Shown here piece by piece: positions 1 to 64,000 of a stretch of DNA of 64,000 nt. Position 1 is the first letter of the stretch. Each line of letters begins with the position of its first letter. Both the position numbers and the translations under genes were made by a program. The notes below the pieces were generated by a model. The model saw only the letters and a list, made by a program, of their open reading frames with translations, was not told the origin of the DNA and did no database searches. This DNA comes from Cyanidioschyzon merolae (Eukaryota). The DNA lies in NCBI GenBank assembly GCA_000091205.1, contig AP006495.2; one strand, 5' to 3'.

Positions 1-2557
1 ATGGACTCCTCACAACGGCTTCGACACACGCCGCAGCATCCGGGTGCATGCTCATGACCTGATGATGGGCAATCGGCCCTGAATCGTCACCCACAAAGTA
101 GATATGCTCCAGGCGGTCTAGTGTGGTCGCACCGTCAGCCCATGCCGCCGCCAGAAGCGACGACAGTGAAGCGTAGCGAGCTATCGGCCGCGATACGATT
201 TCCTCCGTCTCCGTCGCGGGATCATCCATTACGACCAACTCAAACCTGACGGGTTGCTTGGGCGCTCGCTCTACTCGGTTCAAGTCCGAGGCGGTGACCA
301 GAGGCGGGCTCCGTTTGGTCCCGCTCCATACGTGGGAACGGACAGCTTGTACAGTGGTTCCGGTGGCGAGCCGCTCCAGCGAGTATACCAGCTCGCACGG
401 CGTCCAGGTTCGCGAGCGATGTAAACCGGCCCCGAGACCCGTCGACGCACAGCCGCTGTGCTCAAAAGCAGAGCGTGCCAGTCCGAAAAATGGAAAGTCC
501 AAGTCATGCAGATGAAGATCGTACTTGGGGATCAGGAACGGATCCTGCGTCTGCGTGATACCGCGCAGATAGTGTTCGACCATCCGACGACGTGTCCCCG
601 CTGGATAGACCAAAGCTTGGGTTCCATAGATCCGCGAGTGTTCTAAGAACGCGTACGGCCATCCCAGCCGCGGGTCATGCCATTTCTCCGGTACATAGAG
701 CTGCGCAGCGTAGCTCGTATTCGGCGGGAAGGAGTATCTCCGGTTCGGCGCCTGTGCCAAACTGTCCAGATCGTGCTCAATGGAGCGCAGCGTGTGAAGC
801 ATATTCACCCAGGCGTCGTCGGCAGCTTTGACATCATCCTCTAGTAGGACCAGGTCGCGCTCTGGTGATGCAAAAAGATCAAGTCCTCGTAGAGCAGCAT
901 AGTAGTTCACGGTACCGATTGCGTGCCGGCTTTGCTGAATACGCTCGAGCGGCATTGCCCCCGACGTTTCAAGATGATCCCGAAACGCCTCATCCCATCG
1001 ATGAATGTTGATTCTCGTGGGATTGTGGCGGAACACGCGCAGATACTCGTCATCGGGCGGGTAGTTGCTTGCAAACAAGTGCAGTTTGTCGATGAACTCG
1101 TGTTCCGGAGAGAGGCTCGGCATCCCCGCTGCATCAACAGATAAAGCAGCAGCAGAAGCAGCAGCAGCAGTCGGCATGTACACCGGATCGCGCCAAAAGC
1201 TCAGGATCACGGAAGCCACGGTGGCGTACACGCCTCCACAGGTGACGTTCCGCAGTGGGCACGGAAGCAGTTTCCGTTGCGTCTCGGTATCGAGACAGAG
1301 TTCATGGCTCAGCGCTGTGTAGATGCGTTGCCCGTCCCGGTTCCAGACTTGGTGCTGACCATCCGGATCATCATGCTTCGACTCGCACGGCAGCAGGTCT
1401 ACCGTGCGGTCCGCGAGGCTCGTCACCGAGAGACAGAGCGTTCGGTTCTTTCGTTCAACCTTGGTTTCTACATAGTGTCCGGCAAGCGTCTGATGCTGGG
1501 ATGAAACATTTGATGCCGGTGCTGGGTACCGAATCGTTCGGTCTTTCGGATCCACTGGGGGCATGCGCTCCGGCGGAAAGCGAGTTCGCTGGAGATCCTC
1601 AGGCGTGTACCGTGACAGCGGTACATAGCGCCGCACGGTTACCATGCCAATGGTGGATCGATGACGCTCCCGAAACGCCGGTGAGATAGCGGCCAATACA
1701 TCCAGTCGGGGGGCGTCCAGTGCCAGCAACAGCGCTTTCGTGGAGCGCCCAGTTCTCGACTCGAGCCGCACCGTCTGCGCTCCAAGTGGCCAAGGCAACA
1801 CTTCAGGAACCTCCTTGAACGCACTGGGTAAATTTGCGGATGCGACATTGTTCGACCGCTTGTTGCGCAGGCTCTTGGCTCGCAGGCGATCCAGTCGAAG
1901 GAGCGGTGCTTGCAGTTCCAGACGGATCTGACCGGCAGAGAGGGTTCCTTTTTCCCGTTCATCCCAAACGATGCAGTTCTCCAGGCCTAGCACAAGTTGC
2001 CACGTTTTGGTATCGACGCCAAGGCACTCACCGGATCCGACACGCCGCCAGATGCTTTCCTGTGGGCTCGAGCGCAACGAGTGACGCCACAGCTCCAACG
2101 ACTCGTACTCAGAACTCGTTTCAGCAAGTTCCTCGCTTGTGGTCACTTTTTCCTCGTCAGCAGGACAGACTCGCACGTAAACTGGTTGCGGAGCTGCGTT
2201 CGCTGTAGAAGTGTCCGTTTTCCGTACAGCGAAACAGCCTTGAAAGAGCTCCTGCACCTGCCCACGCTTGTCGTGAAAACGAGCAATCACGACTCCCAAG
2301 GAGCCGGTTGTTGGAAGCACCTCTATAAGGTGACCCGTATGACCCGGCCGCACAAGGTTATTCAGTTTTCCCACGACCCGTAGCTTTTCGGGTTCAGTGG
2401 AACCGGGAGAAGCCCGCAGCGGACCTCGCCCAAGCCACCTGCTCAGTAGCAGAACCAGCACCAGTAAAAACCCGCCAGCAAGTAACCGCTTGCGAATTAT
2501 GCCGCGCTTTTTGCGGCACTGACTAAAGCAGCGACGGGAATGAGAACGCAGGTGCAT
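1..2557 (-). CDS. Hypothetical type-II (signal-anchor) membrane protein, at least 852 aa, 3' end beyond window start; possibly a Golgi-type glycosyltransferase-like protein (family not assignable)
   Basis: I translated the minus strand codon by codon from 2557 to 1. ATG at 2557-2555 follows an in-frame TAG, and there are no stops through to position 1. N-terminus is 'MHLRSHSRRCFSQCRKKRGIIRKRLLAGGFLLVLVLLLSRWLG', a basic stretch followed by a hydrophobic signal anchor. The rest reads as protein-like sequence, e.g. 'IHRWDEAFRDHLETSG', 'LLEDDVKAADDAW', 'PEKWHDPRLGWPYAFLEHSRIYG'. The ORF is absent from the supplied ORF track because it has no stop inside the window. Confidence 0.55.
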   Translation of the reverse strand, partial: MHLRSHSRRCFSQCRKKRGIIRKRLLAGGFLLVLVLLLSRWLGRGPLRASPGSTEPEKLRVVGKLNNLVRPGHTGHLIEVLPTTGSLGVVIARFHDKRGQVQELFQGCFAVRKTDTSTANAAPQPVYVRVCPADEEKVTTSEELAETSSEYESLELWRHSLRSSPQESIWRRVGSGECLGVDTKTWQLVLGLENCIVWDEREKGTLSAGQIRLELQAPLLRLDRLRAKSLRNKRSNNVASANLPSAFKEVPEVLPWPLGAQTVRLESRTGRSTKALLLALDAPRLDVLAAISPAFRERHRSTIGMVTVRRYVPLSRYTPEDLQRTRFPPERMPPVDPKDRTIRYPAPASNVSSQHQTLAGHYVETKVERKNRTLCLSVTSLADRTVDLLPCESKHDDPDGQHQVWNRDGQRIYTALSHELCLDTETQRKLLPCPLRNVTCGGVYATVASVILSFWRDPVYMPTAAAASAAALSVDAAGMPSLSPEHEFIDKLHLFASNYPPDDEYLRVFRHNPTRINIHRWDEAFRDHLETSGAMPLERIQQSRHAIGTVNYYAALRGLDLFASPERDLVLLEDDVKAADDAWVNMLHTLRSIEHDLDSLAQAPNRRYSFPPNTSYAAQLYVPEKWHDPRLGWPYAFLEHSRIYGTQALVYPAGTRRRMVEHYLRGITQTQDPFLIPKYDLHLHDLDFPFFGLARSAFEHSGCASTGLGAGLHRSRTWTPCELVYSLERLATGTTVQAVRSHVWSGTKRSPPLVTASDLNRVERAPKQPVRFELVVMDDPATETEEIVSRPIARYASLSSLLAAAWADGATTLDRLEHIYFVGDDSGPIAHHQVMSMHPDAAACVEAVVRSP

Positions 2558-2713
2558 GTTCTGGTGCTAGAGCAAACCCCAACAGGCATTCTAGGCAAGG
2601 CACAAACAATACATCCAGTTCTGGGAGAGTCCTGCGCTGGCGTGGCGCTACGATCGCCGCCATCAGGACGCGTGTCCAAGCTTTTAAATTTCTCTTCTAC
2701 AGCATGTTCCATC
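2558..2713. promoter_or_regulatory. Putative bidirectional promoter / shared 5' intergenic region between the divergent membrane-protein gene and CAP
   Basis: There are only about 157 bp between the two divergent start codons (2557 on minus, 2714 on plus). Confidence 0.3.
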
Positions 2714-4036
2714 ATGACATCCAGTAGCCTCCAGGAGTGGCTTCAGGAACCCTCTAAACGCCTTCAGATCGAAGCAGACACAAACTGCTGCAAGAGCAAA
2801 CCCGAAGTTGCGCTCTTAAACGATGCTGTTGTGAGTACGTCTGCTCTATTGGAGGCTGTAGGCCGGGGCGGCACCACAGGAAGCGAAACGGTCGGAGCTA
2901 CCAGGGCCAAACTGGAGAAGCGTGTTTACTTCCAGATCGCGCAGTGTGCGAGTCTTGGTCCAGACTCGCCCGTAGCGGTCGTTGCGAAAGCACTGCGTTT
3001 TTACGAGGTCGAGGAGTTGGATGCGCTCTTTCAGCGGTGCCTGCAAGAGCTTGCTCGGTTACCGCTCCGCGAAGGGCGCACTCCCGCATACGTGGCGTGC
3101 GTGCGTGACTGGTTAGAGGCGTTACAGTCGTACGCACAACGTTATCGTGAGGGTGCTTGCTCACGACTAGTACCCGAAGACGTATCGACGCCAAACACGC
3201 AACCGGAAACGGCAACTGAGCAGTCGGGGGAGACGCTGTCGTTTGCGGCACCGACGCCGCCACCGACACCAGCGGCTGATGAAGGACAAAGTTCCAGACT
3301 CTCGCTTGAGAAAATGGCGCCTGGTACAGTTTCGACGACAGCTGCGAACAGGGAAGCGCTTCTTTCCCAGATAGAAGCAGCGGGGGACGCGATCACCACC
3401 GTGTTGCGACCGACGCGTGCAGTACCGGCAAAAGCCCCCGCCGCCACGGAACCTGTTCGCTGTGAGCCAGCTCCGCCCGTCACGACGGTACCCACTCAAC
3501 AGAAGTCACATGAGTCAGGCGAGACACCGCTTCTACTCTTCGAGCGCACCGCAAACCGCTGGCGAATTGAACACTTTCGGGCGCTCTCTGCGGAGCCGCT
3601 GCAGGTGTCGATCTGTCACCCCCGCGAAACCGTCTACGTTTACCGATGCGAAAAACAGAGTATCAAAATTAGAAACAAATGCAATACGCTTATGCTGGAC
3701 GCTTGTCGCGACGTGGTGGTGCTTTTCGAGAGTGTTGTTTCAGCTGTCGAGGTTGTCCGATGCAGCAAGTGCAGACTGCACTTTACCGGCTGCGTACCGT
3801 CCATCTCGATCGACAACTGCGATAGCATCGTATTGTACGGAATGCCGGGCCAAGTCATCACATGCTGCGCAACGGCAGTGACGATCGTCGAGCCAGACGG
3901 TGACACCGAGCGGGAGACGCCGATCCCCCAGCAGTTCATCACCCGTCGGCAGAGTGAGGAGGCGGCTGCGGCTGCTCGTACGGAAACGGCGCACCGGTGG
4001 GTCACGGAGCCGCTCAAACATTCGGGCGCTGAATGA
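2714..4036 (+). CDS. CAP: Adenylyl cyclase-associated protein (CAP/Srv2)
   Basis: The N-terminal helical-domain region 'ALRFYEVEELDALFQRCLQELARL' matches CAP. A central Pro-rich tract 'APTPPPTPAADEG' is present. The C-terminal CARP beta-helix region matches CAP: 'LLLFERTANRWRIEHFRA', 'ETVYVYRCEKQSIKIRNKCNTLMLDACRDVVVLFESVVSAVEVVRCSKCRLHFTGCVPSISIDNC', 'ETPIPQQFITR' (compare human CAP1 'LELEGKKWRVENQEN', '[29 protein letters not shown]', 'EFPVPEQFKT'). I chose Met-59 of the 2540 ORF as the start, because the earlier part would overlap the divergent gene's start. Confidence 0.85.
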   Translation: MTSSSLQEWLQEPSKRLQIEADTNCCKSKPEVALLNDAVVSTSALLEAVGRGGTTGSETVGATRAKLEKRVYFQIAQCASLGPDSPVAVVAKALRFYEVEELDALFQRCLQELARLPLREGRTPAYVACVRDWLEALQSYAQRYREGACSRLVPEDVSTPNTQPETATEQSGETLSFAAPTPPPTPAADEGQSSRLSLEKMAPGTVSTTAANREALLSQIEAAGDAITTVLRPTRAVPAKAPAATEPVRCEPAPPVTTVPTQQKSHESGETPLLLFERTANRWRIEHFRALSAEPLQVSICHPRETVYVYRCEKQSIKIRNKCNTLMLDACRDVVVLFESVVSAVEVVRCSKCRLHFTGCVPSISIDNCDSIVLYGMPGQVITCCATAVTIVEPDGDTERETPIPQQFITRRQSEEAAAAARTETAHRWVTEPLKHSGAE

Positions 4037-5801
4037 AACCACGATCAAAGGGGCCCCACAATCGCCCCAGCCACGTACCTTCTGTCTCCTGTACTCGGAG
4101 GCAGGATACTGGTAAAGTGAGGGCTTTTTTCAGCTTCGAGACGTAAGCTCGACGATGAAAGTTATCAAAGTCGTTCTCTTCGATCGCATCCAGAATTTGA
4201 CGGTACATGTCGAGAGATGCCCGAATCGGCAGTCGCGCGCTTGGGTGCAGCTTCGCGATCCCGCACTCCGCAGTTCGATAATAGGCTCGCACGCGAGCGA
4301 TCTGGAACTTTATCAGTTCCTGATATCGATCGTTGACAACGCTGGCGAAGAGTTCATCTTCCGTATAGCCAAAGTAGCGCATTTCTTCTTGAGGTAAGTA
4401 GACGCGTCCGCGGAGTGCATCCTCTCCGACGTCACGGAGGATATTGGTGAGTTGTAAGGCGATACCAAGCGCGAGGGCTGATTCCACGGCCTCGGCTTCG
4501 CTCTTGCAGTGCTCTGGATCGACACCGAGGATGGGCAGCGCCATGAGTCCTACGGTGCCTGCGACTCGGTAGCAATAGAGGTAAAGCTCGTCAAACGTCT
4601 CGTAGCGGGCGCGATCAACGTCCATAAGCATGCCCTGAATCATGTCTCGGAACGGGTCTATGCGGAGGCCGGGATAGTTCCGCACCGTGTCTGCTAGAGC
4701 GAGATCCAGAGCATCCTGCGGATAGCCGGCCCAAACCTGCTCCAACCGGCTCTCCCATTCGCTGAGCTTCTGTCGCAGACTGGCATCACGCTGTCGCACT
4801 CGAGGTCCATCGACGAGGTCATCTGTTCGCCGACACCATACATACACGGCCCAGATGGCATCTCGTTTGCGTTTCGGGAGAAATAGCGTGCCCAGATAAA
4901 ATGTCTTGGCGAAGATGGATGTGATTCGGCCGCATTCTTTGTACGCCTGCTGTAAAAGTCTTTGTCTTCTTCGGTAGAAAGCCACCTGTCGCTCAAAATG
5001 CGATAGACCGATTACTCCAGTGGTCGTGTCCCAGGGAAACACGCGCTTCGGTGTCGTTTGCGGCAGCGTCAGGAAACTGCCGCCCATCGAGGCGTCATTG
5101 GCCAGGAGCGCGTCGGCCGCGTCTAGCCCCTCGTTAGTCGGTGACGACAAGGGAGGCGTTTCCCACGCGCCTGGCTGCTTCGCGAAAACTTCGTCAACGG
5201 TGTCCTGCGCTCGAGATCCTGCAGGTTCGCTAGTACGAAACGAGCGCACCGCTCGTTCAAGAATCCCGTACGGATGAAGAGCTTCACCAGACCAGGTCTT
5301 GGGCGCGCCCCGCGACGCACCGTTCGCAACTGAGTTGCAGTCGTCCGACTGACTCTGGCCCGCGTTTTCCGCTTTAGATGCGTCTCGACCAGCACTGGAA
5401 CGCCATTCCCCTTTGAGCTGCCTAGGATCACTGGTCTGTCCGGAGGACGGCTTCCAGTCACTGTCTCGCGCCGAACGTGCCTCGAGGTGGGCAGTCCACA
5501 CCCGTCGACAGTACATAGTGTGACGCGCCCTCTGAAGCGCCCTCCGACGTCTGGTCGCCTTTTCCACTCGTTGCGTACAGCACCCTTCTTCGACGGGTGA
5601 CGATGACCTTGAAATATGTGGATCCAGGCATAATTGCCACATCTGCAACGCTTTCCGACACCAGAACGGCTCACAGCAGCGGCGGCAGCAGCAGCGGCGG
5701 CAGCAGCAGCAGCAGCAGTAGCGTACGCTTTGGCGAAGCGCACCGGCGCAATCGGCCGTGCGGCACTGGTGGCGGCGTCTGCTTCGCGCATGTCCCTGCA
5801 C
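4014..5801 (-). CDS. PSY: Phytoene synthase (squalene/phytoene synthase family) with long N-terminal extension; true start codon uncertain
   Basis: Motifs of plant-type PSY are present: 'KTFYLGTLFLPKRKRDAIWAVYVWCRRTDDLVDG', 'YLYCYRVAGTVGLMALPILG', 'LGIALQLTNILRDVGEDALRGRVYLPQEE', 'RAYVSKLKKALTLPV'. About 265 aa lie upstream of the catalytic domain (transit peptide and/or mis-called start). The 3' end overlaps the CAP stop by about 23 nt. Confidence 0.85.
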   Translation of the reverse strand: MQGHARSRRRHQCRTADCAGALRQSVRYCCCCCCRRCCCRRCCEPFWCRKALQMWQLCLDPHISRSSSPVEEGCCTQRVEKATRRRRALQRARHTMYCRRVWTAHLEARSARDSDWKPSSGQTSDPRQLKGEWRSSAGRDASKAENAGQSQSDDCNSVANGASRGAPKTWSGEALHPYGILERAVRSFRTSEPAGSRAQDTVDEVFAKQPGAWETPPLSSPTNEGLDAADALLANDASMGGSFLTLPQTTPKRVFPWDTTTGVIGLSHFERQVAFYRRRQRLLQQAYKECGRITSIFAKTFYLGTLFLPKRKRDAIWAVYVWCRRTDDLVDGPRVRQRDASLRQKLSEWESRLEQVWAGYPQDALDLALADTVRNYPGLRIDPFRDMIQGMLMDVDRARYETFDELYLYCYRVAGTVGLMALPILGVDPEHCKSEAEAVESALALGIALQLTNILRDVGEDALRGRVYLPQEEMRYFGYTEDELFASVVNDRYQELIKFQIARVRAYYRTAECGIAKLHPSARLPIRASLDMYRQILDAIEENDFDNFHRRAYVSKLKKALTLPVSCLRVQETEGTWLGRLWGPFDRGFIQRPNV

Positions 5802-7635
5802 TGTTGACGATGAAAGTGATACACGGAAGTGCTGGCTCTCTTCCTGGGTATCGACGTTTTCCGAAAGTCATTTTAGGTGCAGGTCTCGGATATACAAAGC
5901 GCAGCAATAAGTGGTTGCGGATTCATGCGTGCTTTGGGAGTCTCGGTTGGGGTTTCGGAGCGGTGTTGTTCGCTCATTGCCGATCGAGCTTGGTACATCA
6001 CCGGAATCAAAGTGATTCGCTTAGCAACCAAACGAGGGCTGGTAAAATAATTGGTATCATCATTTTATTTGTACATATGATCATCCACTCTTCTGGTTTC
6101 CGTACGTGTAGCGTGTTCCAATCACGCATTCTTCAGGTTTTCGGTCGTGCTGTTTCAGGGCAACTCGTGGGCGCTGCGATTCGCGCCTGTGGATTGACAA
6201 GGAATGATACGCGATCTTGTTTTCTGAGGAACCGTGCAGAGGCTTCTGCTGAAAGATCACTGAGCTCTTCATGTCATATAGGTATAGAGATTCCACTAAA
6301 GGAAGGATATTCCTCTCCTTGTTTCTATATCGACGACGATACTGGATTCGACACCAGCATAATCCCATTTACGGAATATGCTCCCCGAGACGAGAGTGTC
6401 TTGTGTTTGCGTGCAACTGGTGTTGTATTCTGACTTGAGCCACTGCAGCAATCGCTTTAGTAAAGCATGCGTCACGGATGTGCGCGAAGGGAGCGTAGAC
6501 AGATCGAAATATCTCGACTTGTTCTCCAGCCTGGATTTCGCGTCTGTTATTTGATTCGTCATAGAGAACATCGTATTCCGCAAATCCTCTATCGAATGGG
6601 ACAGCGTGTGCTTGCACGTGCAACGGACGGCGCACTCGCGAAGGGTATCGCCCAGAACAAGCCCCGTGATCGTAGAGTACGGTACCGGGCAAGGAACGAG
6701 AGATGGGCATCGAGGGAAGCCTTCTGTACGCGTCACGGGCACGTAACGAAAGATGAAGCAAGCGTTGACGCGCCTCGGTGCGACGCTCGTTGGAGGTAGC
6801 GGTGTGGCGGCCGTTTAGGAAAGCCAGGCCATATTCAAAACTCACTGCTGCACAGGACGCACCGAAGCTTTGTACAAATAGGATAGTGAAAATGGCAAGT
6901 GCAGTGCAGATCGCTACTACCGCATCTGCATGAATTACGTTGACAACTGCCGAAAGCAACATAAGCGGGACGAAACTGCTGCCATCAACACCCTTCGACT
7001 GTTGGAAACGGAGCTGGACGGGCACGCGAGACCGACGCGTTTGAAGCCAGGGAGAACGGAGTGGAAAAGGAAGCAGTCTCAGCAAATGCGGTCAAAGGCT
7101 GGCGTCGATGGCAATCTGAACAGGGCCAAACTTTGGAGTCCACGCCCGTATCCCATGACATGTTCCATTTTGTTCTGTTATTTGGAGTAGCGTGGGACAG
7201 CGTGACGCGAAGCGTCGTTTGGGAGCTTCCAGGTATTTCGCAACTGCAAATGCGAAGGTAAAGACGTTTAGGTCCCGATCGATGGCGTCCGAGTTCTTGT
7301 CACTGCTGACGAATACGTCTACGAGACCCTGAGGGCAAGCGCGTCCTTCGCGGCTGGGGGCCTTTTTCAGAGGACAGCGCAGTGTTTGCCCCATTGGCTA
7401 CTGGTATGCGGTTTCTTGGTAGTCTCTCTTGCAGGCTTCCAACTAGTAGAGCTACCCCATTGGACCTCCTTTACAGCTTCAGAACTGACAAGCAGGCTGG
7501 AAAAAACATCTAGCCGGTGCGTCGATGATTCAACCGTCGAAACGCAATGCAAAGCTTTGTATGGTACATTGAATCCTGAATAGATTGGAATCACTTTCCT
7601 TTTTCGGTCCAGATATGTAGTGCGACATCCTCCGT

Positions 7636-8742
<1,107 letters not shown>

Positions 8743-9318
8743 CTACGCACTCGCCCCGCGGCGAATGCCGTCCAATCGATGTACGATTTTTTTTCCTGAC
8801 AAAACGTTTACGTGGGCCAGCGTTCTCCAATTGTGCGCATATTTCTTTTCTTTCTTTTTTTGTGCTCTTTTTTCAGTGCGCAGTGAAGTATCCATCAAAC
8901 GCCCTACCTCCATGTTACATTACCTATACTTTTTCTCGGATATTCTGGTCGTTTCATACGTCCAATCGTGTGCGCCTAGTACCTGCCCAAATCATCCGTC
9001 TTTGCGCTTGAACCGCTGGGGCAGATAGTTCATAGAACTAGAACGGTTTTTCTACAGCACAGAGGGCGTCGGCTCGAGGCGTGCTTCACCCGACGTAGAA
9101 TCGGGTCTCGTCGTCAGTTTGTGCTCAGACAGTCTGCGGATGCAGGCTTGCCTTCGCTGCACGACACGCTGGAGAAACTTGGCTGTTCGGATATATCCTG
9201 GGAGCCGCCTCTCTCCTTCGTGACCATGTGTGGGATGCGTTGTTGTCGGTTGGCAACCCGGGTGTAAATCGGCGTACGATGCTGCGGTTGGAAGTACAGT
9301 AGCGGCGGTGAACGCGCC

Positions 9319-11512
9319 TTAGACAAAACGTCTCCAACCGACGTGCAGACGCCTCCACGTCTTTCTCGGCCGGCCACCGAATACTGCTTCCAACTTTTTC
9401 TCACATAATACCACCTTGAGAGGTTGTTCAACAAAATTCCCTCTTGTGAAGTCTGGAGGCCTTGTCTCCAGCACCGCACATCTCCTTGTATTGATAGCGG
9501 CGTTAGAGTCTCTGTTCACAAACTCCATACATTTCTTTCCATCACTGGTTGTACTTACTAACGCAAGCAATCCACGAACTTTCGCTCCCCTTTCCACTTG
9601 CTGTTCCGTCAGCGCACCGTACTTTTTTCTATCCTCAGGGCTCCGCTGACGCTTTTCCATATCGACCCTCTGGAGTGTATAGGACGTTCGGGACTCATCT
9701 ACAGGTATCGTAACGAAACGCCGTGCACACTTCTTGTACGTTCTTGTCGTTGGAGCTGGTGTACACCCTTTTCGGGTCTTCCAGCGTCCTGCTCCATATG
9801 CTACTGCGGGCCTCTAACTCTCATTCTCCTTGAGGGTGCTCAATTGATTGAAAAAGTTGGCGAATGCACGCTGCTTACTACAGTATAGATTCATTCGCAG
9901 ACGAGCCCAGCGGGGCTTTGTATACTCCTCCCACAGCGCCTCCCAATGAGCAACACGAACTTTCACGAATTTCCGAAAAGCTTGAAAGTCTGCTCCGCGG
10001 CTCGTCACCTCGCCCAAAGCTTCTGGGTGATCCTTCATTCCTGCGTTCCACGTGTCAATTTTCTTCCTTGCATTCATGATTCCCGATTCTCAATAGTACC
10101 TTGCTCTCGGGAATCTCAACAGAAGCATATCTTTCTGAAGCAAGTTACCGTCAGTACCATCTTCCGCACGTTTGGGTTTTGCGATAGTTATGATATTTGT
10201 GTTTCAGGGTCCGCGCCAACGATAAAGTCGTTATCCTGCACTTTCTGCAACGCAGGTTCCGCCTCCTCCTTCTCTTCATCCTTCGTCACGTCAACGACAA
10301 GGTCGTTATCCTGCACTTTCTGCGTCGCAGGATCCTCCTCCTTCTCATCTTCATCCTTCGTCACGGGCGATGCCAAAGGCGAACCAGTACGATCTTTCTT
10401 CAACCGCCGATAGTGTACATACACGGCTACTCCATCGGTTTCGATCAACCCAGTGAATACCTTTTTTCTGCTCACTCTCAGACGTTTGGAATCGAAGATA
10501 TTCTTCCAGTGGGTCTCCCGGTTTTCGCCAGTGAAGTCCTCCCTGCTGACATTGACCTCCGGACTGATCTCCCTCATGATGCCGAAAAGGACTCTGGAGT
10601 CGATACTCACAAAAAATGTGAATTGATGGTGCACATTGGAACCACGTTGAAGCGCTTCCCCATTAGGAAAGCCTTCCGTCTCTCCCATTCTTCATTTTTT
10701 TCCTCACTCAGCTTCATCTCCGGTTTGACTTCGAGCTTTCGGTCCAGAAACACGAAACAGCGCAGGACGAGGCGATTGTATCTTTCCTTATCTTTTTTCA
10801 ACTCTGTGATCTTGTCTGTTGGATTCGCCAACCCCAGTACCGCACGGTGCTCTCGTATAGCCGCACGGATCGCAGCAGCTTTATTCGTGCTCCTGCGTAA
10901 CGCCTTCTTGTCGACAAATTCGACCTCATCTTCATGCTTGCGATCGTTCGTGATGCCATTGATAATCGCCCATATTCCTTTGCGAGAGATGCCCGGGTAC
11001 AGCGCAAACACGGCGCGTCTCATGAAACGTTCGAGGTTCATTGTCAAATGGTTCTTCAGGTTCGTGATGTACATCATCGCTCCGTGTATGTAAATATTCG
11101 AGTCACCCTTGCATCGAGTACCCTCGAAGCGGAATTCCGTGAGGTTTTCGTGGAGGGTATGCACTAGCACATTTTCGCTCCGCGCTTCCCCTGTACCAAA
11201 GATGAGGTGACAAACAAAGGTCTTCTCGAGGATCTCGTCTGGAATCTCGACTGTTTTGATGTCCGTCACGTCGCGATACATCTCCGTCGCCATATGCATT
11301 AGTCCTGACGACGTCTTTAGAATAGTCTTGGAGTACGAATCGACACGGTTTCTGATGGCGTCTCCCAACTTTTCCTTGTTCGGATCCTTGATATGTTTAA
11401 AAAGAGCGGCTTCCACCACCATCTCGCCGTACTGGCGTCTTTCTTGCGGTCGTTGACGTCGGGCACCCTGCATTTGCTTCTTGGTCGTCTCCTGGTCCTC
11501 TTTGCTCGGCAC
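9319..11512 (-). pseudogene. TnpB/Fanzor-like (RuvC-nuclease, OMEGA-family) gene, near full-length (~730 codons) but disrupted by at least 2 frameshifts and 1 in-frame TAG; copy A of a dispersed repeat family
   Basis: Four consecutive same-strand ORFs cover the region: 10607..11512 (301 aa, K/R-rich N-terminus), 10188..10688 (166 aa, 82-nt overlap in another frame, contains '[13 protein letters not shown]'), 9814..10077 (87 aa), and, after TAG at 9814-9816, an open frame 9319..9813. The 87-aa segment contains 'KKIDTWNAGM', which I align to the TnpB RuvC-II region (ISDra2 'IEDLNVKGM' as I recall it). It also contains 'HWEALWEEYTKPRWA', which I align to the conserved 'SWSEF..LEYKAEWYG' block. 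The downstream part has 'FVTIPVDESRTS' (compare 'VVKIDRFFPSSQTC', with the Zn-finger cysteines mostly lost) and 'KKCMEFVNRDSNAAINTRRC' (the RuvC-III 'DRDxNAAxNI' signature) about 45 aa from the C-terminus. Domain order matches TnpB/Fanzor. Confidence 0.5.
10222..10370. repeat. Tandem repeat, ~75 bp x2, inside the TnpB-like copy A (encodes acidic 25-aa repeats on the minus strand)
   Basis: 'gataaagtcgttatcctgcactttctgcaacgcagg...' is followed by 'gacaaggtcgttatcctgcactttctgcgtcgcagg...'. Confidence 0.8.
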
Positions 11513-12688
11513 TGTTTTTTATCCGCCAGCCGGCGACACTGTGCGTCCGTGGTCCTCCACTTGCATTTCTATGCTTTTATATTTTTGAAAACGGACCCGC
11601 TTCGAACACTTCTGGTATATACACCGAAAAATCACTTGAATATACTTGCTTCAGGCTTGAAATACTATTGGACAGAGATTTATACTTTGCTACGACTTCG
11701 ACGCAAATACATCTTGCCCGATACAGCAACAGTTCAACTAGTGGTCAGGATCGTGTTTCCCTTCAACGTCGAGATGCATGCCGTACCCCATGCATGCTAG
11801 ATATGGAGGTACACGTATCGACAACGCTATAGGAGAAAAAGAAAAGAACGAACCGCTAGCTAGCAACCAGATGACAATTTCTTCCCCCCTATGCTAAACC
11901 TAAAAGGCGGCAAAAAGTTTTCCGTATTTTCGAAAGCTTACCTTCTAGGCAGAAGGTCACGCGTGCCAGCCGGATCTGCTTCGCTAGCGCGTCATGCTCT
12001 TCCCAGTGGTGGGTGCTGAGGCGCGACTTGGGCAACTCGCCCGCAACGCGGTTTACTCTGCCACTCGGAGCGAGTATGCTGTGTCTGGCCGTCGCACTGG
12101 GAGCAATAGTGCCCTAATATATCGCTTCGCGCTTTAATGGGAAGTATGTCTGTCTGCGCGGTTTGCAGGCTCCCGGAATGATAATTTATCCTGATTCCGC
12201 CTCGGATGAACGGTGCCTCGAGGTGGCGCCCCCAGTGGTATAGCAAAGCCTTTCTGTCTCTATGATGCATCTGCACCAGCGGTATACGCGTTACGGCTGG
12301 TGCTCTCTACAGGTTCGACGCACAATGGATTGTAGAAAACGATCAGTACGCCCGAGAAGGAGTCCAGGTTATGGAACCTGGAAGTAAGGGGATCGATGGA
12401 TGCTCCACCGCGCGCTTATACCAGGCGCACAGTCGGGGAACACAGCCCAGAGTCACGGAGCTGTCAATTAGAACAAGGCATCGAACGCGGCCGGCGGCGG
12501 TTGGGCGCGCTCGAAATGCATTTGCATCAACTAGCATGAATGGGGAACGTACGTTTGCCCGTGAAAATCTCGTTACTGGGATAGGATGCTGGTGATCTCG
12601 TAGAGTGCCTTGGAATCCACAAGTGAAATGCTGCGTTATTCACAAAAAAACTATTGTCGTTCTGTTTAGTTTGAGTCTGTGAGCTGGA

Positions 12689-14047
12689 ATGGACGCCCAA
12701 AAGGTGACCGCGTCGGCGCCGTACGCCTCTCGGCTTGATCCGCGCACAGCAGGCGTCTCTTTTCCGGAACAAGGCGATGTACAGAGCCCTGCAGAGAACG
12801 AGGGCTCCGCGGTATGCCCACCGCGCCAGACCTCGCTCGGTACGAAGAGCCTGGGAGCGAATATCTTGTTTGGCGGCTTGGCCGGTGTAACTGGTACCAC
12901 GATAATTTTTCCGCTGTACACACTGAAGACCCACTTGATGACTGATACGGGCTCGCGCGAGTGCAGAGGATCATCGGAGTCTGCGGCTGTTTATAACACA
13001 GCGAGCAAAGCAGAGCCCGTTAGGGGTAACGCGGTCTCAACCGGGACCGCGAATCCAACCAGCAGTACAGGACCCGCCCTGGCTACCGAAGCGGCCAAGC
13101 ATACATCAACGTTAGCCGTTAAGGATACGGCTTGTACAGATAGCCATGCTAAGTTACCAACAGTGGAAGCTGCTGCCCCGGCCAGATCATCCAAAGTCGC
13201 ATCGAACGGGTCCAGAGGCCCAGCTGCCGCTTCGCAAAGCACGCTCGCGTCGACTCCGCGGACGAATGCCTTGAAAGCTGCCTCGCTTTTGAAGCGACGA
13301 CCGCGGCTGGTCGAAACGCTCCAGCAGATTCTTCGCTCTCAGGGAGTACGCGGCCTCTACCGTGGCCTGACGCCGGTACTCATTGGGGTCGCGCCTGAGA
13401 AGGCGATCAAACTTGCCGCGAATGATTTTTTCGTGAGCGAGTTTAAGGAGCGGTCACCGAATCCGCATGGACCCCTATCTGTGAAGCAAGGCATGCTGGC
13501 CGGTGCAGGTGCCGGTCTGTGTCAAGTGATAGCGACCAATCCCATGGAAGTGTTGATGATTACGATGCAGACTCGTGCGGCGCATGGCCATCCGCAACAC
13601 AGCGTCACGGATACGATTCGTATGCTGGGTTTGCGCGGTCTCTACCGTGGGGTCAGCGCCACACTCACAAGAGATATCCCTTTTAGTATGGTCTTTTTCG
13701 GAATGAATACTAGTTTGAAGGAGCGACTTTCACTGCATTACCAAGGGGGTCTGCCGATGCGGATTGTTTTCGGCGTAGGGATCCTGTCAGGTGTGACGGC
13801 AGCTGCGCTCAGCACGCCATTTGATGTTGTGAAAACTCGGATACAGAGCGGCGTTCGGGACAGACATGGTAGATCGTATCATTCGGTAGTGAACACGCTC
13901 GTACGGGTGGTTCGAGAGGAGGGTTTTCGGGCTCTCTGGAGTGGCGCTGTTCCGCGCGTCATGATTGTTGGCCCTTTGTTTGGGATTACGCTACTTTTTT
14001 ATGAACTTCAGCAGAGATTGGCACAGTCGGCACATCAGCGAACTTGA
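12689..14047 (+). CDS. Mitochondrial carrier family (SLC25) protein with ~140-aa low-complexity insertion in the first repeat
   Basis: Three Mito_carr repeats are recognisable: 'LFGGLAGVTGTTIIFPLYTLKTHLM', 'GVRGLYRGLTPVLIGVAPEKAIKLAANDFF', 'GMLAGAGAGLCQVIATNPMEVLMITMQ', 'GLRGLYRGVSATLTRDIPFSMVFFGMN', 'GVGILSGVTAAALSTPFDVVKTRIQ', 'GFRALWSGAVPRVMIVGPLFGITLLFYE'. Confidence 0.85.
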   Translation: MDAQKVTASAPYASRLDPRTAGVSFPEQGDVQSPAENEGSAVCPPRQTSLGTKSLGANILFGGLAGVTGTTIIFPLYTLKTHLMTDTGSRECRGSSESAAVYNTASKAEPVRGNAVSTGTANPTSSTGPALATEAAKHTSTLAVKDTACTDSHAKLPTVEAAAPARSSKVASNGSRGPAAASQSTLASTPRTNALKAASLLKRRPRLVETLQQILRSQGVRGLYRGLTPVLIGVAPEKAIKLAANDFFVSEFKERSPNPHGPLSVKQGMLAGAGAGLCQVIATNPMEVLMITMQTRAAHGHPQHSVTDTIRMLGLRGLYRGVSATLTRDIPFSMVFFGMNTSLKERLSLHYQGGLPMRIVFGVGILSGVTAAALSTPFDVVKTRIQSGVRDRHGRSYHSVVNTLVRVVREEGFRALWSGAVPRVMIVGPLFGITLLFYELQQRLAQSAHQRT

Positions 14048-14327
14048 ATACTCGTGCTCGGCACTCGTGAATGACACGCAGCTGTCCACCGTTGCCGGCA
14101 TGCAGACGATGCATTGATGACGAGGCTGCTGGTACAGCGAGCCATTGCTGTGCGGACTGGATGCAATTCGCATTGCTGTCACAACGGTGGCGCATGCGTG
14201 ACGCCTACGTGTCCATAGCAATGCGTGCTGGTGCATGGACCCGTGCCACGCACGCACTCGATCTGTGCGTGCACATGCGACGTACTGCAGCGCAAGACTT
14301 GCTGAGCGATCATTCGCGCTGCCCGAT

Positions 14328-14355
14328 GCACTGCACTGCACTGCACTGCACTGCA
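14328..14355. repeat. Microsatellite (gcact)n x5
   Basis: 'gcactgcactgcactgcactgcactgca'. Confidence 0.9.
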
Positions 14356-14981
14356 TGATGCATTCGCGTTTGGCGCGGGACCAGCATCGACTGGTGCTTC
14401 ACATGACGCACGTGTCCATTCAACAGCGTAGACGCGTTGCTGCTGTTACGACTGCTTCTGCAGAGCCGTCGGGGTTATGGATCGCTCGCTGGCGGCGTCG
14501 CCGGAAGCAGCGCGCTGCGATCGCCGGGCGATACACGGCGCCAGCCGCGTGCACGTTGATAATCAGCCTATTGCTGTCGCTATGCGATGGAAAAGGGTGT
14601 GGTGCTGTACCCCGCGAACCCACATGAAACGCATGTAAAGAGAGCGTGCTGCATCCAGAAGCACACTGCCGCTGCTCCATCCAAGACGCAAGCACCGAAC
14701 ATGTACGGGATACAGGCATCTGTTTCTTTCATCATAGTTTACATCAGTCTGTACAGAATTCTGAATGGATTCGCGATCGACGCTTGCATACCGTGGCCTG
14801 CGCAAATGCAGACGTTCGTCAGTAGCGCAGATTCTGCAGAGGTAAACGTTTCAGCAAATCGCCGCGGGTGTTGGCAGCTGCGGCTTCTTGAATGCCGCTG
14901 TCGGCACAGGCGCGCCACCAGCCGCGATGACGCGCCTCGCTTTCGATACATAGACAATGGTGTGTCCACGGTGGCGGCCGG

Positions 14982-16109
14982 CTATTCGCTTTGCTGCAGC
15001 GAGGTTGGCTCGGTCTGGCCCTCCGTTGATGGCGTTGTTGCGGCCTGCGTGCCGGACGACACGACCCTGCACGACGGCAACGCAGGCTGTTGACCACGAG
15101 TCGCTTGGTGCTGTCGTCTCGCTGCCCATCCAAGGCGCACTGCATGACCCAGTAGGAGTAGGCACACTGTGCCGCTCAGCGCCGTGTATGCAGATACACC
15201 ATGCGCACTCGAGACCGCCATGCTCGCCTCTAGACCCGCGAGTGCGCTGAGCCAGCCATAGAAAAATACCCAGTAGGGAGAGAGGGCTTGCTCCTCCTCG
15301 AGACGCCATGCACTGCCCTGCTGCAATGCCTGCCGACTCGGAAGCGCTGCGCCAGCGCTCTCATCAAACCATACAAGTGACGTGCGTTCGGCGTGTTTGG
15401 GAGCCGCACCTGACCGGGGCACTGGTGTATGCGGTGATCCGCGCAGCAAAGACTCGATCTCGTCCTGTGTCTGACGGAGGACGCGAGCGCGCTCTTGCGC
15501 GGCTTCCAGGCGCTCCTCGACCTGTGCCCACGAGGGTGCTAGCTCGTTAGCGCGCCGATCCATCTCTTCCGTCCGCAAGGTCAGCCGCTCTCGATAGCTG
15601 TCGAAAAGCAGCTGCAGCTTCTCGCGGAGTTTCACGAGCTCGACAGCCACCAGTAAGTCGATCCGATCGATCGCCCGTTGCCGAGCAAGCTCCACCCTCA
15701 GCTGACCCTCGAGCGACTCCTGCAGTCTTCGGTGTATCTCTGAGAGCAGACGCTCCGCTAAGGCTTCGGTCGACGCAGACACCTGCACGTCCACGTCGTC
15801 GTCGCTGCGAGGTACCCGTTCTGCGTCCTCGGAGCCAGGACTGGGTTCTGAAACCGCCTGAACCACTGCTGGTGCGACGGACGCACTACGGGAGGTGTAC
15901 GGACGCCATCGCCGCCACCGCTTCCGCGGCAGCAGCGCAGCAGACTCGCACCCAGACTTTTGGACAGCGCAACGACGTCCGCTGCGTCCGTACGCGGGGC
16001 TGGGACGCACCACCCGCGTCACGAAACTGGGCACTGTTCGGGTCGGGCCACCAACGTGGTTGTTTCCATTCAGTACTGACCAACATAGTGAGTTCGGTTC
16101 CGGGTCCAT
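14982..16109 (-). CDS. Hypothetical coiled-coil protein with C-terminal transmembrane segments
   Basis: 375-aa ORF. The central region has heptad-like character ('LRVELARQRAIDRIDLLVAVELVKLREKLQLLFDSYRERLTLRTEEMDRRANEL', 'EERLEAAQERARVLRQTQDEIESL'). The C-terminus has hydrophobic stretches 'YWVFFYGWLSALAGL' and 'GTVCLLLLGHAV'. I recognise no named family, and the region is GC-rich with many overlapping ORFs. Confidence 0.3.
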   Translation of the reverse strand: MDPEPNSLCWSVLNGNNHVGGPTRTVPSFVTRVVRPSPAYGRSGRRCAVQKSGCESAALLPRKRWRRWRPYTSRSASVAPAVVQAVSEPSPGSEDAERVPRSDDDVDVQVSASTEALAERLLSEIHRRLQESLEGQLRVELARQRAIDRIDLLVAVELVKLREKLQLLFDSYRERLTLRTEEMDRRANELAPSWAQVEERLEAAQERARVLRQTQDEIESLLRGSPHTPVPRSGAAPKHAERTSLVWFDESAGAALPSRQALQQGSAWRLEEEQALSPYWVFFYGWLSALAGLEASMAVSSAHGVSAYTALSGTVCLLLLGHAVRLGWAARRQHQATRGQQPALPSCRVVSSGTQAATTPSTEGQTEPTSLQQSE

Positions 16110-16875
16110 AAAGTCGTATCAGCGTTCGCCGGATAACGCACGAACGCGTTCAAAGCACCGCTTTCGAAGCGGAATGTAGTCAGGCGCGTTTAAAGAGCCG
16201 CAGCACGCAGCGAGATTGCCGCGTTGTCCAACGTGTGTCGCTGCGACAGCGCGCCAGAAATTCCTGTACAATTGCGATGCACGTGCTGCTGCTGCTGCTG
16301 GAGGGCAGCGCTTGACGCTCCAGCAGGCTGGCGATATGCAGCACGCTCGGACGACGTCGTGGTGAATACTATCCCGAAGGTATCCGTGGTGCAGGCTGCA
16401 ACATGCGGTTTGTGGTGTTGCATGGCAGTGGATTGCCGACCTTGCTCCCGTCGGGGTATCGGTGCATACTCCGGTGTCCATCACGCGATGCCGACAGCAC
16501 GTGATGCATCACGCCAGAGCCGGGAAACGGAAACCTGTGTTTCTGCGCTTGTGCGACTCGGGTATTGCTGGGCATAACATCTGCTGGGATGCCTGCTGAG
16601 CACCGATGCGGCCTGTTCGCCCTAGCGTCGCAAAGCCTAGTATCCGCAACAAATGGCAGCGTCTCTTGCCAAGTAGACCTGTTCGGGAAAACAGAAAAGG
16701 CGTCAGACGTATTCGCTGTGGATGCGTGTGGGCTTACGTACCCGTTTAGGGAACGCAACACCTCACAGGAGAATGTTATGAGCAAGCTTTCACGGATTTG
16801 AAAGCGATCGCTTGCAGTCAACATCTTCGATCAGCGGGCATCGGTGGAAGCCACACTGGAGGCATCATTCTATGA

Positions 16876-17163
16876 GCGAAAAGCATCACAGGCGCTTCCA
16901 GCAACCGCAGGCTATCCATAGGCTAGATCAGCGTCCATGCGAGCATGCCGTGTCACGAAATACCGTCACGAGTAATCAGCTGCACAAGGTATCGATGCTT
17001 CATCCGTAGACAATACAGAATGCGAAAAGCATCACAGGCGCTTCCAGCAACCACAGGCTATCCATAGGCTAGATCAGCGTCCATGCGAGCATGCCGTGTC
17101 ACGAAATACCGTCACGAGTAATCAGCTGCACAAGGTATCGATGCTTCATCCGTAGACGATAAA
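16876..17163. repeat. Tandem duplication, ~149 bp x2, intergenic
   Basis: 'gcgaaaagcatcacaggcgcttccagcaacc[g/a]caggctatccataggctagatcagcgtccatgcgagcatgccgtgtcacgaaataccgtcacgagtaatcagctgcacaaggtatcgatgcttcatccgtagac' occurs twice, nearly identical. Confidence 0.9.
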
Positions 17164-17437
17164 AAATGTATCACCAATGGCGGCCGATGCACTTTGCAGC
17201 AGAGGCCGCTGGACGGGAATGGCGACGCGCCCGGCCCCGCGAATCGTCGTAATTCGAACACGTGTTAGAGGCCTGGCAGCACCGATGCAACGCAACACAC
17301 TACGAGCTTTGCATGAACCGCAACTGGAACGTTGGGTGAGCTAGGTGCCCGCGACTCGACGCGACGCTGCCAGACGGTAGCTGGGTCGCACCGGCTGATG
17401 CAGGAGGCAGCGCAGCGTTGTACCTTTAAGCACCGCT

Positions 17438-18715
17438 ATGGGCAGTGGTGAAGGCACTACAGGGCGGGCGAATGTTATCTACAACTTTGCGATAGGCTCC
17501 AATGTGAACACGGAACGCCTTCGTACGCGAGCGCGCTGGCTTGGTGATCAAGCCGAAATCAAGTTCCTCAGTGCTGAGCCGGCGGTACTTCGCGGCTACC
17601 GCATCGTGTTCAACACGCCGGGGTTTCCCCCCGCAGAAGCAGCGTTCTGCTCCGTGCGAGCTTGTGAGTGTGGCGGCGGTAGGCGCTGCCCGAGCGAGGT
17701 GCACGGCGTGCTCTATGCATTCGACCGTGCTTCGTACGAGTTGCTTTGGGTGACTGAAGGAGGCCTTGGCGGGCGCGAGTACGGCTCCAGTTACGTGGAG
17801 CGGCGCGTGCACGTGGAGACCTACAGGCGTCCGGGGGTGCTCCACGAGGCGATCATCTTCGAGACACGGCCCAGTCGAACAGTGGAGACCTGGTATCGAC
17901 GCTGGCTACGACGTGACGTTTATCGACGACGCTGGCTCGCGAGCGAGTTCCGCTGCATTGCGACGAGTGCTATGGGTGCACTCGAACAAGAACTCGCTGC
18001 GCAACGCGTGGCGAATGCCGCGGATCAAGTTGCGTCCACTTCATGGTTGCCGAAAAACGGCAGTGCTGCGCTCCCGCTGTGGTATACGCAGCATGCGCAT
18101 GTGCTGGAGGTGACCCAGGCGTTGCCACAGGATCATTCCGATCGAATAGCACTGGAGATGGAACGAGTGCTCATTCGACCGTCCATGCGATACCTGGGTC
18201 TTATTCGGGACGGCGCTTTGCAGTCCGGACTCGATGCAGACTACAGGCGGTTGCTTGAAACCTATATGGTGCACTGGCGGGTGTCGTGTCCATGTGCAGC
18301 GCGACCGCAGCCACTCCAGGGGTGGCTTACGGTGTCTGTGAACATGTCGACGCCGGGGTTCTTCCGGTGGCTGTGGTGGGCGCACCTCACCGGTCGCAAG
18401 CGCGTTCTACGCTTTCTGTACCAGCTCTGGAATCGCTGGTTTCTACGGGTTCTCAGTTTCTTTGCGATGGAGCGCGAGTTACATGCGATGCGGCTGGCGC
18501 AGCGAACGCACGCCTGTATAGGGAAACCGCAAGTGCTTCTCCACTGGGTAGCGGTGTACTTTTGCAGTGTGATAATTTTGATATGGACGCTGCCGATTGC
18601 GCTCGCTGGGCTGCTTTATGGAAAGGGCAACTTCTTTCATGTGCGACCATCGACGCCGGCGCTTGTTCCAGGGAATGCTGCACCCGCAGCGCGGTCTGCG
18701 AATGTACACGCATAG
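17438..18715 (+). CDS. Gamma-glutamyl cyclotransferase-like (GGCT/AIG2-like) domain protein with C-terminal extension containing a transmembrane segment
   Basis: The N-terminal 'VIYNFAIGSNVNTERLRTRA...GYRIVFN...VHGVLYAFDRASYELLWVTEGG' fits the GGCT/AIG2 fold signature (human GGCT 'FLYFAYGSNLLTERIHLRN...VWGVVWKM'). The C-terminal half is unassigned, with a hydrophobic helix 'VAVYFCSVIILIWTLPIALAGLLYG'. Confidence 0.7.
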   Translation: MGSGEGTTGRANVIYNFAIGSNVNTERLRTRARWLGDQAEIKFLSAEPAVLRGYRIVFNTPGFPPAEAAFCSVRACECGGGRRCPSEVHGVLYAFDRASYELLWVTEGGLGGREYGSSYVERRVHVETYRRPGVLHEAIIFETRPSRTVETWYRRWLRRDVYRRRWLASEFRCIATSAMGALEQELAAQRVANAADQVASTSWLPKNGSAALPLWYTQHAHVLEVTQALPQDHSDRIALEMERVLIRPSMRYLGLIRDGALQSGLDADYRRLLETYMVHWRVSCPCAARPQPLQGWLTVSVNMSTPGFFRWLWWAHLTGRKRVLRFLYQLWNRWFLRVLSFFAMERELHAMRLAQRTHACIGKPQVLLHWVAVYFCSVIILIWTLPIALAGLLYGKGNFFHVRPSTPALVPGNAAPAARSANVHA

Positions 18716-20595
18716 GCCCGTGACTGGTAGGCGATGCTCGTTATTCCTTGCGGGGGCTTGTTTGCGTTTGCGCTCCAGGCCTGAGTTGCTGGTGCTGGTG
18801 CAGCTGAACGCCTGGTATGCACGCATGTTACCGCACCGGGTGCTACACGACGGAGACGCTTTTGTTTGCTGATACAAGTCGTAGGCCGAGCAAGATCGAC
18901 GAGCGATTTGGAAACGAAGAGTCGCATTTTATTGAAACTGTGAGAACGATCACGGAGGATTTTGAGGCTCTAGCTCGCGATAACTATTTTGTGTCGTATT
19001 GTGAGTGCTGAAAAGGACCCGGTCTCTGGCCCGTTGATGAATTGTAGGTAGAAGGCGGCAACCGATGAAGAACATGAGCTTTTCGTGGTTCCCATTTTGG
19101 TTACCTTTTATGGATATGCTGCGTAGTATCATCAGCGACATGGTGTTGTATATGATTTCATGAGCATTGCGTATCCCAGAATTCCGTCTGCGCTCATTCT
19201 GATTGAGATGCTCCGGTGAAACAGGCATTAGATGTCGTTCACGTGAACCGTAACGCCGAGTCTCCGTATGATGTCATTGGGAGGCTTTTTCTCTAGCTTC
19301 ATGCCGTAATTCCGCACAAGATGCAAAAGCCGTTGTACACAGCCCGATGAATATTCTGGCACGACTTTTTTCTCGATGAGCCTGAAGCTTTGTCAGAGCG
19401 ATGCAGCTTCTCCACATTCGCTGCCAGGCGAGTTGACGGTATGGACCTGTCACGTCGAGAGCAGCAAACATTCATTCAAAAGTGTGTGTATGTGTGCCGC
19501 TCACGCTTGCATAACCAGTACTGGAGTGATTTTATAGAGAAACTTATCCCAGGTTCACGCTCCTTATTGCATATTCTCGGGAATCGGTATGCTTTCTGGG
19601 CACGATGCCCGATCGCCTTGGCGGCTCTAAATGCCTCTGTGAGGTACCTCGACGAATGCGTATCGCAGTGCACGGCAGACTATACAATGGATCATAGGCG
19701 CGTTCACGAATCTTGCGTGGACATTGGACGATTGCGCTCACGAGCTACGCAACCTAGAATCGGGGCGGACGCCACGAATGCTTGGATTCAGAAGTGCGAA
19801 ACGATACCCATTGACATCCAGCTCTTGACCGCAGGTTGAATCGAATTGTCTCTGAAACACGCGCTTTTTGGATCGAATCACTATCTCATGATGCAAAAGT
19901 CGGAAACCGGCCACGAGGCGTGGAGTCCACCGTTGATCTTTTATGCACGGCACATGCGCCGCTGGCTGATCACTTTAACGTGATCTATCTACAAAGTTCG
20001 GCAGACTCGTGCGCATATGTACGTCTGGGACAGTGACTCGGCCTTGCTGGATTGCCGCACATACCCAGACACCACCACGTAGGTACTCGCCGCGATCGCA
20101 TTTGCACCGAGTGCATCCAGCGCACAACTTTTTGGACGGCGCTCTAGTTGGAGACGACAGTTCATGGCTGTCTGTCTGCTCTCTCGTTCCCGAGCGCCGA
20201 GAACATGGCAACGCAACCCTCTTTTCGACGTTGCGTTTGCAGCGGTGGATCCACTGGCGATGCCGCTGAGGCGACTCTAAAATCGCGCTCAAAATTGGTA
20301 TCGCCTCACTAAGGCCACCGTACAGCGAATCGTCCCACTGACGCACTACATGCATCACGCGCATAAACGATAACTGGGAATCGATGCAAGAATATCGGCG
20401 ATCGCAGTCACTTTCACTTGTGTGCTCATGGACCGCTAACGTTGTCGCCAACAAGCCGTACGCGCTCCGCACATTGCTGCTGCTCATAGCATCACGCTGC
20501 GTTCCAAAACGGAGCCGCTTCGACTGTTTCCAGCGGCATCCATGAAAGTGCCCGCCAGGCCGCAGTGATTCATGCCCTGGCAAGCGCACAACCGC

Positions 20596-20911
20596 TCACT
20601 GCGATTCGATGTGATCACTGAGGCCCTGGGCGGAGCGCTCACCAGACGCTTGTCGCTCGATACGCTGGCGTTCATCGTCGTATGCACTGGCGCGGCCCGC
20701 TCGCCCCGGAAGCGCTCGATGCGATATCGCAGTCGCTGCGGCGGGCTCGAGACCTCTCCAGCCTCGCCGCTGCAGACGCCCGCCCGCAAAGTCCGAACCG
20801 TGCGCCTCGTTGACAGACAGTACAGCTGAATCGCGTAAAGTGCCCACAGCAGCGCAGTCGCTTATCTGTTCATTGGAATGCGGATCGTGCTGGTGCGCTC
20901 CCGCTGCACTC

Positions 20912-20943
<32 letters not shown>

Positions 20944-21747
20944 CGGGAGGCTCCATCCGGCAATGACCTCCAAGTTGAATGTGTATCGCGCCGGGTCGGT
21001 ACACGCTGACGCCAGGGCCGCCTCATCGGCGATGCTGCACATGATACACGTCTCATAGGGGGTAATGATCGGCTTCCAGTATGCATCGAGACAGGATGCA
21101 ATCGCCCTAAAGTACCCAAGATCACAGAACAGAACGAAAACATCGATTTCAGCGAAATTCGCGAGTTTCTCTGGGGTCAAACTCGTCATATGGAGACAGT
21201 ACACGTTCCGTTCATTGCGTTGCAAAAGCTCCTGTACGCGAGTCACTGCTTCTAGGCAGAATGGTAGGCTGAGATTCACTGTGAGCAGCCCGAATATTCG
21301 AGCGGTTTCTCGAGTGCTTCGCACCACTGCGAACCTCTTCCGCAGAAAGCGGTCTGGCAGTTGTGTAGCGCTTGCCTCCCGTTCGCGAATGCGAGATTCA
21401 CAAACCAGCCTGAGGGAACGATCGACGTAGATCACAGGTAGATCGGAGAGAACACGGCGGCCTTCGTCAGTAGCCTGGAAGTAGATGAGCGCGTCAGCGC
21501 TTGCCCGTAAACCCGATACCTCTTCGCGTTCGAGGGGACCGCTCTGCTCCAGCGACAAAAAGAGCTCGATTTCCGATTCATCTGGTTGTGCCTGTCGCCA
21601 AAGCTCATCCTGAAGCAGCCACAGCAGCTTTGGTGCGCTAACCAGCAGCTCCGTGTCAAAGCGACAGACGAGGCGGCGTACCCTTCGAGCTCGCAACGCC
21701 CTCGCTAACTCCGTGATTGCCGCCCGATCTCCCACGGTCTCAACCAT
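20596..21747 (-). CDS. DPH2: Diphthamide biosynthesis protein 2 (DPH2, Diphthamide_syn family)
   Basis: Matches to DPH2 include 'RRVRRLVCRFDTELL' (human DPH2 'RVALQFPDQLL'), 'ADALIYF', 'KLANFAEIDVFVLF' (human 'KLANFPEVDVFVLL'), 'WKPIITPYE' and the C-terminal 'GRAGRASAYDDE' (human 'GRRGIAIAYEDE'). It lacks the CC motif of catalytic DPH1. It carries a poly-Ser tract encoded by a (GAT)n microsatellite. Confidence 0.75.
20912..20943. repeat. Microsatellite (gat)n ~x10 inside DPH2 coding sequence (poly-Ser on minus strand)
   Basis: 'gatgatgatgatgatgatgatgatgatga'. Confidence 0.9.
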
Positions 21748-21999
21748 AGGGCCGAGACAATCCCACGAGATTCCTGAGTTAGGGCGTGCTCTCTGGTCCA
21801 GAGACCAATGTTGAACTTGCAGAGACGTTCCCGGAACTGCAACAATACCTGCGTTCTACGAAGCGAAAACGCTTCACGGCCACGGGATCAATGAATACCC
21901 TACGTGCAGATGCCTCCCAGTCGCTTCCGACCGGCCACCTGTTATCGGTTTCAGCTGGTCGTCATGCAACTCGACCCTGAGAGGCTGCTCCACAAAGTT

Positions 22000-22450
22000 G
22001 GATCACGTCAACTCCTCTGGCCTCGTCCTCAACACAATACATAGTCTGACATTGATGTCGGCGTTGACGTCTCGGTTCACGAACTGCATGCGTTTATTGC
22101 CGCTGGCGGAACGCATCAATGCAGGGATTCCTCGAACTCGCGCCCTCTGTGCCACTAAAGTCTCTTCATCGTCCCGTCGGGCTAACATTGCTTCTCGCCT
22201 GTCTCCGCTCTAGTTTTTCTTCTTCTTCGCCGTCAAATGCTCTTCGTCGCTCGATGGTCGGCAGAAAGAGAATTTTCTAGTTCTTTTTTCTCGGTAATCG
22301 GCGACACCTGGCTTCCAGGAACCTCGACTTTTATCCCTAGACCTTTTCCATCATCATTTCATTTCTGCATATGAACGAACTTGGGATCCATCTGCGATCA
22401 ACCGCGAAAAAGCATGTAACAAGACGATCCTGGGAGTGAAATACAAATGA
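22000..22450 (-). mobile_element. TnpB/Fanzor-like repeat family, copy B (short 3'-terminal fragment)
   Basis: 'RREAMLARRDDEETLVAQRARVRGIPALMRSASGNKRMQFVNRDVNADINVRLCIVLRTRPEELT' aligns with copy A 'RQRSPEDRKKYGALTEQQVERGAKVRGLLALVSTTSDGKKCMEFVNRDSNAAINTRRCAVLETRPPDFT'. An in-frame TAG lies just upstream. It sits in the divergent intergenic region between DPH2 and the 2OG-oxygenase gene. The upstream extent is approximate. Confidence 0.45.
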
Positions 22451-22652
22451 GTTGAGAGTCTACAAGCCCGCAACGCCTGCACATCACAGAATCCCGAGAC
22501 TCTCCATCGAGAGGGTAGCGTTCGGAAAGGCATCGAGCGTGCGTGCGCGCATGGAGACGGCGGTCACGGAATTCCCCGACTCTTCTGTCGCAAAGCGACG
22601 CTTGTTTCCCGCGCTTTTTTATGAGCACTGAATCCGCCAGATAAAATCTTCC

Positions 22653-23795
22653 ATGGTGCAAGTTGAGCTACCGGTTGTGGACATCAGTTCGTATCGTTGT
22701 TACCATAACGAAACTGGTTCTGCCAACAGTAGCAATGCTTCGCTTCCTGTGGATATTGAGCGCGAGTGCTTTTGCATCGCCCAAGCGCTGGCTCGCTACG
22801 GGGCAGTTGTTATCAGAGACACCACGGTTTCTGCGGAAGAGAACAATGCCTTCATCGAGCTTATGGCCTCATATTTCGCGCACCCTGACAAGGCAGAAGA
22901 CGCACGGCCTCAGCTGAACTATCAAGTGGGCTGGACACCAGCCTTTACAGAGCGACCCCGACCCATTCCTGCGGACTTTCACGGCGATGCGCCGGTCACG
23001 CCCCGACCTCAATCGGTACCGCCCATTACCTCACAGGATCCGAAAGAGCGGTTTCTATGGCGCATCGGTCCGCGCCCTGCGACTTCACGTTTTCCAGAAC
23101 AAAACGCACCGCCAGTAGTTCCTCGACGCTTTGCCGAACGTTGGTCGCAGATCATGGACCGCTGGGGACATCGCCTCCTAGATGCGATTCAGCTCGTTGC
23201 AGAGATGGTCGCATTGGGACTCGGACTGGGGCGCGACGCCTTTACATCCCGCATGAAAGACGGACCGCACCTGCTGGCACCAACCGGCTCGAATTTGAGC
23301 GGTCTCCTGGACAGACCGAATACCGTCTTGGCTGGCTTTCACTATGATTTGTGCTTCCTCACCATTCATGGGAAATCGAATGCCCCTGGCCTGTATCTGT
23401 GGACAAGAGAGGGTTCTCGTTTCCCAGCGAAAGTGCCGCCGGGATGTCTCCTAGTACAGGCGGGGCTGGAGTTGGAGTGGTTAACAGGCGGTCTCATTCA
23501 GCGCGGCTACCATGAAGTAGTTGCGGATGAGGCGGCCTTGGCGCTTGCAAAGGCTCATATGGAGCAGCAGCATGATGCAACTGGGAAGCAACGTCGTCCA
23601 TTCTGGCGCATTAGTTCGACGCTTTTCGCGCACATTGCTTCAGATCAGGTTCTTGAACCGCTTGCGGGTTTGGCGGGCGTGACGGACTCGAGCCGTGTCA
23701 AGTATCCCCCTATTTTGGCAGGCGACCTTGTTCGGCGGGAGCTCATGGCGATTTCGTTGTGTCCATCTGCGACTGCAACGGACACAGCGTCGTGA
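22653..23795 (+). CDS. 2-oxoglutarate/Fe(II)-dependent dioxygenase superfamily protein
   Basis: 'LPVVDIS' N-terminal motif typical of DIOX_N. A candidate HxD...H iron-binding triad is present ('GFHYDLCFLTIHG' ... 'GYHEVV'). Confidence 0.65.
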   Translation: MVQVELPVVDISSYRCYHNETGSANSSNASLPVDIERECFCIAQALARYGAVVIRDTTVSAEENNAFIELMASYFAHPDKAEDARPQLNYQVGWTPAFTERPRPIPADFHGDAPVTPRPQSVPPITSQDPKERFLWRIGPRPATSRFPEQNAPPVVPRRFAERWSQIMDRWGHRLLDAIQLVAEMVALGLGLGRDAFTSRMKDGPHLLAPTGSNLSGLLDRPNTVLAGFHYDLCFLTIHGKSNAPGLYLWTREGSRFPAKVPPGCLLVQAGLELEWLTGGLIQRGYHEVVADEAALALAKAHMEQQHDATGKQRRPFWRISSTLFAHIASDQVLEPLAGLAGVTDSSRVKYPPILAGDLVRRELMAISLCPSATATDTAS

Positions 23796-26356
23796 GCTGA
23801 ATACCGATGGCTTGCCACGAGCCGTTCGTCTCATGTGTGCTCGCCTCTGCTGCCTTGGACGTCCGTCGCAGACGGAACAACGAGTGAGCGGAACGCAGCA
23901 GGTGCGTTGAAAGTTTGCCTGCTCGCGACTGCTCAAACAATAAGGCCCTAATAACGTTTTGATGAATCTTTCTACCGAGATGTGTTTTCGGAAAGTGCAC
24001 GGCGCACGTTCGGTGCTCGAGTCATTGAGCAGTTACCCGCTTTGCGAGCTATTCTCGCAAACGCGAAGGTGATGTATTCCAGCAATGTATGCTGCATCTC
24101 CTGCGAAAAGGAGCTTCGAACGTCCCGTAGGCCTCTGGAATACAACGTCTCCTCCAGTGCTGCTACATGGACACAGGGAATCGCATGTAAGCGCCATGCT
24201 GGGGCACACGTTCGGTGCCGTGTTGGAAAATGCCCCTCTGTCACGCCACGAGGAAAGAGGGTCAAACTTTTGGACGGCATGCGGGCAACGATAGCCGCAC
24301 TGGATCACTTTACAATACCATGTGTGATTGTAAATAAGTGTTCACGGGCGACTACCATGCCAACCGCCATGACATCACTTATCTAAGCAGCTCTGATAGT
24401 TCGCCTTAAGCGAGACGACACCGAAGCGCATGGTGTTGAATTACTCAAAGATACCTATGAAAAAGTTTCCACGAGCTGTGCTCACAACATCCGCAATGAG
24501 ATAACAATTCTGAGTAGGACTTGCATTTACCCCAAACCCACGTTATGATTATGGAATGGAGCGGGTCCGTTCATCTACATCGTGCACACATTCTAAAGTT
24601 TTGTATGCTTCCCAGTTTCATCAACACAAGCATTTGCGGGCCTTCTCAGCGACTGTTTCCTTTCCCTCTCTCTACGATCTAGCTTCCAATACGCTGTTCT
24701 CTCTTGCTGCTCCAGCACGGTTGTCAGCAGTTGAAGCGTGCCGATGCCAGTGCCCGATTCACAATTTTACTCCTTCCATTTTGCTGTCTATGCAGGCCAT
24801 GCACGGATGCCAGTGCCCGATTCACACTGCCCGTGACATTTTCATCATCTCTGTAGACAGCGTCGATGCACTCGCAGCAGCGATGACACCTGACTTTAAC
24901 GGGACGCTCTCCTGTGTCTACCGAACCTCCTCGTCATCTGAGCGCCGACCTGCGACCAGAGACGTTCGCTTCGTCGCTCGCTACAAGCGCCTGACGGGTC
25001 CAGAAGACTCATCGCAATGCTCTCCTCGGCTTCCGCGTGCGATGCGGTACCCTGCGCTGACGGACTGCCCCCAGACTATCCCCTTGGCGAGTGCTCTGTC
25101 CGATGCATGCGCAAGCGCGTTATGTTCTTTTTGATGGATGATTTCTCGTGCGCGAGGTTGTCCATGATAAAACAAGTACCGGAACGAACATGCAGGCTGG
25201 AGATCAAGTCGAGCGCTTTGGATCCGCGTACGCTCCCTCGTTGCAAAACGATAACGTACGCTGCACTCGGAGCGATCGCTTTGATCACTAAAATCCGAGT
25301 CCAAAGCCCCGCTTTCCACCCAAACAGACGATACGAGAGCCTTCTGATAGCGTTTCCAGCTACAGGTATGATGTTGGCCCCGAATAACGTCTCGTCAATG
25401 GCCGGAAAAATAGTATGATTCCGGTTTCGAACGGAGTCGGTTATTTTTCGTGACAAGGTCAGTGAAAGTTCGACACGAGCTCGTGAACGACTCGTCCCTG
25501 GTCAACGTCGCGTATTCCTCAATGCCAACGAAGGGGCGTGAATGATTGCACACATACGTTGGTTCAAACTAGATAGATCGAGAGTTTGAGGAATGTGTGA
25601 TAGGAGCATACTGCACGTAAGAAAACTACAAGACTTGGCGCTTGTACGAAGGAATTGCTTCATGATGCAGATTATGTAACGAACCCGTGTTCAAGGACGT
25701 TGCGAATGACCCTGAATCCGGTGAAATCACGAATTCTTGCAGCAAGGCGTCGAGTGAGCCTCGCCCAACCGATATCCGAGAAACCTAAAACGAACCATAC
25801 ATCCGTAAGCCCTAATTACTGCACTTCGAATATTTGGGTTATGCTTCTCGAAACAAGTTCGAAAGAAATTCCAAGGCAGGAGCAGAGCCAGCAATACAGC
25901 ATTCCGTGGTAATCGGACGCACGTGTGTCGACCGGACAGCCCCAGCATCCAGATTCGTCGCATCGCTAGGCACCTCGCTGTTTCGAAATCCCCCAACGTG
26001 CAGCTCCAGTTTTCATTTCATTTACAGAGAACAAGGAGATCGGATTTTTGGTCTGGAGCAGTCCAGCTCATTCCACGGAAAGTGAACGAACAATCCGAGA
26101 CCCTGAAAAGCACACCTGCTCGATCGTCTATGTTCATGTGAGGGTTTTCGATGCGTCATAGAAAGATACGCATACAAGCGATGAAAAGCGGTCATACATC
26201 TTGCGGCGCTGCTACCGTCAAGCGACACATCTCGGTCCATGATAGGATTCGGACCCCAAGTCGATGCACTCGCTGCAAATGCTAGCGCCACGATGTGAAG
26301 AGCAATGCAATGAAGCAGCTGGGTGACGAACGCTTGCGTTTGCGCGGGTGCTGGGT

Positions 26357-26416
26357 CGTCACCATCACCGTCACCATCACCGTCACCATCACCGTCACCA
26401 TCACCGTCACCATCAC
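26357..26416. repeat. Hexanucleotide microsatellite (gtcacc/atcacc)n ~x10
   Basis: 'gtcaccatcaccgtcaccatcaccgtcaccatcaccgtcaccatcaccgtcaccatcac'. Confidence 0.9.
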
Positions 26417-26636
26417 TACTACTCTTACGACTACCATGCGGTGTGCCGGAGCAGCTGTCCAGCCATGGATCAGCGCATGCGAGCAATACCGCGGTCAAAG
26501 CGATGGAATGCAGCTGTGCTAGCCCCAGTGCGCAGTAAAGAAGCAGAACAGAAGCAGAATTTGAAGTATACTCTGGTCCACTCTTGGCCAATGGAGCGAA
26601 CCATCTACCCAGGCAAACGCGCGTATGCGAGTGCTG

Positions 26637-28451
26637 TTACAAGTACCGCTGTCGGGCTGCATCCTTGTCAGCACCACGGTTCAACGCTTCGGTTGAAGCA
26701 GTCTCGTGACCCCAGAGCAGGCGCACGGAACCCGTGTACCAGAGGATCCGGGAGATATCCCAGCCCGCTTCGCGGAGCTGTCCGAGGAGCGGATGTGGGT
26801 CCGGTGGCGGCCAGTCACGTCCACCTGACTGCCACACGTGCAGCAGCGCCTGCAGAATGTCCACCACCTGTGCATCACAATGGAGAGCGATAAGGAAGTC
26901 ATCAGCGCGACCCTGGGTTCGGTGATAAGGACGACGTGCCCGTCGTGCCAACAAGTACCGAAGCTTTGGATCGCCCAGAAAACGTTCCCAACCGGCTGGC
27001 TTTTCAGTGGAATGCGCTGTTGCGCCATCTCCGGACTTGCTCGAAATCGTGGCACGGGCAAGATGCTCAGGGCGTCCCTGCCCTGTTCCTTCGTACGGAT
27101 CCGAAAGTAACTCATTTAGCGAGTTCACGAAGCGAATCCGATATACATGAGACCAGGGTCTCAGAAAAGACTTTTGCTCTGCTGCATTTGCCTCGGCGAT
27201 GGACGGCACTCGCTTACCGCTACTCGCGGTGTAAACGTTCAAAACGTATTCGAGGCGCGTTCGGTTCAACGTGCGCAGCTCGAGTCGAATGACGCTCTGG
27301 TACGTCGCATACAAATGTCCTGCACTGAGTAATCCATACGCCATCACCAGAGCAGAGGCATCGTGACTTGTTACTGCGGAGACCGCGATGCCGGCTCCGA
27401 TCCCGGACAGACGCCCGACCACTACTTGAGATTCACTTTTCGACGACACGTCGCCGCTATTATTTCGAATGCTGAAATGATAGAGAAACACGCGATATGC
27501 TGGGCCCGTTGCAACATCCGCAGCCTTGCGAAGCAGGTTCCCGGTCGAAGCTAGAGCCAAAAACCAGGGTGGAAACGCCAGCGTCAGCATTTCGAAGAGC
27601 GTGCCCAGCGCCATCACAAAGTCACCGTAGAAACGGAAACGTTTCGGATCGTTATCCACGCGCGGTGCGAGCTGCGTAGCCAAAGCTACTTTTGCAAAAT
27701 AACCAAGGCCGTCTTTCAGTATCCACTTCCAGGCAGCAGCGAGAGGCAGCGCGCTTGCTCCCCCGACACCCAGAGCCAGAAGCATGGACTGGGTTCCAAG
27801 AACCTCTGCCGCCTCTAGCAGTGTATGTCGCAGGATATTCCAGCGCCAAAACCGATCATAATCGCTCGACACAGCTGAAGGATAGTCGGCGGGTAGCAGT
27901 AGTGTTTGCACGAGGCGCTGAGGCCAGTTCTCAGGCCGGGTCACGGCAGTGCCGGCTGGTGGCTCAGGGACGACTCGCCAGTGCCGCTGTTCTTCGTCGT
28001 GCAAGAAGACCCTGCTGCGCCCACTTGCTTGATTTCTCTCTTCGATAAAGTATTTCGCGAAAAGGGCGCTTCTGCTCCAGCTGCTCTGTGAAGCGCGTGC
28101 TCGTCTGCGAGGCCACAGCTGTGTAGCCTCGTTCAAGCCGCTGCACCCGCCGTGAACGTAAGCGCTGAGCTGCTGCAAACGCTTTCGGTCCATGCACCCA
28201 GACAGAGAAGGGTGAACGTTCGACACGGGTAGCACCGAAGCGCTTGCAAGATCATATAATCCTTGAAGCACTGCGGTCTTGCACGAGCGCCTGCCGCAAG
28301 CCACGAAGAGCTGTTCCCGTAAAGTTTGAACGCAATGTTTCGGGACAACGGCTGCATGTGATCGCGTGCTATCTGGTACTGCACAGCAGGAGCTCGAAAA
28401 GACGATGCAATGTACCGTATAGAACATAGACGAATAGCCTGTTGGATACAT
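26637..28451 (-). CDS. RUS1 / DUF647 family protein (ROOT UV-B SENSITIVE-like); start codon ambiguous
   Basis: The DUF647 core 'LLLPADYPSAVSSDYDRFWRWNILRHTLLEAAEVLGTQSMLLALGVG' matches the RUS-family motif (as I recall it, approximately) 'LPxGYPxSVxxDYxxYQxWD...'. The first ~50 nt of the ORF (28400..28451) are homologous to the flank of repeat copy D, so the true start may be a downstream Met (e.g. 'MDRKRLQQLSAY'). Confidence 0.75.
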   Translation of the reverse strand: MYPTGYSSMFYTVHCIVFSSSCCAVPDSTRSHAAVVPKHCVQTLREQLFVACGRRSCKTAVLQGLYDLASASVLPVSNVHPSLSGCMDRKRLQQLSAYVHGGCSGLNEATQLWPRRRARASQSSWSRSALFAKYFIEERNQASGRSRVFLHDEEQRHWRVVPEPPAGTAVTRPENWPQRLVQTLLLPADYPSAVSSDYDRFWRWNILRHTLLEAAEVLGTQSMLLALGVGGASALPLAAAWKWILKDGLGYFAKVALATQLAPRVDNDPKRFRFYGDFVMALGTLFEMLTLAFPPWFLALASTGNLLRKAADVATGPAYRVFLYHFSIRNNSGDVSSKSESQVVVGRLSGIGAGIAVSAVTSHDASALVMAYGLLSAGHLYATYQSVIRLELRTLNRTRLEYVLNVYTASSGKRVPSIAEANAAEQKSFLRPWSHVYRIRFVNSLNELLSDPYEGTGQGRPEHLARATISSKSGDGATAHSTEKPAGWERFLGDPKLRYLLARRARRPYHRTQGRADDFLIALHCDAQVVDILQALLHVWQSGGRDWPPPDPHPLLGQLREAGWDISRILWYTGSVRLLWGHETASTEALNRGADKDAARQRYL

Positions 28452-29830
28452 ATTCTTTATGGAAGTGTGCGCACGGAAGACTGTATCCCTCCTTCAGGTC
28501 AGTCATCATATTGTACGGTGATGCTTGAGGAGCCCTGAAAGACATCGATAGATGCGCGCTGCAGGAAAAGCTGGCATTGTCGATGACTGGGCAATGGTAG
28601 ACAGCGGCCCGTTGATCACCTTACGGAAAGCAAAAGCGACGATAGAAAGCACAACGGCTGTCCCTGTTTCTCAACAGCTTGTTTATGTGGTCGTGAATAC
28701 ACCGGGATACAGTGACAAAAAAGTCCCAGGTTTTGCATGGCCATCTTGCCCCGAAACAGCAACCAAAGAGTTCCCGGAATCTCACTATCCATGTAATGGA
28801 GAGGGAACTCGGTTTGTTTTCCCAGTCAATGAGGCTTGCTTCGGACGAAATGATCGAAGCGTTCATGGGTATTCGAGGTGAAGCGAGCCTGTTGTATGTA
28901 CGATCGAACTCGTAGAGAATGAGAACATCACCATCTGTTCTTGCTGTCGTAGACTGATTCGGCGGCCTCAGTTTCGCTTGTATACATGGCTCGAAGAACA
29001 GAACCCACTTCATCGAATCATTGAAGACCTGTCCCTGACGTCTGGCGACGTCCCTCTACCGGACGACATGGTACTCTACCATTCTCCTGACGTTCGACCT
29101 TCCTCCGATTCTGCCGGGACGTAGCTGCTTTTGATTCCTACGTACTCTCCGTGCTTCAACTCCATCGCAGGAGTAGTTTCTATTGTGAAACGTGTGATGA
29201 TCGCTCCACTGGGCAAATCGATGAAGCATTCAGCACACTGTGACATATCGGCGGCATATCTCGCCTTCTTCCGAAAGTCCTTCACGCTCCGGGGCGGTCG
29301 CCGCGTAGCGGCATAAACAAGTGCGTTCATTTGAAGAAATGAAAAATCCAGGGAAAAGGTATGAACATGGGCGTCGAAGATCCCGGCGAGCCGTCATCAC
29401 CGGATTCGACAACATGAAAACGAAAACATCCTCTTCTGGCGGCCCATCGAGCGAAGGAATGCAGGTGACGAAGATGAAGATGAAAAAAGGGAGATACGCG
29501 TGTAAAGTCGCTTGCCCAACGGGACGACGACGAGACTCTTGCGGCACAGAAGGCACAAGTTCTGGCAATCCTTGCATTGGTTAGTTCACCCAGATGAAAT
29601 AAACGCGTGGATTTCGTGTGCAGAGACTTCAATGCCGCCATTCATATTAGACGATGTGTGGTGCTGAAGACACGACTCGCAGAGCGGACGCGATCCAATA
29701 TTGTGGAGCAGCTTGTCAGGCTCGAAACGCACGAGGAGAAGTTGCAGCCGATAGCAATCGACAGGTCGGCAAAGGCTGCACGGCGTCTTTCCGCCTGTAT
29801 TGATTTACCGTGTGGTTGCGAAACGTCTTT
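28400..29830 (+). mobile_element. TnpB/Fanzor-like repeat family, copy C (~1.4 kb, 5'-truncated, degenerate)
   Basis: DNA-level homology with copy D runs over about 1.4 kb. It starts at 'acgatgcaatgtaccgtatagaac' (copy D 'acgatgtaatgtgttttatagacc') and continues through 'gaggagccctgaaagacatcgatagatgcgcgctgcag', 'ccagtcaatgaggcttgcttcgg...gggtattcgaggtgaagcgagcctgttgtatgtacgatcgaac' and 'tctattgtgaaacgtgtgatgatcgctccactgggc'. It ends with '(M)DFVCRDFNAAIHIRRCVVLKTRLAERTRSNIVEQLV', a RuvC-III-like motif. Upstream, 'YACKVACPTGRRRDSCG' is in a shifted frame. Confidence 0.5.
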
Positions 29831-31443
29831 GCTCCGTTGAGCATGTATTGACGCGTGTGATAAGAGGAGAGATAATGGAAGCGTCGAATCTCCAGTATGT
29901 GGATGACGCTCCCTCAAACAACACAGATTGCCAGCCTGGGCACTCGGTGCGCCGCGTTTCCGAGCCTCTTCGGCACCGTTATCAGGAAAAATGGAACAGG
30001 TCTACAGATCTACTGCAGAGGTATACACTAGAATGAGGGTCTCTTCCCGCTGTCATCGATATCTGTCGTTGTGGACATTACCCGTGACTGCTTCTCATGC
30101 CTGGCTCCGAGCTCCGTATTGAAATACACCGATCTCTCATGTGGATCCAGCCGAATGTTTCGCTGTCAAAGGATGTTCATAGCAGCTTTCATGCCTCGAT
30201 TTCATGGCATCGGGCTGTAGTGAATGCATTACATGCATAGGTAGAAGCTCCGGTCTACACATCGCTTGCCATTGTCACCATCATCATCGTTGTATCCAGG
30301 CTGTGTGCGACGTATACAACGGACACACAGGGCTATGGTCTGGTGTTACCGTATACGCAGCACACCATGCGCTGCGACAGCAAACGTACGGCGGAAACAA
30401 GCGTGAGTCTACCGACTTGTTCAAGGAGCTGCAAAAAGGAAACGACTGAAAATTCCCTTCGTATCGTGGTAGCCTAAGTTGCTGGACGCATTGGAGCGCG
30501 CATGGTTGCTTTCCTGATCCTCGAACAAAAACACGTACTACGAGAGTACGAATATCGATACCGCACGATTGCCATGGATGAATTCAGGACGGCACCCGGG
30601 TAACAAGAGCACAAGTTCGCACCGAGGCCGCCAGATGGAAACAGAGTGAACCGGGGCTCCATGCACGACCACTTGCAACGCAAACTGGCTGAACATGATT
30701 TGGGAACCGATCGTCGGTGAAAATCTTGCGTTTGTCGGATTCCAGCACCAAAAGTGTACCCAAAAGCACTTTCTGCTCTCTGGCTCGGACGCCTCGATCA
30801 ATATCCGATAATGTCTGATGCTTCATGATCGTCCAAGGGCTTCGTGTCCAGCGAACTTTGGACTGGATGTTTTTATTACCAGTCTGAGCATTGTGCGGAA
30901 ACGCTGCATATTTCCGATGGAAAACATCAGTATCTCGAAGAGCGTTCATTGGATTCCCGCGCGGTGCACGGCACCTATATGGTACGGTCACTCATCCGGA
31001 ATCGCTAAAGTGGCATACCGAGACTCCCGCCACCATATTCCTGGTGCATTTTTCGAACGACCATCATAATGCATCTTCCGATATTCTTGAGTATACCAGG
31101 CGACGTAAGCTGCTTTACGACGTATCCCGCCGCACTACGGAAATGCTCACCAGCGTCGATGACAACAACTTGTTGCGGATGCGTGAGCAGCGCTCATCCG
31201 TACTCCTGCTGTGCCACACTTCCAGCGCTCTCAAAACAGCGCTTCCGCACAACACCAGGACGCATCTTCACAACACAAGCACGCGCTGTTCATGATGCGA
31301 GCATCCGCATGTTGCCCTTGCCTTGAACGGCACTCGCGGGTATCGCCCTGAACACTGCGTCTCTAGAGCATGTATTCGCGGAACACATCCCCGCGGAAAC
31401 CGCGCTTGCCATCCTACCACAGCACACCCCGTTTATTCGGATT

Positions 31444-31896
31444 TCACGAAGATTTTCTGGTCATTTCGTGGAGCCAGTCCAAATACGCGGGTAAGCCGCC
31501 CTGAATCGGAAGAAACAAAACCTCAGGCACCTGATAGGGATGAACTTTCCGAATGGTATCGATTACGGCGTCCTGCAATTCAGACCTCGTCTTCATGATG
31601 AGGAGACTTTCCTTGTCGTTGTGAATCTTGCCCTCCCACCAGTACATAGACTGTACGCCAGGCACAATGTTGACGCAGGCAACAAGGTGCGCTGAGAGCA
31701 GCGCCTGTGCGATGCTCTCCGCTGTGGCGGCCTCGGGCGCTGTGCAGAGCGCCAATACCGCTGAAGCCCCGGTTTCCGTCCTTTCCCTGAAGAATGCGGT
31801 TAGTTTTGGTTCTCTAAACCAAGTCATCATACTGAAGCTGAGAACGAATAAGCTGGCGTAAAGAACATACGTTTTGGCTGCTTGCCACGAACTCAT
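31444..31896 (-). CDS. cutA: CutA divalent-cation tolerance protein homolog with hydrophobic N-terminal extension
   Basis: 'AVLALCTAPEAATAESIAQALLSAHLVACVNIVPGVQSMYWWEGKIHNDKESLLIMKTRSELQDAVIDTIRKVHPYQVPEVLFLPIQGGLPAYLDWLHE' matches the CutA1 fold motifs ('AACVN', 'HPYEVPE', 'YLDWL'). I chose Met 'MSSWQAAKTYVLYASLFVLSF' as the start, which gives a signal-like leader. Confidence 0.85.
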   Translation of the reverse strand: MSSWQAAKTYVLYASLFVLSFSMMTWFREPKLTAFFRERTETGASAVLALCTAPEAATAESIAQALLSAHLVACVNIVPGVQSMYWWEGKIHNDKESLLIMKTRSELQDAVIDTIRKVHPYQVPEVLFLPIQGGLPAYLDWLHEMTRKSS

Positions 31897-32673
31897 AGTC
31901 AAGGCGTGTCGGTGTCCAGCGGAATGCGGTATCCCGCGACGGAGCCGTACCAACACCACTGTACGAGCAGCGCTTTCGCAAGTACACAAAGCACCTTGTC
32001 CCCAAAGCGTGCAACGAAGCAAACGGACCCAGTGTCTGTGTGCTCCCTTCGTCCTAGCGAAATAGCCACAGAACATGCCGCCACACCGCCGCGACCTAGA
32101 CTTGCTTGTGGACGGCAACTCTTGAAAAACAAGGCCTCTACCTCGCACGTCTCTGGACTGGAGGTTTTACCCGCACACGTTTCACCCAGTGCGTCCAGTG
32201 AGCCAAGTGTTCGCTCTGAGGCGTCGCAGTCGCACAGCGCAAGCACTATCTGACAAGCGAAGCGACTCTTCGAATAAAGTAGGGAGCGAAAGCTTTTCCA
32301 AGGGCTTCCAGTGAGCGCGCTTTTGAGTTGCTTGCTCCCGATTCGCTTCCGTAGAGACGCTCACGACACTAACCTGGGCAAAAACCGCACTCGTTTCGCC
32401 CGTACTCGAGTCGATTTTGTACGTATGCAAACCCGACCTATTCGTCACTATCACACCAAAGAATCGTCTCTGTTTCCACGAGACGCTTCCTGAACACCAG
32501 CACACTGCAACCTACCGGTCGAGATGCTTGCCAGCCTTGACGACCTGCACCGTTCGAGATGTCGATGAGATCGCAACGCTCTCGTAACGACTGGCTAATC
32601 GTGGACTGTTGCCTTCATTCTGGAGTAGCACACAAAACGGCGTCAACGTGCGCTCTTTCAGGGCTCGTGTCTA

Positions 32674-33549
32674 GTGTCCATCAGGAGCATGTGGTTTCTC
32701 GGTATTTTCCAGGCCTTATTGCAGCTGTTTTTAGGCTGGCTTTGTCCGGGCTTGACGCTGCGTTCGCTGCGGTTGCACTGGCGACGCGGCTGGCTTGAGC
32801 TCCGAAACCTAAACGTACCCGCGAGTATGACTCGCTATCTGCCGGTACGCTTGCCGGTGCGCTTTGTGAGACTGCATGTGGGTAGACTTCGTATAAAGGT
32901 ATCGTGGCGAGCGCTTCGCCAACTGGCTCGCTGGCGAGTTCGTAGTCGTCACCAGGGGCCAGACCCGGACACCCGGCGTGTATCATTGAGTTTCTTGTCT
33001 GAGTTGCTTTGCATTGAGATCGAGGATGTGGGTCTGCTATGTACAGACGATACGGAAGCATACTTGGAATCCCGGTTGGAGCGAGCGCTCTGGAAACGTC
33101 TGCAATTGCAGCTCAAGTTAGCCAAGTTGCAGGAGTGTGAACGTCTCGCTGCTCGCGTGCTCCAGCTGCCTGTGATGGGTGCCCTGGAGTCCGGTGCCGC
33201 ATGGGATGCTTCTCTGGATGCAGAGGGAAATGAGGGGCAATTCTTGTTGGAAGATGCCCGGCATCGTCCAGGGAACACTGAAGCGCCCGACGAGGCCGTC
33301 GACATCACACGCAACGCCAGAGCGGATCCTGTCTCCAATGATCGGTGCATCGTAACCACTCAAGTACCGCACGAGAGCGTGTTGCAGGGTTCGGTATCCA
33401 CTGACGGGGCTTGTTCATGGACAGCGGCACCAGTGTCGTCATCCGCAGCGCCTGATGGTGAACCAGCGAAGCAGCTCGTGAACGCGACCCAAAGCGAAGC
33501 ACTGGAGGCATCGAGGCGAACTCATGCGCATGCTTGCACACCAGAACAT

Positions 33550-33582
<33 letters not shown>

Positions 33583-36500
33583 CCCAACGCGCCTTCCATG
33601 GAGGATGCACCGAGCAGAGCGTTGGCATCCACCTTGGAACCGAGCGACCTAATGCGATCGAACAATGTCGTATCGGATCATGGAGAATCCACGGTAACTG
33701 CGGATGCACCAGAGTGCACTGCCCGGCAACATCCATCTGCGGAGGCAACAAGAGAGGCACCAGACTCGGCTGACGCTTCATCGTCTTCAGTCGGTGATGA
33801 ACTTCGCGAGCCGCAGTTGCCGTCCGATACGGGATTGCTTGCATCCCCTGCTGCGACCTCGGAAGCCTCAACGGAACCACACGATGCACCGCAGCTCTCC
33901 GAGACCGGAGCAAGCGGTATCGCGACCACCACCGGCACCACGGAAGCATTGGCGCTCGACTGGGACGCTGCCCCTTTTCTGGAAATCTTCGAGCGTTCCT
34001 CCTGGATCCAAGTATTTCGCCAAGTACGCATTCGACTCCGTCGGGTTTGGATCCGGCTAGAAGCGAGTCCGCAACCGAACGGAAAAGATCACAAAGATAT
34101 GGCTCCAGCGCCGTACGCCCTGGAATGCTCCCTCGAAGACGCGTACCTTGAACCTCCGGATGAAGCGTTTCGTGCACAGGTCCTGGAACGCTGTGGGCTA
34201 TCGCTTCCCGAACTGGATCCATCCGAGGATGCCAGCTACGAAGAATCGGTATTTCTCTGGAGAGGGTGTTGTTTCCGAGGCTTGCGCATACGCTTCGCCG
34301 TGGACGATGAACGCTGGTTACCGTTGCTCGCACAGACACCACAACAGAGTCGAGGTGGTAGCGCGTCCGACGAGCCACCGCTGCCACCACTCCAAGAGTC
34401 CGACTGGGACTGGCTGTGGCGACGACTCCGCCATCGTGAACCTACGAGCTACCTCATTGCAGATCTGCTTCTATTAGCTCGTCTGGGAATCAACATGGCC
34501 GCCTTTGAGGATACCACGCGCTACACAATGGATGCACTCCACCAGAACAGTCTTCCTTTCGCTGCTGGTGCTGGTGCTGGTGCTGGTGCTGCCGCTGCCG
34601 ATACCACCACCATTCGGTTGCATGCAAGTATACCGTATGTGCACGGTCACCTGACGTTAGCGACGTTGTTCAGTCTCACGCGACTAGCTGAACAGCTGGC
34701 GCATTGGTTTTGGCGTGCTTATCTCCATCAAAAGTACGACGTACCTGCGGAACGACCTCGGCGCCTATCACCGTATCGTTTGGCGAGACTTCCGGGTCGG
34801 AGGCATCCCGCTCGGGCCTGGTGGCGCTACGCGGTTCGCTGTGTCCTGGGCCTACGTCGACGGCAACGAAGAGAGGCCGCACTGCCGGCTGCATTACCGG
34901 AACTCTCTCGTTGGTTACGACTTCAGTTATTGTACTTTGCGCTCTACCGCGAACTGGTGTACGGGGAATCTGCACCGAAGCAGCTCTTCGAGTGCGTCAT
35001 GTCCTCGCTGGATGCCGTCGGGGGTCATCGGGTGTGTCCTCGGGAGAATAACGGAGCGCTGCGCTTTCGGAGCGTTTCACAACCTGGATCCGGATTGAAC
35101 CTTGCGGACGATTCCGAGACAGCGCTTCCACGGCGACTGGTCGCTCAACTACGGTATCTGGAAGAGCGCATGCCTCTAGAGCAGCTGCTGAATGCACGAC
35201 TTCTTGTTCATGTGCATGAGCGTGCAAAACGCCTCCAAGCGGAAGCAGCGAACGAGAAACGTTCGTCTTCCTGGTCCAGAGGGCACATCTGGCGCCTGGC
35301 CAGCACTTCATGGCAATGGATTCGGTCGACTGTGAGCTCCTGGTTCGGGACGTATCAGCTCTACCAGGTGGTGAAGCAGCGACGCGAGTCACGCCGAGCG
35401 CTGCGCTGGATAGCCACTGCAACAGAGGCTGCCTCGGATGGAAGCGCGAGAGCCGAGCACTTGTCTCAGGCTTTGGTGACGCAGGCATCCATGGATAGTG
35501 GAGCAGGTGCGCGTGCTCCTGTCAGTGCTGCGACTCGTGCGCCTGCTACGGACGTGTCTGCTCCTGCTTCCGTGGATCCGGGTGCTGCTGCTGCTGCTGG
35601 TGCTGTCGGTGCCGATCACCAGGATATGGACGAGTTCCTGCAACGTCTTCGTGATGCGTTTCATGAGGCCTGGGTGGCAGTCTTCGGCGAGAGCGGGCGC
35701 GATGCTGTTCTTTTCACCGAGTCCCTGGTGGAGGCATTCGAGACCAGCGTACCGCTGGATCTAGAGATGCAGTTGGAGCAAGCCTCGTGGACGCTGCACG
35801 GCATCGGCGACAGCGAGCGTCTGCCAGGCGACTTGCCGTCTTGCACACGAGCTGCCAGCATGCCGAAGAACAACAACAACGAGAACAAGAACAAGAACAA
35901 GAGCAGCGTGTCGGCATCGCTGCTGACGCTACGCCTCCAGGGCATATGGTGGCGTCTGCACGACCTCGGGACGACGAGTCCGCTGCAGACGCAAGTCGTT
36001 GTCCGCGACTGGGAGGTTATCCCAGACGTCGTGCGCGTGCAAGCCCAGACAGAGAGCGTCTTTTACGCTGACCTGCCGAGTACAGCCCCGAGCGCTGCGC
36101 TCTACATGCGGTTGCAAGTTCAGAAACGGGTCGATCGCCGCAACTCCACCACCGACGCGTTACCGCTGCTGCATGAGAATGGGAACGGAGGTGTTCCCGG
36201 TGAGCCTGCTGCACCAGGCACCGCACAGACTCCGTTGCAACCGAGAGAAACCGCCTCGCATGCGACGGGTTGCAACTCGCTTGCCTCCAGTACGGAGACC
36301 GAGTCAGCCTCTGCGCTCTATGTTCGCCTGCAGCCGCTGCGAGTACATTTGCAGACGGAGCAACTGGTGCCACTGCTGTCGTTGCTCCAAGAGTGGCGGG
36401 CTTGTATTCCGCGGTCGCTTGCCGAACGAATCGCTGGCCTCATGCAGGAGCATCCCAGTCGAGCGCGACATCGAGCCATAGAGGCACTGCAACTGGAACA

Positions 36501-39500
36501 ACGTTTCCGAGTCGATGTTTTCTGCGAGTGGATCCAGGTCTGGTACGCATCCCGGTGGTTGCTGCAGTTGGAGCGTCTCTCGCTGCTCCGTACGCGTTCC
36601 CTGGTCAAGGCGCACTTTGGAGAAGCGCAACGAGACGAACCGCAGCCCTTACTCTTGTCCATCGCGAGTATGCATGCCCACTTTGTGCCTCAGCGCCGTG
36701 GAAGCAATGCAGCGGGCAGGAATGCTGCCGCTTCCGAACGTAACGAGCAGGTGAGCATGAGCGTCCATCCGCACGACGCTGGGGCCACGATATCGCTGCT
36801 GGAGCCGGTTCCGCTTGTCCTGAAACTGTTCGGCCGCTTAGAGCGAGGACAGAACGCTGCAGCAACTGTAGCCACAGAGCCTCGTCTGCATATTGTGGTG
36901 TCGCTGCGGGTTCCGGTACGACTGCAGCTGGCGCCCGTCGTGATTGGTGCGCTCTTTGAACAGGTTCGGCACTGGCAACAGTGCTGGATGCAGCGAGGCA
37001 GGCGACGACCCTGGCTCTGGGGCAGGGTCCAGGACACGCGCTTGTCGCCGGAGATGCGCTCCAATGCACCTGTTTGGCAGCAACTCGTGATGATTCCTGT
37101 CGTATGGAGGCAACGGCTGGCGACGCAGCACGCCTGGCATCGCGGGGAGTCGGCATTGTGTCTGGGTATTCTGGGTATGGACGCTGCAGGGTCGCTGCAG
37201 CTGGTGGATGCTAGCGCTGACAGACTGTCCAGCATCATCGGGATGGCGCTGGAGTTCCCGTGTTGGCAGCTGGAGCCGCTACACGACCCGTTGCCGTGGC
37301 CTCTGGAACGCGCATCGACCCGAGGAGCGCAGCTGCTGCTGATGCTGCTGCGTCGCTCCACCGATGAACGACCTGCACCAGTGATTGCTTCACCGGAACA
37401 TGGGCGCCTTGGAGCACCCGAATCCGTTGAACGCACCACAGACAGTGCGCAGCTCCAGGGGTCAAATGAAACGACGCAAACTGGAGCAACCACAGGTCCC
37501 AGGGCAGATACGAACACCCCCGTCAGTACGAATGCCCGTCCGAGTCGTGGAGCTGCGCATGCTTCGTCCGCCTCCTCTTCTACTACTACTTGTACTGCTT
37601 CTGGAGCAGTCGTTGCATTCGCTTTGCGTTTCGCCAGTGCAGCGCACGCTGAGCTATGGTACCGGCGATGGCGCTGCGGCAAGTTCGAGGACCCACAGCA
37701 ACAGCAACGTTACGGCTGGTGGGCGCTCTTGCATCCGGGGTACCGGTGGTGCTCGCGAAGCGACACCATTCCGGGCGCAGTGTCAGCGGGCGCCCGGACG
37801 CCTGTCTTGTCTTCGGAAGCGTATCCGCCGCTGCTCGCTGCTGTAGCGCTCTGGATTCAGGTCGAGATGCCACACGGAGCTGTGCTGGAGATGCCACTTG
37901 GTCGCTGGACAAACGGCTGGCATCCAGCAGGAGCGCATGGCGTCGCAGGCACCAGAAAGTCGATGCCCTTCTCCAGGAATGCGGACACAACCCCGCTGGA
38001 CTGCTTTGAGGTTTCGTTTTCGAGTTTGAGGCTGCAGTTGCGGAGCGCATGCACCATTGTACCGGTGGACAGTGCACTTGTGCGCATGGAGCAGCTCTCC
38101 ATCCGCTTGCAAACAAGGACATCGAGCGGAGACACCACTGCTGGGGGCGGGACGCCCCTGATCCAGATCCCTGCTGTTTCACCAGCGGCTACCGCTACGC
38201 CGCAGCTTGCAGTGGATACCGCGAGGCGAGCGTTGTGGCGCGACCCTCGTTGGAGAGCGTACGTAGCGCATGACGGTTTGTGGGGCTTTGCAGACGGTCC
38301 AAGTCTGCGGACATGGGTGTCCACGGAACTGTGGGTGGCGTTTCGGCACCCACGCGAAGCACCGGATCGAACGCAAGGCTTTGTTCTGATACCCTCGGTA
38401 TCTCTGCTGTTGCAGAGCACTTGGATGGAGGCTCTGATCCAACTCTGTAGTCAAATCATGCTTGCAGCCGGTCCGTCTGGCGAGCTGGCGTGCGCAGGGA
38501 TCCAGCGCTCGACACTGAGGTCCAGCGACAGCCCGCCGCTTCATGCAACTGGAGCCGAGGCATATGCGGCAGCCTCAATGCCGAAGAACTCCTGGAGCAA
38601 CAGACAGCAGCGCTCACATATGCATTGGCAGCGAGTTCGTCGGCGACTCCGTTGCTGGCGACTTGCGTCTCATTTCTGGGTGTTGCTTCTGGAGCGCAGC
38701 GTCCCGGTGAACGCGCCTCCGACCTGTTCACAAACAGAGGCAGAACGCATCGATGCACCTGCAGCGCAGCACAGCAGTTTTCTGGGACGTACAAACTGGG
38801 AAAGCCTTCGCCAATGGCGGCACAGACGCTCCCGAATAGCGACGACAGCGACGGCTTCCTGGTTACCCCGCTCAACCTCGAGTGGGTCTTCCCCAACGGG
38901 ATGCACAACAACAGGACCAACACCCGAAGACAGAGCCAATGCAGAGGCGGCAGGTGGTGCAGACGCCGCAGCAGACGCCGCAGAAGCCATAGCCACTGAG
39001 AATGCAGCCGCTGCTCGTAGATGTGCCGCAGAGACGACACTCGGAGATACCGTAGCGGACCCGTGTGCAGGCATGATGCTAGGTGCAGCACCAGGAGAGC
39101 GCCGCTGTGGAGACGCTCTGACAACGACAACGACAGAACAGCAAACTGGACTGGACGGCACTTTTCAGATGGTGCTCTTCCTTGCAGAAGCGCTGGTTGC
39201 GATGCGTTCTGTTTCCGAGGAGCTCGGCATCTTTGCGGAGCTGCTTGCTCGACACCTGGACCTGGAATGCTGCAGCGAGGATCAGTCTTCCTTGCAATTG
39301 ACGATGAAGCTATCGGGACTCGCGCTGCGGGATCTGTTGTCGCTGCGATCCGATACTGGTGGCGAGTTACGCTTCTACTCTGGTACGCTGGACGAGCAGG
39401 CTGTCGAGGATGAGTCACCAACGGCCGGGCGAGCATCTTCGGGGCCAATGTCGCTTGTTGCACTCAGTAGCAGCAGCAGCAGCTCACGAGCGACGTTACG

Positions 39501-42500
39501 CGACTCGCTTCGCGATGCAACTGCAGAGGCGACGCTAGCGCTCGAGTCTGCTCCAGCGGGCGCTTCACAAGAAACCTCATGCACACGCGCAGCGCTCGAA
39601 GTGCATGGAGTTCTTGGACTGGACGCTTCCGGATCGTCAGGCGCCTCAAAATCGTCCAGTGCTACCAGTGAACTCGAGCAGGAGCGTCCCGTCGCGACTG
39701 CAGCGCCAACGAGTGCACGTCGTCGTCGCCTGCAGTCACCAGAGGCTTCACTTCGAACCGCTGTGGTACCCGGGCTTCAACTGCGTATGATGGTGAACGC
39801 ACCTGAGATCGTCTACTTCCATCCGTTTTACGCCTTGCTGGTGCAGACGGTATACGCCTGGCGAGATACGCTTGCGATGGTGTCAGCGTGCCAGCACGTG
39901 CAACCACCGGTGATCCTGGGCGCTTCTTCGCCAACAGATGAAACTAGTGCTGCTGCTGTTGCTCTTGCTGGTGCTGTGTCTCGAAAAGGTTCCGCACGGA
40001 TGGGTCCTGCATCCAGCAGTGCGCTTCCAGCTGGGATCAGCGATACGGGGCAGATTCCGAATACAGCGACAGCGATGCGTCTACCAGTCCACATCGAGAT
40101 ACACTGTATTCAACCTCGAGTATGCTTCCCGAGCGAGCTCCATGAGGCGTCTTTCGTCGAGGTGAAGCTGGAAACGGCTCGACTGCGCCTCGAGCAAACG
40201 GCGCTCTCGAGTCCAGTGGCGACATCCGTATCGGCAGAGCGACCCTTTCCGATGCTCGGGGATGCTATTGTTGCGAGTTACTTTGAAGCACAAACAGAGG
40301 AGGTTAGTGTTTTCTGCAGGCTTGCGGATCAAGAGCGGGTTGCGGTTTGTTTCCTCGAGCCGGTTCCCCTACTGGAGGCATCCATCTACTGGACGCTGCC
40401 GACTGGAAAGCTCGACACTGGGCACCAAGTGACATCGCCCACAATGGGATCGTCGCAAACTGCATCGGAGAATGCAGGCACGTCGACTGGGATACGGAGA
40501 GCAGTCACCGTCCCTGGAGAAATACCTACGAGATCGTCGCAAACAGCATCGGAGAATGCAGGCACGTCGACTGGGATACGGAGAGCAGTCACCGTCCCTG
40601 GAGAAATACCTACGAGATCGTCGCAAACAGCATCGGAGAATGCAGGCACGTCGACTGGGATACGGAGAGCAGTCACCGTCCCTGGAGAAATACCTACGAG
40701 ATCGTCGCAAACAGCATCGGAGAATGCAGGCACGTCGACTGGGATACGGAGAGCAGTCACCGTCCCTGGAGAAATACCTACGAGATCGTCGCAAACAGCA
40801 TCGGAGAATGCAGGCACGTCGACTGGGATACGGAGAGCAGTCACCGTCCCTGGAGAAATACCTACGAGATCGTCGCAAACAGCATCGGAGAATGCAGGCA
40901 CGTCGACTGGGATACGGAGAGCAGTCACCGTCCCTGGAGAAATACCTACGAGATCGTCGCAAACAGCACCACCAGCAGAGAAGCGGACGGAGCAACGTTC
41001 CAGTCCGGAACCCGTTACGCTTCCACTCGAGGTCAGTGACGAGCCGGTGGACGTCACATCGCTGGTCTTGCAAGCACAGGCTGCGGAGCTGGAATGCCAC
41101 CTGAGTCCCACGGTGATCGCTGCCCTGGAACTGGTTCTACTCACGAACCTATTACGATCATATGGCCAGCGCTGCTTCCCGGTATCGAGTTACGAACCAA
41201 AGCGCATCACCGTGGAGCTCTCTTTCGAGCGTTGCCTGCTCTTTGCCGATGCTACGGATCCAGAACTCGAAGAGCTCTGGGGCTCTAGCGGAAACGTGAA
41301 CTCCAGCGACAGCACAACGCCGCTTCAAACAGAAACAGAGACGAATACCGAGCCTGCCATCGACGCTTCAGGTGCGGTTCGAGACACCAGACGCTCCGCG
41401 GAACAAGCACCGAGCGTATCCTCCAGCACTGCATCTGCATTTTCGGCTAGCAAGATACCAGGCTCTATCACGTCGTCAGTATCTGAAGCGCGTGCTCCGG
41501 TGGCTTTACCGGGGGAAACCTCTTCGCTAGGTGCACAACAGCGTCGATACCGCAGCCGCAAACCTGCCACCAGCGAGCCTGGACGCAACCCGGTCTCGGC
41601 GAGTGCATCGTCTCTAGGTGCAGCGAACTGGTCCAGCACCGGATCCCTCAGGTCGATGGTACGGGAACGCTCCGAGTCCAACGAAAGCCGCCCAGTACTG
41701 CATTCCCGCGGTAACCAGGACTCGAATACGCGAACCCGTACCGCTTCTGATACTGAAACAGTACCCGCGCAAGTCCTAATGGACTGTCGAGACTTTCGAG
41801 GTGTATTCGCGCTAACGCTGCCGTCCGGTGCAAGTGAGGGACATTTCACCCTCTCTGAACTGCAACTCTGGAGTCGACGCGATCAAGCAGAGCGCACAGA
41901 AGAGCAACAGGATGTATTCGCTGCTCCGACATCGAGAGCGCTCAGAAAGCCGGCCTTGGCCTCCTCCGTGACGTTGTCAGGCTCGCAGACCCCAGAAATG
42001 GCAGCAACAGCAGCATGGCAACTGCCGTCTGCTACTCCTGAGGCGTTTGCCGCCCAGCCGCCAGAGGCCAATACGCCGACCCTCGCCCAGCATACTCGAA
42101 AGACGCGTTGGCGACAGACACGAACTGGTATGGTCCTCTGCAGTGGCCCCGTATCGCTGGATCTGGGGACCCAGCCCGGTCATCCGTTCCGCTGGCGTTT
42201 TGAAACCGACAAGTCGTTGCAGCTGACGATGCGCGGCATCTCCGACGTTGCCGTCCTCGAGGTGCTCACTGTCTACACCATAACCCTCGGCCAGACAACC
42301 AAGTCGTTGCGGCCGTACTTGCGCCTGCACGACCTCTCGGTGGAGTCGTTATTTGGAACTAGCGGCTGGGACATGCAGCTGGAGCTCCCAAGGCTGGAAC
42401 TCCTCCTCCTGGACCAGCGTACCTTTGGAGCAACCATGCTGGCTGGAGTCGGGATTGAACTGGCAATGCACGCTGCGCTCAAGTTGAGCGCTACCGGAAA

Positions 42501-45500
42501 ACTCGAGCGTCTCGTTTCTGGTGTTCAAGAAGTGCTCTTCTTTCGGGCGTGGCTAGCGCAACAAGCAGCTCCCAAGCAAAACGTGTGGCATGGCGGCAGC
42601 GTCTACGATATCCAGTGCCAGCCGTACTTTGCATCGATCGTTGTGGAGCGTCAACTGACCTCGCCACGAGGCCACGAGGCATCCTCATCCACCATACAGG
42701 TACAGTTGTTATCCGAGGAGCTGGAACTGCGCTTTGGTGTCGATGACCTGGTGCTGTGTCTGCGCACCCTGGATGGACTCTTGAACACTCTGTTTCAGCG
42801 ACTGCAGACGGCGCGAGTCCGCAGAGCCTGGTACCGACATCGTCTAGCGCTGCGGAGTGCGGCGTTTGTGTCTCGCGCCAGTGGACGTCTGGGGGCAGCT
42901 CTACTGGGGCTCGCGGACACCGACCTCCATCATCGACGTTTCAGTGGCAGTATCAGGAGTAGTTATAGTGCTGGTGGTAGTGGTGCGCCCAGCATCGACC
43001 AAGAACGCGACTCGGAGCACCTGGATCATGGTGCTCGTGATACCGATAATGACGAAGGCCATGCTGCTGGTAACGAGAGCACGGGTGCAGCGGCAACAGC
43101 GCGCCACTTACATCAGCGAGGTTCTTCGGGGCGGCGACCACTGGGCCTGGCAGCTGCGGCAGTCAACTCGGGTCCGTTGAAGGCCTGGTTAAGCGAGAGA
43201 CTTGGGCGTCGTCGCACTGTACCTTCAGCGAAACAGGCTCAGTCACTGGATGTGCACGTTCCGCGAAGGCATGCCGTGGATGCTGCAGCAGCAGCTGCTG
43301 CTGCTGCAACGACACGGGGGATCGATCTGGAAGCTGGATTGCAGGCAAAGGAGCAGCAAAGCTTCCTGGATCAGAGTCGTGAATCCGGCAAGAGGAGGAC
43401 GCTCGCTTCATTACTCAGGAGCAGCTTATCCATGGATTCAGACGCACAAAGCGCCCCAAGGCCTGCCGAGCGTATCGATAGCACCTCACCGCGTTCACCG
43501 ATGCATTTGGACGGCACGAGTACTACTCCCGATACTGGTGCTACAGCCGGTGCTACTGCTGCGTCAACCGGTACGCCCGAGCAGACGATCCATTGGCAAG
43601 GAAGTATCGGTCCGATTCGCTTCTCGCTCATGGACACGTTTGCACAAGTACCGTACGCACTTGTGAGCCTAGCGCTGTGCCCCGAGGACCTCGAGGTGAC
43701 CTGGGCACCCGACCAACAAGCGCTGGGTGTGACGGTGCACCTTCGCATGGCCATGCACACCTTCGCGTCTGATCGCTTGGTATGGGATCCACTGGTGGAC
43801 CCGTTCAATCTCTGGATTCGAAGCCGTTCCCAGATCAACCAGACACTGGACACGATGACGCTGGGGGTAGCCATCGAGGTGCCCGAGTCCATTGAATGCA
43901 CCGTCAGCGATCGTTTTATTCAGGCTATCGCTCAGACGGATCAACGAATCCGGCACGAGTTCGCAATGGAGCATCGTCAGCTCGGTCGACATCGTCAGTT
44001 GCGGCACCGACAGCGAGCTTGGGTCCGATGGACGCGTCCTCGGTCGGAGCCGCAGCTGCTGGAGTTGTACAACGCGACGGAGCTGGTGCTTTGCCTAGAG
44101 ACGCAACTGCAACTGGTACCGCTGCAGCTTGCCCCTGGGGCGCGAGTTGCGCTGCCCCTGGTAGCGCCTCTGCCCAGCACCTGTTGTTGGTATCCCGCTG
44201 ATGACGATCGACAGCGAGCAGATGCTGCGTTTCGCGCGAGACTCTGGGTCCAGGACGCAACCGCTGCAGCTGCATCCTGCTTGACCTCGCCCTGGACACC
44301 GGCCTGGTTGAACCTGAGTCATTACGGGCGTCAGCTGTTGCGTCTGCAGTGGCAGGCTGGGGGTATCGGGGCCGCTTTGGCTGCCACAGACTCGATACCA
44401 GCCAAGGCTGCTGCTGGGGCTGCTGCTGGGGCTGCGGCGCCATTCCTGGAGTTGCTCATGATTGGGGCCCTGCGTGGTGAGCAACTCACGGTATCGTTCC
44501 ACAGCCCCGTTCTGGTACAGAATACGACGGGAACAAGTCTGCGGTTACGTCTACGTGTTCCTGGTGGGTCTCCAGTGCCAAAGTCCGCGTCGAACAAGCC
44601 CCATGCGATCGAGATTCGCTCCTGGTACGCACATCAGTTCGCGTGTTATCATCAGAGTCGCAAAGCCGACCCCACACCAGTCCCGAAAACACGTCACCGT
44701 GCCACCGATGAACAGCCCGCAGGTGTTGACTGCTGGCAACGCGCTGCTTGGCCAGCGACTGCGGCAACACTGGACGCTTCGAGTACAGCGGCAGACTCGC
44801 AGCTAGCGTACGCGTCTCTGGACGTGAACCAGCGCTCTAGTGTCGGGACTAGCGCACCATCAGATGAAGCACCGGGTGATGTAGCCGGAGCATCGTACCA
44901 GAGGTCAGGTGTGGATCGGAACTGGGCACCAAGCCAAGCGCCATGTGCGGATGCTGCTACTACCGGTACTGCTATTGCTGGTACTGGTACTGCTGCATCG
45001 ACGCAGAGACCTGGTAGCGCATCTGCAACACCACGGACACGTTCCGTGGAAACCCAGCTGGTGCTGGAGACGGTGATACCGCCACAAGGCGTTCGTTCGC
45101 TACCGCTCGCGTTCTCGACGCTCGACGGAGAACTGTACATTCAGGCGTATCGCCGACCAGAGTCGCGAGTCCCGGCCAATGCCTGCGACTCGTCCGGGGT
45201 TTCGCGAACACCTGCTGAGGCCCTGGACTCGCAGTCTTCTTCGTCTGACGCTTTGAGGAGCAAAGAGCCGCCACCAAACGCTCCATTGGAAATGGGTGCG
45301 TTTCTGCGAGCGACGCAACTGGAGCCGTTGCTGATGGAAGCGCGGCACAGCGCCGTCTGCTTACCGCTCTACAGTGAAACAAAATACGCCGCTTTTGGTA
45401 CCGGAGGGAGAGCAAATGCTGGAGTTGCCGCTTCACAACGACGAGTGCTCTGGTATGCGCGAATGCAAGCGTTCCGTATGAGATCGGATGCCTGGTGGCT

Positions 45501-48500
45501 CGCCCTATCCATTCTACCAGTTGTCAAGGTACTGAATGCGCTTCCGTATCCTGCAACACTGGACCTGCTGCAGGACGGTCAACGCACTGGACGCCTATCG
45601 CTGGCCAGTGGCGCCGAGGACACCATCACTGGCGTCAACTGGATGCGCCCCTGGCTCATGGAGTGGTCGGTTCGTGAGCCCGACGACACCTACAAGTGCC
45701 GGGTGCCTTCTGTGTTCACCCTGGAGGCGCCTCGCAGCCTGCCTGATGCATCCCAGTCCTACTGGGATGGCTGGTTCCGCGGTCAACAGACGAATGCACT
45801 GCGGTGCTGGCGCTTGCAACTCGCTCCTCATGGCGACCTGGATCGGTCGAGTGCGCGTTGGCTGCTCACGTTGACGGCTAGTTACTGGTTGCTGAACTTT
45901 ACGAATATCGCCCTGGACGTGCTGCCTTTGAATCCGGTGCCACCAGCGACACCGTCTGCGGACCGCTCGAGCCGCTGGTGCTGGGTATCGTCGTCGACGA
46001 AGAAGCAGCGACCTGATGTGCTTGGCGAGGTCGCTGCAGAGCTGCAGGCACCGTGTACACGAGACGCTGCCACCCGGCAACCGACGCACGAGCTCGATAC
46101 CGAGTCGCCGGTGCGCTTGCACAGGGCGAATGCAACGGTACCGCCCGGCGTACCGGGTTATCCTGAAGTGTCCGTAACAGCAGCATCGTCGCAGGGCGTC
46201 TTTCCGGCACTCCAGGCCGCGCTGTCGTCGTCGCTCGAGTCGAGGTCTGAGCTCGCGTCCGGCGCTCCACAGCAGCAGCATGCTCGCACTGCGTTCGAGA
46301 GAGGAACCGAGGGCTTGTGGATGCTCTCGCTCACGAGTGCGGCTCCGGCTGCTACCATGGCGAACCGTGCCCGGTTTGGGGTACAGGCTTCACCGACATC
46401 CGATCGTCATCAGAGTCGTAGACAACGGCGATTCGCTGGCGGATCGGTGGACGTGCGGTATCAGACCCTGGGACGCAGCGAGTTTGTGCTCGACGGTTGG
46501 CCGCTGGTGATTCATCGTCAGCCTCACTGGGAACTGACCGGTGTCACGCTGGTCTCTTTGCATCCGTATTTGCTCATTCAGAACGCGTCGACGTTCGCAG
46601 TGGCGGTCAGGGCCTTGCATGGGTCATCTGCAGCAGTCCTGGAGCTGCCTGCTTCGGCTGGCTCTGAAGCGTCTGGTGCGTTCTCGGTACGTCCGCTGCG
46701 GCTTTGGCAGCATGGACGAGGACGAAGTGCCCGCTCCTGGCTCAGTCGACCCGTGCTGTCGCTAGCTGTTCGAGAGGATCGTTGTGAGGAAGCCTCGGCA
46801 ATCAACTGGCACTGGTATCGTGACCTGCCGCTGAAAGAGGATCGCGTATTCACGCTGAGCTTTATCATGGAGCATCTGTTGTTGGCGAGTCATCTGGGCG
46901 CCCAGCGTGTACAACTGGTCGAGCGACCTGGTACTGGTGGTAGCACTGGGCTCAAGTCGCATTCCATGAATCCGCACGGAACGGAAGCAGAGCAGCAGCA
47001 GCAGCAGCAGTCGTGTTCGCGGCTGGAAACGGGTAATCAGCATGGAACGAAAGCGAGTCAGCCGGTTGGCGCAAGTCGGTCGAAAGCACGGTTGCTTGAA
47101 TCGAACGTGGATCAGAGACGACACCAGCGCAATGACGACCCGCATAAGCAGCGGTATCCGACGCGGTACCAGGAACAGGATCAGGTTCAGTTGGGTACCT
47201 GTCGACAGGGGGAGCTTCCAGATACGAAGCGCCACCAGCATTGGCAACGTTACAGCAGCAACGAAAGCGCCCACTTACGCGAAGCTTTTGAATGCCTGCT
47301 GCACGTTCAGGTCAGCAGCAACCTCTTGGGTCAGAAAATCGTCATCCTGAGCGACGAGTTACCCACCAGTCCCCGGTTTGCGCTCTGGAATCGTACACCC
47401 TATGTGATCCTCTATCGGTGGATGCCACCGCAGACCCTGGCGCTGGGCGGTAGCCTGTTCCATCGACGGCGCTGTATGTTTCAAGTCGCCAGGCCGTACG
47501 CGCGCCTAACACTGAGTCCAGCCTGGGTCACGGAACACTACTGCTTGCAAGCGATGGCGTTTGCGTCGCTGCGGGAGGCGCTCGAATGGCGTCTCTGGCG
47601 GCATGGACAAGTCTACGACCTCATGGAGCCGCAACGCTATGCAGCATTACCTGTTCAGGGACAAGCTGGCACCGCCATTGACCTGGTTTATCCACAGGTT
47701 GACCTCGTTGGGACCGGCACTGCCCAGCTGGTATTCAGTAGCACCCGGCATACTGCCGCAACAGCAACGACGACTGCGACTACAACGGATACAGCGCAGC
47801 ACACGTCGACGTCAGCGCAAGCGCGGGCGCTCATCGAAACCTCCTTCATGAGCGCTGGTGCCCAGGCGTCTGCATCCAACGAGGTCCCGCTGTTGGGCGC
47901 TTTTCTCCACCGGCAGCGCGGAGCACCATCGCTGGAAATCCTGCTCCAGGTAGAACTGAAGCGCGCGGCAGTCTCGTTGGTGCTGTGCGATTCGCATCAG
48001 CGTTTCTTCGAGATGCTCTATGCGGCGGCCTCGGGAATGGAGCTCTTCCTCCATACCTGCGGACCGGAGTCGTCTTTATCTCTCCAGGTGACTAGCGTTC
48101 AATGCGATAACACGTTACCTTTCTACGTATCTCCGGTATTGATGCTGACCCGCGAGCAGCCGTGGCTCTCGTGTGCGGCGCGGTGGCGGCAACATGCCGG
48201 TGGTCGGCACTACTACAGCATTCAGCTGCGTATCGCCGAGTTGCTGGTGATGTTGGATGATGGACTTTTATGGCAGTTGTTGGAGGCTGCGCGTGAGCTC
48301 TGGTCGAGCTTTTCGCAACGTCGGGCGGGACTGGAGCGCACTGCCCCCGTGCTTCGGAGTGTGCTGGAGGCCGTGGATGCGCCCAGCTTGTGGCTTGCGT
48401 CCAGTCGAGCGGTTGCAGAGCAGCGTCGAGCGCCCTCTTTCTTCCAGCTTGTACGGGTCGAGCGTATGCGCCTGCGGCTATCGTTCAAGACGGATCGGGA

Positions 48501-50067
48501 ACGCGCACTGGAAACTGCGGCCTTGACACGCCAAACGCTCTTCAACGCGGGTCTGGTGCTCACGGAACTCGACAATGCATTGGTTCTGGTGGGTGCATTC
48601 CAGCTACGTCAGGTGTATGCACCGCTTGTACAGGTCATTGAGCGCATGGTACAGCATGTGCTGTGGCAGTCGTTCCTGAGCTCGTATAACTTCATAGGTG
48701 GATTGAGCTGGCTCGGTGATCCAGCCGGCTGGTTGTATGAGCTTCGTGAAGGCACATTTGATTTCTTTAACGAGCCTATCAGTGGTCTGTTCGAGTCCAA
48801 TGAGGCGCTGTGGCGGGGGTTTCGGCGCGGGGCTTTTGCCCAGGGTCAAGCGCTCACCTTTGCGTTAACGCAACCTGCGGCACAGCTAGCCGGTAGTTTG
48901 GCTCGTGCACTCGGCACGATCAGCTTGAACAGGACCTTTGAGATCGCCCGAGCGCGTCAAGATCGCACGCTTGGTGAACCGGAGGATATCTTTCTCGGGA
49001 TCGCGTATGGTATGTTGGGTGCTGGTACTGCGCTCGGTGCCGCATTGACGGGCATATTCGTGGAGCCGGTGCGCGGGTACCGTCAGTCCGGCGTTGGCGG
49101 CTTGTTTCAGGGTCTTGTGGCGGGTCTCTGGGGATGGCTACCCCTGACTTTGGCCTCTTTTCTGGTGCTCGTTCAGAAGCTTGCCATGGGTATCCGCAAC
49201 CAGAACCGGGTGGATCTGCGAACACGAGAACGTCTCCGTGATCCACGTGTGCTCTACCGGGCCAGCGATGCACCGCTTCCACCGTATGTGGCGTATTTGG
49301 CGCGGGGTCAGCGGCTCTTGCACCAGGTTCAACGCGGAGCGCTAGCTACAGAGCCCTACGTCATACATATTGAGTTTGAAATGTCGGCGCTGGAGGACAG
49401 AGAGGAAGAGGAAGCACGGGACTCGTCGATGGAGGCGACGCAGCGCCCTTCGGTTTGGGGTGCTGTCTCGAGAAGGCGCCTAATCGGCTGGATATCCAAG
49501 GGCAGGTTGGCTTCGAGTCTCGGGAAGAATCCTGGTGCTGCTGGTGCTGGTGCTGGTGCTGGTGCTGGTGCTGGTGCTGGTGCTCAGGAAACGCTCATCA
49601 CGGTTGCCGTACCAGCGGCAGTCATTCTCTCCCGTTCATATCTTGTTGCTGTCGACGGGAATGGCGCGTTTCTGTGGCGTTGTCGGCTGGCTCGTATTGA
49701 GGCCATTCGTGAGCGCTCCGATCCGACGGGCATTCGCTGGTTATGGATCCAGGCCCGTCCGAGACGCGGACGAAGTAGACGTGCCTATCTGTTTAGCAAG
49801 CCAGAAGCAGCTGCTTCTGCTTCTGCTGCTGCTGGTGGTGGTGGTGCTGTCGTCATGACTTGGGCAGCATTACCGACACGTCCACCGAGCCCGTCGCTCG
49901 ACGCGTTTATGCAGCTTGTTTCGTTGATGAGACAACGACAGGCCTCGATGGAGGCGGCCTCTCTGCCGCCTAGCCGCGAGCCGTCGACAACGCGAGCCAC
50001 CAGTACGAACAAGGCGGCAGCGGAAACGCTCACGGCACTGGAAACGGATATCTTGGACGCAGTGTAA
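32674..50067 (+). CDS. Giant VPS13-like bridge-like lipid transfer protein (chorein-N family), 5797 aa, single uninterrupted ORF
   Basis: The N-terminal chorein-N pattern 'LRSLRLHWRRGWLELRNLNVPASM..LPVRLPVRFVRLHVGRLRIKVSWRAL' matches the VPS13/ATG2 pattern 'QL.L.L..G.L.L.NL.L...AL..L.LP..V..G.IG.L.L.IPW..L'. The C-terminal 'GIAYGMLGAGTALGAALTGIFVEPVRGYRQSGVGGLFQGLVAGLWGW' resembles VPS13 'G..GL..G..KPVEGA..EGAAGFFKG.GKGLVG'. The ORF is open for 17.4 kb. It contains low-complexity tracts, (GCTGGT)n microsatellites and seven 28-aa tandem repeats. Confidence 0.8.
34561..34596. repeat. Microsatellite (gctggt)n in coding sequence (Ala-Gly repeats)
   Basis: 'gctggtgctggtgctggtgctggtgctgccgctgcc'. 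Confidence 0.9.
40448..40975 (+). repeat. Perfect in-frame tandem repeat, 84 bp x ~6.3, encoding 'SSQTASENAGTSTGIRRAVTVPGEIPTR' repeats within the giant gene
   Basis: Unit 'atcgtcgcaaacagcatcggagaatgcaggcacgtcgactgggatacggagagcagtcaccgtccctggagaaatacctacgag'. Copies 2-6 are identical, copy 1 differs by one codon ('actgc'), and the last copy is partial. Confidence 0.95.
49533..49584. repeat. Microsatellite (gctggt)n ~x8 near 3' end of the giant gene (encodes GAGAGA...)
   Basis: 'ggtgctgctggtgctggtgctggtgctggtgctggtgctggtgct'. Confidence 0.9.
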
Positions 50068-50183
50068 AGACCGGGGTGAACGATTGGCGTCAATGCATGA
50101 GGACCAGGAAAGGAGCTCTTGTCGGTATATAGTATGCACCAGGAAGCACTTGCAGTGCACGTTACGCTGCAACGGATATAATT

Positions 50184-50448
50184 GCATGTACACAGCGATT
50201 TGGCGCCAAATGCCTACGTGTCCATCCAGTGCGTGTCTAGAATGATGCATGTCGAGTGTGATGCACATGTGGTGCATGCATGCTGGTGCATGTACACAGC
50301 GTTTTGGCGCCAAATGCCTACGTGTCCATCCAGTGCGTGTCTAGAATGATGCATGTCGAGTGTGATGCACATGTGGTGCATGTACACAGCGTTTTGGCGC
50401 CAAATGCTTACGTGTCCATCCAGTGCGTGTCTAGAATGATGCACATAT
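50184..50448. repeat. Tandem repeat ~90 bp x3 in the intergenic region downstream of the giant gene
   Basis: Unit 'gcatgtacacagcg[a/t]tttggcgccaaatgcctacgtgtccatccagtgcgtgtctagaatgatgcatgtcgagtgtgatgcacatgtggtgcatg'. The second copy has a 9-bp insert 'catgctggt'. Confidence 0.9.
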
Positions 50449-50817
50449 TACCTATTGACATTGCTACGCTTTCGCACATGCAACCTGCGCTTCAGCAACC
50501 TTTTCATCCCAAGCAATAAACTGGGTATCTGTTGCACTTCGAGTGGGGGAAAGCACGGGTATCGACTTTCGGACGAAGCGCAGCTATGGGGTCTGTTTTC
50601 ATTGATGCCGATTGTTGCCGCGCAAACCCCTGCTACGGCGAGAAGTAGGTCGTGCACGTTTCATACTTGTATTGACTGAACGTATTGCCCAATTTTCCGC
50701 ACATTTCAGTTGAACAGCTCCCATAATAATCAGCACCATCCCGGAGACCGGCAGTGACAAGGGACTCCACGTTCGCGGATTCGTGTCGCCGGTGACGTCA
50801 GCCCGCATTTTGGAGAT

Positions 50818-50870
50818 GCTGGTGCTGGTGCTGGTGCTGGTGCTGGTGCTGGTGCTGGTGCTGGTGCTGG
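50818..50870. repeat. Microsatellite (gctggt)n ~x9, intergenic
   Basis: 'gctggtgctggtgctggtgctggtgctggtgctggtgctggtgctggtgctgg'. Confidence 0.9.
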
Positions 50871-50928
50871 CGCCCGCGCCTTTCAACCGTCAGGTACCAT
50901 AGTCGCCCTATCTCGGACCGGACAACGC

Positions 50929-52224
50929 GTGTCGTCACGTCCGCGGGCCTACGTGCACCTGGCTCTCAGCATGTCGTCATCGACGCATCCTGAGACTGCT
51001 GCCGAGGTCGTAGTCGTGGTCGTCGGTTGCGGGATCAGTGCGCTCACGACGGCAGTGCACCTCCTGGAGACGTTCGGTTCAGGACGGCTCCTCGTGGGCA
51101 TCTACGGCGACCTGACACAACTGAATCAGACCACGTCTTGTGGTTGTGCGGGTCTATGGCTGCCGTTCCACATAGAACCACAGGACAAAGTGCGTGACTG
51201 GGCTCGCTCCACGTACCAGCGGTTTCTGCAGGACGCCGAAAACCCCGACACGGGCGTACGTTTCGTACCAGCGTACCAGTTTTACCCGAAACCACCGGAG
51301 AGTTTGCCCTACTGGCACGCAGACGTGCTCGACTTGGCCGTGATTGGACGCGATCAGCGTCCAGAGGAGACCTTGGCGAGCAGTGCACGTACCGAGTCAA
51401 CGGCGGTCGCTGACACAATGCCTTCGTTCCCGGACGGCTACTCGTATGCGCTTCAATGGCGTACGGCCGTGGTCGATATGCCCCGCTATCTCGAATGGCT
51501 CGTCGCAAGATTCCGTCGACTTGGCGGCATATTCTGGAACGAGAACTCTGGTGAACCACCATTGCCTTTACAAAGGTTGACAGATGTGGTACGTCGATGT
51601 CGCATACCGACCACGAACCGAATGACCATTGTCGTGAATGCTACGGGTCTGGGTGCGCGTACGCTCTGTGCTGACTCGGAGTTACGTCCAGCATTGGGTG
51701 TGCTCGTCCGCGTTCGCTACCCAATGCGATTCGTTTTGCAAGTAGCAGGCGGTCCACTCGGAGATCCGCAGTACCCCACCTATGTAATCCCACGAAACGA
51801 GGAGCTGTGCACCTGCGGCGGAACGGTGCTGTTCGATCTTCCAGCAGCAGAGCAGGAGCGACTTGTGCAGTTGTCGACCATCGCAGACCACTTGGAGCCT
51901 GAGCAAATACCACCAATTGCTCGCGACATGCTCGAGCGCTGCCGGCAACTCTACAAGCCGTGGCAAAACAAGGATGTCGCATTATCAGTGGCCGAGGTGT
52001 GGAGCGGCCTGCGTCCAGTACGCACCGGAGGTGTTCGCCTTGAGCTCGAGCGCTGGCCGGCGGCCGGAGAAGCGAACAATGCGGATGCCTCGCGGTGGAT
52101 TATCCACAATTACGGGCATGGAGGCGGCGGCGTCACCGTGTCCTGGGGTTGTGCAGCGGCAGTCACCGAGCTGGTTCGTTCGCTCTGCGAAACGATCGAC
52201 ACGGCTTCTTGCGGAAATGCGTGA
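50929..52224 (+). CDS. D-amino-acid oxidase family (DAO/DASPO) FAD-dependent oxidoreductase
   Basis: N-terminal dinucleotide-binding 'VVVVVVGCGISALTTAVHL'. C-terminal 'IIHNYGHGGGGVTVSWGCAAAVTELV' matches the DAAO signature 'VIHNYGHGGYGLTIHWGCA'. The start may be Met-15 ('MSSSTHPE'). Confidence 0.85.
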   Translation: MSSRPRAYVHLALSMSSSTHPETAAEVVVVVVGCGISALTTAVHLLETFGSGRLLVGIYGDLTQLNQTTSCGCAGLWLPFHIEPQDKVRDWARSTYQRFLQDAENPDTGVRFVPAYQFYPKPPESLPYWHADVLDLAVIGRDQRPEETLASSARTESTAVADTMPSFPDGYSYALQWRTAVVDMPRYLEWLVARFRRLGGIFWNENSGEPPLPLQRLTDVVRRCRIPTTNRMTIVVNATGLGARTLCADSELRPALGVLVRVRYPMRFVLQVAGGPLGDPQYPTYVIPRNEELCTCGGTVLFDLPAAEQERLVQLSTIADHLEPEQIPPIARDMLERCRQLYKPWQNKDVALSVAEVWSGLRPVRTGGVRLELERWPAAGEANNADASRWIIHNYGHGGGGVTVSWGCAAAVTELVRSLCETIDTASCGNA

Positions 52225-53215
52225 ACGTGGCGTGGTATCGTGCGTGGCGTCAGGATACGGTACCGCATTGCATGGCAGGGTGCGGTACTTTGCAAGCAGA
52301 TCAGTGCGGCGAACGAATTTGGGCCGCGCTCTGTAGCATTTCAGCCCCGGAACGCGGCAACTTCGAGCGCGTTGTCAGATACAAAATGTCGCCTCGCACA
52401 CTGCGTAAGGTCGACGCAGGGAAACGTTACACCGATCATATACTGCAGGGGCGTGGGCGGTACTCCCGAGCGCAACCCTCGGCTCGAAACACGTACAGAT
52501 AGACCCCAAAAGTCGAGCACTAGCGCAGCAGCAGCAGCAGTAGTAGTGGTAGCAGCATCCTTGATGGCTCGCACTGGCGTTCGCGAAATCAGATGGGAAG
52601 AGAGCGCGCCGACCGATGTTTGCACGATATACCTCCGGCAAACAGAAAGCGCGGTGCCATGTACAAGTCTGCAATATGACGACGGCTGCTGGTCGAATTG
52701 TGGCTACCGCTGTCGCGCCAAATTAGTCCGACGCTGCCTTCCGCCTGTCACAATAATCAGAACAAGTGCGCATTCAGAGGTCCTACACCGGATGGCCATC
52801 AGCTGACTCAAACCAGGAATCCGGTATTCCACAGTATTTGTCGGTTTGTGGAGGGGGCAACCCATGCTTGTCGTGCCGCAGACTTGAGTGTTTGCACACT
52901 GAAGAGCACGCTCACCATGACCTGGTTCGCGAAAGATGCCACGGACAAGCGGCTCCTGCCATCGGTGGATGACGAATGCCGTCTTTCGTGCTTGTGTGTG
53001 GCCCAGCTCCGATCCCGTCTTCATTGTCTCCGCCGTTGACAAGGCGGTGACAACGTAGTGCCAGTGCGGTGCATACTTACCCAATATTTTCTGGCTGCAC
53101 GTAGAAAACGTCTTGCGCGAAAGCAACGAGGTGTACGATATGAGGAACAACGATCTCTGTGCTGTTTGCGAGTTACTCTTTTGATTGCGTCATATCTTGT
53201 ATCGCAAGACTTAAC

Positions 53216-55039
53216 TCAGGAGCTCTCGTCGGAGCGCGGTGCGGTCGAAGAGCTCCACGACTGCTGCCGTTGTTGCTGTTGCTGGGTGTCCTGGTTCGCT
53301 GTGAATGGGCACCCGGGGGCGCGTGTGCCACGCCCCTGTCCAAGCGCGTCTAGAACATCGTTACCAACGGCAAGAACTCCCTCCAGGATGCGCAGCAGGG
53401 GCTGTGCCACATAACTAGCACCAACACGCAACCGATGCGCATCTGTTGGCATTCGAGCAATATACGCCAAGCGTCGCAGCTGATGGGCAAGCGGTCCACT
53501 GAGGTTCAAAAGACCCAGCAGTTGGACGCTGCCGTCGTCGCGGCCGAGTGTGATCATTTCGCCCAGATGCACATATTGGAAGGGCAGCGGTTCCCGACCC
53601 GTTAGGCTTGCCCAGGTATTCCACGCAGCAAAATCTGCCTCTTGAAGCGCAATCTGTGCCGTCATTCCGCGTGGTTGCTCCCTCGTTACCACGGGAACAG
53701 CTGCAACTGGCTCTCGGATCTGGGCGGCATCACCGAGCACAATGACCTCGGGATAGTTCGGTAAGCGTAGGAATCGATCCGTAAGTAGCTGGCCTCGTTC
53801 ATTGCGCTCTACTTGCCGGCTAGCAATGAGCCCTTCGCGGATCACCTTATTGATTCGGTTTCCTGCTGTCCAGAGCACCAGGTCTATTTGTTCGAGTGTG
53901 GTTTCAGATGCTGGAGGAGCACGGTCGCCGCTTTTTTCGGCATAAGAAAGGCGTAACGAATTCGGACCTACTGAGACCACGCTTGTTTCAGGTACGAAGC
54001 TTATATTTCGCAGACGCAGCGCACGCGTCGCCTGGGATCGATTATACGCTGTCGACGCTGCCATCAACTCTCTCCCTCGGTCAACGATTTGAATCTGGGC
54101 GCGCGGACCGAGTCGATCACTCAAGTTGCATGCCAGTTCTACGCCGCTGTAGCCTCCACCGACGATTACGATGCGAATCGTTGGCTGCGAAGACGACTCT
54201 AATAGTCGGACCCGCTCGCGAATGCGAATGGCATCCTCGACACTGCGAAAGCCCAGCGCATGCTCGCGAGCTCCAGGAACCATATCCCGCGTATCTTCGC
54301 TGCCAAGAGCGATCACGAGGCGATCATAGGAAATGATCTCATCGGATTCCTTCGACTCAGAAGCGTTGCTGGGCATCATCGGTCGCACAGTTACTCGCCG
54401 CTTGTCGAGATCGATATGCTGCACTTGCGCCTGCAGAAAGTCGACATCGGTGTCTTCTAAAAGCTCCGCAAACGGTGGCGCCACTTCCCAAATGCCCATT
54501 TCTCCGGTTACCAGCTCATAAAGCAGAGGCAGGAAAACGAACCGCTCTCGGGTATCGATCAGTGTCAGCTCCGGTCGGGTGCGTTGTCCCGCAACAAGTC
54601 GCTGGCTTGCGCTCTGCTTTGAAGTATCGGAAGCGCGCCTGCGCTCAGAATTGTCTACAGAAAAAGTGGACTCGCGCTGGGGCGTCCGCGCAGCTGCCTC
54701 ATAGCGACGGAGGTCACGTCCCCACGGCAGCTGGCAAAGTCGCAAGGCCGTGTAGAGGCCTCCAAAACCGCCACCTAGAACGCAAACTTTCGGCCTCAAC
54801 GATGCCATGGATTTGCTCTTTGGTTGATCTTCTTGTGAACTCGACATACAAAAGGTACGTGTGCTCAACAGCGAGCGTGCACGTCTGCCCTGGCTGGTAG
54901 CTCGACGCCCCCGCTCCACTCGCTGTGCACCAGAGAAAAGGTGCGGCCAAGCAGTCGGCGAAAAGACCGACTGGCGATGGGACTGTTGCGTACGACAGCA
55001 GTTGCGTCCAGCGAATACTGCTGAAAAAGAAAGAAACAT
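53216..55039 (-). CDS. NDC1: Type II NAD(P)H dehydrogenase, NDC1-like (NDH-2 family), with N-terminal presequence
   Basis: Motifs of the NDC1-type alternative NAD(P)H:quinone oxidoreductase are present: 'KVCVLGGGFGGLYTALRL', 'LIDTRERFVFLPLLYELVTGEM', second dinucleotide fold 'IRIVIVGGGYSGVELA', 'VIVLGDAAQI'. The ORF extends upstream to 55198, but that part lies in a tandem repeat. I chose Met 'MFLSFSAVFAGRNCC', giving a hydrophobic start followed by an R/S/T-rich presequence. Confidence 0.8.
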   Translation of the reverse strand: MFLSFSAVFAGRNCCRTQQSHRQSVFSPTAWPHLFSGAQRVERGRRATSQGRRARSLLSTRTFCMSSSQEDQPKSKSMASLRPKVCVLGGGFGGLYTALRLCQLPWGRDLRRYEAAARTPQRESTFSVDNSERRRASDTSKQSASQRLVAGQRTRPELTLIDTRERFVFLPLLYELVTGEMGIWEVAPPFAELLEDTDVDFLQAQVQHIDLDKRRVTVRPMMPSNASESKESDEIISYDRLVIALGSEDTRDMVPGAREHALGFRSVEDAIRIRERVRLLESSSQPTIRIVIVGGGYSGVELACNLSDRLGPRAQIQIVDRGRELMAASTAYNRSQATRALRLRNISFVPETSVVSVGPNSLRLSYAEKSGDRAPPASETTLEQIDLVLWTAGNRINKVIREGLIASRQVERNERGQLLTDRFLRLPNYPEVIVLGDAAQIREPVAAVPVVTREQPRGMTAQIALQEADFAAWNTWASLTGREPLPFQYVHLGEMITLGRDDGSVQLLGLLNLSGPLAHQLRRLAYIARMPTDAHRLRVGASYVAQPLLRILEGVLAVGNDVLDALGQGRGTRAPGCPFTANQDTQQQQQRQQSWSSSTAPRSDESS

Positions 55040-55147
55040 TTCGCACACAGGTAAGCTACGCGTGGTATACGGGATCGTAGGGTCAATGGTACTTTGACAG
55101 AACGCGCTGCGTGAACGAGTACGCAATTGCCCGATGAGCGTCCAGCG

Positions 55148-55270
55148 CACGCACGCATATCCATAGACGCACGCACGCATATCCATAGACGCACGCACAA
55201 ATATTCATACGTATGCACGCACGCATATTCATATGTATGCACGCACGCATATTCATACGTATGCACGCAC
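55148..55270. repeat. Tandem repeat ~22-24 bp x5 ('gcacgcacgcatat[c/t]cata[g/c][a/g]t...')
   Basis: 'gcacgcacgcatatccatagacgcacgcacgcatatccatagacgcacgcacaaatattcatacgtatgcacgcacgcatattcatatgtatgcacgcacgcatattcatacgtatgcacgcac'. Confidence 0.9.
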
Positions 55271-56224
55271 AGTTTTTTGTTTAACAGCGTGTTTGCATAG
55301 TTCAGCAATCCGCGATGCTACAGTGGATACCGACATTCGGGAGAGCGTTGGTCGTTTTGCCTACATCCAAGGTCCATTATCCATTCGCAAGCATCAACAT
55401 AGCGTGCCCCAGCGCACAACATCATCGCCCCATTGCAGTGCACGGCGCGCTGGGCGCTGTCGAAGCTCGGCGCTTCCAGCCCATAGTCTTCGGTGCTGCA
55501 GCAGGGGAACGTGCCCTCGCGCTTCGCAGGTCCAGTGAACGATAACCATTGTAGGGCGACTGGCGGTTGATATTTTTGTGCGTCGCATCTCGCCGTGGCT
55601 GCGTGTCTGCGGGCATGAGCGAAAACATTTCGGGTAGCTTGGAAGAACGCTCTTGGATCCGCGATCGTTACTCGGCGATGAAGATTGCCTGAATGATAAA
55701 CGATTTCCCAATTGCTGATATCGAGCAAGCAGTCAGGGGTCAACGGTCAGTACAATGGTTCCGTCCAACAGATTAGTGACGTCGAACGCAGTATTCACCG
55801 GCACCGTTCCAGAGCTGGAGACAGAGTGCAGCGCACTGGAAAAGGGCCGGAGGGAGCAGACGGCTCGCGTTTTGGATGAGCGCCTCCCTCATCGATATGC
55901 CAAATCTACTCGGAGATGGTTAGAGAGCGAAGCCATCGGTTTGCTTTTCCTTTCAGAATGGAAAGCGTTCTGACACATGGTTCCTGATACCGGTCATGCG
56001 CCTGCACCTCTTCCATGTGTTTATGTTGCCGCCCAGCGCATATACCAAGGATGCGAAACATCCCTTGAAACCGGAAGCGGCGAGCGCCCCGGCAGAACAG
56101 GGCGCGCATCCCTCCTTCGGATACCGGTGTGTACCGATGTTGTCAGCGGCTGGCACCAAGCGCATAACGAACTCGTCATGCGTTACCCACACAACGAACC
56201 ATAAAATTTTGTTTATCGTCCTCT

Positions 56225-56611
56225 CTATCTGTACCGTTTCTGTTTAAGGTTCAACAGCTCGGTCGGTACGCGCGGTCGCGGCCTGTCTCTGAACACCGTC
56301 TTTTCGCGAATAATCGCTACACATTCCCACTGGGTGGTTCCGTGCTCTGCAACTGGCTTTCCTTTCCGCAACACAAGGAACGGTTGTTTCAAGGTCACGA
56401 TATTGCCAGCGAGCTCATACTGTGACAAAGTGAGTACGCGTTGTCGTTCTCCAGCGTTGGACTGCACCGTTCCGAAACAGCGTGTTTCATCGCCAGGTGT
56501 CTCGTCGGCGCTTTGCTTTACGGGGGCGTCAAACGTGAGCGAACCCTGCAGCTCCATCAGCGTCCACTCTGGCAAGTTCTCCGACTTGAACACTATTGGC
56601 AAGCGCATCAA
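56225..56611 (-). CDS. CTF8: Ctf8-like protein (chromosome transmission fidelity 8, Ctf18-RFC subunit)
   Basis: 128-aa ORF 'MMRLPIVFKSENLPEWTLMELQGSLTFD...LAGNIVTLKQPFLVLRKGKP'. I recall human CHTF8 beginning '...GLAEWVLMELQGEIE...'. Size (~120 aa) and motif position fit. Confidence 0.55.
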   Translation of the reverse strand: MMRLPIVFKSENLPEWTLMELQGSLTFDAPVKQSADETPGDETRCFGTVQSNAGERQRVLTLSQYELAGNIVTLKQPFLVLRKGKPVAEHGTTQWECVAIIREKTVFRDRPRPRVPTELLNLKQKRYR

Positions 56612-59372
56612 GATGAAAAGAAGCTGGATGTTTGCAACGTGCTAGGACGTAGAAACTGTGTGCGGCGCAACGGTAGCGCAAAGTTTGCGGAAACGAACGT
56701 GCACGCTATTTCGCGCCATGCTGCACCGTTTCCGGCGCTGCGCAGAAGCTGCGTTTCTGCGCAGTGTTTGCGTACGACCCGTTCATGGGGAGCACGACCT
56801 ATGCAGCACCTTGGCGCTTCACAGGGAGCTCGTCTTATGATGCTATACGTTTTGGTGATGCTTCTGAGTCAAGTTATGCATTCGAAATTGTCATAATGAG
56901 CCGCGTATGCGACAAGTGGATCGAGATATCGGCGTGGCGGGGTCTCCCAGAGAGGGCATTCGGGTGACTCCGCGGCCGCATGCGCGCCCGGAAAAGAAGC
57001 TGCTGGAAAACGCGCTTGATGATGAGAAACTCGGCTCTATATCAAAACTGCTACAGCTCTTCCTATCTCGTATCTTTGCCGTGCGCTGCTGCGTGCAGGT
57101 GAGTCTGCTCTGGGTCAGCAAAGCCAGTACGGAAACCTAGTCTAGAGAAACCGCATGACAATCTTGAACTAGGCTGAGAGCTGCGCTAGCTTTCGATAGG
57201 CTCAACGTCACTGGCGCTTTGCTGCTACAGTTTGCGCGAGATTCGGGCAAGGAACCAATACACCGTCGTATCGAAGCCATTTGAAGGATAATGTCATTAT
57301 GGTGCGATGCTCCCAGGTTCACGTTTGCGACATGGGGGGCTCCCGCTCCATTCTAAGCAGCTATAACGAGACTACGGGGGATGATTTACCATCAGTTCAC
57401 AATGACTGCTGCATCACCAGCAGTGGTTAATGAGAACGCCGCCCCGTTATGGTGTGGCAGTGCCTGAACCGTATACGGGAGCAAAGTCCTGCGCTCGTTC
57501 GCAACGTACAGACTGTACGCTTACGCATGCAGAACGCAGAGGATTCTGAGTAGCGAGGGTGATCTCCTTCAAGAACGTCGACAGCGATAGCACCTCCGTA
57601 CACCTGTGGAAGACCAAAAAACTGCGGATCGACTAACTCCGGCGTACAGCAGAGAGATTGAGTCCAGTCAAATCGCCATTAAAACCAGCCATTGTGGGAT
57701 GGTTCGGCAATCGCTTCCTTGTCGTTTCACCTGCCTCCCGCGTGAAATACGCTGGTCGCACCGTTCACTCCGGATGATTTTTCAGTGGGCGAAGGATATT
57801 GATGGCAGCATACAGGGTGCGATTTCGCTGCTTGCGACATATGTCAACGCTCTGCACACACGCACAGTCGCAAGAATCTTTGCGTTTCCTGCCATTCTCG
57901 TATTGTTCATATGCAGCACCAGTGCTAGCTTTCCAGCTTCGATATTTAGCTGTGGGCAGCTGTTCATATACACCCACCAAGCCTCATTCTCCGAGGGCCG
58001 ATCTGTTTCGCATGAACGTCTGCTTCATCGCTTGCGAAATTCCGTGGACGCGTACAGAAGGCTTGTGTTGATGCTGCTATCCTCCGTTTGCGTGCGCGGT
58101 GCGGTACTGTGCGCCCACGGACTTCCCTCTGAGCGATCCCTCGGCAAGTACGCTGCCCGCTTCACACGCACGCGTATGCTGTTGCACTCGATTGGGCATC
58201 TGGGAAGCACGATGTTTTTCATTATGAAGCAAGTACCGGACGGGAAATCCAGACCGGAGAGCAGCTCGACAAAATCTCGATTCGTCTACGCTCCCTACGT
58301 GCTAAGCGGTGACGCATTCCCCGAGTGACGCGATCATTAGGATCATTGATTTTCGAATCCAAGGCCCTTTTCCACGGAAACGAATCGGACGAGAGCTCCT
58401 GCGAGCATATCCCATGAGCGGTATCGTGCTGTTGCCGACTACTGTTCCATTGATGGCCTGAAAGAGACAAGGATTTGTCATTTACATCGGGTCGTTTAGT
58501 ATTCGACGTGAAAATTTCATTGAATAGTTGGCATGAGCTTGCGAGCAAGTCGTCAACAATCGAATTAGGGTATTTCCCTCGTCAATCCAGCGACACGTTT
58601 TGTCGCGCCCACGAGTTGCCTTGGAACAGAAAGATCCGAATGTTGAGACATGCGTGATTTCATCATGCACCCCGAAAGAAGAGGAGATTCGTGGAGGCTT
58701 GCACGCATGCATTGGATGTTGGTGCAAATCATCGCACCAAAACCGTGTTCGACGACTTTCCGAACCACTTTTATTCTGGGGCCATGGCAAACTCCAGCTG
58801 CAGGGAGACTCGAAGAAACGTCAGCGAGTAGTCCAACGAAGATCCTAAAACAAGATATGAATCGAGAACCTTTTTTGATTAACGTCGAATCTAAAGACTG
58901 GGCATGTCAGATATGCCCGGACAAAATCCTCAGGCAAAAACATATCGCCGAGCTTTGTGATCCGCTTGAATCCGAATCGGATGCAGGATCCACATGCACT
59001 GGATCCATCAGATCGCATCGGAGGCGCGTCGCTTTGCCAAATCTGGAGCTAAAGTCACGGTAGTATAGGACCGAACTGTATATAGCTGTACTATATGATT
59101 CATAATGGGTAAATCCTGGAAGTCTGCGAGAAACGTTTGCTCGTGGCGTTGCCGGCAACGCGTCCCAGATACCGTCCCAGAGCGGTGTCCGCGGTACGCT
59201 ACAAGTGCTGTTTGAATCGTGAGTTCTGCGTCAAGTCGTTTGGCAGCAGTGGCTTTTAAAAGGAGATAATCGTACTGCATGTTTCGAACCGATAAGCGCG
59301 ACGTTGACTAGTCGGAGGCACGAAGCGAAACACTATTGGTTCTGAGCATCCTGTTTCCGAGTCTCATCGTCA

Positions 59373-61733
59373 ATGAAGGTTCCAAACGGCTCGGACGGTA
59401 CACCCTCCGTGGAAAGCACGGAAAAGGTTTCCCTTACCGACGATGAAATCGTGCCGAACGAGCGCTCAAGGCCTACGAGCTCCCTGGATCTCAGCGCGAA
59501 CGGCCAGCCTCGCTACTCCATCCAGAAGTTGCGAGAGCCACCAAACGTTTTCCATACGCTTGGCGCGTCTCTACTCGGAAGCACCGGGCGACAACTTGAA
59601 AACGGTAGTGATAGAGGAGACCACATTCCAAGCCGCCAACGTTTTCAACAACGAGACCAAGGCCGCCTTGGGGCGTGTCCTATGCAGCCTCGGTTCGACT
59701 GGAAACGTCTCGGTCGCTCGCTCGCTACTATCGGACGCCAATTACCACATGTGTGCTCCAAGTTAATCACAGACTTTGGTACGTGGCTGCTCGACTCATT
59801 TTCGGACCTAGTGCGTCGATCTTCGGCATTTGTACGCCGCTACTGGGTTGCGCTGTTGCTACTGGCGCTTGCAGGCGTCGGGCTCGCTCTACTGGGCAGA
59901 CTCGTTTTTGAACCGCTTTCTTGGAAGGGTTGGTTTACCTTCGCTGTCCTACTCCTGCTGCTTGCTTCACTCATTTGTAGCTGGCTACCAACGGAGGTTT
60001 CGTTTGCGTATGCGGTTGTCACCCTCATGGCCTTTTTCGTGATCTCGCCAGCCGAAGGCCTGATCGGCTTCTCTAACACCGGTGTTGCCGCCGTCGCTGT
60101 CTACTTCATGGTAGCGGAGGGTGTTTACAGAACTTCTGCTCTGCGCACGATCTTTCGAATACTATTGGGACGCCCATCTTCGCTTTTGATGGCACAGGTA
60201 CGCACATGTCTGCCAGCCGCAGTCGTGTCAGCTTTCTTGCACAATACACCTACGATGGTGATGATGATTCCCGGGGTTCAGCGATGGGCGCGTTTTAACG
60301 GCCTCTCTGGAGCGAAAATTCTCATGCCTCTGAACGATGCTGCTGTCCTTGGTGGCTCGACAACCATCATCGGCTCGTCGGTGAACCTCGTAGTGCTTGG
60401 TCTCGTCCAGCAGACGAACGTGCTGGACCCAGCCACGAACCATGTCGTCCAGTTTGGGATCTTTAGCATCACCAAGTTGGCAATCATCAATCTGGCAGCC
60501 TGCCTCGTGTTTATTTTCGTGTTCAGCGGCATGCTGCTCAAGGATCGTGAAAACGTCGTGGAGGACGTAGTTGAGCACCCGCGCGAGTACACAGTCGCTG
60601 TTATGGTTCGCGAAGGATCACCGATTGTTGGTCTAACAATCCAGGAGGCAGGCTTACGCGCCCTCAAGGGTCTCTTCTTGGTAGAGCTGTCACGAAAGAA
60701 CGGTAACTTGATCGCTGCCCCGGGCCCGGATACGGTGATTCAGGCGCAGGACGTTTTGCTCTTCGCTGGTCGCTTGGAAACCGTCGCCGAGCTCTACTTA
60801 ATCGACGGGATCATACCAGCATCGACGCATACTCGCAAACTCTCGGTGCAGATGCACCGGCGCAGACTCTACGAAGTCGTTGTTTCGCCGTTCAGCTCCC
60901 TGGTGGGCCACACCATCCGGGAGACCAACTTTCGGCGCAAGTACCATGCTGCAATCATTGCCGTTCATCGTGGCGGCGCCATTGTGCGGGAGAAAATCGG
61001 TGATATTCAGATTCTCGGTGGAGAGACCTTCATCGTTGAAGCGAGCGAAGATTTCGGTGAACGCTACGCTCGAGACTCCGACTTCAGCCTCGTAAGTGAG
61101 GTGAGTGGCACTGAGCGGCCCCGGGAGGATCTCCCTCATATGCTCGCAGCGGGTCTCTTTGTCGTGCTGATGATCGCTTTTGCAACCACGGGATTCATGT
61201 CGATTTTCGTGAGTGCGAGTCTCGCCACCATAGGGATGCTCATTACGGGGTGTATGACTTTTCGGCAAGCGGGCGCCTCCGTGCAATTGCCGATTCTGCT
61301 CACCATAGGTGCGGCCTTTGGTATCAGTGAAGCGATGCAGGTTTCGGGGGTAGCCGCCCAGCTTTCGCTGCTTATTGTGAAGATCCTGCGCCCGTTGGGG
61401 TCGATTGGAATCCTCTTTGGCATCTACGTCATCACTGCATTGCTGACGAATGCCATTACGAGCATTGGAGCAGTGACGTTGACGTTTGCGATCGTGGCAA
61501 GTAAGGGCACAGGGATTATCTACCTGACGCAGGTGAACGTGTATGCGGCGCTCTATACGATGATGGTCGCAGGAAACTGCTCCTTCATGTTGCACACTGG
61601 CCACCAAACGAATCTCATGGTGCACGGCGCCGCGAATTACCGCGTCTCCGACTGGTTGAAACTCGGCGTGCCTCTTCAGCTCGTGAGCTGTATTGTGACG
61701 GTGGTGGCTGCCAACTTTCTGTACCGGTCCTAG
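59373..61733 (+). CDS. SLC13/DASS-superfamily anion transporter with two central TrkA-C (RCK_C) domains (SAC1/SLT-like Na+/sulfate transporter architecture)
   Basis: 786 aa. Multi-TM halves ('WVALLLLALAGVGLALLG', 'AVVSAFLHNTPTMVMMIPGV', 'LAAGLFVVLMIAFATTGFMSIF', 'GSIGILFGIYVITALLTNAITSIGAVTLTFAI') flank two TrkA-C-like modules ('YTVAVMVREGSPIVGLTIQEAGLRALKGLFLVELSRKNGNLIAAPGPDTVIQAQDVLLFAGRLETVAEL' and 'LYEVVVSPFSSLVGHTIRETNFRRKYHAAIIAVHRGGAIVREKIGDIQILGGETFIVEAS'). The N-terminal ~140 aa are hydrophilic. Confidence 0.8.
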   Translation: MKVPNGSDGTPSVESTEKVSLTDDEIVPNERSRPTSSLDLSANGQPRYSIQKLREPPNVFHTLGASLLGSTGRQLENGSDRGDHIPSRQRFQQRDQGRLGACPMQPRFDWKRLGRSLATIGRQLPHVCSKLITDFGTWLLDSFSDLVRRSSAFVRRYWVALLLLALAGVGLALLGRLVFEPLSWKGWFTFAVLLLLLASLICSWLPTEVSFAYAVVTLMAFFVISPAEGLIGFSNTGVAAVAVYFMVAEGVYRTSALRTIFRILLGRPSSLLMAQVRTCLPAAVVSAFLHNTPTMVMMIPGVQRWARFNGLSGAKILMPLNDAAVLGGSTTIIGSSVNLVVLGLVQQTNVLDPATNHVVQFGIFSITKLAIINLAACLVFIFVFSGMLLKDRENVVEDVVEHPREYTVAVMVREGSPIVGLTIQEAGLRALKGLFLVELSRKNGNLIAAPGPDTVIQAQDVLLFAGRLETVAELYLIDGIIPASTHTRKLSVQMHRRRLYEVVVSPFSSLVGHTIRETNFRRKYHAAIIAVHRGGAIVREKIGDIQILGGETFIVEASEDFGERYARDSDFSLVSEVSGTERPREDLPHMLAAGLFVVLMIAFATTGFMSIFVSASLATIGMLITGCMTFRQAGASVQLPILLTIGAAFGISEAMQVSGVAAQLSLLIVKILRPLGSIGILFGIYVITALLTNAITSIGAVTLTFAIVASKGTGIIYLTQVNVYAALYTMMVAGNCSFMLHTGHQTNLMVHGAANYRVSDWLKLGVPLQLVSCIVTVVAANFLYRS

Positions 61734-62099
61734 CACATGTCGCGGATGTGTTTTCGACGCAAAACAGTGGATGGTGATCTGCACTGGAAAACGCTTTGGC
61801 GATGACGTCGCTCATATTCGACCTAGAGTCATGATCTGATCGGGTTTGTCCAAGTACCTGCGTGGCCCGCACCTGATGTGTAGGATTCCGAGTCCGGAAC
61901 GATGTCGAGTGCATCGAAAGAGAAAAAGATGCGTTTCGGTGCCGTTTTCTTGTGATTCGACAGCGTTGGCGCTCAAGTGACGGCTGTCGTGGATGTGCAA
62001 GCTGTTCCGCTCTCCTGCAGGCGGTGTCAACTCCAGGTATCTGCTTCTAGTCTATCAAGTCAGTTTTGTCTCGCCCTCGCTGCGGATGATAGCATGAGA

Positions 62100-63500
62100 A
62101 CGAATTCACGATGTAATGTGTTTTATAGACCGTCCATCATTTGCCCAGAGGATATAGATTCCTCACTTAACGGTACAAGGAGGAATGCATTCGTCCTTTA
62201 GTTCAGTCATACCACGGTACTCTGATGGTTGAGGAGCACTGAACGGAAGACGTAGATGTGCTCTGCGTCAAAAAATGGTATTATCGAAGCTTGCCTGCGG
62301 CCAATGATGGAAAATGACTGGCGAATCCCTACCGGCAAGCGAAAGCGACGATGGTAGCCGCCATAGGCGTCCTTGTTTCTCAACAGCTTGTTCTTTTGGT
62401 CCTGAAAGCACGGGCATCCAGTTGCAAAAAAGAGTCCTATTTCAATCACGGCCATCTTCCACGGAAATAGCGGTGACAGCGTTCCTGTAACGTTGCGATC
62501 CGGATGAAACACAGGGACGTAGGTTTTTGTTTCCAGTCGATGAGAATTTCTTCGGGTGCAACGGTCGGAGTGCGTACGGGTATTCGCGGTGAAGCGAGCC
62601 CGTTGTATGTGAGATCGAACGTGAAGAGATCGACGACACCATCTGTTCTCGACGTGGTAAATTCATTTGACGGCCTCAGTTTGGCTCGTAGAGAAGGCTC
62701 ATCGAATAGCAACAACCACTTTGTCGAATCATTGAAGACTTTTGTCTGACGTCTGACGACGTCTTTCTTTTGGACAAAGTGGTATTCCACCATTCTCCTT
62801 GTGTTCGAGCTTTTGCGAATTCTATGTGGATAGAGCTGCTTTTCATACTTCTGTACGCTCCATGGTTGAATTCCGTTTTAGGATTCATTTCTATTGTGAA
62901 ATATAATGATCGCTCCACTGGGCGGATCGCTGATGCTCTCAGCACACGGTGACACACTGGAAGCATATTTCGCCTTTCTTGCGCAAGTGCTTCTCCCTCC
63001 GGGCAGGTTTCCACGCAAGGGCGTAAAGAAGTAGGTTCATTTTAAAAAAATAATGGATGAATTCGAATGCGCATTTCACAGGGTCGAGACTGAGAGAGCG
63101 AGAAGACAGCAGAGCGCACCGGCGATAGAAACGCACGGAGAGATGACAGAGCACCAAATGATGTCGAGGGCGCGAGTTCGGGCAATTCTTACATTGATGA
63201 GTTCCACCAGCGGGAATAAATGCATAGAGTTCGCGAACCCAGACTTCAATGCCGCCATCAACATCAGACAATATCTGGTGTTGAAGACGAGACCCAGGGA
63301 GCTGACGCGATGTAGCTCTGTGGGGCAGCCTCTCAGGGTCGTACTGCGTCCGAATGAAAAAAGAAATCGATATCAGGAGCTCCGTCAAAATAGACCCGAA
63401 CGCGTCTGCGGGAGAGTATTAATTTACCCCAGAAAGAACAGAAACTATGTCGCTCAACAGAACAAGCGCGCGTCGAGTGGAACAGCGTTATCGCAACGCG
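62100..63500 (+). mobile_element. TnpB/Fanzor-like repeat family, copy D (~1.4 kb, 5'-truncated, degenerate)
   Basis: Collinear DNA homology with copy C. Its coding-strand ORF ends 'LMSSTSGNKCIEFANPDFNAAINIRQYLVLKTRPRELTRCSSVGQPLRVVL' (RuvC-III-like). Upstream, 'PCVRAFANSMW' is homologous to copy A 'CSKQRAFANFFNQL'. It lies just downstream of the transporter gene. Confidence 0.5.
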
Positions 63501-64000
63501 GGAGTCGCAACACTACCATTTCCGTGCATTCGCGTGTCGGAGCACCGTTCGAGTCATATATTCTTGTGGTTTCGCTCGCGCTAGGTGTGAGTCATGAGGT
63601 CCTGCAGTCAGTTAGACTGAGGACTTGAGCGCTCCTTCTTGTGCCCTGGTGACCATAGTTATCACGGGGAGTCGCAGAACCAAAAGCACCAGCAGACTCG
63701 GCGAGTTCGAGGTAAGCGTTTCAAGCTCACAACTCCTGTTGCAGTCGGTATGGACGCCCGGTTCGTTACAGACAGCGATCGTTTACAACCTGTGCGGAAG
63801 CGAGTCTATCGAATTCGCCTCTCTGAAGGGGAACAACTCTGTCTCTGTGGAAAGTACAGCGTTACCATTGCTGGCGCTCAAGGTCCCCTGCGGCAGCGTT
63901 TGTTCTTTAACAGTGCAGAGACAGCACTGAGCATTTGGCAGGACCCGGTGCCTGTCGATGCACCTGCCTGGCAAAGTGCACCGGTCTGGCGGGTGCAACA

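What the first reader, a model, noticed from the sequence alone, without database searches (positions are those of the whole stretch)
9000..9330. Candidate omega-RNA / element right-end region downstream of the TnpB-like copies
In TnpB and Fanzor systems the guide (omegaRNA) scaffold is encoded at and just beyond the 3' end of the nuclease ORF, overlapping the transposon right end. All four copies share about 40 codons after the NAAINI motif ('VL.TRP.E.TR....VEQPL.VVL'). Their flanks are: 9000..9319 on the minus strand for copy A, beyond about 21990 on the minus strand for copy B, 29800..29900 on the plus strand for copy C, and 63360..63600 on the plus strand for copy D. These are where a structured ncRNA and the element boundary would be expected.
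Basis: inference. Interest (0 to 1): 0.5.

Follow-up and report, generated by a model that had tools for sequence, protein, structure and literature searches.

The report
Dead Fanzor right end plus retroelement fragment
The flagged stretch is a junction between the decayed right end of a dead, already catalogued red-algal Fanzor transposon copy (CMe-1A) and a truncated retrotransposon tail, and sequence tests give no positive support for a guide RNA there.

Summary
The four TnpB-like copies are real. Copy A (window 12404..9294, minus strand) is 82-86% identical to the published CMe-1A Fanzor1 consensus of Cyanidioschyzon merolae (Bao & Jurka 2013). B, C and D belong to a second family about 70% diverged from it. 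A predicted structure of an intact relative matches solved Fanzor1 structures (SpuFz, E 6e-17).

About 45 independent family copies from metagenomes place the boundary. Homology to A stops at 9294, 25 nt after the stop codon. Other copies continue about 45 nt through a terminal hairpin to '...GGCGTT', which is where the published consensus ends. In A this tail (9293..~9255) is degenerate or truncated.

The rest of the interval (9263..8786) is the 5'-truncated 3' end of a reverse-transcriptase-encoding retroelement, not Fanzor sequence.

Tests for an omega-RNA gave nothing:
- Rfam: no match.
- RNAalifold: no consensus structure.
- Covariation: equal to shuffles.
- Synonymous-site conservation: no excess.

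The positive signals are weak: a right-end hairpin kept in two alternative registers, and consensus folding at z -2.2.

Copy A is a pseudogene. A family-level omega-RNA remains plausible only by analogy with other Fanzors. The element is known and interest is low.

The parts
9294..12404 (-). Copy A of the CMe-1A Fanzor1 element (consensus positions 66-3135), 82-86% identical to the published consensus
   Evidence: blastn of the Bao & Jurka consensus against the window. Contiguous homology to many metagenomic copies.
9322..11572 (-). Pseudogenised Fanzor1 ORF of copy A (CMe-1 protein residues 1-734). It has two frameshifts, three in-frame stops, a 7-aa deletion in the Zn finger and a Cys-to-Arg change.
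   Evidence: tblastn of the translated consensus ORF gives HSPs in frames -1, -3 and -2. Three-frame translation.
9255..9293 (-). Degenerate or truncated right-end tail of copy A. It corresponds to the last ~34-45 nt of the family (ACCGC..TCGTTCGAC-TTT-..GGCGTT). The 3' arm of the terminal hairpin is lost or overwritten from ~9265.
   Evidence: Alignment of 45 independent 3' ends. Pairwise alignment to the right-end consensus and to the retroelement junction. Hairpin energy -3.4 kcal/mol, z +1.0.
9255..9420 (-). Where an omega-RNA scaffold would lie if the family has one: the last ~100 nt of the ORF plus the ~60-nt tail. This is inference; in this copy it is decayed.
   Evidence: Analogy with SpuFz1 and GtFz1 (PMC10432273). 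Consensus fold z -2.2; window copy z -0.94. No covariation.
8786..9263 (-). 5'-truncated 3' end (~480 bp) of an RT-encoding non-LTR retroelement, ending in an A-rich stretch (GGAAAAAAAATCG)
   Evidence: 83-87% identity to units in L005, L009, L014, L054, L068, L073, L076. In L086 the same sequence follows an RVT_1 ORF and ORF P0208.
12190..12416 (+). Inverted, 68%-identical relative of 8875-9105. It is part of the TE-N2_CMe-like 5' module of copy A, which is why an apparent 231-nt inverted repeat brackets copy A.
   Evidence: blastn E 3e-17. CMe-1A consensus 84-282 also hits 8903-9105 at 76%.
21843..22414 (-). Copy B: remnant of a second, ~70%-diverged Fanzor family. Right end ~21845, with hairpin GAAGCG-TTTT-CGCTTC.
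28472..29850 (+). Copy C: heavily degraded member of the second family. Right end ~29850.
62150..63430 (+). Copy D: heavily degraded member of the second family. Homology to relatives ends ~63427-63430.

Best explanation
Window 9000-9330 is a junction of two dead mobile elements, not a guide-RNA gene.

The upper ~40-75 nt (about 9255-9330, minus strand) hold the stop codon and the decayed right end of copy A. Copy A is a pseudogenised copy of the known Cyanidioschyzon merolae Fanzor1 element CMe-1A.

The lower ~265 nt (9000-9263) are part of a 5'-truncated 3' end of an RT-encoding non-LTR retroelement that abuts the Fanzor right end.

In intact family members the element ends ~60 nt after the stop codon, in a sense-strand hairpin (...CCACTACTGTAC-ACNNNNGGCG-TCGTTCGACTTTCGAACGGCGTT). 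If the family makes an omega-RNA, its scaffold must be this ~60-nt tail plus the last part of the ORF, with the guide read from the flank. That step is inferred by analogy and is not shown here. In copy A it is no longer intact.
For: Shown:
1. Copy A is CMe-1A. The published consensus aligns to 12404..9294 at 82-86%, and the translated consensus aligns over residues 1-734.
2. The protein family is Fanzor1 by fold. The AF2 model has pLDDT 81.6. Foldseek PDB top hits are SpuFz, PpFz and GtFz, with E 6e-17 to 2e-13 and TM 0.72-0.73 on the target for SpuFz.
3. The boundary is placed by many copies. In ~45 independent insertion sites, homology to A ends at 9294. The other copies share a further ~45 nt and then diverge. 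The published consensus ends at the same place...GAAAGGCG.
4. 9263..8786 matches a repeat that in L086 lies downstream of an RVT_1 ORF.
5. Copy A is dead: two frameshifts, three stops and a Zn-finger deletion, and the right-end hairpin is lost.
Against: - The consensus 144-nt 3' region folds somewhat better than shuffles (z -2.2). It includes a 13-bp long-range helix between the ORF sequence CAGUAGUxGGUGGC and the post-stop GCCGCCACUACUG.
- The right-end hairpin is kept in two alternative sequence registers. It is more stable on the sense strand than the antisense strand (-12.1 vs -7.6 kcal/mol, p 3e-9).
- A family-level RNA is therefore not excluded. Decayed copies give little power to detect covariation.
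- No transcript data could be consulted.
- The exact end of A's tail is ambiguous by about 10 nt, between 9255 and 9266.
Confidence: 0.82

Rival explanations
1. Family-level omega-RNA. Active CMe-1A copies transcribe a guide RNA from the last ~100-150 nt of the element (ORF 3' end plus ~60-nt tail) that reads ~15-20 nt into the flank. Window 9255-9420 would then be a decayed relic of that gene. This is compatible with the best explanation but adds a claim of function.
For: - Every Fanzor tested so far binds an RNA from the region abutting the right end; the SpuFz1 scaffold is 75 nt and GtFz1 overlaps 17 codons (PMC10432273; PMC10530073).
- The fold is closest to SpuFz1.
- The consensus folds at z -2.2 with a long-range helix.
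- The terminal hairpin is maintained in two registers, with G.U pairs allowed only on the sense strand.
- Some environmental copies keep near-intact ORFs, such as P0001 at 752 aa.
Against: - No Rfam match.
- RNAalifold finds no consensus structure.
- Covariation is not above shuffles: 0.131 vs 0.129, with 159 of 500 shuffles as high.
- No excess conservation at synonymous sites in the last 100-250 nt (p 0.58-0.94), and the tail against the 5'UTR gives p 0.06.
- The 96-97-nt consensus tails fold at z -1.1 and +0.08.
Confidence: 0.4
2. DNA-level signal only. The conserved tail and terminal hairpin are cis-acting transposition signals, read as single-stranded DNA by an unknown trans-acting transposase (HUH/Y1- or Helitron-like). 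No guide RNA is involved.
For: - The element has no TIRs (Bao & Jurka 2013) and carries hairpins at both ends. The left end starts ATC-GCGCTC-GGT-GAGCGC; the right-end hairpin is.
- The second family (B, C, D) also ends in a short hairpin, with compensatory variants such as GTGAAAC..GTTTAC, GCGAA..TTTGC and CGAAAG..CTTTCG.
- The rest of the putative scaffold shows no RNA-type covariation.
Against: - No HUH or RepHel transposase was found associated with the element.
- The ends do not fit the canonical Helitron 5'-TC...CTRR-3'.
- In TnpB systems the same hairpins serve both roles, so this does not exclude an RNA.
- The sense/antisense asymmetry may simply reflect G+T-rich composition.
Confidence: 0.3
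3. The whole 9000-9319 interval is a long 3' non-coding extension of copy A that encodes its omega-RNA. The comparison is ApmFNuc, where conservation runs 200 nt past the ORF.
For: - Some Fanzor fRNAs do extend ~200 nt beyond the ORF (PMC10530073).
- An inverted repeat (8875-9105 against 12416-12190) superficially looks like TIRs bracketing copy A.
Against: - None of ~45 other copies has this sequence after its right end.
- The sequence is a retroelement 3' end. It is found elsewhere alone or upstream of Fanzor cores, in either orientation.
- The inverted repeat is explained by a related segment inside the TE-N2-like 5' module of the consensus.
- No Rfam hit.
- The region 9230-9420 folds at z -0.94.
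Confidence: 0.03

Closest known systems
CMe-1A Fanzor1 element of Cyanidioschyzon merolae (Bao & Jurka 2013, Mobile DNA 4:12; Repbase consensus 3169 bp)
   Same: - Copy A aligns to consensus 66-3135 at 82-86%, and its protein to CMe-1 residues 1-734.
- The family properties match the published description: many copies ~80% identical to the consensus, about 3 kb, no TIRs, and a 5' ~635 bp separate module (TE-N2_CMe).
- The right end determined here from ~45 copies coincides with the consensus 3' end.
   Different: - Copy A lacks a recognisable last ~34 nt and is a pseudogene.
- B, C and D are only ~70% identical to the consensus over ~150-280 nt and represent a second, older family not described in that paper's text.
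SpuFz1 / GtFz1 omega-RNAs (Saito et al. 2023, PDB 8GKH)
   Same: - The protein fold is the same (Foldseek E 1e-15 to 6e-17).
- The expected RNA position is the same: between the ORF end and the right end, with the guide in the flank.
- The tail length (~60 nt) is comparable with the 75-nt SpuFz1 scaffold, and the small ORF overlap resembles GtFz1.
   Different: - SpuFz1 elements have inverted repeats, and the omega-RNA spans the 3' IR. CMe-1A has no TIRs and ends in a hairpin.
- No RNA has been demonstrated for CMe-1A.
- No structural covariation was detectable here.
IS200/IS605 TnpB right end with overlapping omega-RNA
   Same: - Hairpin-bearing ends without TIRs.
- The non-coding tail is short, so any scaffold must overlap the nuclease ORF 3' end, as in ISDra2.
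   Different: - No TnpA (Y1) gene in the element.
- Eukaryotic host.
- No conserved target motif was seen next to the left end. The left-end breakpoint is joined to at least four different upstream modules.
5'-truncated non-LTR (LINE-like) retrotransposon copies
   Same: For 8786-9263:
- Common 3' end with an A-rich terminus.
- Variable 5' truncation points among copies.
- Lies downstream of an RVT_1 ORF in a longer copy (L086).
   Different: - The clade was not determined.
- No target-site duplication was checked.
- Several copies share nearly the same 5' boundary (L068 position 3825-3833), so a discrete ~1.1-kb derivative may also exist.

Membership tests
CMe-1A (Fanzor1 element, C. merolae) | Nucleotide similarity to the published family consensus over most of its length | tested here: met
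   Consensus 66-3135 aligns to window 12404..9294 at 82-86%.
Fanzor/TnpB superfamily | Motif D-X(125-275)-[TS][TS]-X-X-Zn finger-X(5-50)-RD (Bao & Jurka 2013) | tested here: inconclusive
   The family consensus carries GADPG ... DEFRTSYTHHELGC..C ... NRDFNAAINI. Copy A keeps GADPE, DESRTS and NRDSNAAIN but has lost the THHELGC segment and a Cys. No Pfam model passes its threshold; the best is PF07282 at E 0.23. PDB sequence searches found nothing.
Fanzor1 | Three-dimensional fold matching solved Fanzor1 nucleases | tested here: met
   AF2 model of P0001 has pLDDT 81.6 and pTM 0.79. Foldseek against PDB gives SpuFz 9cez/9ceu/8gkh at E 6e-17 to 1e-15 with TM(target) 0.72-0.73, then PpFz and GtFz. 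The next hits are Cas12 at E>=3e-3.
omega-RNA / fRNA | Encoded at the 3' end of the nuclease ORF and abutting the transposon right end | tested here: inconclusive
   The position exists only at ~9255-9420. The right end was mapped at 9294 to ~9255. Positions 9000-9254 lie outside the element.
omega-RNA / fRNA | Non-coding sequence conserved among copies up to the right end, followed by a variable (guide) flank | tested here: met
   A ~58-62-nt post-stop tail is shared by ~45 independent copies and the flanks then diverge. Its conservation (0.82) is not significantly above neutral parts of the element (0.80; p 0.06).
omega-RNA / fRNA | Conserved secondary structure supported by covariation | tested here: not met
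   RNAalifold gives -0.11 kcal/mol with 6 pairs. The count of structure pairs gives covariation 0.131 against 0.129 in shuffles, with 159 of 500 shuffles as high. Only the terminal hairpin shows alternative-register maintenance.
omega-RNA / fRNA | Match to a curated RNA family | tested here: not met
   Rfam 15 gives no hit at gathering score on the whole window and none at E<=1 on 8700-9700.
omega-RNA / fRNA | Discrete transcript bound by the nuclease and directing TAM-dependent cleavage | not testable with these tools
   There is no expression or biochemical data. The literature searches found no paper on a red-algal Fanzor RNA.
Non-LTR retrotransposon fragment (for 8786-9263) | Collinear with the 3' region downstream of a reverse-transcriptase ORF; common 3' end with variable 5' truncation | tested here: met
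   L086 carries an RVT_1 ORF at 1664-2581, then P0208 at 2749-3951, and 3915-4228 equals window 9263..8948 at 84.6%. Copies start at L068 positions 3825, 3833, 4491, 4669 and 4769 and all end at ~4959. The fragment's own ORF has no Pfam hit.
Helitron / Helitron2 | 5'-TC ... CTRR-3' ends with a 3' subterminal hairpin, or ATIRs plus hairpins at both ends; RepHel in autonomous partners | tested here: inconclusive
   Hairpins are present at both ends. The termini (ATCGCGC... / ...GGCGTT) do not fit TC/CTRR. RepHel was not searched for.

The most novel reading that the evidence does not exclude
The CMe-1A family of a thermo-acidophilic red alga still has near-intact Fanzor1 genes in hot-spring populations (for example the 752-aa P0001). 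It would encode a compact omega-RNA whose scaffold is the last ~60 nt of the ORF plus the ~60-nt tail. That scaffold would be held by a 13-bp long-range helix (CAGUAGUxGGUGGC with GCCGCCACUACUG) and a terminal hairpin. This would be a TIR-less Fanzor1 with a TnpB-like, ORF-overlapping guide. Window 9255-9420 would be a fossil of it.
Probability: 0.35. Interest if true: 0.35.

Novelty: already known. Interest (0 to 1): 0.15.

Why it matters
It matters little for this locus. The element, its copy number, its lack of TIRs and its 3' end were published in 2013, and the copy here is a pseudogene with a damaged right end.

Three results are useful:
- The 'flank' is identified as a retroelement fragment.
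- Sequence-only tests give no support for a structured RNA.

If someone wanted a thermotolerant Fanzor1, the intact environmental copies would be the place to look, together with the ~120-nt 3' region defined here. This window would not.

Tried and rejected
1. Terminal inverted repeats. A 231-nt inverted repeat (8875-9105 against 12416-12190, 68%, E 3e-17) brackets copy A. I rejected it as TIRs for three reasons. Other copies lack it downstream. The downstream arm is a retroelement 3' end found alone or upstream of cores in either orientation. The upstream arm lies inside the TE-N2-like 5' module of the consensus.

2. Pfam and PDB sequence searches for TnpB/Fanzor domains gave nothing significant. 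Fold comparison was needed to settle the family.

3. RNAalifold (in Python and through the tool) on 45 aligned 3' ends gave no consensus structure.

4. The MFE structure of the consensus, projected onto the alignment, kept 81.9% of cells paired against 81.4% in shuffles, and covariation equalled the shuffles.

5. The synonymous-site conservation test for an overlapping RNA was not significant.

6. A search for solo right ends or 'ghost' guide loci in the window found only copy A's own site (chance expectation 0.5).

7. A Pfam scan of the retroelement-fragment ORF gave no hit. Its identity was obtained from context in L086.

8. No tRNA and no Rfam family was found anywhere in the window.
Full report
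**Context.** The window is a nearly intron-less eukaryotic sequence of about 55% G+C. A GAPDH gene lies at 7636-8658(-) and a mitochondrial-carrier-like gene at 12689-14047(+). The exact GAPDH protein occurs on JGI metagenome contigs that are 98.6% identical to window 8600-11660. Together with the transposon identification below, this points to Cyanidioschyzon merolae or a very close relative. That assignment is an inference.

**Checking the observation.** tblastn with copy A's C-terminal ORF finds four copies: 9322-9660(-), 21895-22164(-), 29553-29789(+) and 63101-63346(+), at 46-53% identity and E 3e-15 to 2e-25. Only A and D keep a literal NAAIN. All four share roughly 55-60 codons after that motif.
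- A four-way DNA alignment loses homology at about the ORF end.
- Only B and C continue, for ~55 nt more.
- The shared C-terminal tail is therefore real, but conserved sequence beyond the ORFs is short.

**What the copies are.** The supplement of Bao & Jurka 2013 (PMC3627910) holds the 3169-bp CMe-1A consensus and the CMe-1 protein of C. merolae. The paper describes about 150 copies, each ~80% identical to the consensus. The element is about 3 kb, has no TIRs, and its 5' 635 bp form a separate element, TE-N2_CMe.
- The consensus aligns to window 12404..9294 (positions 66-3135) at 82-86%.
- The translated consensus aligns to copy A over residues 1-734 in three different frames. There are three in-frame stops, a 7-residue deletion (THHELGC) and a Cys-to-Arg change in the Zn-finger region. 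Copy A is a pseudogene.
- B, C and D match the consensus only at ~70% over 150-280 nt. They are more similar to each other and to other degraded copies in L039, L057, L076/77, L084, L021, L075 and L023. They belong to a second, older family.

**Is the protein a Fanzor?** Pfam and PDB sequence searches gave nothing significant. An AlphaFold2 model of the near-intact relative P0001 reached pLDDT 81.6 and pTM 0.79. Its best PDB matches are Spizellomyces punctatus Fanzor (E 6e-17 to 1e-15, TM 0.72-0.73 on the target), then the Parasitella and Guillardia Fanzors. Cas12 proteins follow far behind. The family is a Fanzor1 by fold.

**Where the element ends.** A scan of metagenome contigs returned 80 loci carrying relatives.
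- In almost all of them, homology to copy A on the 3' side stops at window 9294. That is 25 nt after the stop codon at 9319-9321.
- I aligned 45 3' ends whose flanks differ, and so represent independent insertions. Those copies continue past the equivalent of 9294 for about 45 nt...CCACTACTGTAC / AC-N8-CG / TCGTTCGACTTTCGAACGGCGTT.
- A second variant reads ...GCAACGTTTTTCTTTTGAAAGGCGTT.
- After this point the flanks diverge. The published consensus ends at the same place...GAAAGGCG.
- Copy A reads TTCCAACCGCAGCATCGTACGCCGATTTACACCCGGGTT after 9294. This aligns to the right-end consensus only with insertions and many mismatches.
- From ~9265 onward it matches the neighbouring repeat better. A's right end is degenerate or truncated, ending somewhere between 9266 and 9255.
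- For the second family, homology among relatives ends at about 21845 (B), 29850 (C) and 63430 (D).

**What the rest of the interval is.** Window 9263..8786 (minus strand) is 83-87% identical to a repeat found in many loci. That repeat is a unit of ~1135 bp (L068 3825-4959). Its 3' end is common to all copies, and its 5' starts vary: positions 3825, 3833, 4491, 4669 and 4769.
- Its ORF carries a Cys/His motif (HCPCC..ETLTYLGLQCPRW) but has no Pfam hit.
- A longer protein relative, P0208, sits on contig L086 directly downstream of an ORF with a reverse-transcriptase domain (RVT_1).
- L086 3915-4228 equals window 9263..8948 at 84.6%.
- The stretch is therefore the 5'-truncated 3' end of an RT-encoding non-LTR retroelement, ending in an A-rich run.
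- This also explains the 231-nt inverted repeat I first took for TIRs (8875-9105 against 12416-12190, 68%). A related segment lies, inverted, inside the TE-N2-like 5' module of CMe-1A (consensus 84-282).

**Tests for a structured RNA.**
- Rfam 15 gives no hit at gathering thresholds on the whole window and none at E<=1 on 8700-9700.
- The 144-nt family consensus 3' region folds at -55.6 kcal/mol, z -2.2. The fold has a 13-bp long-range helix between CAGUAGUxGGUGGC in the ORF and GCCGCCACUACUG after the stop, plus the terminal hairpin.
- Copy A's own region 9230-9420 gives z -0.94.
- The tails give z -1.1 and +0.08 for the two consensus versions, +0.55 for A, +0.26 for B, -1.15 for C and -0.62 for D.
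- RNAalifold on the 45-sequence alignment finds essentially no consensus structure (-0.11 kcal/mol).
- Projecting the consensus MFE structure onto the alignment keeps 81.9% of cells paired against 81.4% in shuffles. The covariation score is 0.131 against 0.129, with 159 of 500 shuffles as high.
- Across the element, codon positions 1 and 2 are clearly more conserved than position 3 (about 0.89-0.93 against 0.80). Selection on the protein is therefore visible in these copies.
- Third positions in the last 100-250 nt are not more conserved than elsewhere (p 0.58-0.94). The post-stop tail (0.82) is not significantly above the 5' UTR (0.80; p 0.06).

**The positive signals.** Both concern the terminal hairpin.
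- It is present in most copies. It occurs in two versions that differ at seven positions and pair in different registers: CGTCGTTCGA-CTT-TCGAACGGCG and AACGTTTTTC-TTTT-GAAAGGCGTT. Both give ten pairs, counting G.U.
- It is more stable on the sense than on the antisense strand (-12.1 against -7.6 kcal/mol, p 3e-9). The G+T-rich composition may contribute to that asymmetry.
- The second family also ends in a short hairpin with apparently compensatory variants.
- Such a hairpin fits equally well a single-stranded-DNA transposition signal.

[quoted passage not shown] In GtFz1 it overlaps 17 codons (PMC10432273). Other Fanzor RNAs also derive from the non-coding region abutting the right end (PMC10530073). 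By analogy, a CMe-1A guide RNA would occupy the ~60-nt tail and the last part of the ORF, about 9255-9420 in copy A. No paper in the searched library reports a red-algal Fanzor RNA.

**Verdict.**
- Most of the interval is a retroelement fragment.
- The Fanzor copy is dead and its right end is damaged.
- None of the sequence-based tests supports a structured RNA.
- The element is already catalogued.

A family-level omega-RNA remains a plausible but untested inference, which I put at about 0.35-0.4.

Noticed in passing
L068 3825-4959 with 4959 onward; also L009, L046-48, L054/56, L064/65, L073, L076/77 (window equivalent 8786-9263): In at least five loci the retroelement 3' end abuts the Fanzor core left end (ATCGCGCTCGGTGAGCGC...) at exactly the same junction, while the retroelement part is truncated at different 5' points. 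This pattern is what 3' transduction, or amplification of a chimera, would give.
   Followed up: partly
Left-end breakpoint, window ~11829 (consensus ~643); loci: The Fanzor 'core' begins at one sharp breakpoint carrying a 6-bp terminal hairpin (GCGCTC-GGT-GAGCGC). It is joined to at least four different upstream modules, each shared by several copies: TE-N2-like, retroelement 3' end, a 'GGACACGTGTCC...GGTGCACGC' module and a 'TTTAAGATAG...CTAGTTTGC' module. No common target motif is visible.
   Followed up: partly
window 10214-10363 (-), inside the copy A ORF: A 75-bp tandem repeat (87% identical units) encodes an acidic 25-residue unit (..[18 protein letters not shown]..). Copy number varies from 1 to about 5 among family members. 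In the AF2 model it falls in a disordered linker (P0001 residues 386-470, pLDDT<50).
   Followed up: partly
window 21843-22414, 28472-29850, 62150-63430: Copies B, C and D belong to a second Fanzor-like family about 70% diverged from CMe-1A. It has its own tail (..GTATT.ATTTAC..GAAACGTTT..CGTTGAAC) and a short terminal hairpin. All members seen are heavily degraded.
   Followed up: partly
window 8659-12688: Copy A and the retroelement fragment fill the whole intergenic region between two divergently transcribed host genes (GAPDH and a mitochondrial-carrier-like gene). The retroelement-like segments at both edges point towards the host genes' start codons, 128 and 273 nt away.
   Followed up: no
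L001-L004 versus window 8600-11660: The same dead copy A, with its junction to the retroelement fragment, is present at 98.5-98.8% identity in four hot-spring metagenome samples. The insertion and its decay therefore predate the divergence of these populations.
   Followed up: no
window 26100-26450: Long (GAT GGT / Asp-Gly, or His-rich in the other strand) simple-repeat ORFs are visible in the ORF listing. They are unrelated to the finding.
   Followed up: no

Follow-up and report, generated by a model that had tools for sequence, protein, structure and literature searches.

The window, a stretch of 64,000 nucleotides of Cyanidioschyzon merolae DNA, carries four collinear open reading frames on its minus strand (10607-11512, 10188-10688, 9814-10077 and 9319-9660), which an earlier sequence-only reading had joined into one TnpB/Fanzor-like RuvC nuclease gene, disrupted but close to full length. 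The four ORFs exist as described and are a single pseudogene within a copy of the transposon CMe-1A. The element lies between two divergent host genes, one for GAPDH and one for a mitochondrial carrier protein, and TE-derived sequence occupies almost the whole 4-kb intergenic space between them. The 5' end of the element is found 220-285 bp from the carrier ATG, while a discrete repeat unit, here called 'X', borders its 3' end and, oriented like GAPDH, terminates 128 bp upstream of the start codon of that gene. The features of the region are as follows.

7636-8658, minus strand: GAPDH, flanking host gene matching BAM81022.1/XP_005537058.1 of C. merolae 10D exactly, by which the organism is identified
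8787-9263, minus strand: discrete 477-bp repeat unit 'X', abutting the 3' end of the element
9270-12404, minus strand: nearly full-length CMe-1A copy, covering consensus positions 66-3169
9270-9318, minus strand: degenerate 3' untranslated end of the element, first family hairpin kept, terminal hairpin lost
9304-9318, minus strand: first family hairpin, GGCG-N7-CGCC, retained in this copy
9319-11566, minus strand: Fanzor1 pseudogene, remnant of the 734-codon CMe-1 ORF, with ATG at 11564-11566 and stop codon TAA at 9319-9321
9508-9510, minus strand: predicted RuvC-III Asp codon in 'FVNRDSNAAINT', equivalent to D725 of the homolog P0001 and aligned with the Fanzor1 NRD motif
9676-9681 (about 9678/9679), minus strand: 21-bp deletion with loss of 'THHELGC', from the consensus and P0001 alignments
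9694-9696, minus strand: predicted catalytic ('rearranged' RuvC-II) Glu codon in 'PVDESRTS', equivalent to E656 of P0001
9814-9816, minus strand: premature TAG, CAG in the consensus
10090-10092, minus strand: premature TGA, CGA in the consensus
10203-10211, minus strand: predicted RuvC-I motif 'GADP(G)', Asp codon GAC at 10209-10211
about 10203-10208, minus strand: frameshift 2, -1 bp (CCCCGGGAAC to CCCTGAAAC), directly after the RuvC-I Asp codon, common to L082-L084
10217-10365, minus strand: 75-bp (25-aa) tandem repeat found with TRF, acidic linker before RuvC-I
10611-10616, minus strand: frameshift 1, +2 bp, T-run TTTTTT against TTTT in the consensus, identical in L082-L084
11519-11521, minus strand: premature TAA, from the consensus alignment, also in L082-L084
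11567-12404, minus strand: CMe-1A 5' non-coding region, from the consensus alignment
12689-14047, plus strand: mitochondrial carrier protein of 452 aa, flanking host gene

The published 3169-bp CMe-1A consensus (Additional file 2 of PMC3627910) served as reference. BLASTN with this consensus matched 12404-10289 at 82.1% and 10290-9294 at 85.9% identity, and a global alignment gave 84.6% identity over 3104 of the 3169 consensus positions, which places the copy within the family as delimited by ≥80% identity over ≥80% of the consensus length. In the window copy the initial ~65 bp of the consensus can no longer be recognised, although weak similarity may reach 12471, corresponding to consensus position 1. 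Bao and Jurka (2013, Mob DNA 4:12; PMC3627910) reported CMe-1A from the C. merolae genome with about 150 copies, which are ~80% identical to the consensus, lack terminal inverted repeats and carry a single-exon gene for a Fanzor1 protein of 734 aa, still intact in some copies. The same authors classed CMe-1 as Fanzor1 and used it as one of the founding Fanzor1 sequences of their phylogeny, while the CMe-1A family itself was left unclassified (PMC3627910). The window copy comes from the same species and genome and represents the same element, which it resembles in the 5' region, the ORF and the 3' terminus; its divergence fits the value given for the published copies (PMC3627910). It differs from the consensus in being dead (two frameshifts, three nonsense codons and deletions of 21 bp and 6 bp), in one extra 75-bp repeat unit and in a degenerate 3' terminus. 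We are all but certain that the locus contains a copy, decayed and without function, of CMe-1A, the Fanzor1 transposon of the red alga C. merolae. The Fanzor1 family at this locus was thus already known, and although the sequence-only reading named it correctly, the find is an ordinary one because the family had been described in the same genome in 2013. Fragments of Fanzor 3' ends are present elsewhere in the window as well.

At the 3' end, intact copies of the family possess two hairpins in the untranslated region, and both sequence variants of the terminal stem pair (z about -4.2 for one of the two terminal-hairpin variants). The window copy lacks the terminal hairpin, and its 3' end folds no better than shuffled sequence (z = +1.4). 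RNAalifold applied to the last 400 nt of 42 copies yielded no convincing omega-RNA-like structure (-13.7 kcal/mol, covariation term -0.79), and Rfam gave no match over 8500-12700. Nucleotide conservation along the element revealed no more strongly conserved 3' end of the ORF, which had been sought as a sign of an overlapping omega-RNA. An inverted similarity of 231 bp (68% identity) between ~12190-12416 and 8875-9105 was considered as a terminal inverted repeat and rejected, because A-type copies elsewhere have no 'X' downstream; the similarity arises because 'X' contains consensus positions 84-282 in inverted form, at 8903-9105. In other copies of the family 'X' is located directly 5' of the Fanzor core.

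As for the mode of transposition, the CMe-1A family shares a conserved 3'-terminal hairpin with the Fanzor1-bearing non-autonomous Helitron2 elements of Chlamydomonas (CRe-1/2/3; PMC3627910), a feature of the family and not of the window copy. The junctions resemble those elements as well: in the copies examined they are T-rich on the 5' side, where CMe-1A comes after a T-run, and have TT[TC]G beyond the 3' end. Unlike the Chlamydomonas elements, CMe-1A yielded no convincing asymmetric terminal inverted repeats (ATIRs): the consensus contains a 10-nt ATIR-like match (GACAAAACGT/ACGTTTTGTC), a score equalled by 4 of 500 shuffles, and by a reading of the individual ends it is confined to the consensus, being neither maintained copy by copy nor accompanied by covariation. 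A nested insertion suggests that the T-run at the 5' junction is part of the element, a further difference from Helitron2. A separate repeat, TE-N2_CMe, equals the initial 635 bp of the consensus (PMC3627910). We regard it as doubtful that CMe-1A is mobilised as a hairpin-dependent rolling circle of the Helitron2 type, or else that the 3' hairpins form the right end or omega-RNA scaffold of a Zn-finger-less Fanzor1 active in wild Cyanidioschyzon, and we extend this doubt to the related idea of 'X' as the GAPDH promoter.

The position of the element between two host genes raises the question of co-option. The 5' region and 'X' might serve as promoter or regulatory DNA for GAPDH and the carrier, or the 3' end might give rise to a guide RNA used in trans by intact Fanzor1 copies. 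Such a role would agree with the extent to which TE sequence fills the divergent intergenic space, with the short distances to both start codons, with the promoter-like position of 'X' directly upstream of the Fanzor ORF elsewhere, and with the conservation of the arrangement in three strains. For these strains we compared the orthologous loci L082-L084, which derive from three independent assemblies and are ~99% identical. The ORF remnant shows 12-14 differences per kb, the GAPDH coding sequence 0-1 and the flanking non-coding DNA 5-23 per kb, and hence the pseudogene remnant drifts at the rate of the neighboring non-coding DNA. 'X' and the 3'UTR region, with 9-21 differences per kb, likewise change no more slowly than other non-coding DNA, and the terminal hairpin conserved by intact copies is precisely what the window copy has lost. 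Co-option of the dead element is therefore unlikely in our view, and we continue to treat the locus as a decayed CMe-1A copy.

The course of this decay can be followed in detail along the reading frame. An intact homolog of 752 aa, P0001, aligns collinearly over three frames of the window copy (aa 1-305 at 11512-10598, aa 298-447 at 10619-10197 and aa 485-751 at 10209-9430), and a family HMM matches the ORF pieces with E values of 7.6e-123, 4e-61, 2.8e-44, 1.9e-44 and 1.4e-13, far beyond what chance would give. After frame repair the protein shares 77.9% identity with the CMe-1 consensus protein and 71% with P0001. The gene start had been placed at 11512, but the ancestral ORF begins further upstream, at the ATG listed above. 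Just beyond 11512, a 6-bp deletion at ~11519, beside the premature TAA, destroys an N-terminal nuclear-localisation-like 'KKRK' motif. The frame is indeed broken, as the sequence-only reading had noted; its second break, however, lies at ~10205 and not between 10188 and 10077, and the apparent break near 10077 is in fact the CGA to TGA nonsense mutation. The in-frame TAG at 9814-9816 had been located correctly. Upstream of RuvC-I the 75-bp repeat (period 75, 2.0 copies, 87% matches in TRF) is present in two copies, compared with about one in the consensus, and preserves the frame; its copy number varies over the family, with more units in P0001 and P0007. The 21-bp deletion removes 'THHELGC' at the position of the first Zn-finger CxxC of other Fanzor1 proteins. 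In total the damage amounts to five ORF-breaking lesions and two in-frame deletions, so that the intact ORF expected of an active Fanzor1 nuclease is lacking.

The earlier interpretation had left open whether the gene had recently decayed or whether its breaks were sequencing errors or introns. An intact gene, with breaks due to sequencing or assembly errors or to spliced introns and with stops that are read through, could be argued for from the location of one frameshift in a run of T, the kind of homopolymer where errors typically arise, and from the intact proteins that Bao and Jurka reported for some CMe-1A copies (PMC3627910). The two frameshifts and the three premature stops, however, all recur base for base in L082, L083 and L084, that is in three assemblies of strains ~1% divergent, and lesions common to three independent assemblies are neither sequencing errors nor introns. 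Furthermore, both frame breaks are indels of +2 and -1 bp relative to the consensus without any inserted, intron-like sequence, the published family ORF is single-exon, and the number of lesions together with the non-coding rate of change of the remnant speaks against a functional gene. An intact gene is effectively refuted, with next to no probability left to it, and of the two options offered only recent decay holds. Inactivation of the window copy is older than the divergence of the sampled C. merolae strains. The dN/dS of 0.43 between the window copy and the consensus suggests that part of the divergence arose in a lineage that was still coding.

To place the protein, single sequences were of little use. 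The window ORFs, the repaired protein and the intact homologs gave no significant TnpB-type match in Pfam (PF07282 at E 0.2-0.4, with the window copy and P0001 far below the cut-off of 26.3 bits), PF01385 had no match in the Pfam scans, phmmer with the repaired protein found no match in the PDB, and none of the window copy, P0001 and P0042 was significant against Pfam or PDB as a single sequence. The PF01385/PF07282 search that the sequence-only reading had proposed thus fails even for intact members of the family. Profiles built from relatives did find matches. A profile from 11 relatives (A1) matched only 8GKH (SpuFz1) in the PDB, with 3.4e-7, and a profile from 60 diverse relatives (A2) matched exclusively 9CF0 (PpFz1, 1e-24), 8GKH (6.9e-20) and 9CER (GtFz1, 1.2e-16), in alignments of >350 residues with the D, E and RD motifs in register. 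In addition, 18 of the 60 A2 members match PF07282 (Cas12f1-like TNB domain), the best with 9.6e-11. The family is large (3495 clusters at 50% identity with E ≤ 1e-3); a homolog search with A1 recovered close relatives only and added no diversity. Many near-intact relatives occur in hot-spring metagenomes, and the sample that contained a locus with 98.9% identity to C. merolae 10D also yielded near-intact copies of 752 aa. AlphaFold2 on P0001 with the 11-sequence alignment gave an unusable model (mean pLDDT 38.8). Fanzor1 membership rests on the profiles and on the 2013 paper (PMC3627910).

In the alignment of the 60 sequences no variation occurs at D484, E656, R724, N727 or N731 of P0001, and hardly any at D725. 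From this conservation the catalytic triad of the window copy is predicted as D in 'GADP', E in 'VDESRTS' and D in 'NRDSNAA', and the codons of all three residues survive. E656 aligns with 'LDEYKTS' of SpuFz1 and 'IDEFRTS' of PpFz1, in agreement with the relocated Glu of Fanzors, ~45 residues downstream of the canonical RuvC-II position (PMC10530073). Of the motifs proposed from sequence alone, that for RuvC-III was right, as its R724, N727 and N731 are invariant and it aligns with the NRD motif of the Fanzor1 structures. The 13-letter candidate for RuvC-I does not hold, the family-invariant Asp lying in 'VGADPG', and 'KKIDTWNAGM' was mistaken for RuvC-II. 'VTIPVDESRTS', read as a Zn-finger region, does more than open a Zn finger, since it carries the invariant Glu that we predict to be catalytic. 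A C4 zinc finger of the PF07282 type between Glu and RuvC-III is absent even from the family consensus, which reads 'THHELGC...MEKC' instead of two CxxC pairs; in the window copy 'THHELGC' is lost and a C is changed to R.

With SpuFz1, PpFz1 and GtFz1 the CMe-1 family shares a 'HFxTIDxxxLYG' block, 'FxGxIxTDG', the RuvC-I motif 'xDPG', a helical insertion, 'DE[FY][RK]TS' with the relocated Glu, and 'NRD' in RuvC-III; a basic N-terminal NLS-like segment is found in the family consensus as in characterised Fanzor1 nucleases. The similarity of the CMe-1 clade to these experimentally characterised proteins is detectable by profile only; in contrast to them, it lacks the two Zn-finger CxxC pairs and has an acidic linker of 25-aa tandem repeats before RuvC-I. 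The lack of Zn-finger cysteines, the non-significant Pfam results for both the window copy and intact P0001, and the annotation of relatives by precomputed PF26935 as no more than a DUF (DUF8286) could be taken to mean that an unrelated, lineage-specific protein family resembles TnpB/Fanzor in 'RDxNAAIN' by chance. We give this hardly any credence, considering the exclusive matches to three Fanzor1 structures with three motifs in register, the PF07282 matches of 18 of 60 relatives and the place of CMe-1 among the founding Fanzor1 sequences (PMC3627910).

Prokaryotic TnpB (IS200/IS605, IS607) and Cas12f have in common with CMe-1 the logic of the RuvC fold and the RuvC-III signature 'RDxNAAxNI', on which the weak PF07282 match of the window family sits, but neither yields a significant Pfam or PDB match, the canonical RuvC-II Glu is replaced in CMe-1 ('VVAYGAG'), the protein is larger, no TnpA partner is present and the context of CMe-1A is a eukaryotic nuclear chromosome. 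Fanzors derive from TnpB and share its RuvC-III motif, yet a TnpB acquired through contamination or recent horizontal transfer is scarcely credible for an element that lies between the eukaryotic nuclear genes GAPDH and carrier in this and three other assemblies, has a G+C content like its surroundings, lacks TnpA, carries the relocated Glu in place of the canonical one and matches only Fanzor1, not TnpB or Cas12f, in the PDB.

The region is a molecular fossil, one decayed insertion of the ~3.2-kb CMe-1A with Fanzor1 as its sole gene. Judging from homology to SpuFz1, PpFz1 and GtFz1 and from published Fanzor/TnpB biochemistry, the intact members are expected to encode, in a single-exon ORF, a nuclear protein of ~734 aa with a split RuvC domain, in which catalysis would fall to the Asp of 'GADPG', the relocated Glu of 'VDEFRTS' and the Asp of 'NRDFNAAIN'. 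The 3' end of the element would be transcribed into an omega-RNA that this protein binds, and the guide part of the RNA, extending into the flank, would target double-strand cuts in DNA; such cleavage may help the element to persist or spread. RNA-guided nuclease activity was reportedly demonstrated in 2023 for other Fanzor1 proteins. The window copy itself cannot make the protein, given two frameshifts, three stops and the deletions beside the catalytic Glu and in the NLS motif.

As a single dead copy the locus matters little, and neither the metagenome relatives nor the hairpins change this verdict. Transposon specialists may nevertheless find interest in the hot-spring relatives and in the conserved two-hairpin 3' end of the family. 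Annotators would do best to mask the four ORFs as one transposon pseudogene instead of calling them genes, and the predicted catalytic motifs of the Zn-finger-less clade can now be assigned correctly to 'GADPG', 'VDEFRTS' and 'NRDFNAAIN'.

The four collinear minus-strand ORFs on which the sequence-only reading had based a disrupted TnpB/Fanzor-like RuvC nuclease gene at 9319-11512 were found as given and are real, far beyond chance. With the frame-joined translation as query, a database search returned an intact 752-aa homolog (P0001, used here for residue numbering) and dozens of partial homologs, all from JGI/ENA metagenomes; in a scan of metagenomes, 331 stretches were confirmed to encode a relative. 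In tblastn P0001 aligned collinearly in three frames in total (aa 1-305 at 11512-10598, aa 298-447 at 10619-10197, aa 485-751 at 10209-9430), and the family HMM matched five stop-free pieces with E values from 7.6e-123 to 1.4e-13.

Bao and Jurka (2013, PMC3627910), who defined the Fanzor proteins, list one Fanzor1 family for C. merolae, CMe-1A, with about 150 copies of ~80% identity to the consensus. This 3169-bp consensus (Additional file 2 of PMC3627910) encodes a 734-aa single-exon protein, CMe-1, and lacks terminal inverted repeats; target-site duplications are given there as undetermined, and the first 635 bp are identical to a separate repeat, TE-N2_CMe. BLASTN aligned consensus positions 66-3135 to the window with 82.1% identity at 12404-10289 and 85.9% at 10290-9294. 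The global alignment shows 84.6% identity over 3104 positions, reaching about 9270, and the repaired translation and the published protein share 77.9% identity. The locus is therefore one decayed copy of CMe-1A, an already known family that was published for this genome in 2013. Compared with 80 metagenomic loci encoding relatives, nucleotide homology extends from about 12400 to about 9280. The remnant lies in the 4-kb interval between the GAPDH gene, whose exact match to strain 10D identifies the window as nuclear DNA of this red alga, and a divergently transcribed mitochondrial-carrier gene.

Features of the CMe-1A copy and its surroundings (lesions called relative to the consensus)
12689-14047, plus strand: mitochondrial-carrier gene, divergent from GAPDH
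11564-11566, minus strand: ancestral start codon ATG
11519-11521, minus strand: premature TAA and 6-bp deletion removing 'KKRK'
10611-10616, minus strand: frameshift, +2 bp in a T-run
10217-10365, minus strand: one additional in-frame unit of the 75-bp (25-aa) tandem repeat
about 10203-10208, minus strand: frameshift, -1 bp immediately following the Asp codon of RuvC-I
10090-10092, minus strand: nonsense, CGA>TGA
9814-9816, minus strand: nonsense, CAG>TAG
about 9678/9679, minus strand: 21-bp deletion removing 'THHELGC'
9263 to 8787, minus strand (that of the element): 477-bp repeat X, directly 3' of the copy
7636-8658, minus strand: GAPDH (glyceraldehyde-3-phosphate dehydrogenase), 340-aa ORF, exact match to strain 10D BAM81022.1/XP_005537058.1

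The in-frame TAG at 9814-9816 had been recognized correctly, while the gene starts upstream of the proposed boundary at 11512. Introns, one of the explanations offered for the broken frame, are excluded since the breaks are small indels without inserted sequence. Sequencing error is likewise excluded: three independently assembled JGI contigs (L082-L084), which also encode the GAPDH protein, carry the orthologous locus with 98.9-99.1% identity over 6.5 kb, and in each of them the two frameshifts and the three premature stops recur. What stands is a decayed gene, with a degenerate 3' end, that is unable to encode a Fanzor1 protein. Comparison of these strains gives 12-14 differing sites per kb for the ORF remnant, 0-1 for the GAPDH CDS and 5-23 for the non-coding DNA around them; the remnant is under neutral drift. 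A dN/dS of 0.43 against the consensus is consistent with a lineage in which the gene remained coding for some time and this copy decayed later.

Single sequences were uninformative as to class: Pfam, the check proposed earlier, gave only sub-threshold PF07282 matches on the RDxNAAIN motif (E 0.2-0.4), and phmmer against the PDB gave none. A profile of 11 sequences matched one PDB sequence, Spizellomyces punctatus Fanzor1 (8GKH, E = 3.4e-7). An exhaustive HMMER search yielded 3495 clusters (50% identity) at E <= 1e-3, and a 60-sequence alignment from these matched three PDB sequences only, all Fanzor1, in alignments longer than 350 residues (Parasitella parasitica 9CF0, 1e-24; S. punctatus 8GKH, 6.9e-20; Guillardia theta 9CER, 1.2e-16); 18 of its 60 members reached PF07282, up to 9.6e-11. 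We regard this profile evidence as decisive for the Fanzor1 assignment, and homology of the window copy to Fanzor1 is shown; together with the consensus match it supports the nuclease reading in substance. The AlphaFold2 model of P0001 had a mean pLDDT of 38.8, too low for superposing it on known structures.

Invariant columns of the alignment include D484 ('GADPG'), E656 ('VDEFRTS'), R724, N727 and N731, with D725 in 'NRDFNAAIN' nearly invariant, so that RuvC-III had been placed rightly. The 13-letter peptide proposed as RuvC-I is not that motif, the invariant Asp being D484, nor is 'KKIDTWNAGM' RuvC-II. In Fanzors, Jiang et al. (2023, PMC10530073) found an alternative glutamate to be essential that is displaced by about 45 residues relative to the canonical RuvC-II site, and E656 is this residue; the canonical site is taken to lie in 'VVAYGAG'. 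As judged from the alignment, the D-E-D triad is conserved in the family. The window's 'VTIPVDESRTS', read before as a zinc finger without cysteines, holds the catalytic Glu in 'VDESRTS'. Cysteines are indeed missing: as seen in the CMe-1 consensus and P0001 (residues about 657-725), neither CxxC pair of the Fanzor/TnpB zinc finger is present anywhere in the CMe-1 clade, 'THHELGC...MEKC' taking their place, and of the 60 wider relatives aligned only 18 still match PF07282. Their absence is a feature of the clade and not only decay of this copy. The linker before RuvC-I contains a 75-bp tandem repeat encoding an acidic 25-aa unit ('DNDLVVD..K.EE.KEA.PA.Q.VQ'; window 10217-10365 and the homologs P0001, P0005 and P0007), with one unit in the consensus, two in the window and more in P0001 and P0007.

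By analogy with characterised Fanzor1 enzymes and TnpB biology, intact CMe-1 proteins would probably be nuclear, omega-RNA-guided dsDNA endonucleases whose RNA originates at the element's 3' end. In intact relatives (read in L001-L081, e.g. L036:5300-5371 and L016:5600-5674, and compared with window 9270-9318) the stop codon is followed by a small hairpin GGCG-N7-CGCC, the conserved linker ACTACTGTACAC, a terminal hairpin in two variants, both pairing (CGTTCGA-CTT-TCGAACG and GCGTTTTTC-TTTT-GAAAGGCGT), and finally TT[TC]G; a T-run precedes the 5' junction of family copies. Hairpins, TT[TC]G and T-run are reminiscent of the Chlamydomonas Helitron2 elements that carry Fanzor1 (PMC3627910), and the termini resemble either those or IS200/IS605-type ends. 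In the window copy the terminal hairpin has been lost. RNAalifold found no convincing omega-RNA-like structure in the last 400 nt of the element, and Rfam gave no match. A test for asymmetric terminal inverted repeats yielded a single 10-nt match, in the consensus, equalled in 4 of 500 shuffles and without covariation between copies.

Repeat X has the orientation of GAPDH, and 128 bp separate its end from the ATG of that gene, which lies downstream. In many other family copies among the 80 loci, X lies immediately 5' of the Fanzor core, replacing the TE-N2-like 5' region. A 231-bp inverted similarity (68% identity) flanking the element is rejected as a true terminal inverted repeat, since it is accounted for by a stretch of X, 8903-9105, that repeats consensus positions 84-282 in inverted orientation.

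A second repeat family is represented in the window by three copies that carry a diverged Fanzor1 C-terminus fragment of about 250-300 bp (about 50% aa identity; RuvC-III 'NRD/NPD/CRD FNAAI') joined to sequence unrelated to CMe-1A.

Copies of the second repeat family with a Fanzor1 C-terminus fragment
62176-63346, plus strand
28472-29850, plus strand
21843-22414, minus strand

The two plus-strand copies, near 63 kb and 29 kb, have an 880-bp upstream segment in common (71% identity). As the copy near 22 kb also retains consensus positions 837-961, it looks like an internal-deletion derivative.

The divergent GAPDH/carrier intergenic region is almost entirely TE-derived, and host gene promoters may therefore lie within or against TE sequence. 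P0001, a near-intact Fanzor1 from a cluster of 22 sequences (locus L001), comes from JGI sample 3300050362, which also contains L084, whose locus is 98.9% identical to that of C. merolae 10D. Natural Cyanidioschyzon populations may therefore still harbour CMe-1 copies that are coding-competent.

Follow-up and report, generated by a model that had tools for sequence, protein, structure and literature searches.

The repeats in the window (the whole 64,000-nt stretch that was analysed) are old transposon debris. With a probability of roughly 85%, we read them as inactive DNA transposons carrying a Fanzor1 gene: copy A belongs to the CMe-1A family, and copies B, C and D are deleted derivatives of an element that combined a transposase with Fanzor. 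The window is nuclear DNA of Cyanidioschyzon merolae 10D, because its GAPDH, Aralar carrier and sac1-like transporter proteins are exact matches to BAM81022.1, BAM81023.1 and BAM81033.1. CMe-1A/CMe-1 and TE-N2_CMe were described from this same 16.5-Mb genome, with ∼150 CMe-1A copies that are ∼80% identical to their consensus, ∼70 TE-N2_CMe copies and the CMe-1A class called 'unknown, no TIRs' (Bao & Jurka 2013, Mobile DNA 4:12, PMC3627910). Membership in this family went unrecognised in the first-pass annotation. Its view that four copies in 64 kb are unusually dense is countered by these genome-wide counts and by the recurrence of C/D-type and family-2 relics in the flanks of unrelated loci. 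As remains of a family already on record as DNA transposons that carry Fanzor, these repeats are a genuine but mostly unsurprising finding. What is new, in a modest way, is that an 'unclassified' CMe-1A-related family can be tied to a mariner-type transposase; remains of this gene are counted at three of the copies overall and located at C and D in the anatomy.

Alignment to the published 3169-bp consensus identifies copy A (9294..12404, minus strand) as a full-length CMe-1A member, with a Fanzor1 gene of ∼734 codons that is now a pseudogene. Consensus positions 66–3135 align to 12404→9294 with 82–86% identity (83.6% in a global alignment), a divergence at the level of the published copies. 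Copy A shares with the consensus the TE-N2_CMe-like 5′ module (∼11830–12404), followed by a leader, and the 734-aa Fanzor1 protein. Unlike the consensus, it has no 3′ terminal hairpin (its 3′ flank is unfolded, z +0.83) and lies tail-to-tail with an extra piece, X (8788..9263, plus strand), a solo TE-N2_CMe-like relic that stops ∼130 bp short of the GAPDH ATG. X is recognized by a match of consensus positions 84–282 to 8903–9105 (76%) and by an inverted match to 12190–12416 of copy A (68%); X-like sequence (81–87% match) lies upstream of Fanzor copies at about 14 loci. The Fanzor1 pseudo-ORF of copy A (9319..11512, minus strand) was traced by three-frame translation, by five collinear HMM fragments in differing frames and by tblastn with the homologue P0001, which gives three HSPs in three frames. 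It contains two frameshifts (near 10610–10690 and 10191–10203) and two in-frame stops (10090–10092 and 9814–9816), and the RuvC motifs GADPE, VDESRTS and NRDSNAAIN remain legible. The same broken pattern recurs in three metagenome contigs that cover this locus. A 77-bp tandem duplication (10214..10365, minus strand), visible in self-BLAST (10214–10290 versus 10289–10365, 87%), as a 74-bp insertion relative to the consensus and as a coverage peak, encodes acidic repeat units (KDE..QDNDLVV). Family members differ in how many of these units they have, and the repeat forms the low-pLDDT segment 376–469 of the predicted structure.

Fanzor1 proteins are TnpB-like, RuvC-type RNA-guided DNA endonucleases. 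Profile searches and searches with a predicted fold place the protein family firmly in Fanzor1: (i) a 76-sequence profile matches only Fanzor1 proteins among solved structures (PpFz 9CF0, E 1.8e-22; SpuFz 8GKH, 3.5e-17; GtFz 9CER, 9.9e-14); (ii) the AF2 model of a family protein (pLDDT 82, pTM 0.80) retrieves Fanzor1 structures as all of its top seven Foldseek hits (E 8e-16 to 2e-13, TM up to 0.73); and (iii) D484, E656 and R724–D725 are invariant in the family alignment. SpuFz1 (SPu-1 of Spizellomyces punctatus; PDB 8GKH), PpFz and GtFz share with the CMe-1 protein the fold (Foldseek E ∼1e-15, TM 0.71–0.73 on SpuFz) and the RuvC D-E-D catalytic triad. Identity to the CMe-1 lineage is only 13–15%; this lineage has THHELGC...EKC in place of the canonical CxxC..CxxC zinc ribbon, and its acidic tandem-repeat insertion is extra. 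Whereas these three proteins are nucleases, the window copies are pseudogenes; their ancestral protein was presumably an RNA-guided nuclease as well.

Copies C (∼28319..29850, plus strand) and D (∼62048..63470, plus strand) are ∼1.45-kb elements in which the first ∼1 kb is a decayed transposase gene, followed by a deleted Fanzor. A consensus of eight C/D-type copies matches Pfam DDE_3 (E 1.8e-17, 64 bits versus a cut-off of 28.6) and reads VDETCF...LLDNVVFHH...PPYAPWFNPIE; most of its 76 database homologues are PF13358 (+PF01498) transposases of ∼300 aa. The earlier suggestion that Fanzor rides on a DNA-transposon superfamily thus gains a name, the IS630/Tc1-mariner type. This gene takes the place of TE-N2 in C and D, an arrangement not described in PMC3627910, and the B, C and D type of deletion derivative also differs from CMe-1A. 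At locus L060, a C/D-type transposase lies directly upstream of a full-length Fanzor (complete but decayed). This is the only locus at which the two were seen side by side, and none of the loci examined showed a transposase ORF in which the catalytic residues are intact. The arrangement at L060, with a Tc1/mariner-type transposase gene ahead of Fanzor1 and both genes in one orientation, recurs with deletions in C, D and relics F, G and H. It is that of the composite elements PUl-1 and PUl-2 of Pythium ultimum and PGv-1 of Phaeocystis globosa virus (PMC3627910). The PUl-1 transposase aligns weakly with the C/D consensus at DN..H...PPYSP.LNP.E (E 1.7e-7). PUl elements have 24–33-bp TIRs, TA duplications and some intact ORFs, whereas in the window elements no TIRs were found, TA is suggested on one side only and all genes are decayed. 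The ancestor of C and D probably carried an IS630/Tc1-mariner-type DDE transposase gene directly upstream of Fanzor in the same orientation. Internal deletions then removed most of Fanzor but spared its 3′ end and the transposase, the shortened elements dispersed to many sites, and B is probably a 5′-truncated copy of a C-type derivative. Mobilization was probably by cut-and-paste through the DDE transposase.

The element ends bear on this mechanism. The first-pass annotation had proposed looking for terminal inverted repeats and target-site duplications: the former were found in no subfamily examined, and TA precedes the 5′ boundary in five of seven copies, which suggests, from one side, a TA target duplication. 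In most full-length CMe-1A copies the TE-N2 module stands where C and D have a transposase, and a long hairpin closes the 3′ side, so that their ends look more like those of Helitrons or IS200/IS605 than mariner ends. Two sequence versions of this hairpin exist, each with a stable fold (−19.7 to −22.2 kcal/mol, z −4 to −4.9), and in individual copies it reaches ∼14 nt past the published consensus end; C/D-type ends fold too (z −2.8). CMe-1-type elements could have moved not through the DDE transposase but by a single-strand route that depends on hairpins and on a Helitron2-like or IS200/IS605-like HUH enzyme; the transposases of C, D and F/G/H would then belong to a mariner lineage of their own that had picked up parts of Fanzor. 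Such a mechanism would fit CMe-1A elements without TIRs or TSDs (PMC3627910; also here), a strong hairpin confined to Fanzor 3′ ends and the known occurrence of Fanzor1 in Helitron2 elements whose termini form hairpins (PMC3627910). However, no Rep/HUH gene was noticed near any copy in an unsystematic look, two independent subfamilies carry a DDE_3 gene arranged as in Mariner–Fanzor elements such as PUl-1, and the TA pattern also argues against it. We regard it as unlikely. In bacteria, IS200/IS605 and IS607 elements, which encode TnpB and omega-RNA, hold the nuclease lineage ancestral to CMe-1 Fanzor1; they resemble the window elements in their subterminal hairpins and in the guide-RNA gene expected over the ORF 3′ end. 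By contrast, the window elements have no Y1 or serine recombinase, reside in a eukaryotic host and have a DDE_3 partner where one is present.

Nearly all related copies examined are broken. Mismatches between C and D lack codon periodicity, and copy A differs from the consensus with a Ts/Tv ratio of 1.28 and GC→AT and CpG bias, which points to neutral decay since insertion. At the syntenic locus of Cyanidiococcus no relic is present (the SQS–GAPDH spacer there is 654 bp, versus 1835 bp here); judged by this synteny, the relics are lineage-specific. An alternative is that retained pieces are functional, as promoter modules for adjacent genes or omega-RNA-like ncRNA genes, and were kept by selection. 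C-type, D-type and family-2 derivatives each keep at least 100 Fanzor 3′ codons and the terminal hairpin, a long-range helix CAGTAGTGGGTGGC...GCCACTACTG is predicted to be conserved in 41 copies, X ends close to the GAPDH start and C overlaps the RUS1 5′ region. Nevertheless, the copies differ by ∼30% without sign of constraint, and no compensatory changes accompany the predicted helix. Six stems defined by hand do little better than shuffled sequences in pairing (80.8% versus 80.0%) and covariation (0.105 versus 0.095), no conserved omega-RNA structure was demonstrable in the copies examined, and Rfam gave no matches. Together with the missing Cyanidiococcus relic, and because an element can stay mobile after internal deletion only with its ends intact, this makes a retained function improbable.

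Copy anatomy decides how B, C and D relate to A. Copy C, delimited by tblastn, DDE_3, Fanzor HMM and its 5′ boundary, consists of a transposase relic (28615–29193; 57% over 196 aa to the consensus transposase, tblastn E 1e-58), a 5′ stub with the Fanzor leader and ∼57 N-terminal codons (∼29340–29548), and the last ∼100 codons with the 3′ end (29549–29850; Fanzor HMM 659–719). Copy D has a transposase relic at 62333–62946 (tblastn E 3e-62) and a C-terminal Fanzor fragment that begins at the RuvC-II 'DEF' motif from 63053 onward (HMM 606–703, E 9e-22), where an ORF (63053–63628) starts MDEFECAF. Its deletion junction is unlike that of C and is also present at two other loci (L025 and L085). Copy B (21843..22414, minus strand), identified by consensus, HMM and BLASTN matches, is an internally deleted CMe-1-type element without a transposase part. 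It was thought to be only the last ∼65 codons; in fact the leader, the start codon, a stub of the N terminus, ∼85 C-terminal codons and the 3′ tail are all still present (consensus 837–961 = 22414–22284 and 2840–3088 = 22147–21902; HMM 637–717). Because the Fanzor start codon region is still present in C and B, their lesion is an internal deletion. The first-pass derivation of all copies from one Fanzor/TnpB-like gene holds in that A is the longest and the others share its 3′ end, but simple 5′ truncation does not. Progressive truncation of A's Fanzor, with C and D starting near RuvC-I and B a tail only, would account for the RuvC-III region and tail common to all four copies and for D reaching back to RuvC-II. 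The searches refute it: C 28319–29340 and D 62048–63035 match none of 191 Fanzor proteins in tblastn and neither of two family HMMs, and this first kilobase encodes the DDE_3 transposase on the same strand.

The dispersed repeat family is real. Self-BLASTN matches among B, C and D are collinear and free of low complexity: C 28472–29339 = D 62176–63049 (71% over 882 bp, E 1e-113), C 29549–29724 = D 63166–63341, B 21843–22383 = C 29850–29318 (68% over 544 bp, E 1e-44) and B 21972–22147 = D 63341–63166 (81%, E 7e-41). The ∼1.4 kb of C/D collinearity noted before is thus confined to two blocks, and the central segments (C 29340–29548, D 63050–63165) differ. Copy A resembles B, C and D at the protein level only, over its last ∼50–72 codons (tblastx E 1e-22, 3e-13 and 7e-14, respectively). 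That intergenic DNA was instead duplicated segmentally, or spread by gene conversion, within this chromosome region, as several copies inside 64 kb might suggest, is hardly credible: homologues with the same internal junctions and sharp 5′ boundaries lie between unrelated flanking genes in many other contigs, and copies in the window are no closer to one another (68–81%) than to copies elsewhere.

The window holds more than the four copies first counted: besides X, there are at least four further relics, and ∼18% of the 64 kb is relic sequence. Nor are all relics in 5′ intergenic or promoter regions; they occupy intergenic regions of all kinds, with D 3′ of the transporter gene, F 3′ of GAPDH and H between 2OG and RUS1, which converge around it on the ORF map. 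Their intergenic location probably reflects survivorship in a gene-dense genome. Relic E (30183..30895, plus strand) may be a strongly degraded Fanzor fragment, as weakly suggested by eleven collinear tblastn matches (best E 0.006), HMM matches at 431–479 and 508–528, and RuvC-II 'AMDEFRTA' and RuvC-III 'ASINIR*C' in correct order and spacing. Relics F (5941..7187, plus strand), G (57640..58740, minus strand) and H (24547..25781, minus strand) form a collinear second family. In F, a second DDE_3/Tc3-HTH transposase relic runs into the fused C-terminal portion of a Fanzor/TnpB gene, which includes a CxxC..CxxC zinc ribbon. F matches G (BLASTN 71% over 277 bp; collinear tblastx chain, E 9e-31) and H (67% over 279 bp; E 1.5e-30), and G carries a RuvC-III-like 'CRKQRNRTLYAAINILR'. 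The family-2 consensus of 15 copies matches the Fanzor HMM (E 4.8e-20) and, above cut-off, Pfam DDE_3 (E 2.9e-10) and Cas12f1-like_TNB (E 2.5e-8).

The repeats in the window are debris of a transposon family that is already catalogued in C. merolae. The window has a G+C content of 55.9% and long, intron-free open reading frames (ORFs). Pfam agrees with the neighbouring genes named in the first-pass annotation for GAPDH, the mitochondrial carrier, diphthamide synthase, RUS1 (UVB_sens) and the transporter (CitMHS/TrkA-C); the proposed 2OG-oxygenase received a weak, TauD-like match. The GAPDH, carrier and transporter proteins are identical to those of C. merolae 10D (BAM81022.1, BAM81023.1 and BAM81033.1, respectively), and several JGI metagenomes contain near-identical contigs.

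Self-BLASTN bears out the family of dispersed repeats: copies C and D match each other (71% over 882 bp, E 1e-113, with a further block in collinear order), as do B and C (68% over 544 bp, E 1e-44) and B and D (81% over 176 bp, E 7e-41). Copy A is linked to these three by tblastx, at the protein level only and only through its last ∼50–72 codons (E 1e-22 to 3e-13). The coordinates in the first-pass annotation were nearly correct but the extents needed refining, and its interpretation of the repeats as Fanzor relics was right in outline but wrong in anatomy. Its count of four copies was too low, as at least four further relics (E, F, G and H) also lie within the window. Nor does the placement of all copies in promoter regions hold, because the relics occupy divergent, tandem and (by ORF map) convergent intergenic regions. 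Together they amount to ∼11.4 kb, i.e. about 18% of the window, and thus form a large share of its intergenic DNA. The C. merolae genome is usually described as nearly repeat-free.

The published consensus of CMe-1A aligns over positions 66–3135 to window positions 12404 to 9294 at 82–86% identity (83.6% in a global alignment), and the match takes in the 5′ module TE-N2_CMe. Judged by this alignment, copy A (9294–12404, minus strand) is a full-length CMe-1A copy and hence an already published element. CMe-1A was reported to have ∼150 copies in C. merolae, each ∼80% identical to an ∼3-kb consensus, with a 5′ 635-bp part that is another element (TE-N2_CMe, ∼70 copies); it was described as having no terminal inverted repeats (TIRs) and as being of unknown class, and CMe-1 was listed among Fanzor1, the TnpB-like RuvC nucleases (PMC3627910). 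The coding part of copy A consists of five collinear minus-strand pieces of one protein family (11518–10610, 10691–10191, 10203–10093, 10089–9817 and 9813–9322) in different frames, so that its gene has two frameshifts and two in-frame stops. Copies B, C, D and E–H are fragments; with no intact ORF in any copy, all window copies are relics and not functional Fanzor members. Stops unaccompanied by frameshifts in many copies raised the possibility of a RIP-like process; the ordinary spectrum of substitutions between copy A and the consensus (Ts/Tv 1.28, CpG/GC→AT bias) speaks against it.

A solo TE-N2-like relic (X, 8788–9263) adjoins copy A in the opposite orientation. X and its inverted partner (12190–12416) were rejected as long TIRs of copy A, since the arrangement is not repeated at other loci; the partner is simply the TE-N2 module that CMe-1A canonically carries at its 5′ end. 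Only ∼130 bp separate the end of X from the GAPDH start codon downstream of it (region 8658–9263), so the promoter of GAPDH, a highly expressed gene, must be within or right beside transposon-derived DNA.

Fanzor1 proteins are RNA-guided nucleases, and the SpuFz structure includes an omega-RNA (PDB 8GKH). Pfam and PDB searches made directly with the copy A ORF pieces or with a repaired 730-aa translation returned nothing, and family profiles were required to place the protein. With the repaired translation as query, 43 relatives were retrieved, of which P0001 (752 aa) came out best at 67% identity, and an exhaustive profile search reached 3,505 cluster representatives at E ≤ 0.001. In the PDB, a 76-member profile matched only PpFz (E 1.8e-22), SpuFz (3.5e-17) and GtFz (9.9e-14). 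The RuvC triad D … E … (R)D is invariant across the 76 sequences (D484, E656 and R724–D725), and the motifs GADPE, VDESRTS and NRDSNAA are still legible in copy A. An AF2 model of P0001 built on the 76-sequence alignment reached pLDDT 82 and pTM 0.80 (a 10-sequence alignment had given an unusable pLDDT of 35). Searched against the PDB with Foldseek, it ranked seven structures first that are all Fanzor1 (E 8e-16 to 2e-13, highest TM 0.73); Cas12 proteins come next, at E > 0.02. As modelled, the protein has a TnpB/Cas12-like fold with a RuvC domain. The C4 zinc finger that the 2013 motif definition places in the RuvC-II/RuvC-III interval is absent from the CMe-1 lineage, copy A included, which reads THHELGC..EKC / YTLQRV in place of CxxC..CxxC, and Pfam TNB matches P0001 only at E 0.23. 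This absence is not decisive, given that CMe-1 was included by the 2013 authors all the same and that the match in fold leaves no ambiguity. The acidic segment before RuvC-I (KHEE/KDE...QDNDLVV, 10214–10365) is a 75–77-bp tandem repeat, with a repeat number of 2 to at least 5 among family members (e.g. P0007 and P0001), and is the sole low-confidence part of the structure model.

Copies B (21843–22414), C (∼28319–29850) and D (∼62048–63470) have a different anatomy. C and D had been read as Fanzor genes truncated near RuvC-I. With 191 Fanzor proteins (tblastn) and two family HMMs, the matches in B, C and D are limited to the last 60–100 codons, and the first kilobase of C and D gave none; it encodes a DDE_3 transposase instead. 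This kilobase recurs in at least eight other contigs at ∼67–73% identity. A multi-copy consensus restores the transposase on the same strand as the Fanzor tail (...VDETCF...LLDNVVFHH...LLFIPPYAPWFNPIE...), with a motif ending in NPIE and a readable DD(E/D) pattern. It matches Pfam DDE_3 (PF13358) at E 1.8e-17 (64 bits versus a 28.6-bit cut-off), an assignment made on consensus sequences only, the individual copies being mutated. Most of the 76 homologues that it has in the database are PF13358/PF01498 transposases of ∼300 aa. No intact transposase turned up when one was sought; the strongest candidate, at locus L085, is an open ORF that is catalytically mutated. Long antisense ORFs in C and D (e.g. 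28621–29013, minus) were rejected as genes because they have no Pfam match and the consensus puts coding on the plus strand. C–D mismatches show no periodicity by codon position and thus give no frame information.

The way in which the transposase meets the Fanzor gene varies among loci. At L060, the same transposase region runs directly into a full-length, decayed Fanzor gene. In C and at L041/42, L066, L081/43 and L068, it is followed by the CMe-1 leader, an ATG, ∼57 N-terminal codons and then by ∼codon 655. In D, L025 and L085, the RuvC-II motif (MDEF...) comes directly after the transposase. These differing junctions explain the non-homologous middle of the C–D alignment. Copy B has the C-type junction, lacks the transposase part and matches the CMe-1A consensus in two segments only (837–961 and 2840–3088). 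At E 1e-4, BLASTN aligns neither C nor D to that consensus; they thus form a related but distinct subfamily. The flanks are unrelated among copies. At the 5′ end the elements begin sharply at (TA)GTCTTTCAACTCAG; in five of seven copies TA stands directly before this boundary, a possible trace of a TA target-site duplication. B, C and D thus represent derivatives with internal deletions that spread in their own right.

Relic E (30183–30895) is recognized by hits to the RuvC-II and RuvC-III motifs that are weak but in collinear order. Relics F (5941–7187), G (58740–57640) and H (25781–24547) form a second family with a span of ∼1.2 kb, which recurs at ∼20 other loci. Its 15-copy consensus matches the Fanzor HMM (E 4.8e-20, with CxxC..CxxC, reading CHRC..CMKC, and NRDLNAAINI present) and Pfam Cas12f1-like_TNB (PF07282, E 2.5e-8); its 5′ half matches DDE_3 (PF13358) at E 2.9e-10 and, weakly, HTH_Tnp_Tc3_2. 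These matches indicate that the second family is another derivative consisting of a transposase plus a Fanzor tail. B, C, D and F/G/H are further cases of a mariner-type transposon carrying Fanzor1. Three points go beyond the 2013 account: (i) in related subfamilies, the Fanzor gene is directly preceded by a transposase gene of IS630/Tc1-mariner type, which may resolve the 'unknown classification' of the CMe-1A family; (ii) internally deleted derivatives, besides full-length copies, are spread through the genome; and (iii) relics make up the share of the window given above.

To the observed homology, architecture, decay and multi-site spread we add the following scenario. By analogy with Tc1/mariner elements, the ancestral element would have moved by DDE cut-and-paste and, by analogy with Fanzor1, would have carried an RNA-guided nuclease. 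End-sparing deletions would then have yielded shorter, still mobile elements, and surviving copies would be confined to intergenic DNA because the genome is gene-dense. We assign a probability of about 0.5 to the DDE_3 transposase having mobilized the whole 'unclassified' CMe-1/TE-N2 family.

The ends of the elements bear on this reading. Most CMe-1A copies end in ...GCCACTACTGTAC, followed by a long hairpin in two sequence variants, both of very high stability (−19.7 to −22.2 kcal/mol, z −4 to −4.9), and folding is likewise seen at C/D-type ends (z −2.8). The variants, GTTCGA-CTT-TCGAAC and ACGTTTTTC-TTTT-GAAAGACGT, both have 13–18-bp stems in CMe-1A copies (L004–L084; e.g. L077:2620–2657 and L019:8440–8473), and the published consensus stops ∼14 nt before the end of the complete stem. 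Because the hairpin is found only at Fanzor 3′ ends, it was rejected as a host target sequence. The 3′ flank of copy A has no hairpin fold (z +0.83 versus −4 to −4.9 in other copies), so copy A is truncated or disrupted at its 3′ tip. The ends of seven C/D-type copies gave no consistent inverted match, and the CMe-1A right-end motif CAGTAGTGGCG is never present at left ends and has no upstream TIR partner. The hairpin end and the lack of TIRs are compatible with a Helitron/IS605-like mechanism, by which transposase-less CMe-1A/TE-N2 copies may possibly have moved, and no Rep/HUH (Y1/Y2) transposase gene was noticed in the flanks; short TIRs could also have been erased, since the copies are ∼30% diverged.

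The 3′ ends may in addition encode an omega-RNA as a guide. Run on the 3′ ends of 41 copies, RNAalifold found one long-range helix (CAGTAGTGGGTGGC...GCCACTACTG) with no compensatory pairs, six hand-drawn stems were 80.8% paired versus 80.0% in shuffles, and Rfam at gathering thresholds gave no match in the window. Three independent deletion types all spare 300 bp or more at the 3′ end of the Fanzor gene. This would be accounted for if B/C/D and F/G/H were 'guide-only' mariner-type derivatives that kept a putative omega-RNA 3′ module and terminal hairpin, shed the Fanzor body and relied for RNA-guided homing or retention on Fanzor protein that full-length CMe-1 copies provide in trans, but we consider this very improbable and mobilization by the DDE_3 transposase likelier.

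In metagenomes, a scan yielded 334 relatives, and almost all of the 80 loci retrieved have in-frame stops or frameshifts. Three contigs orthologous to the window locus show an identical broken ORF pattern. The syntenic locus of Cyanidiococcus yangmingshanensis contains no detectable relic, and its SQS–GAPDH spacer measures 654 bp versus 1835 bp in the window. This absence fits a lineage-specific insertion, although divergence is so great that complete erosion is possible. At this C. yangmingshanensis locus (L086, JANCYV010000009.1), a second GAPDH paralogue (4515–5579) lies between GAPDH and the carrier gene, where C. merolae has the CMe-1A copy. Two Fanzor copies lie within a few kb at L006 (14–1594 and 2940–5649), L063, L032, L036 and L068, some of them head-to-head with a TE-N2-like piece between, which suggests nested or clustered insertion. 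The CMe-1 copies, being old and diverse, could also be used to infer what an ancestral Fanzor1 of a thermo-acidophile looked like, together with its guide RNA.

The relic load also bears on the annotation of promoters and start codons (e.g. RUS1 and GAPDH). The long RUS1 ORF (ATG at 28451, minus) runs antisense, over its first ∼45 codons, to the 5′ end of relic C (28319–28451); probably, RUS1 really starts at an ATG further downstream, or else its N-terminus is transposon-derived. On the downstream side of the diphthamide-synthase ORF, two minus-strand ORFs (19975–20589 and 20596–21747, the second putative) share a frame and are separated by one stop codon. The window contains other repeats: a tandem array of 84-bp units (40448–40968, 99.5–99.8% identical) encodes 28-aa protein repeats within a giant 5797-codon ORF (32674–50067); a 146-bp tandem duplication (97%) lies at 16876–17168 and an ∼100-bp tandem repeat (91–97%) at 50183–50443; and short low-complexity runs of 6-bp units (49533–49584, 50811–50873 and 34561–34600) are common to the giant ORF and the region beyond it.
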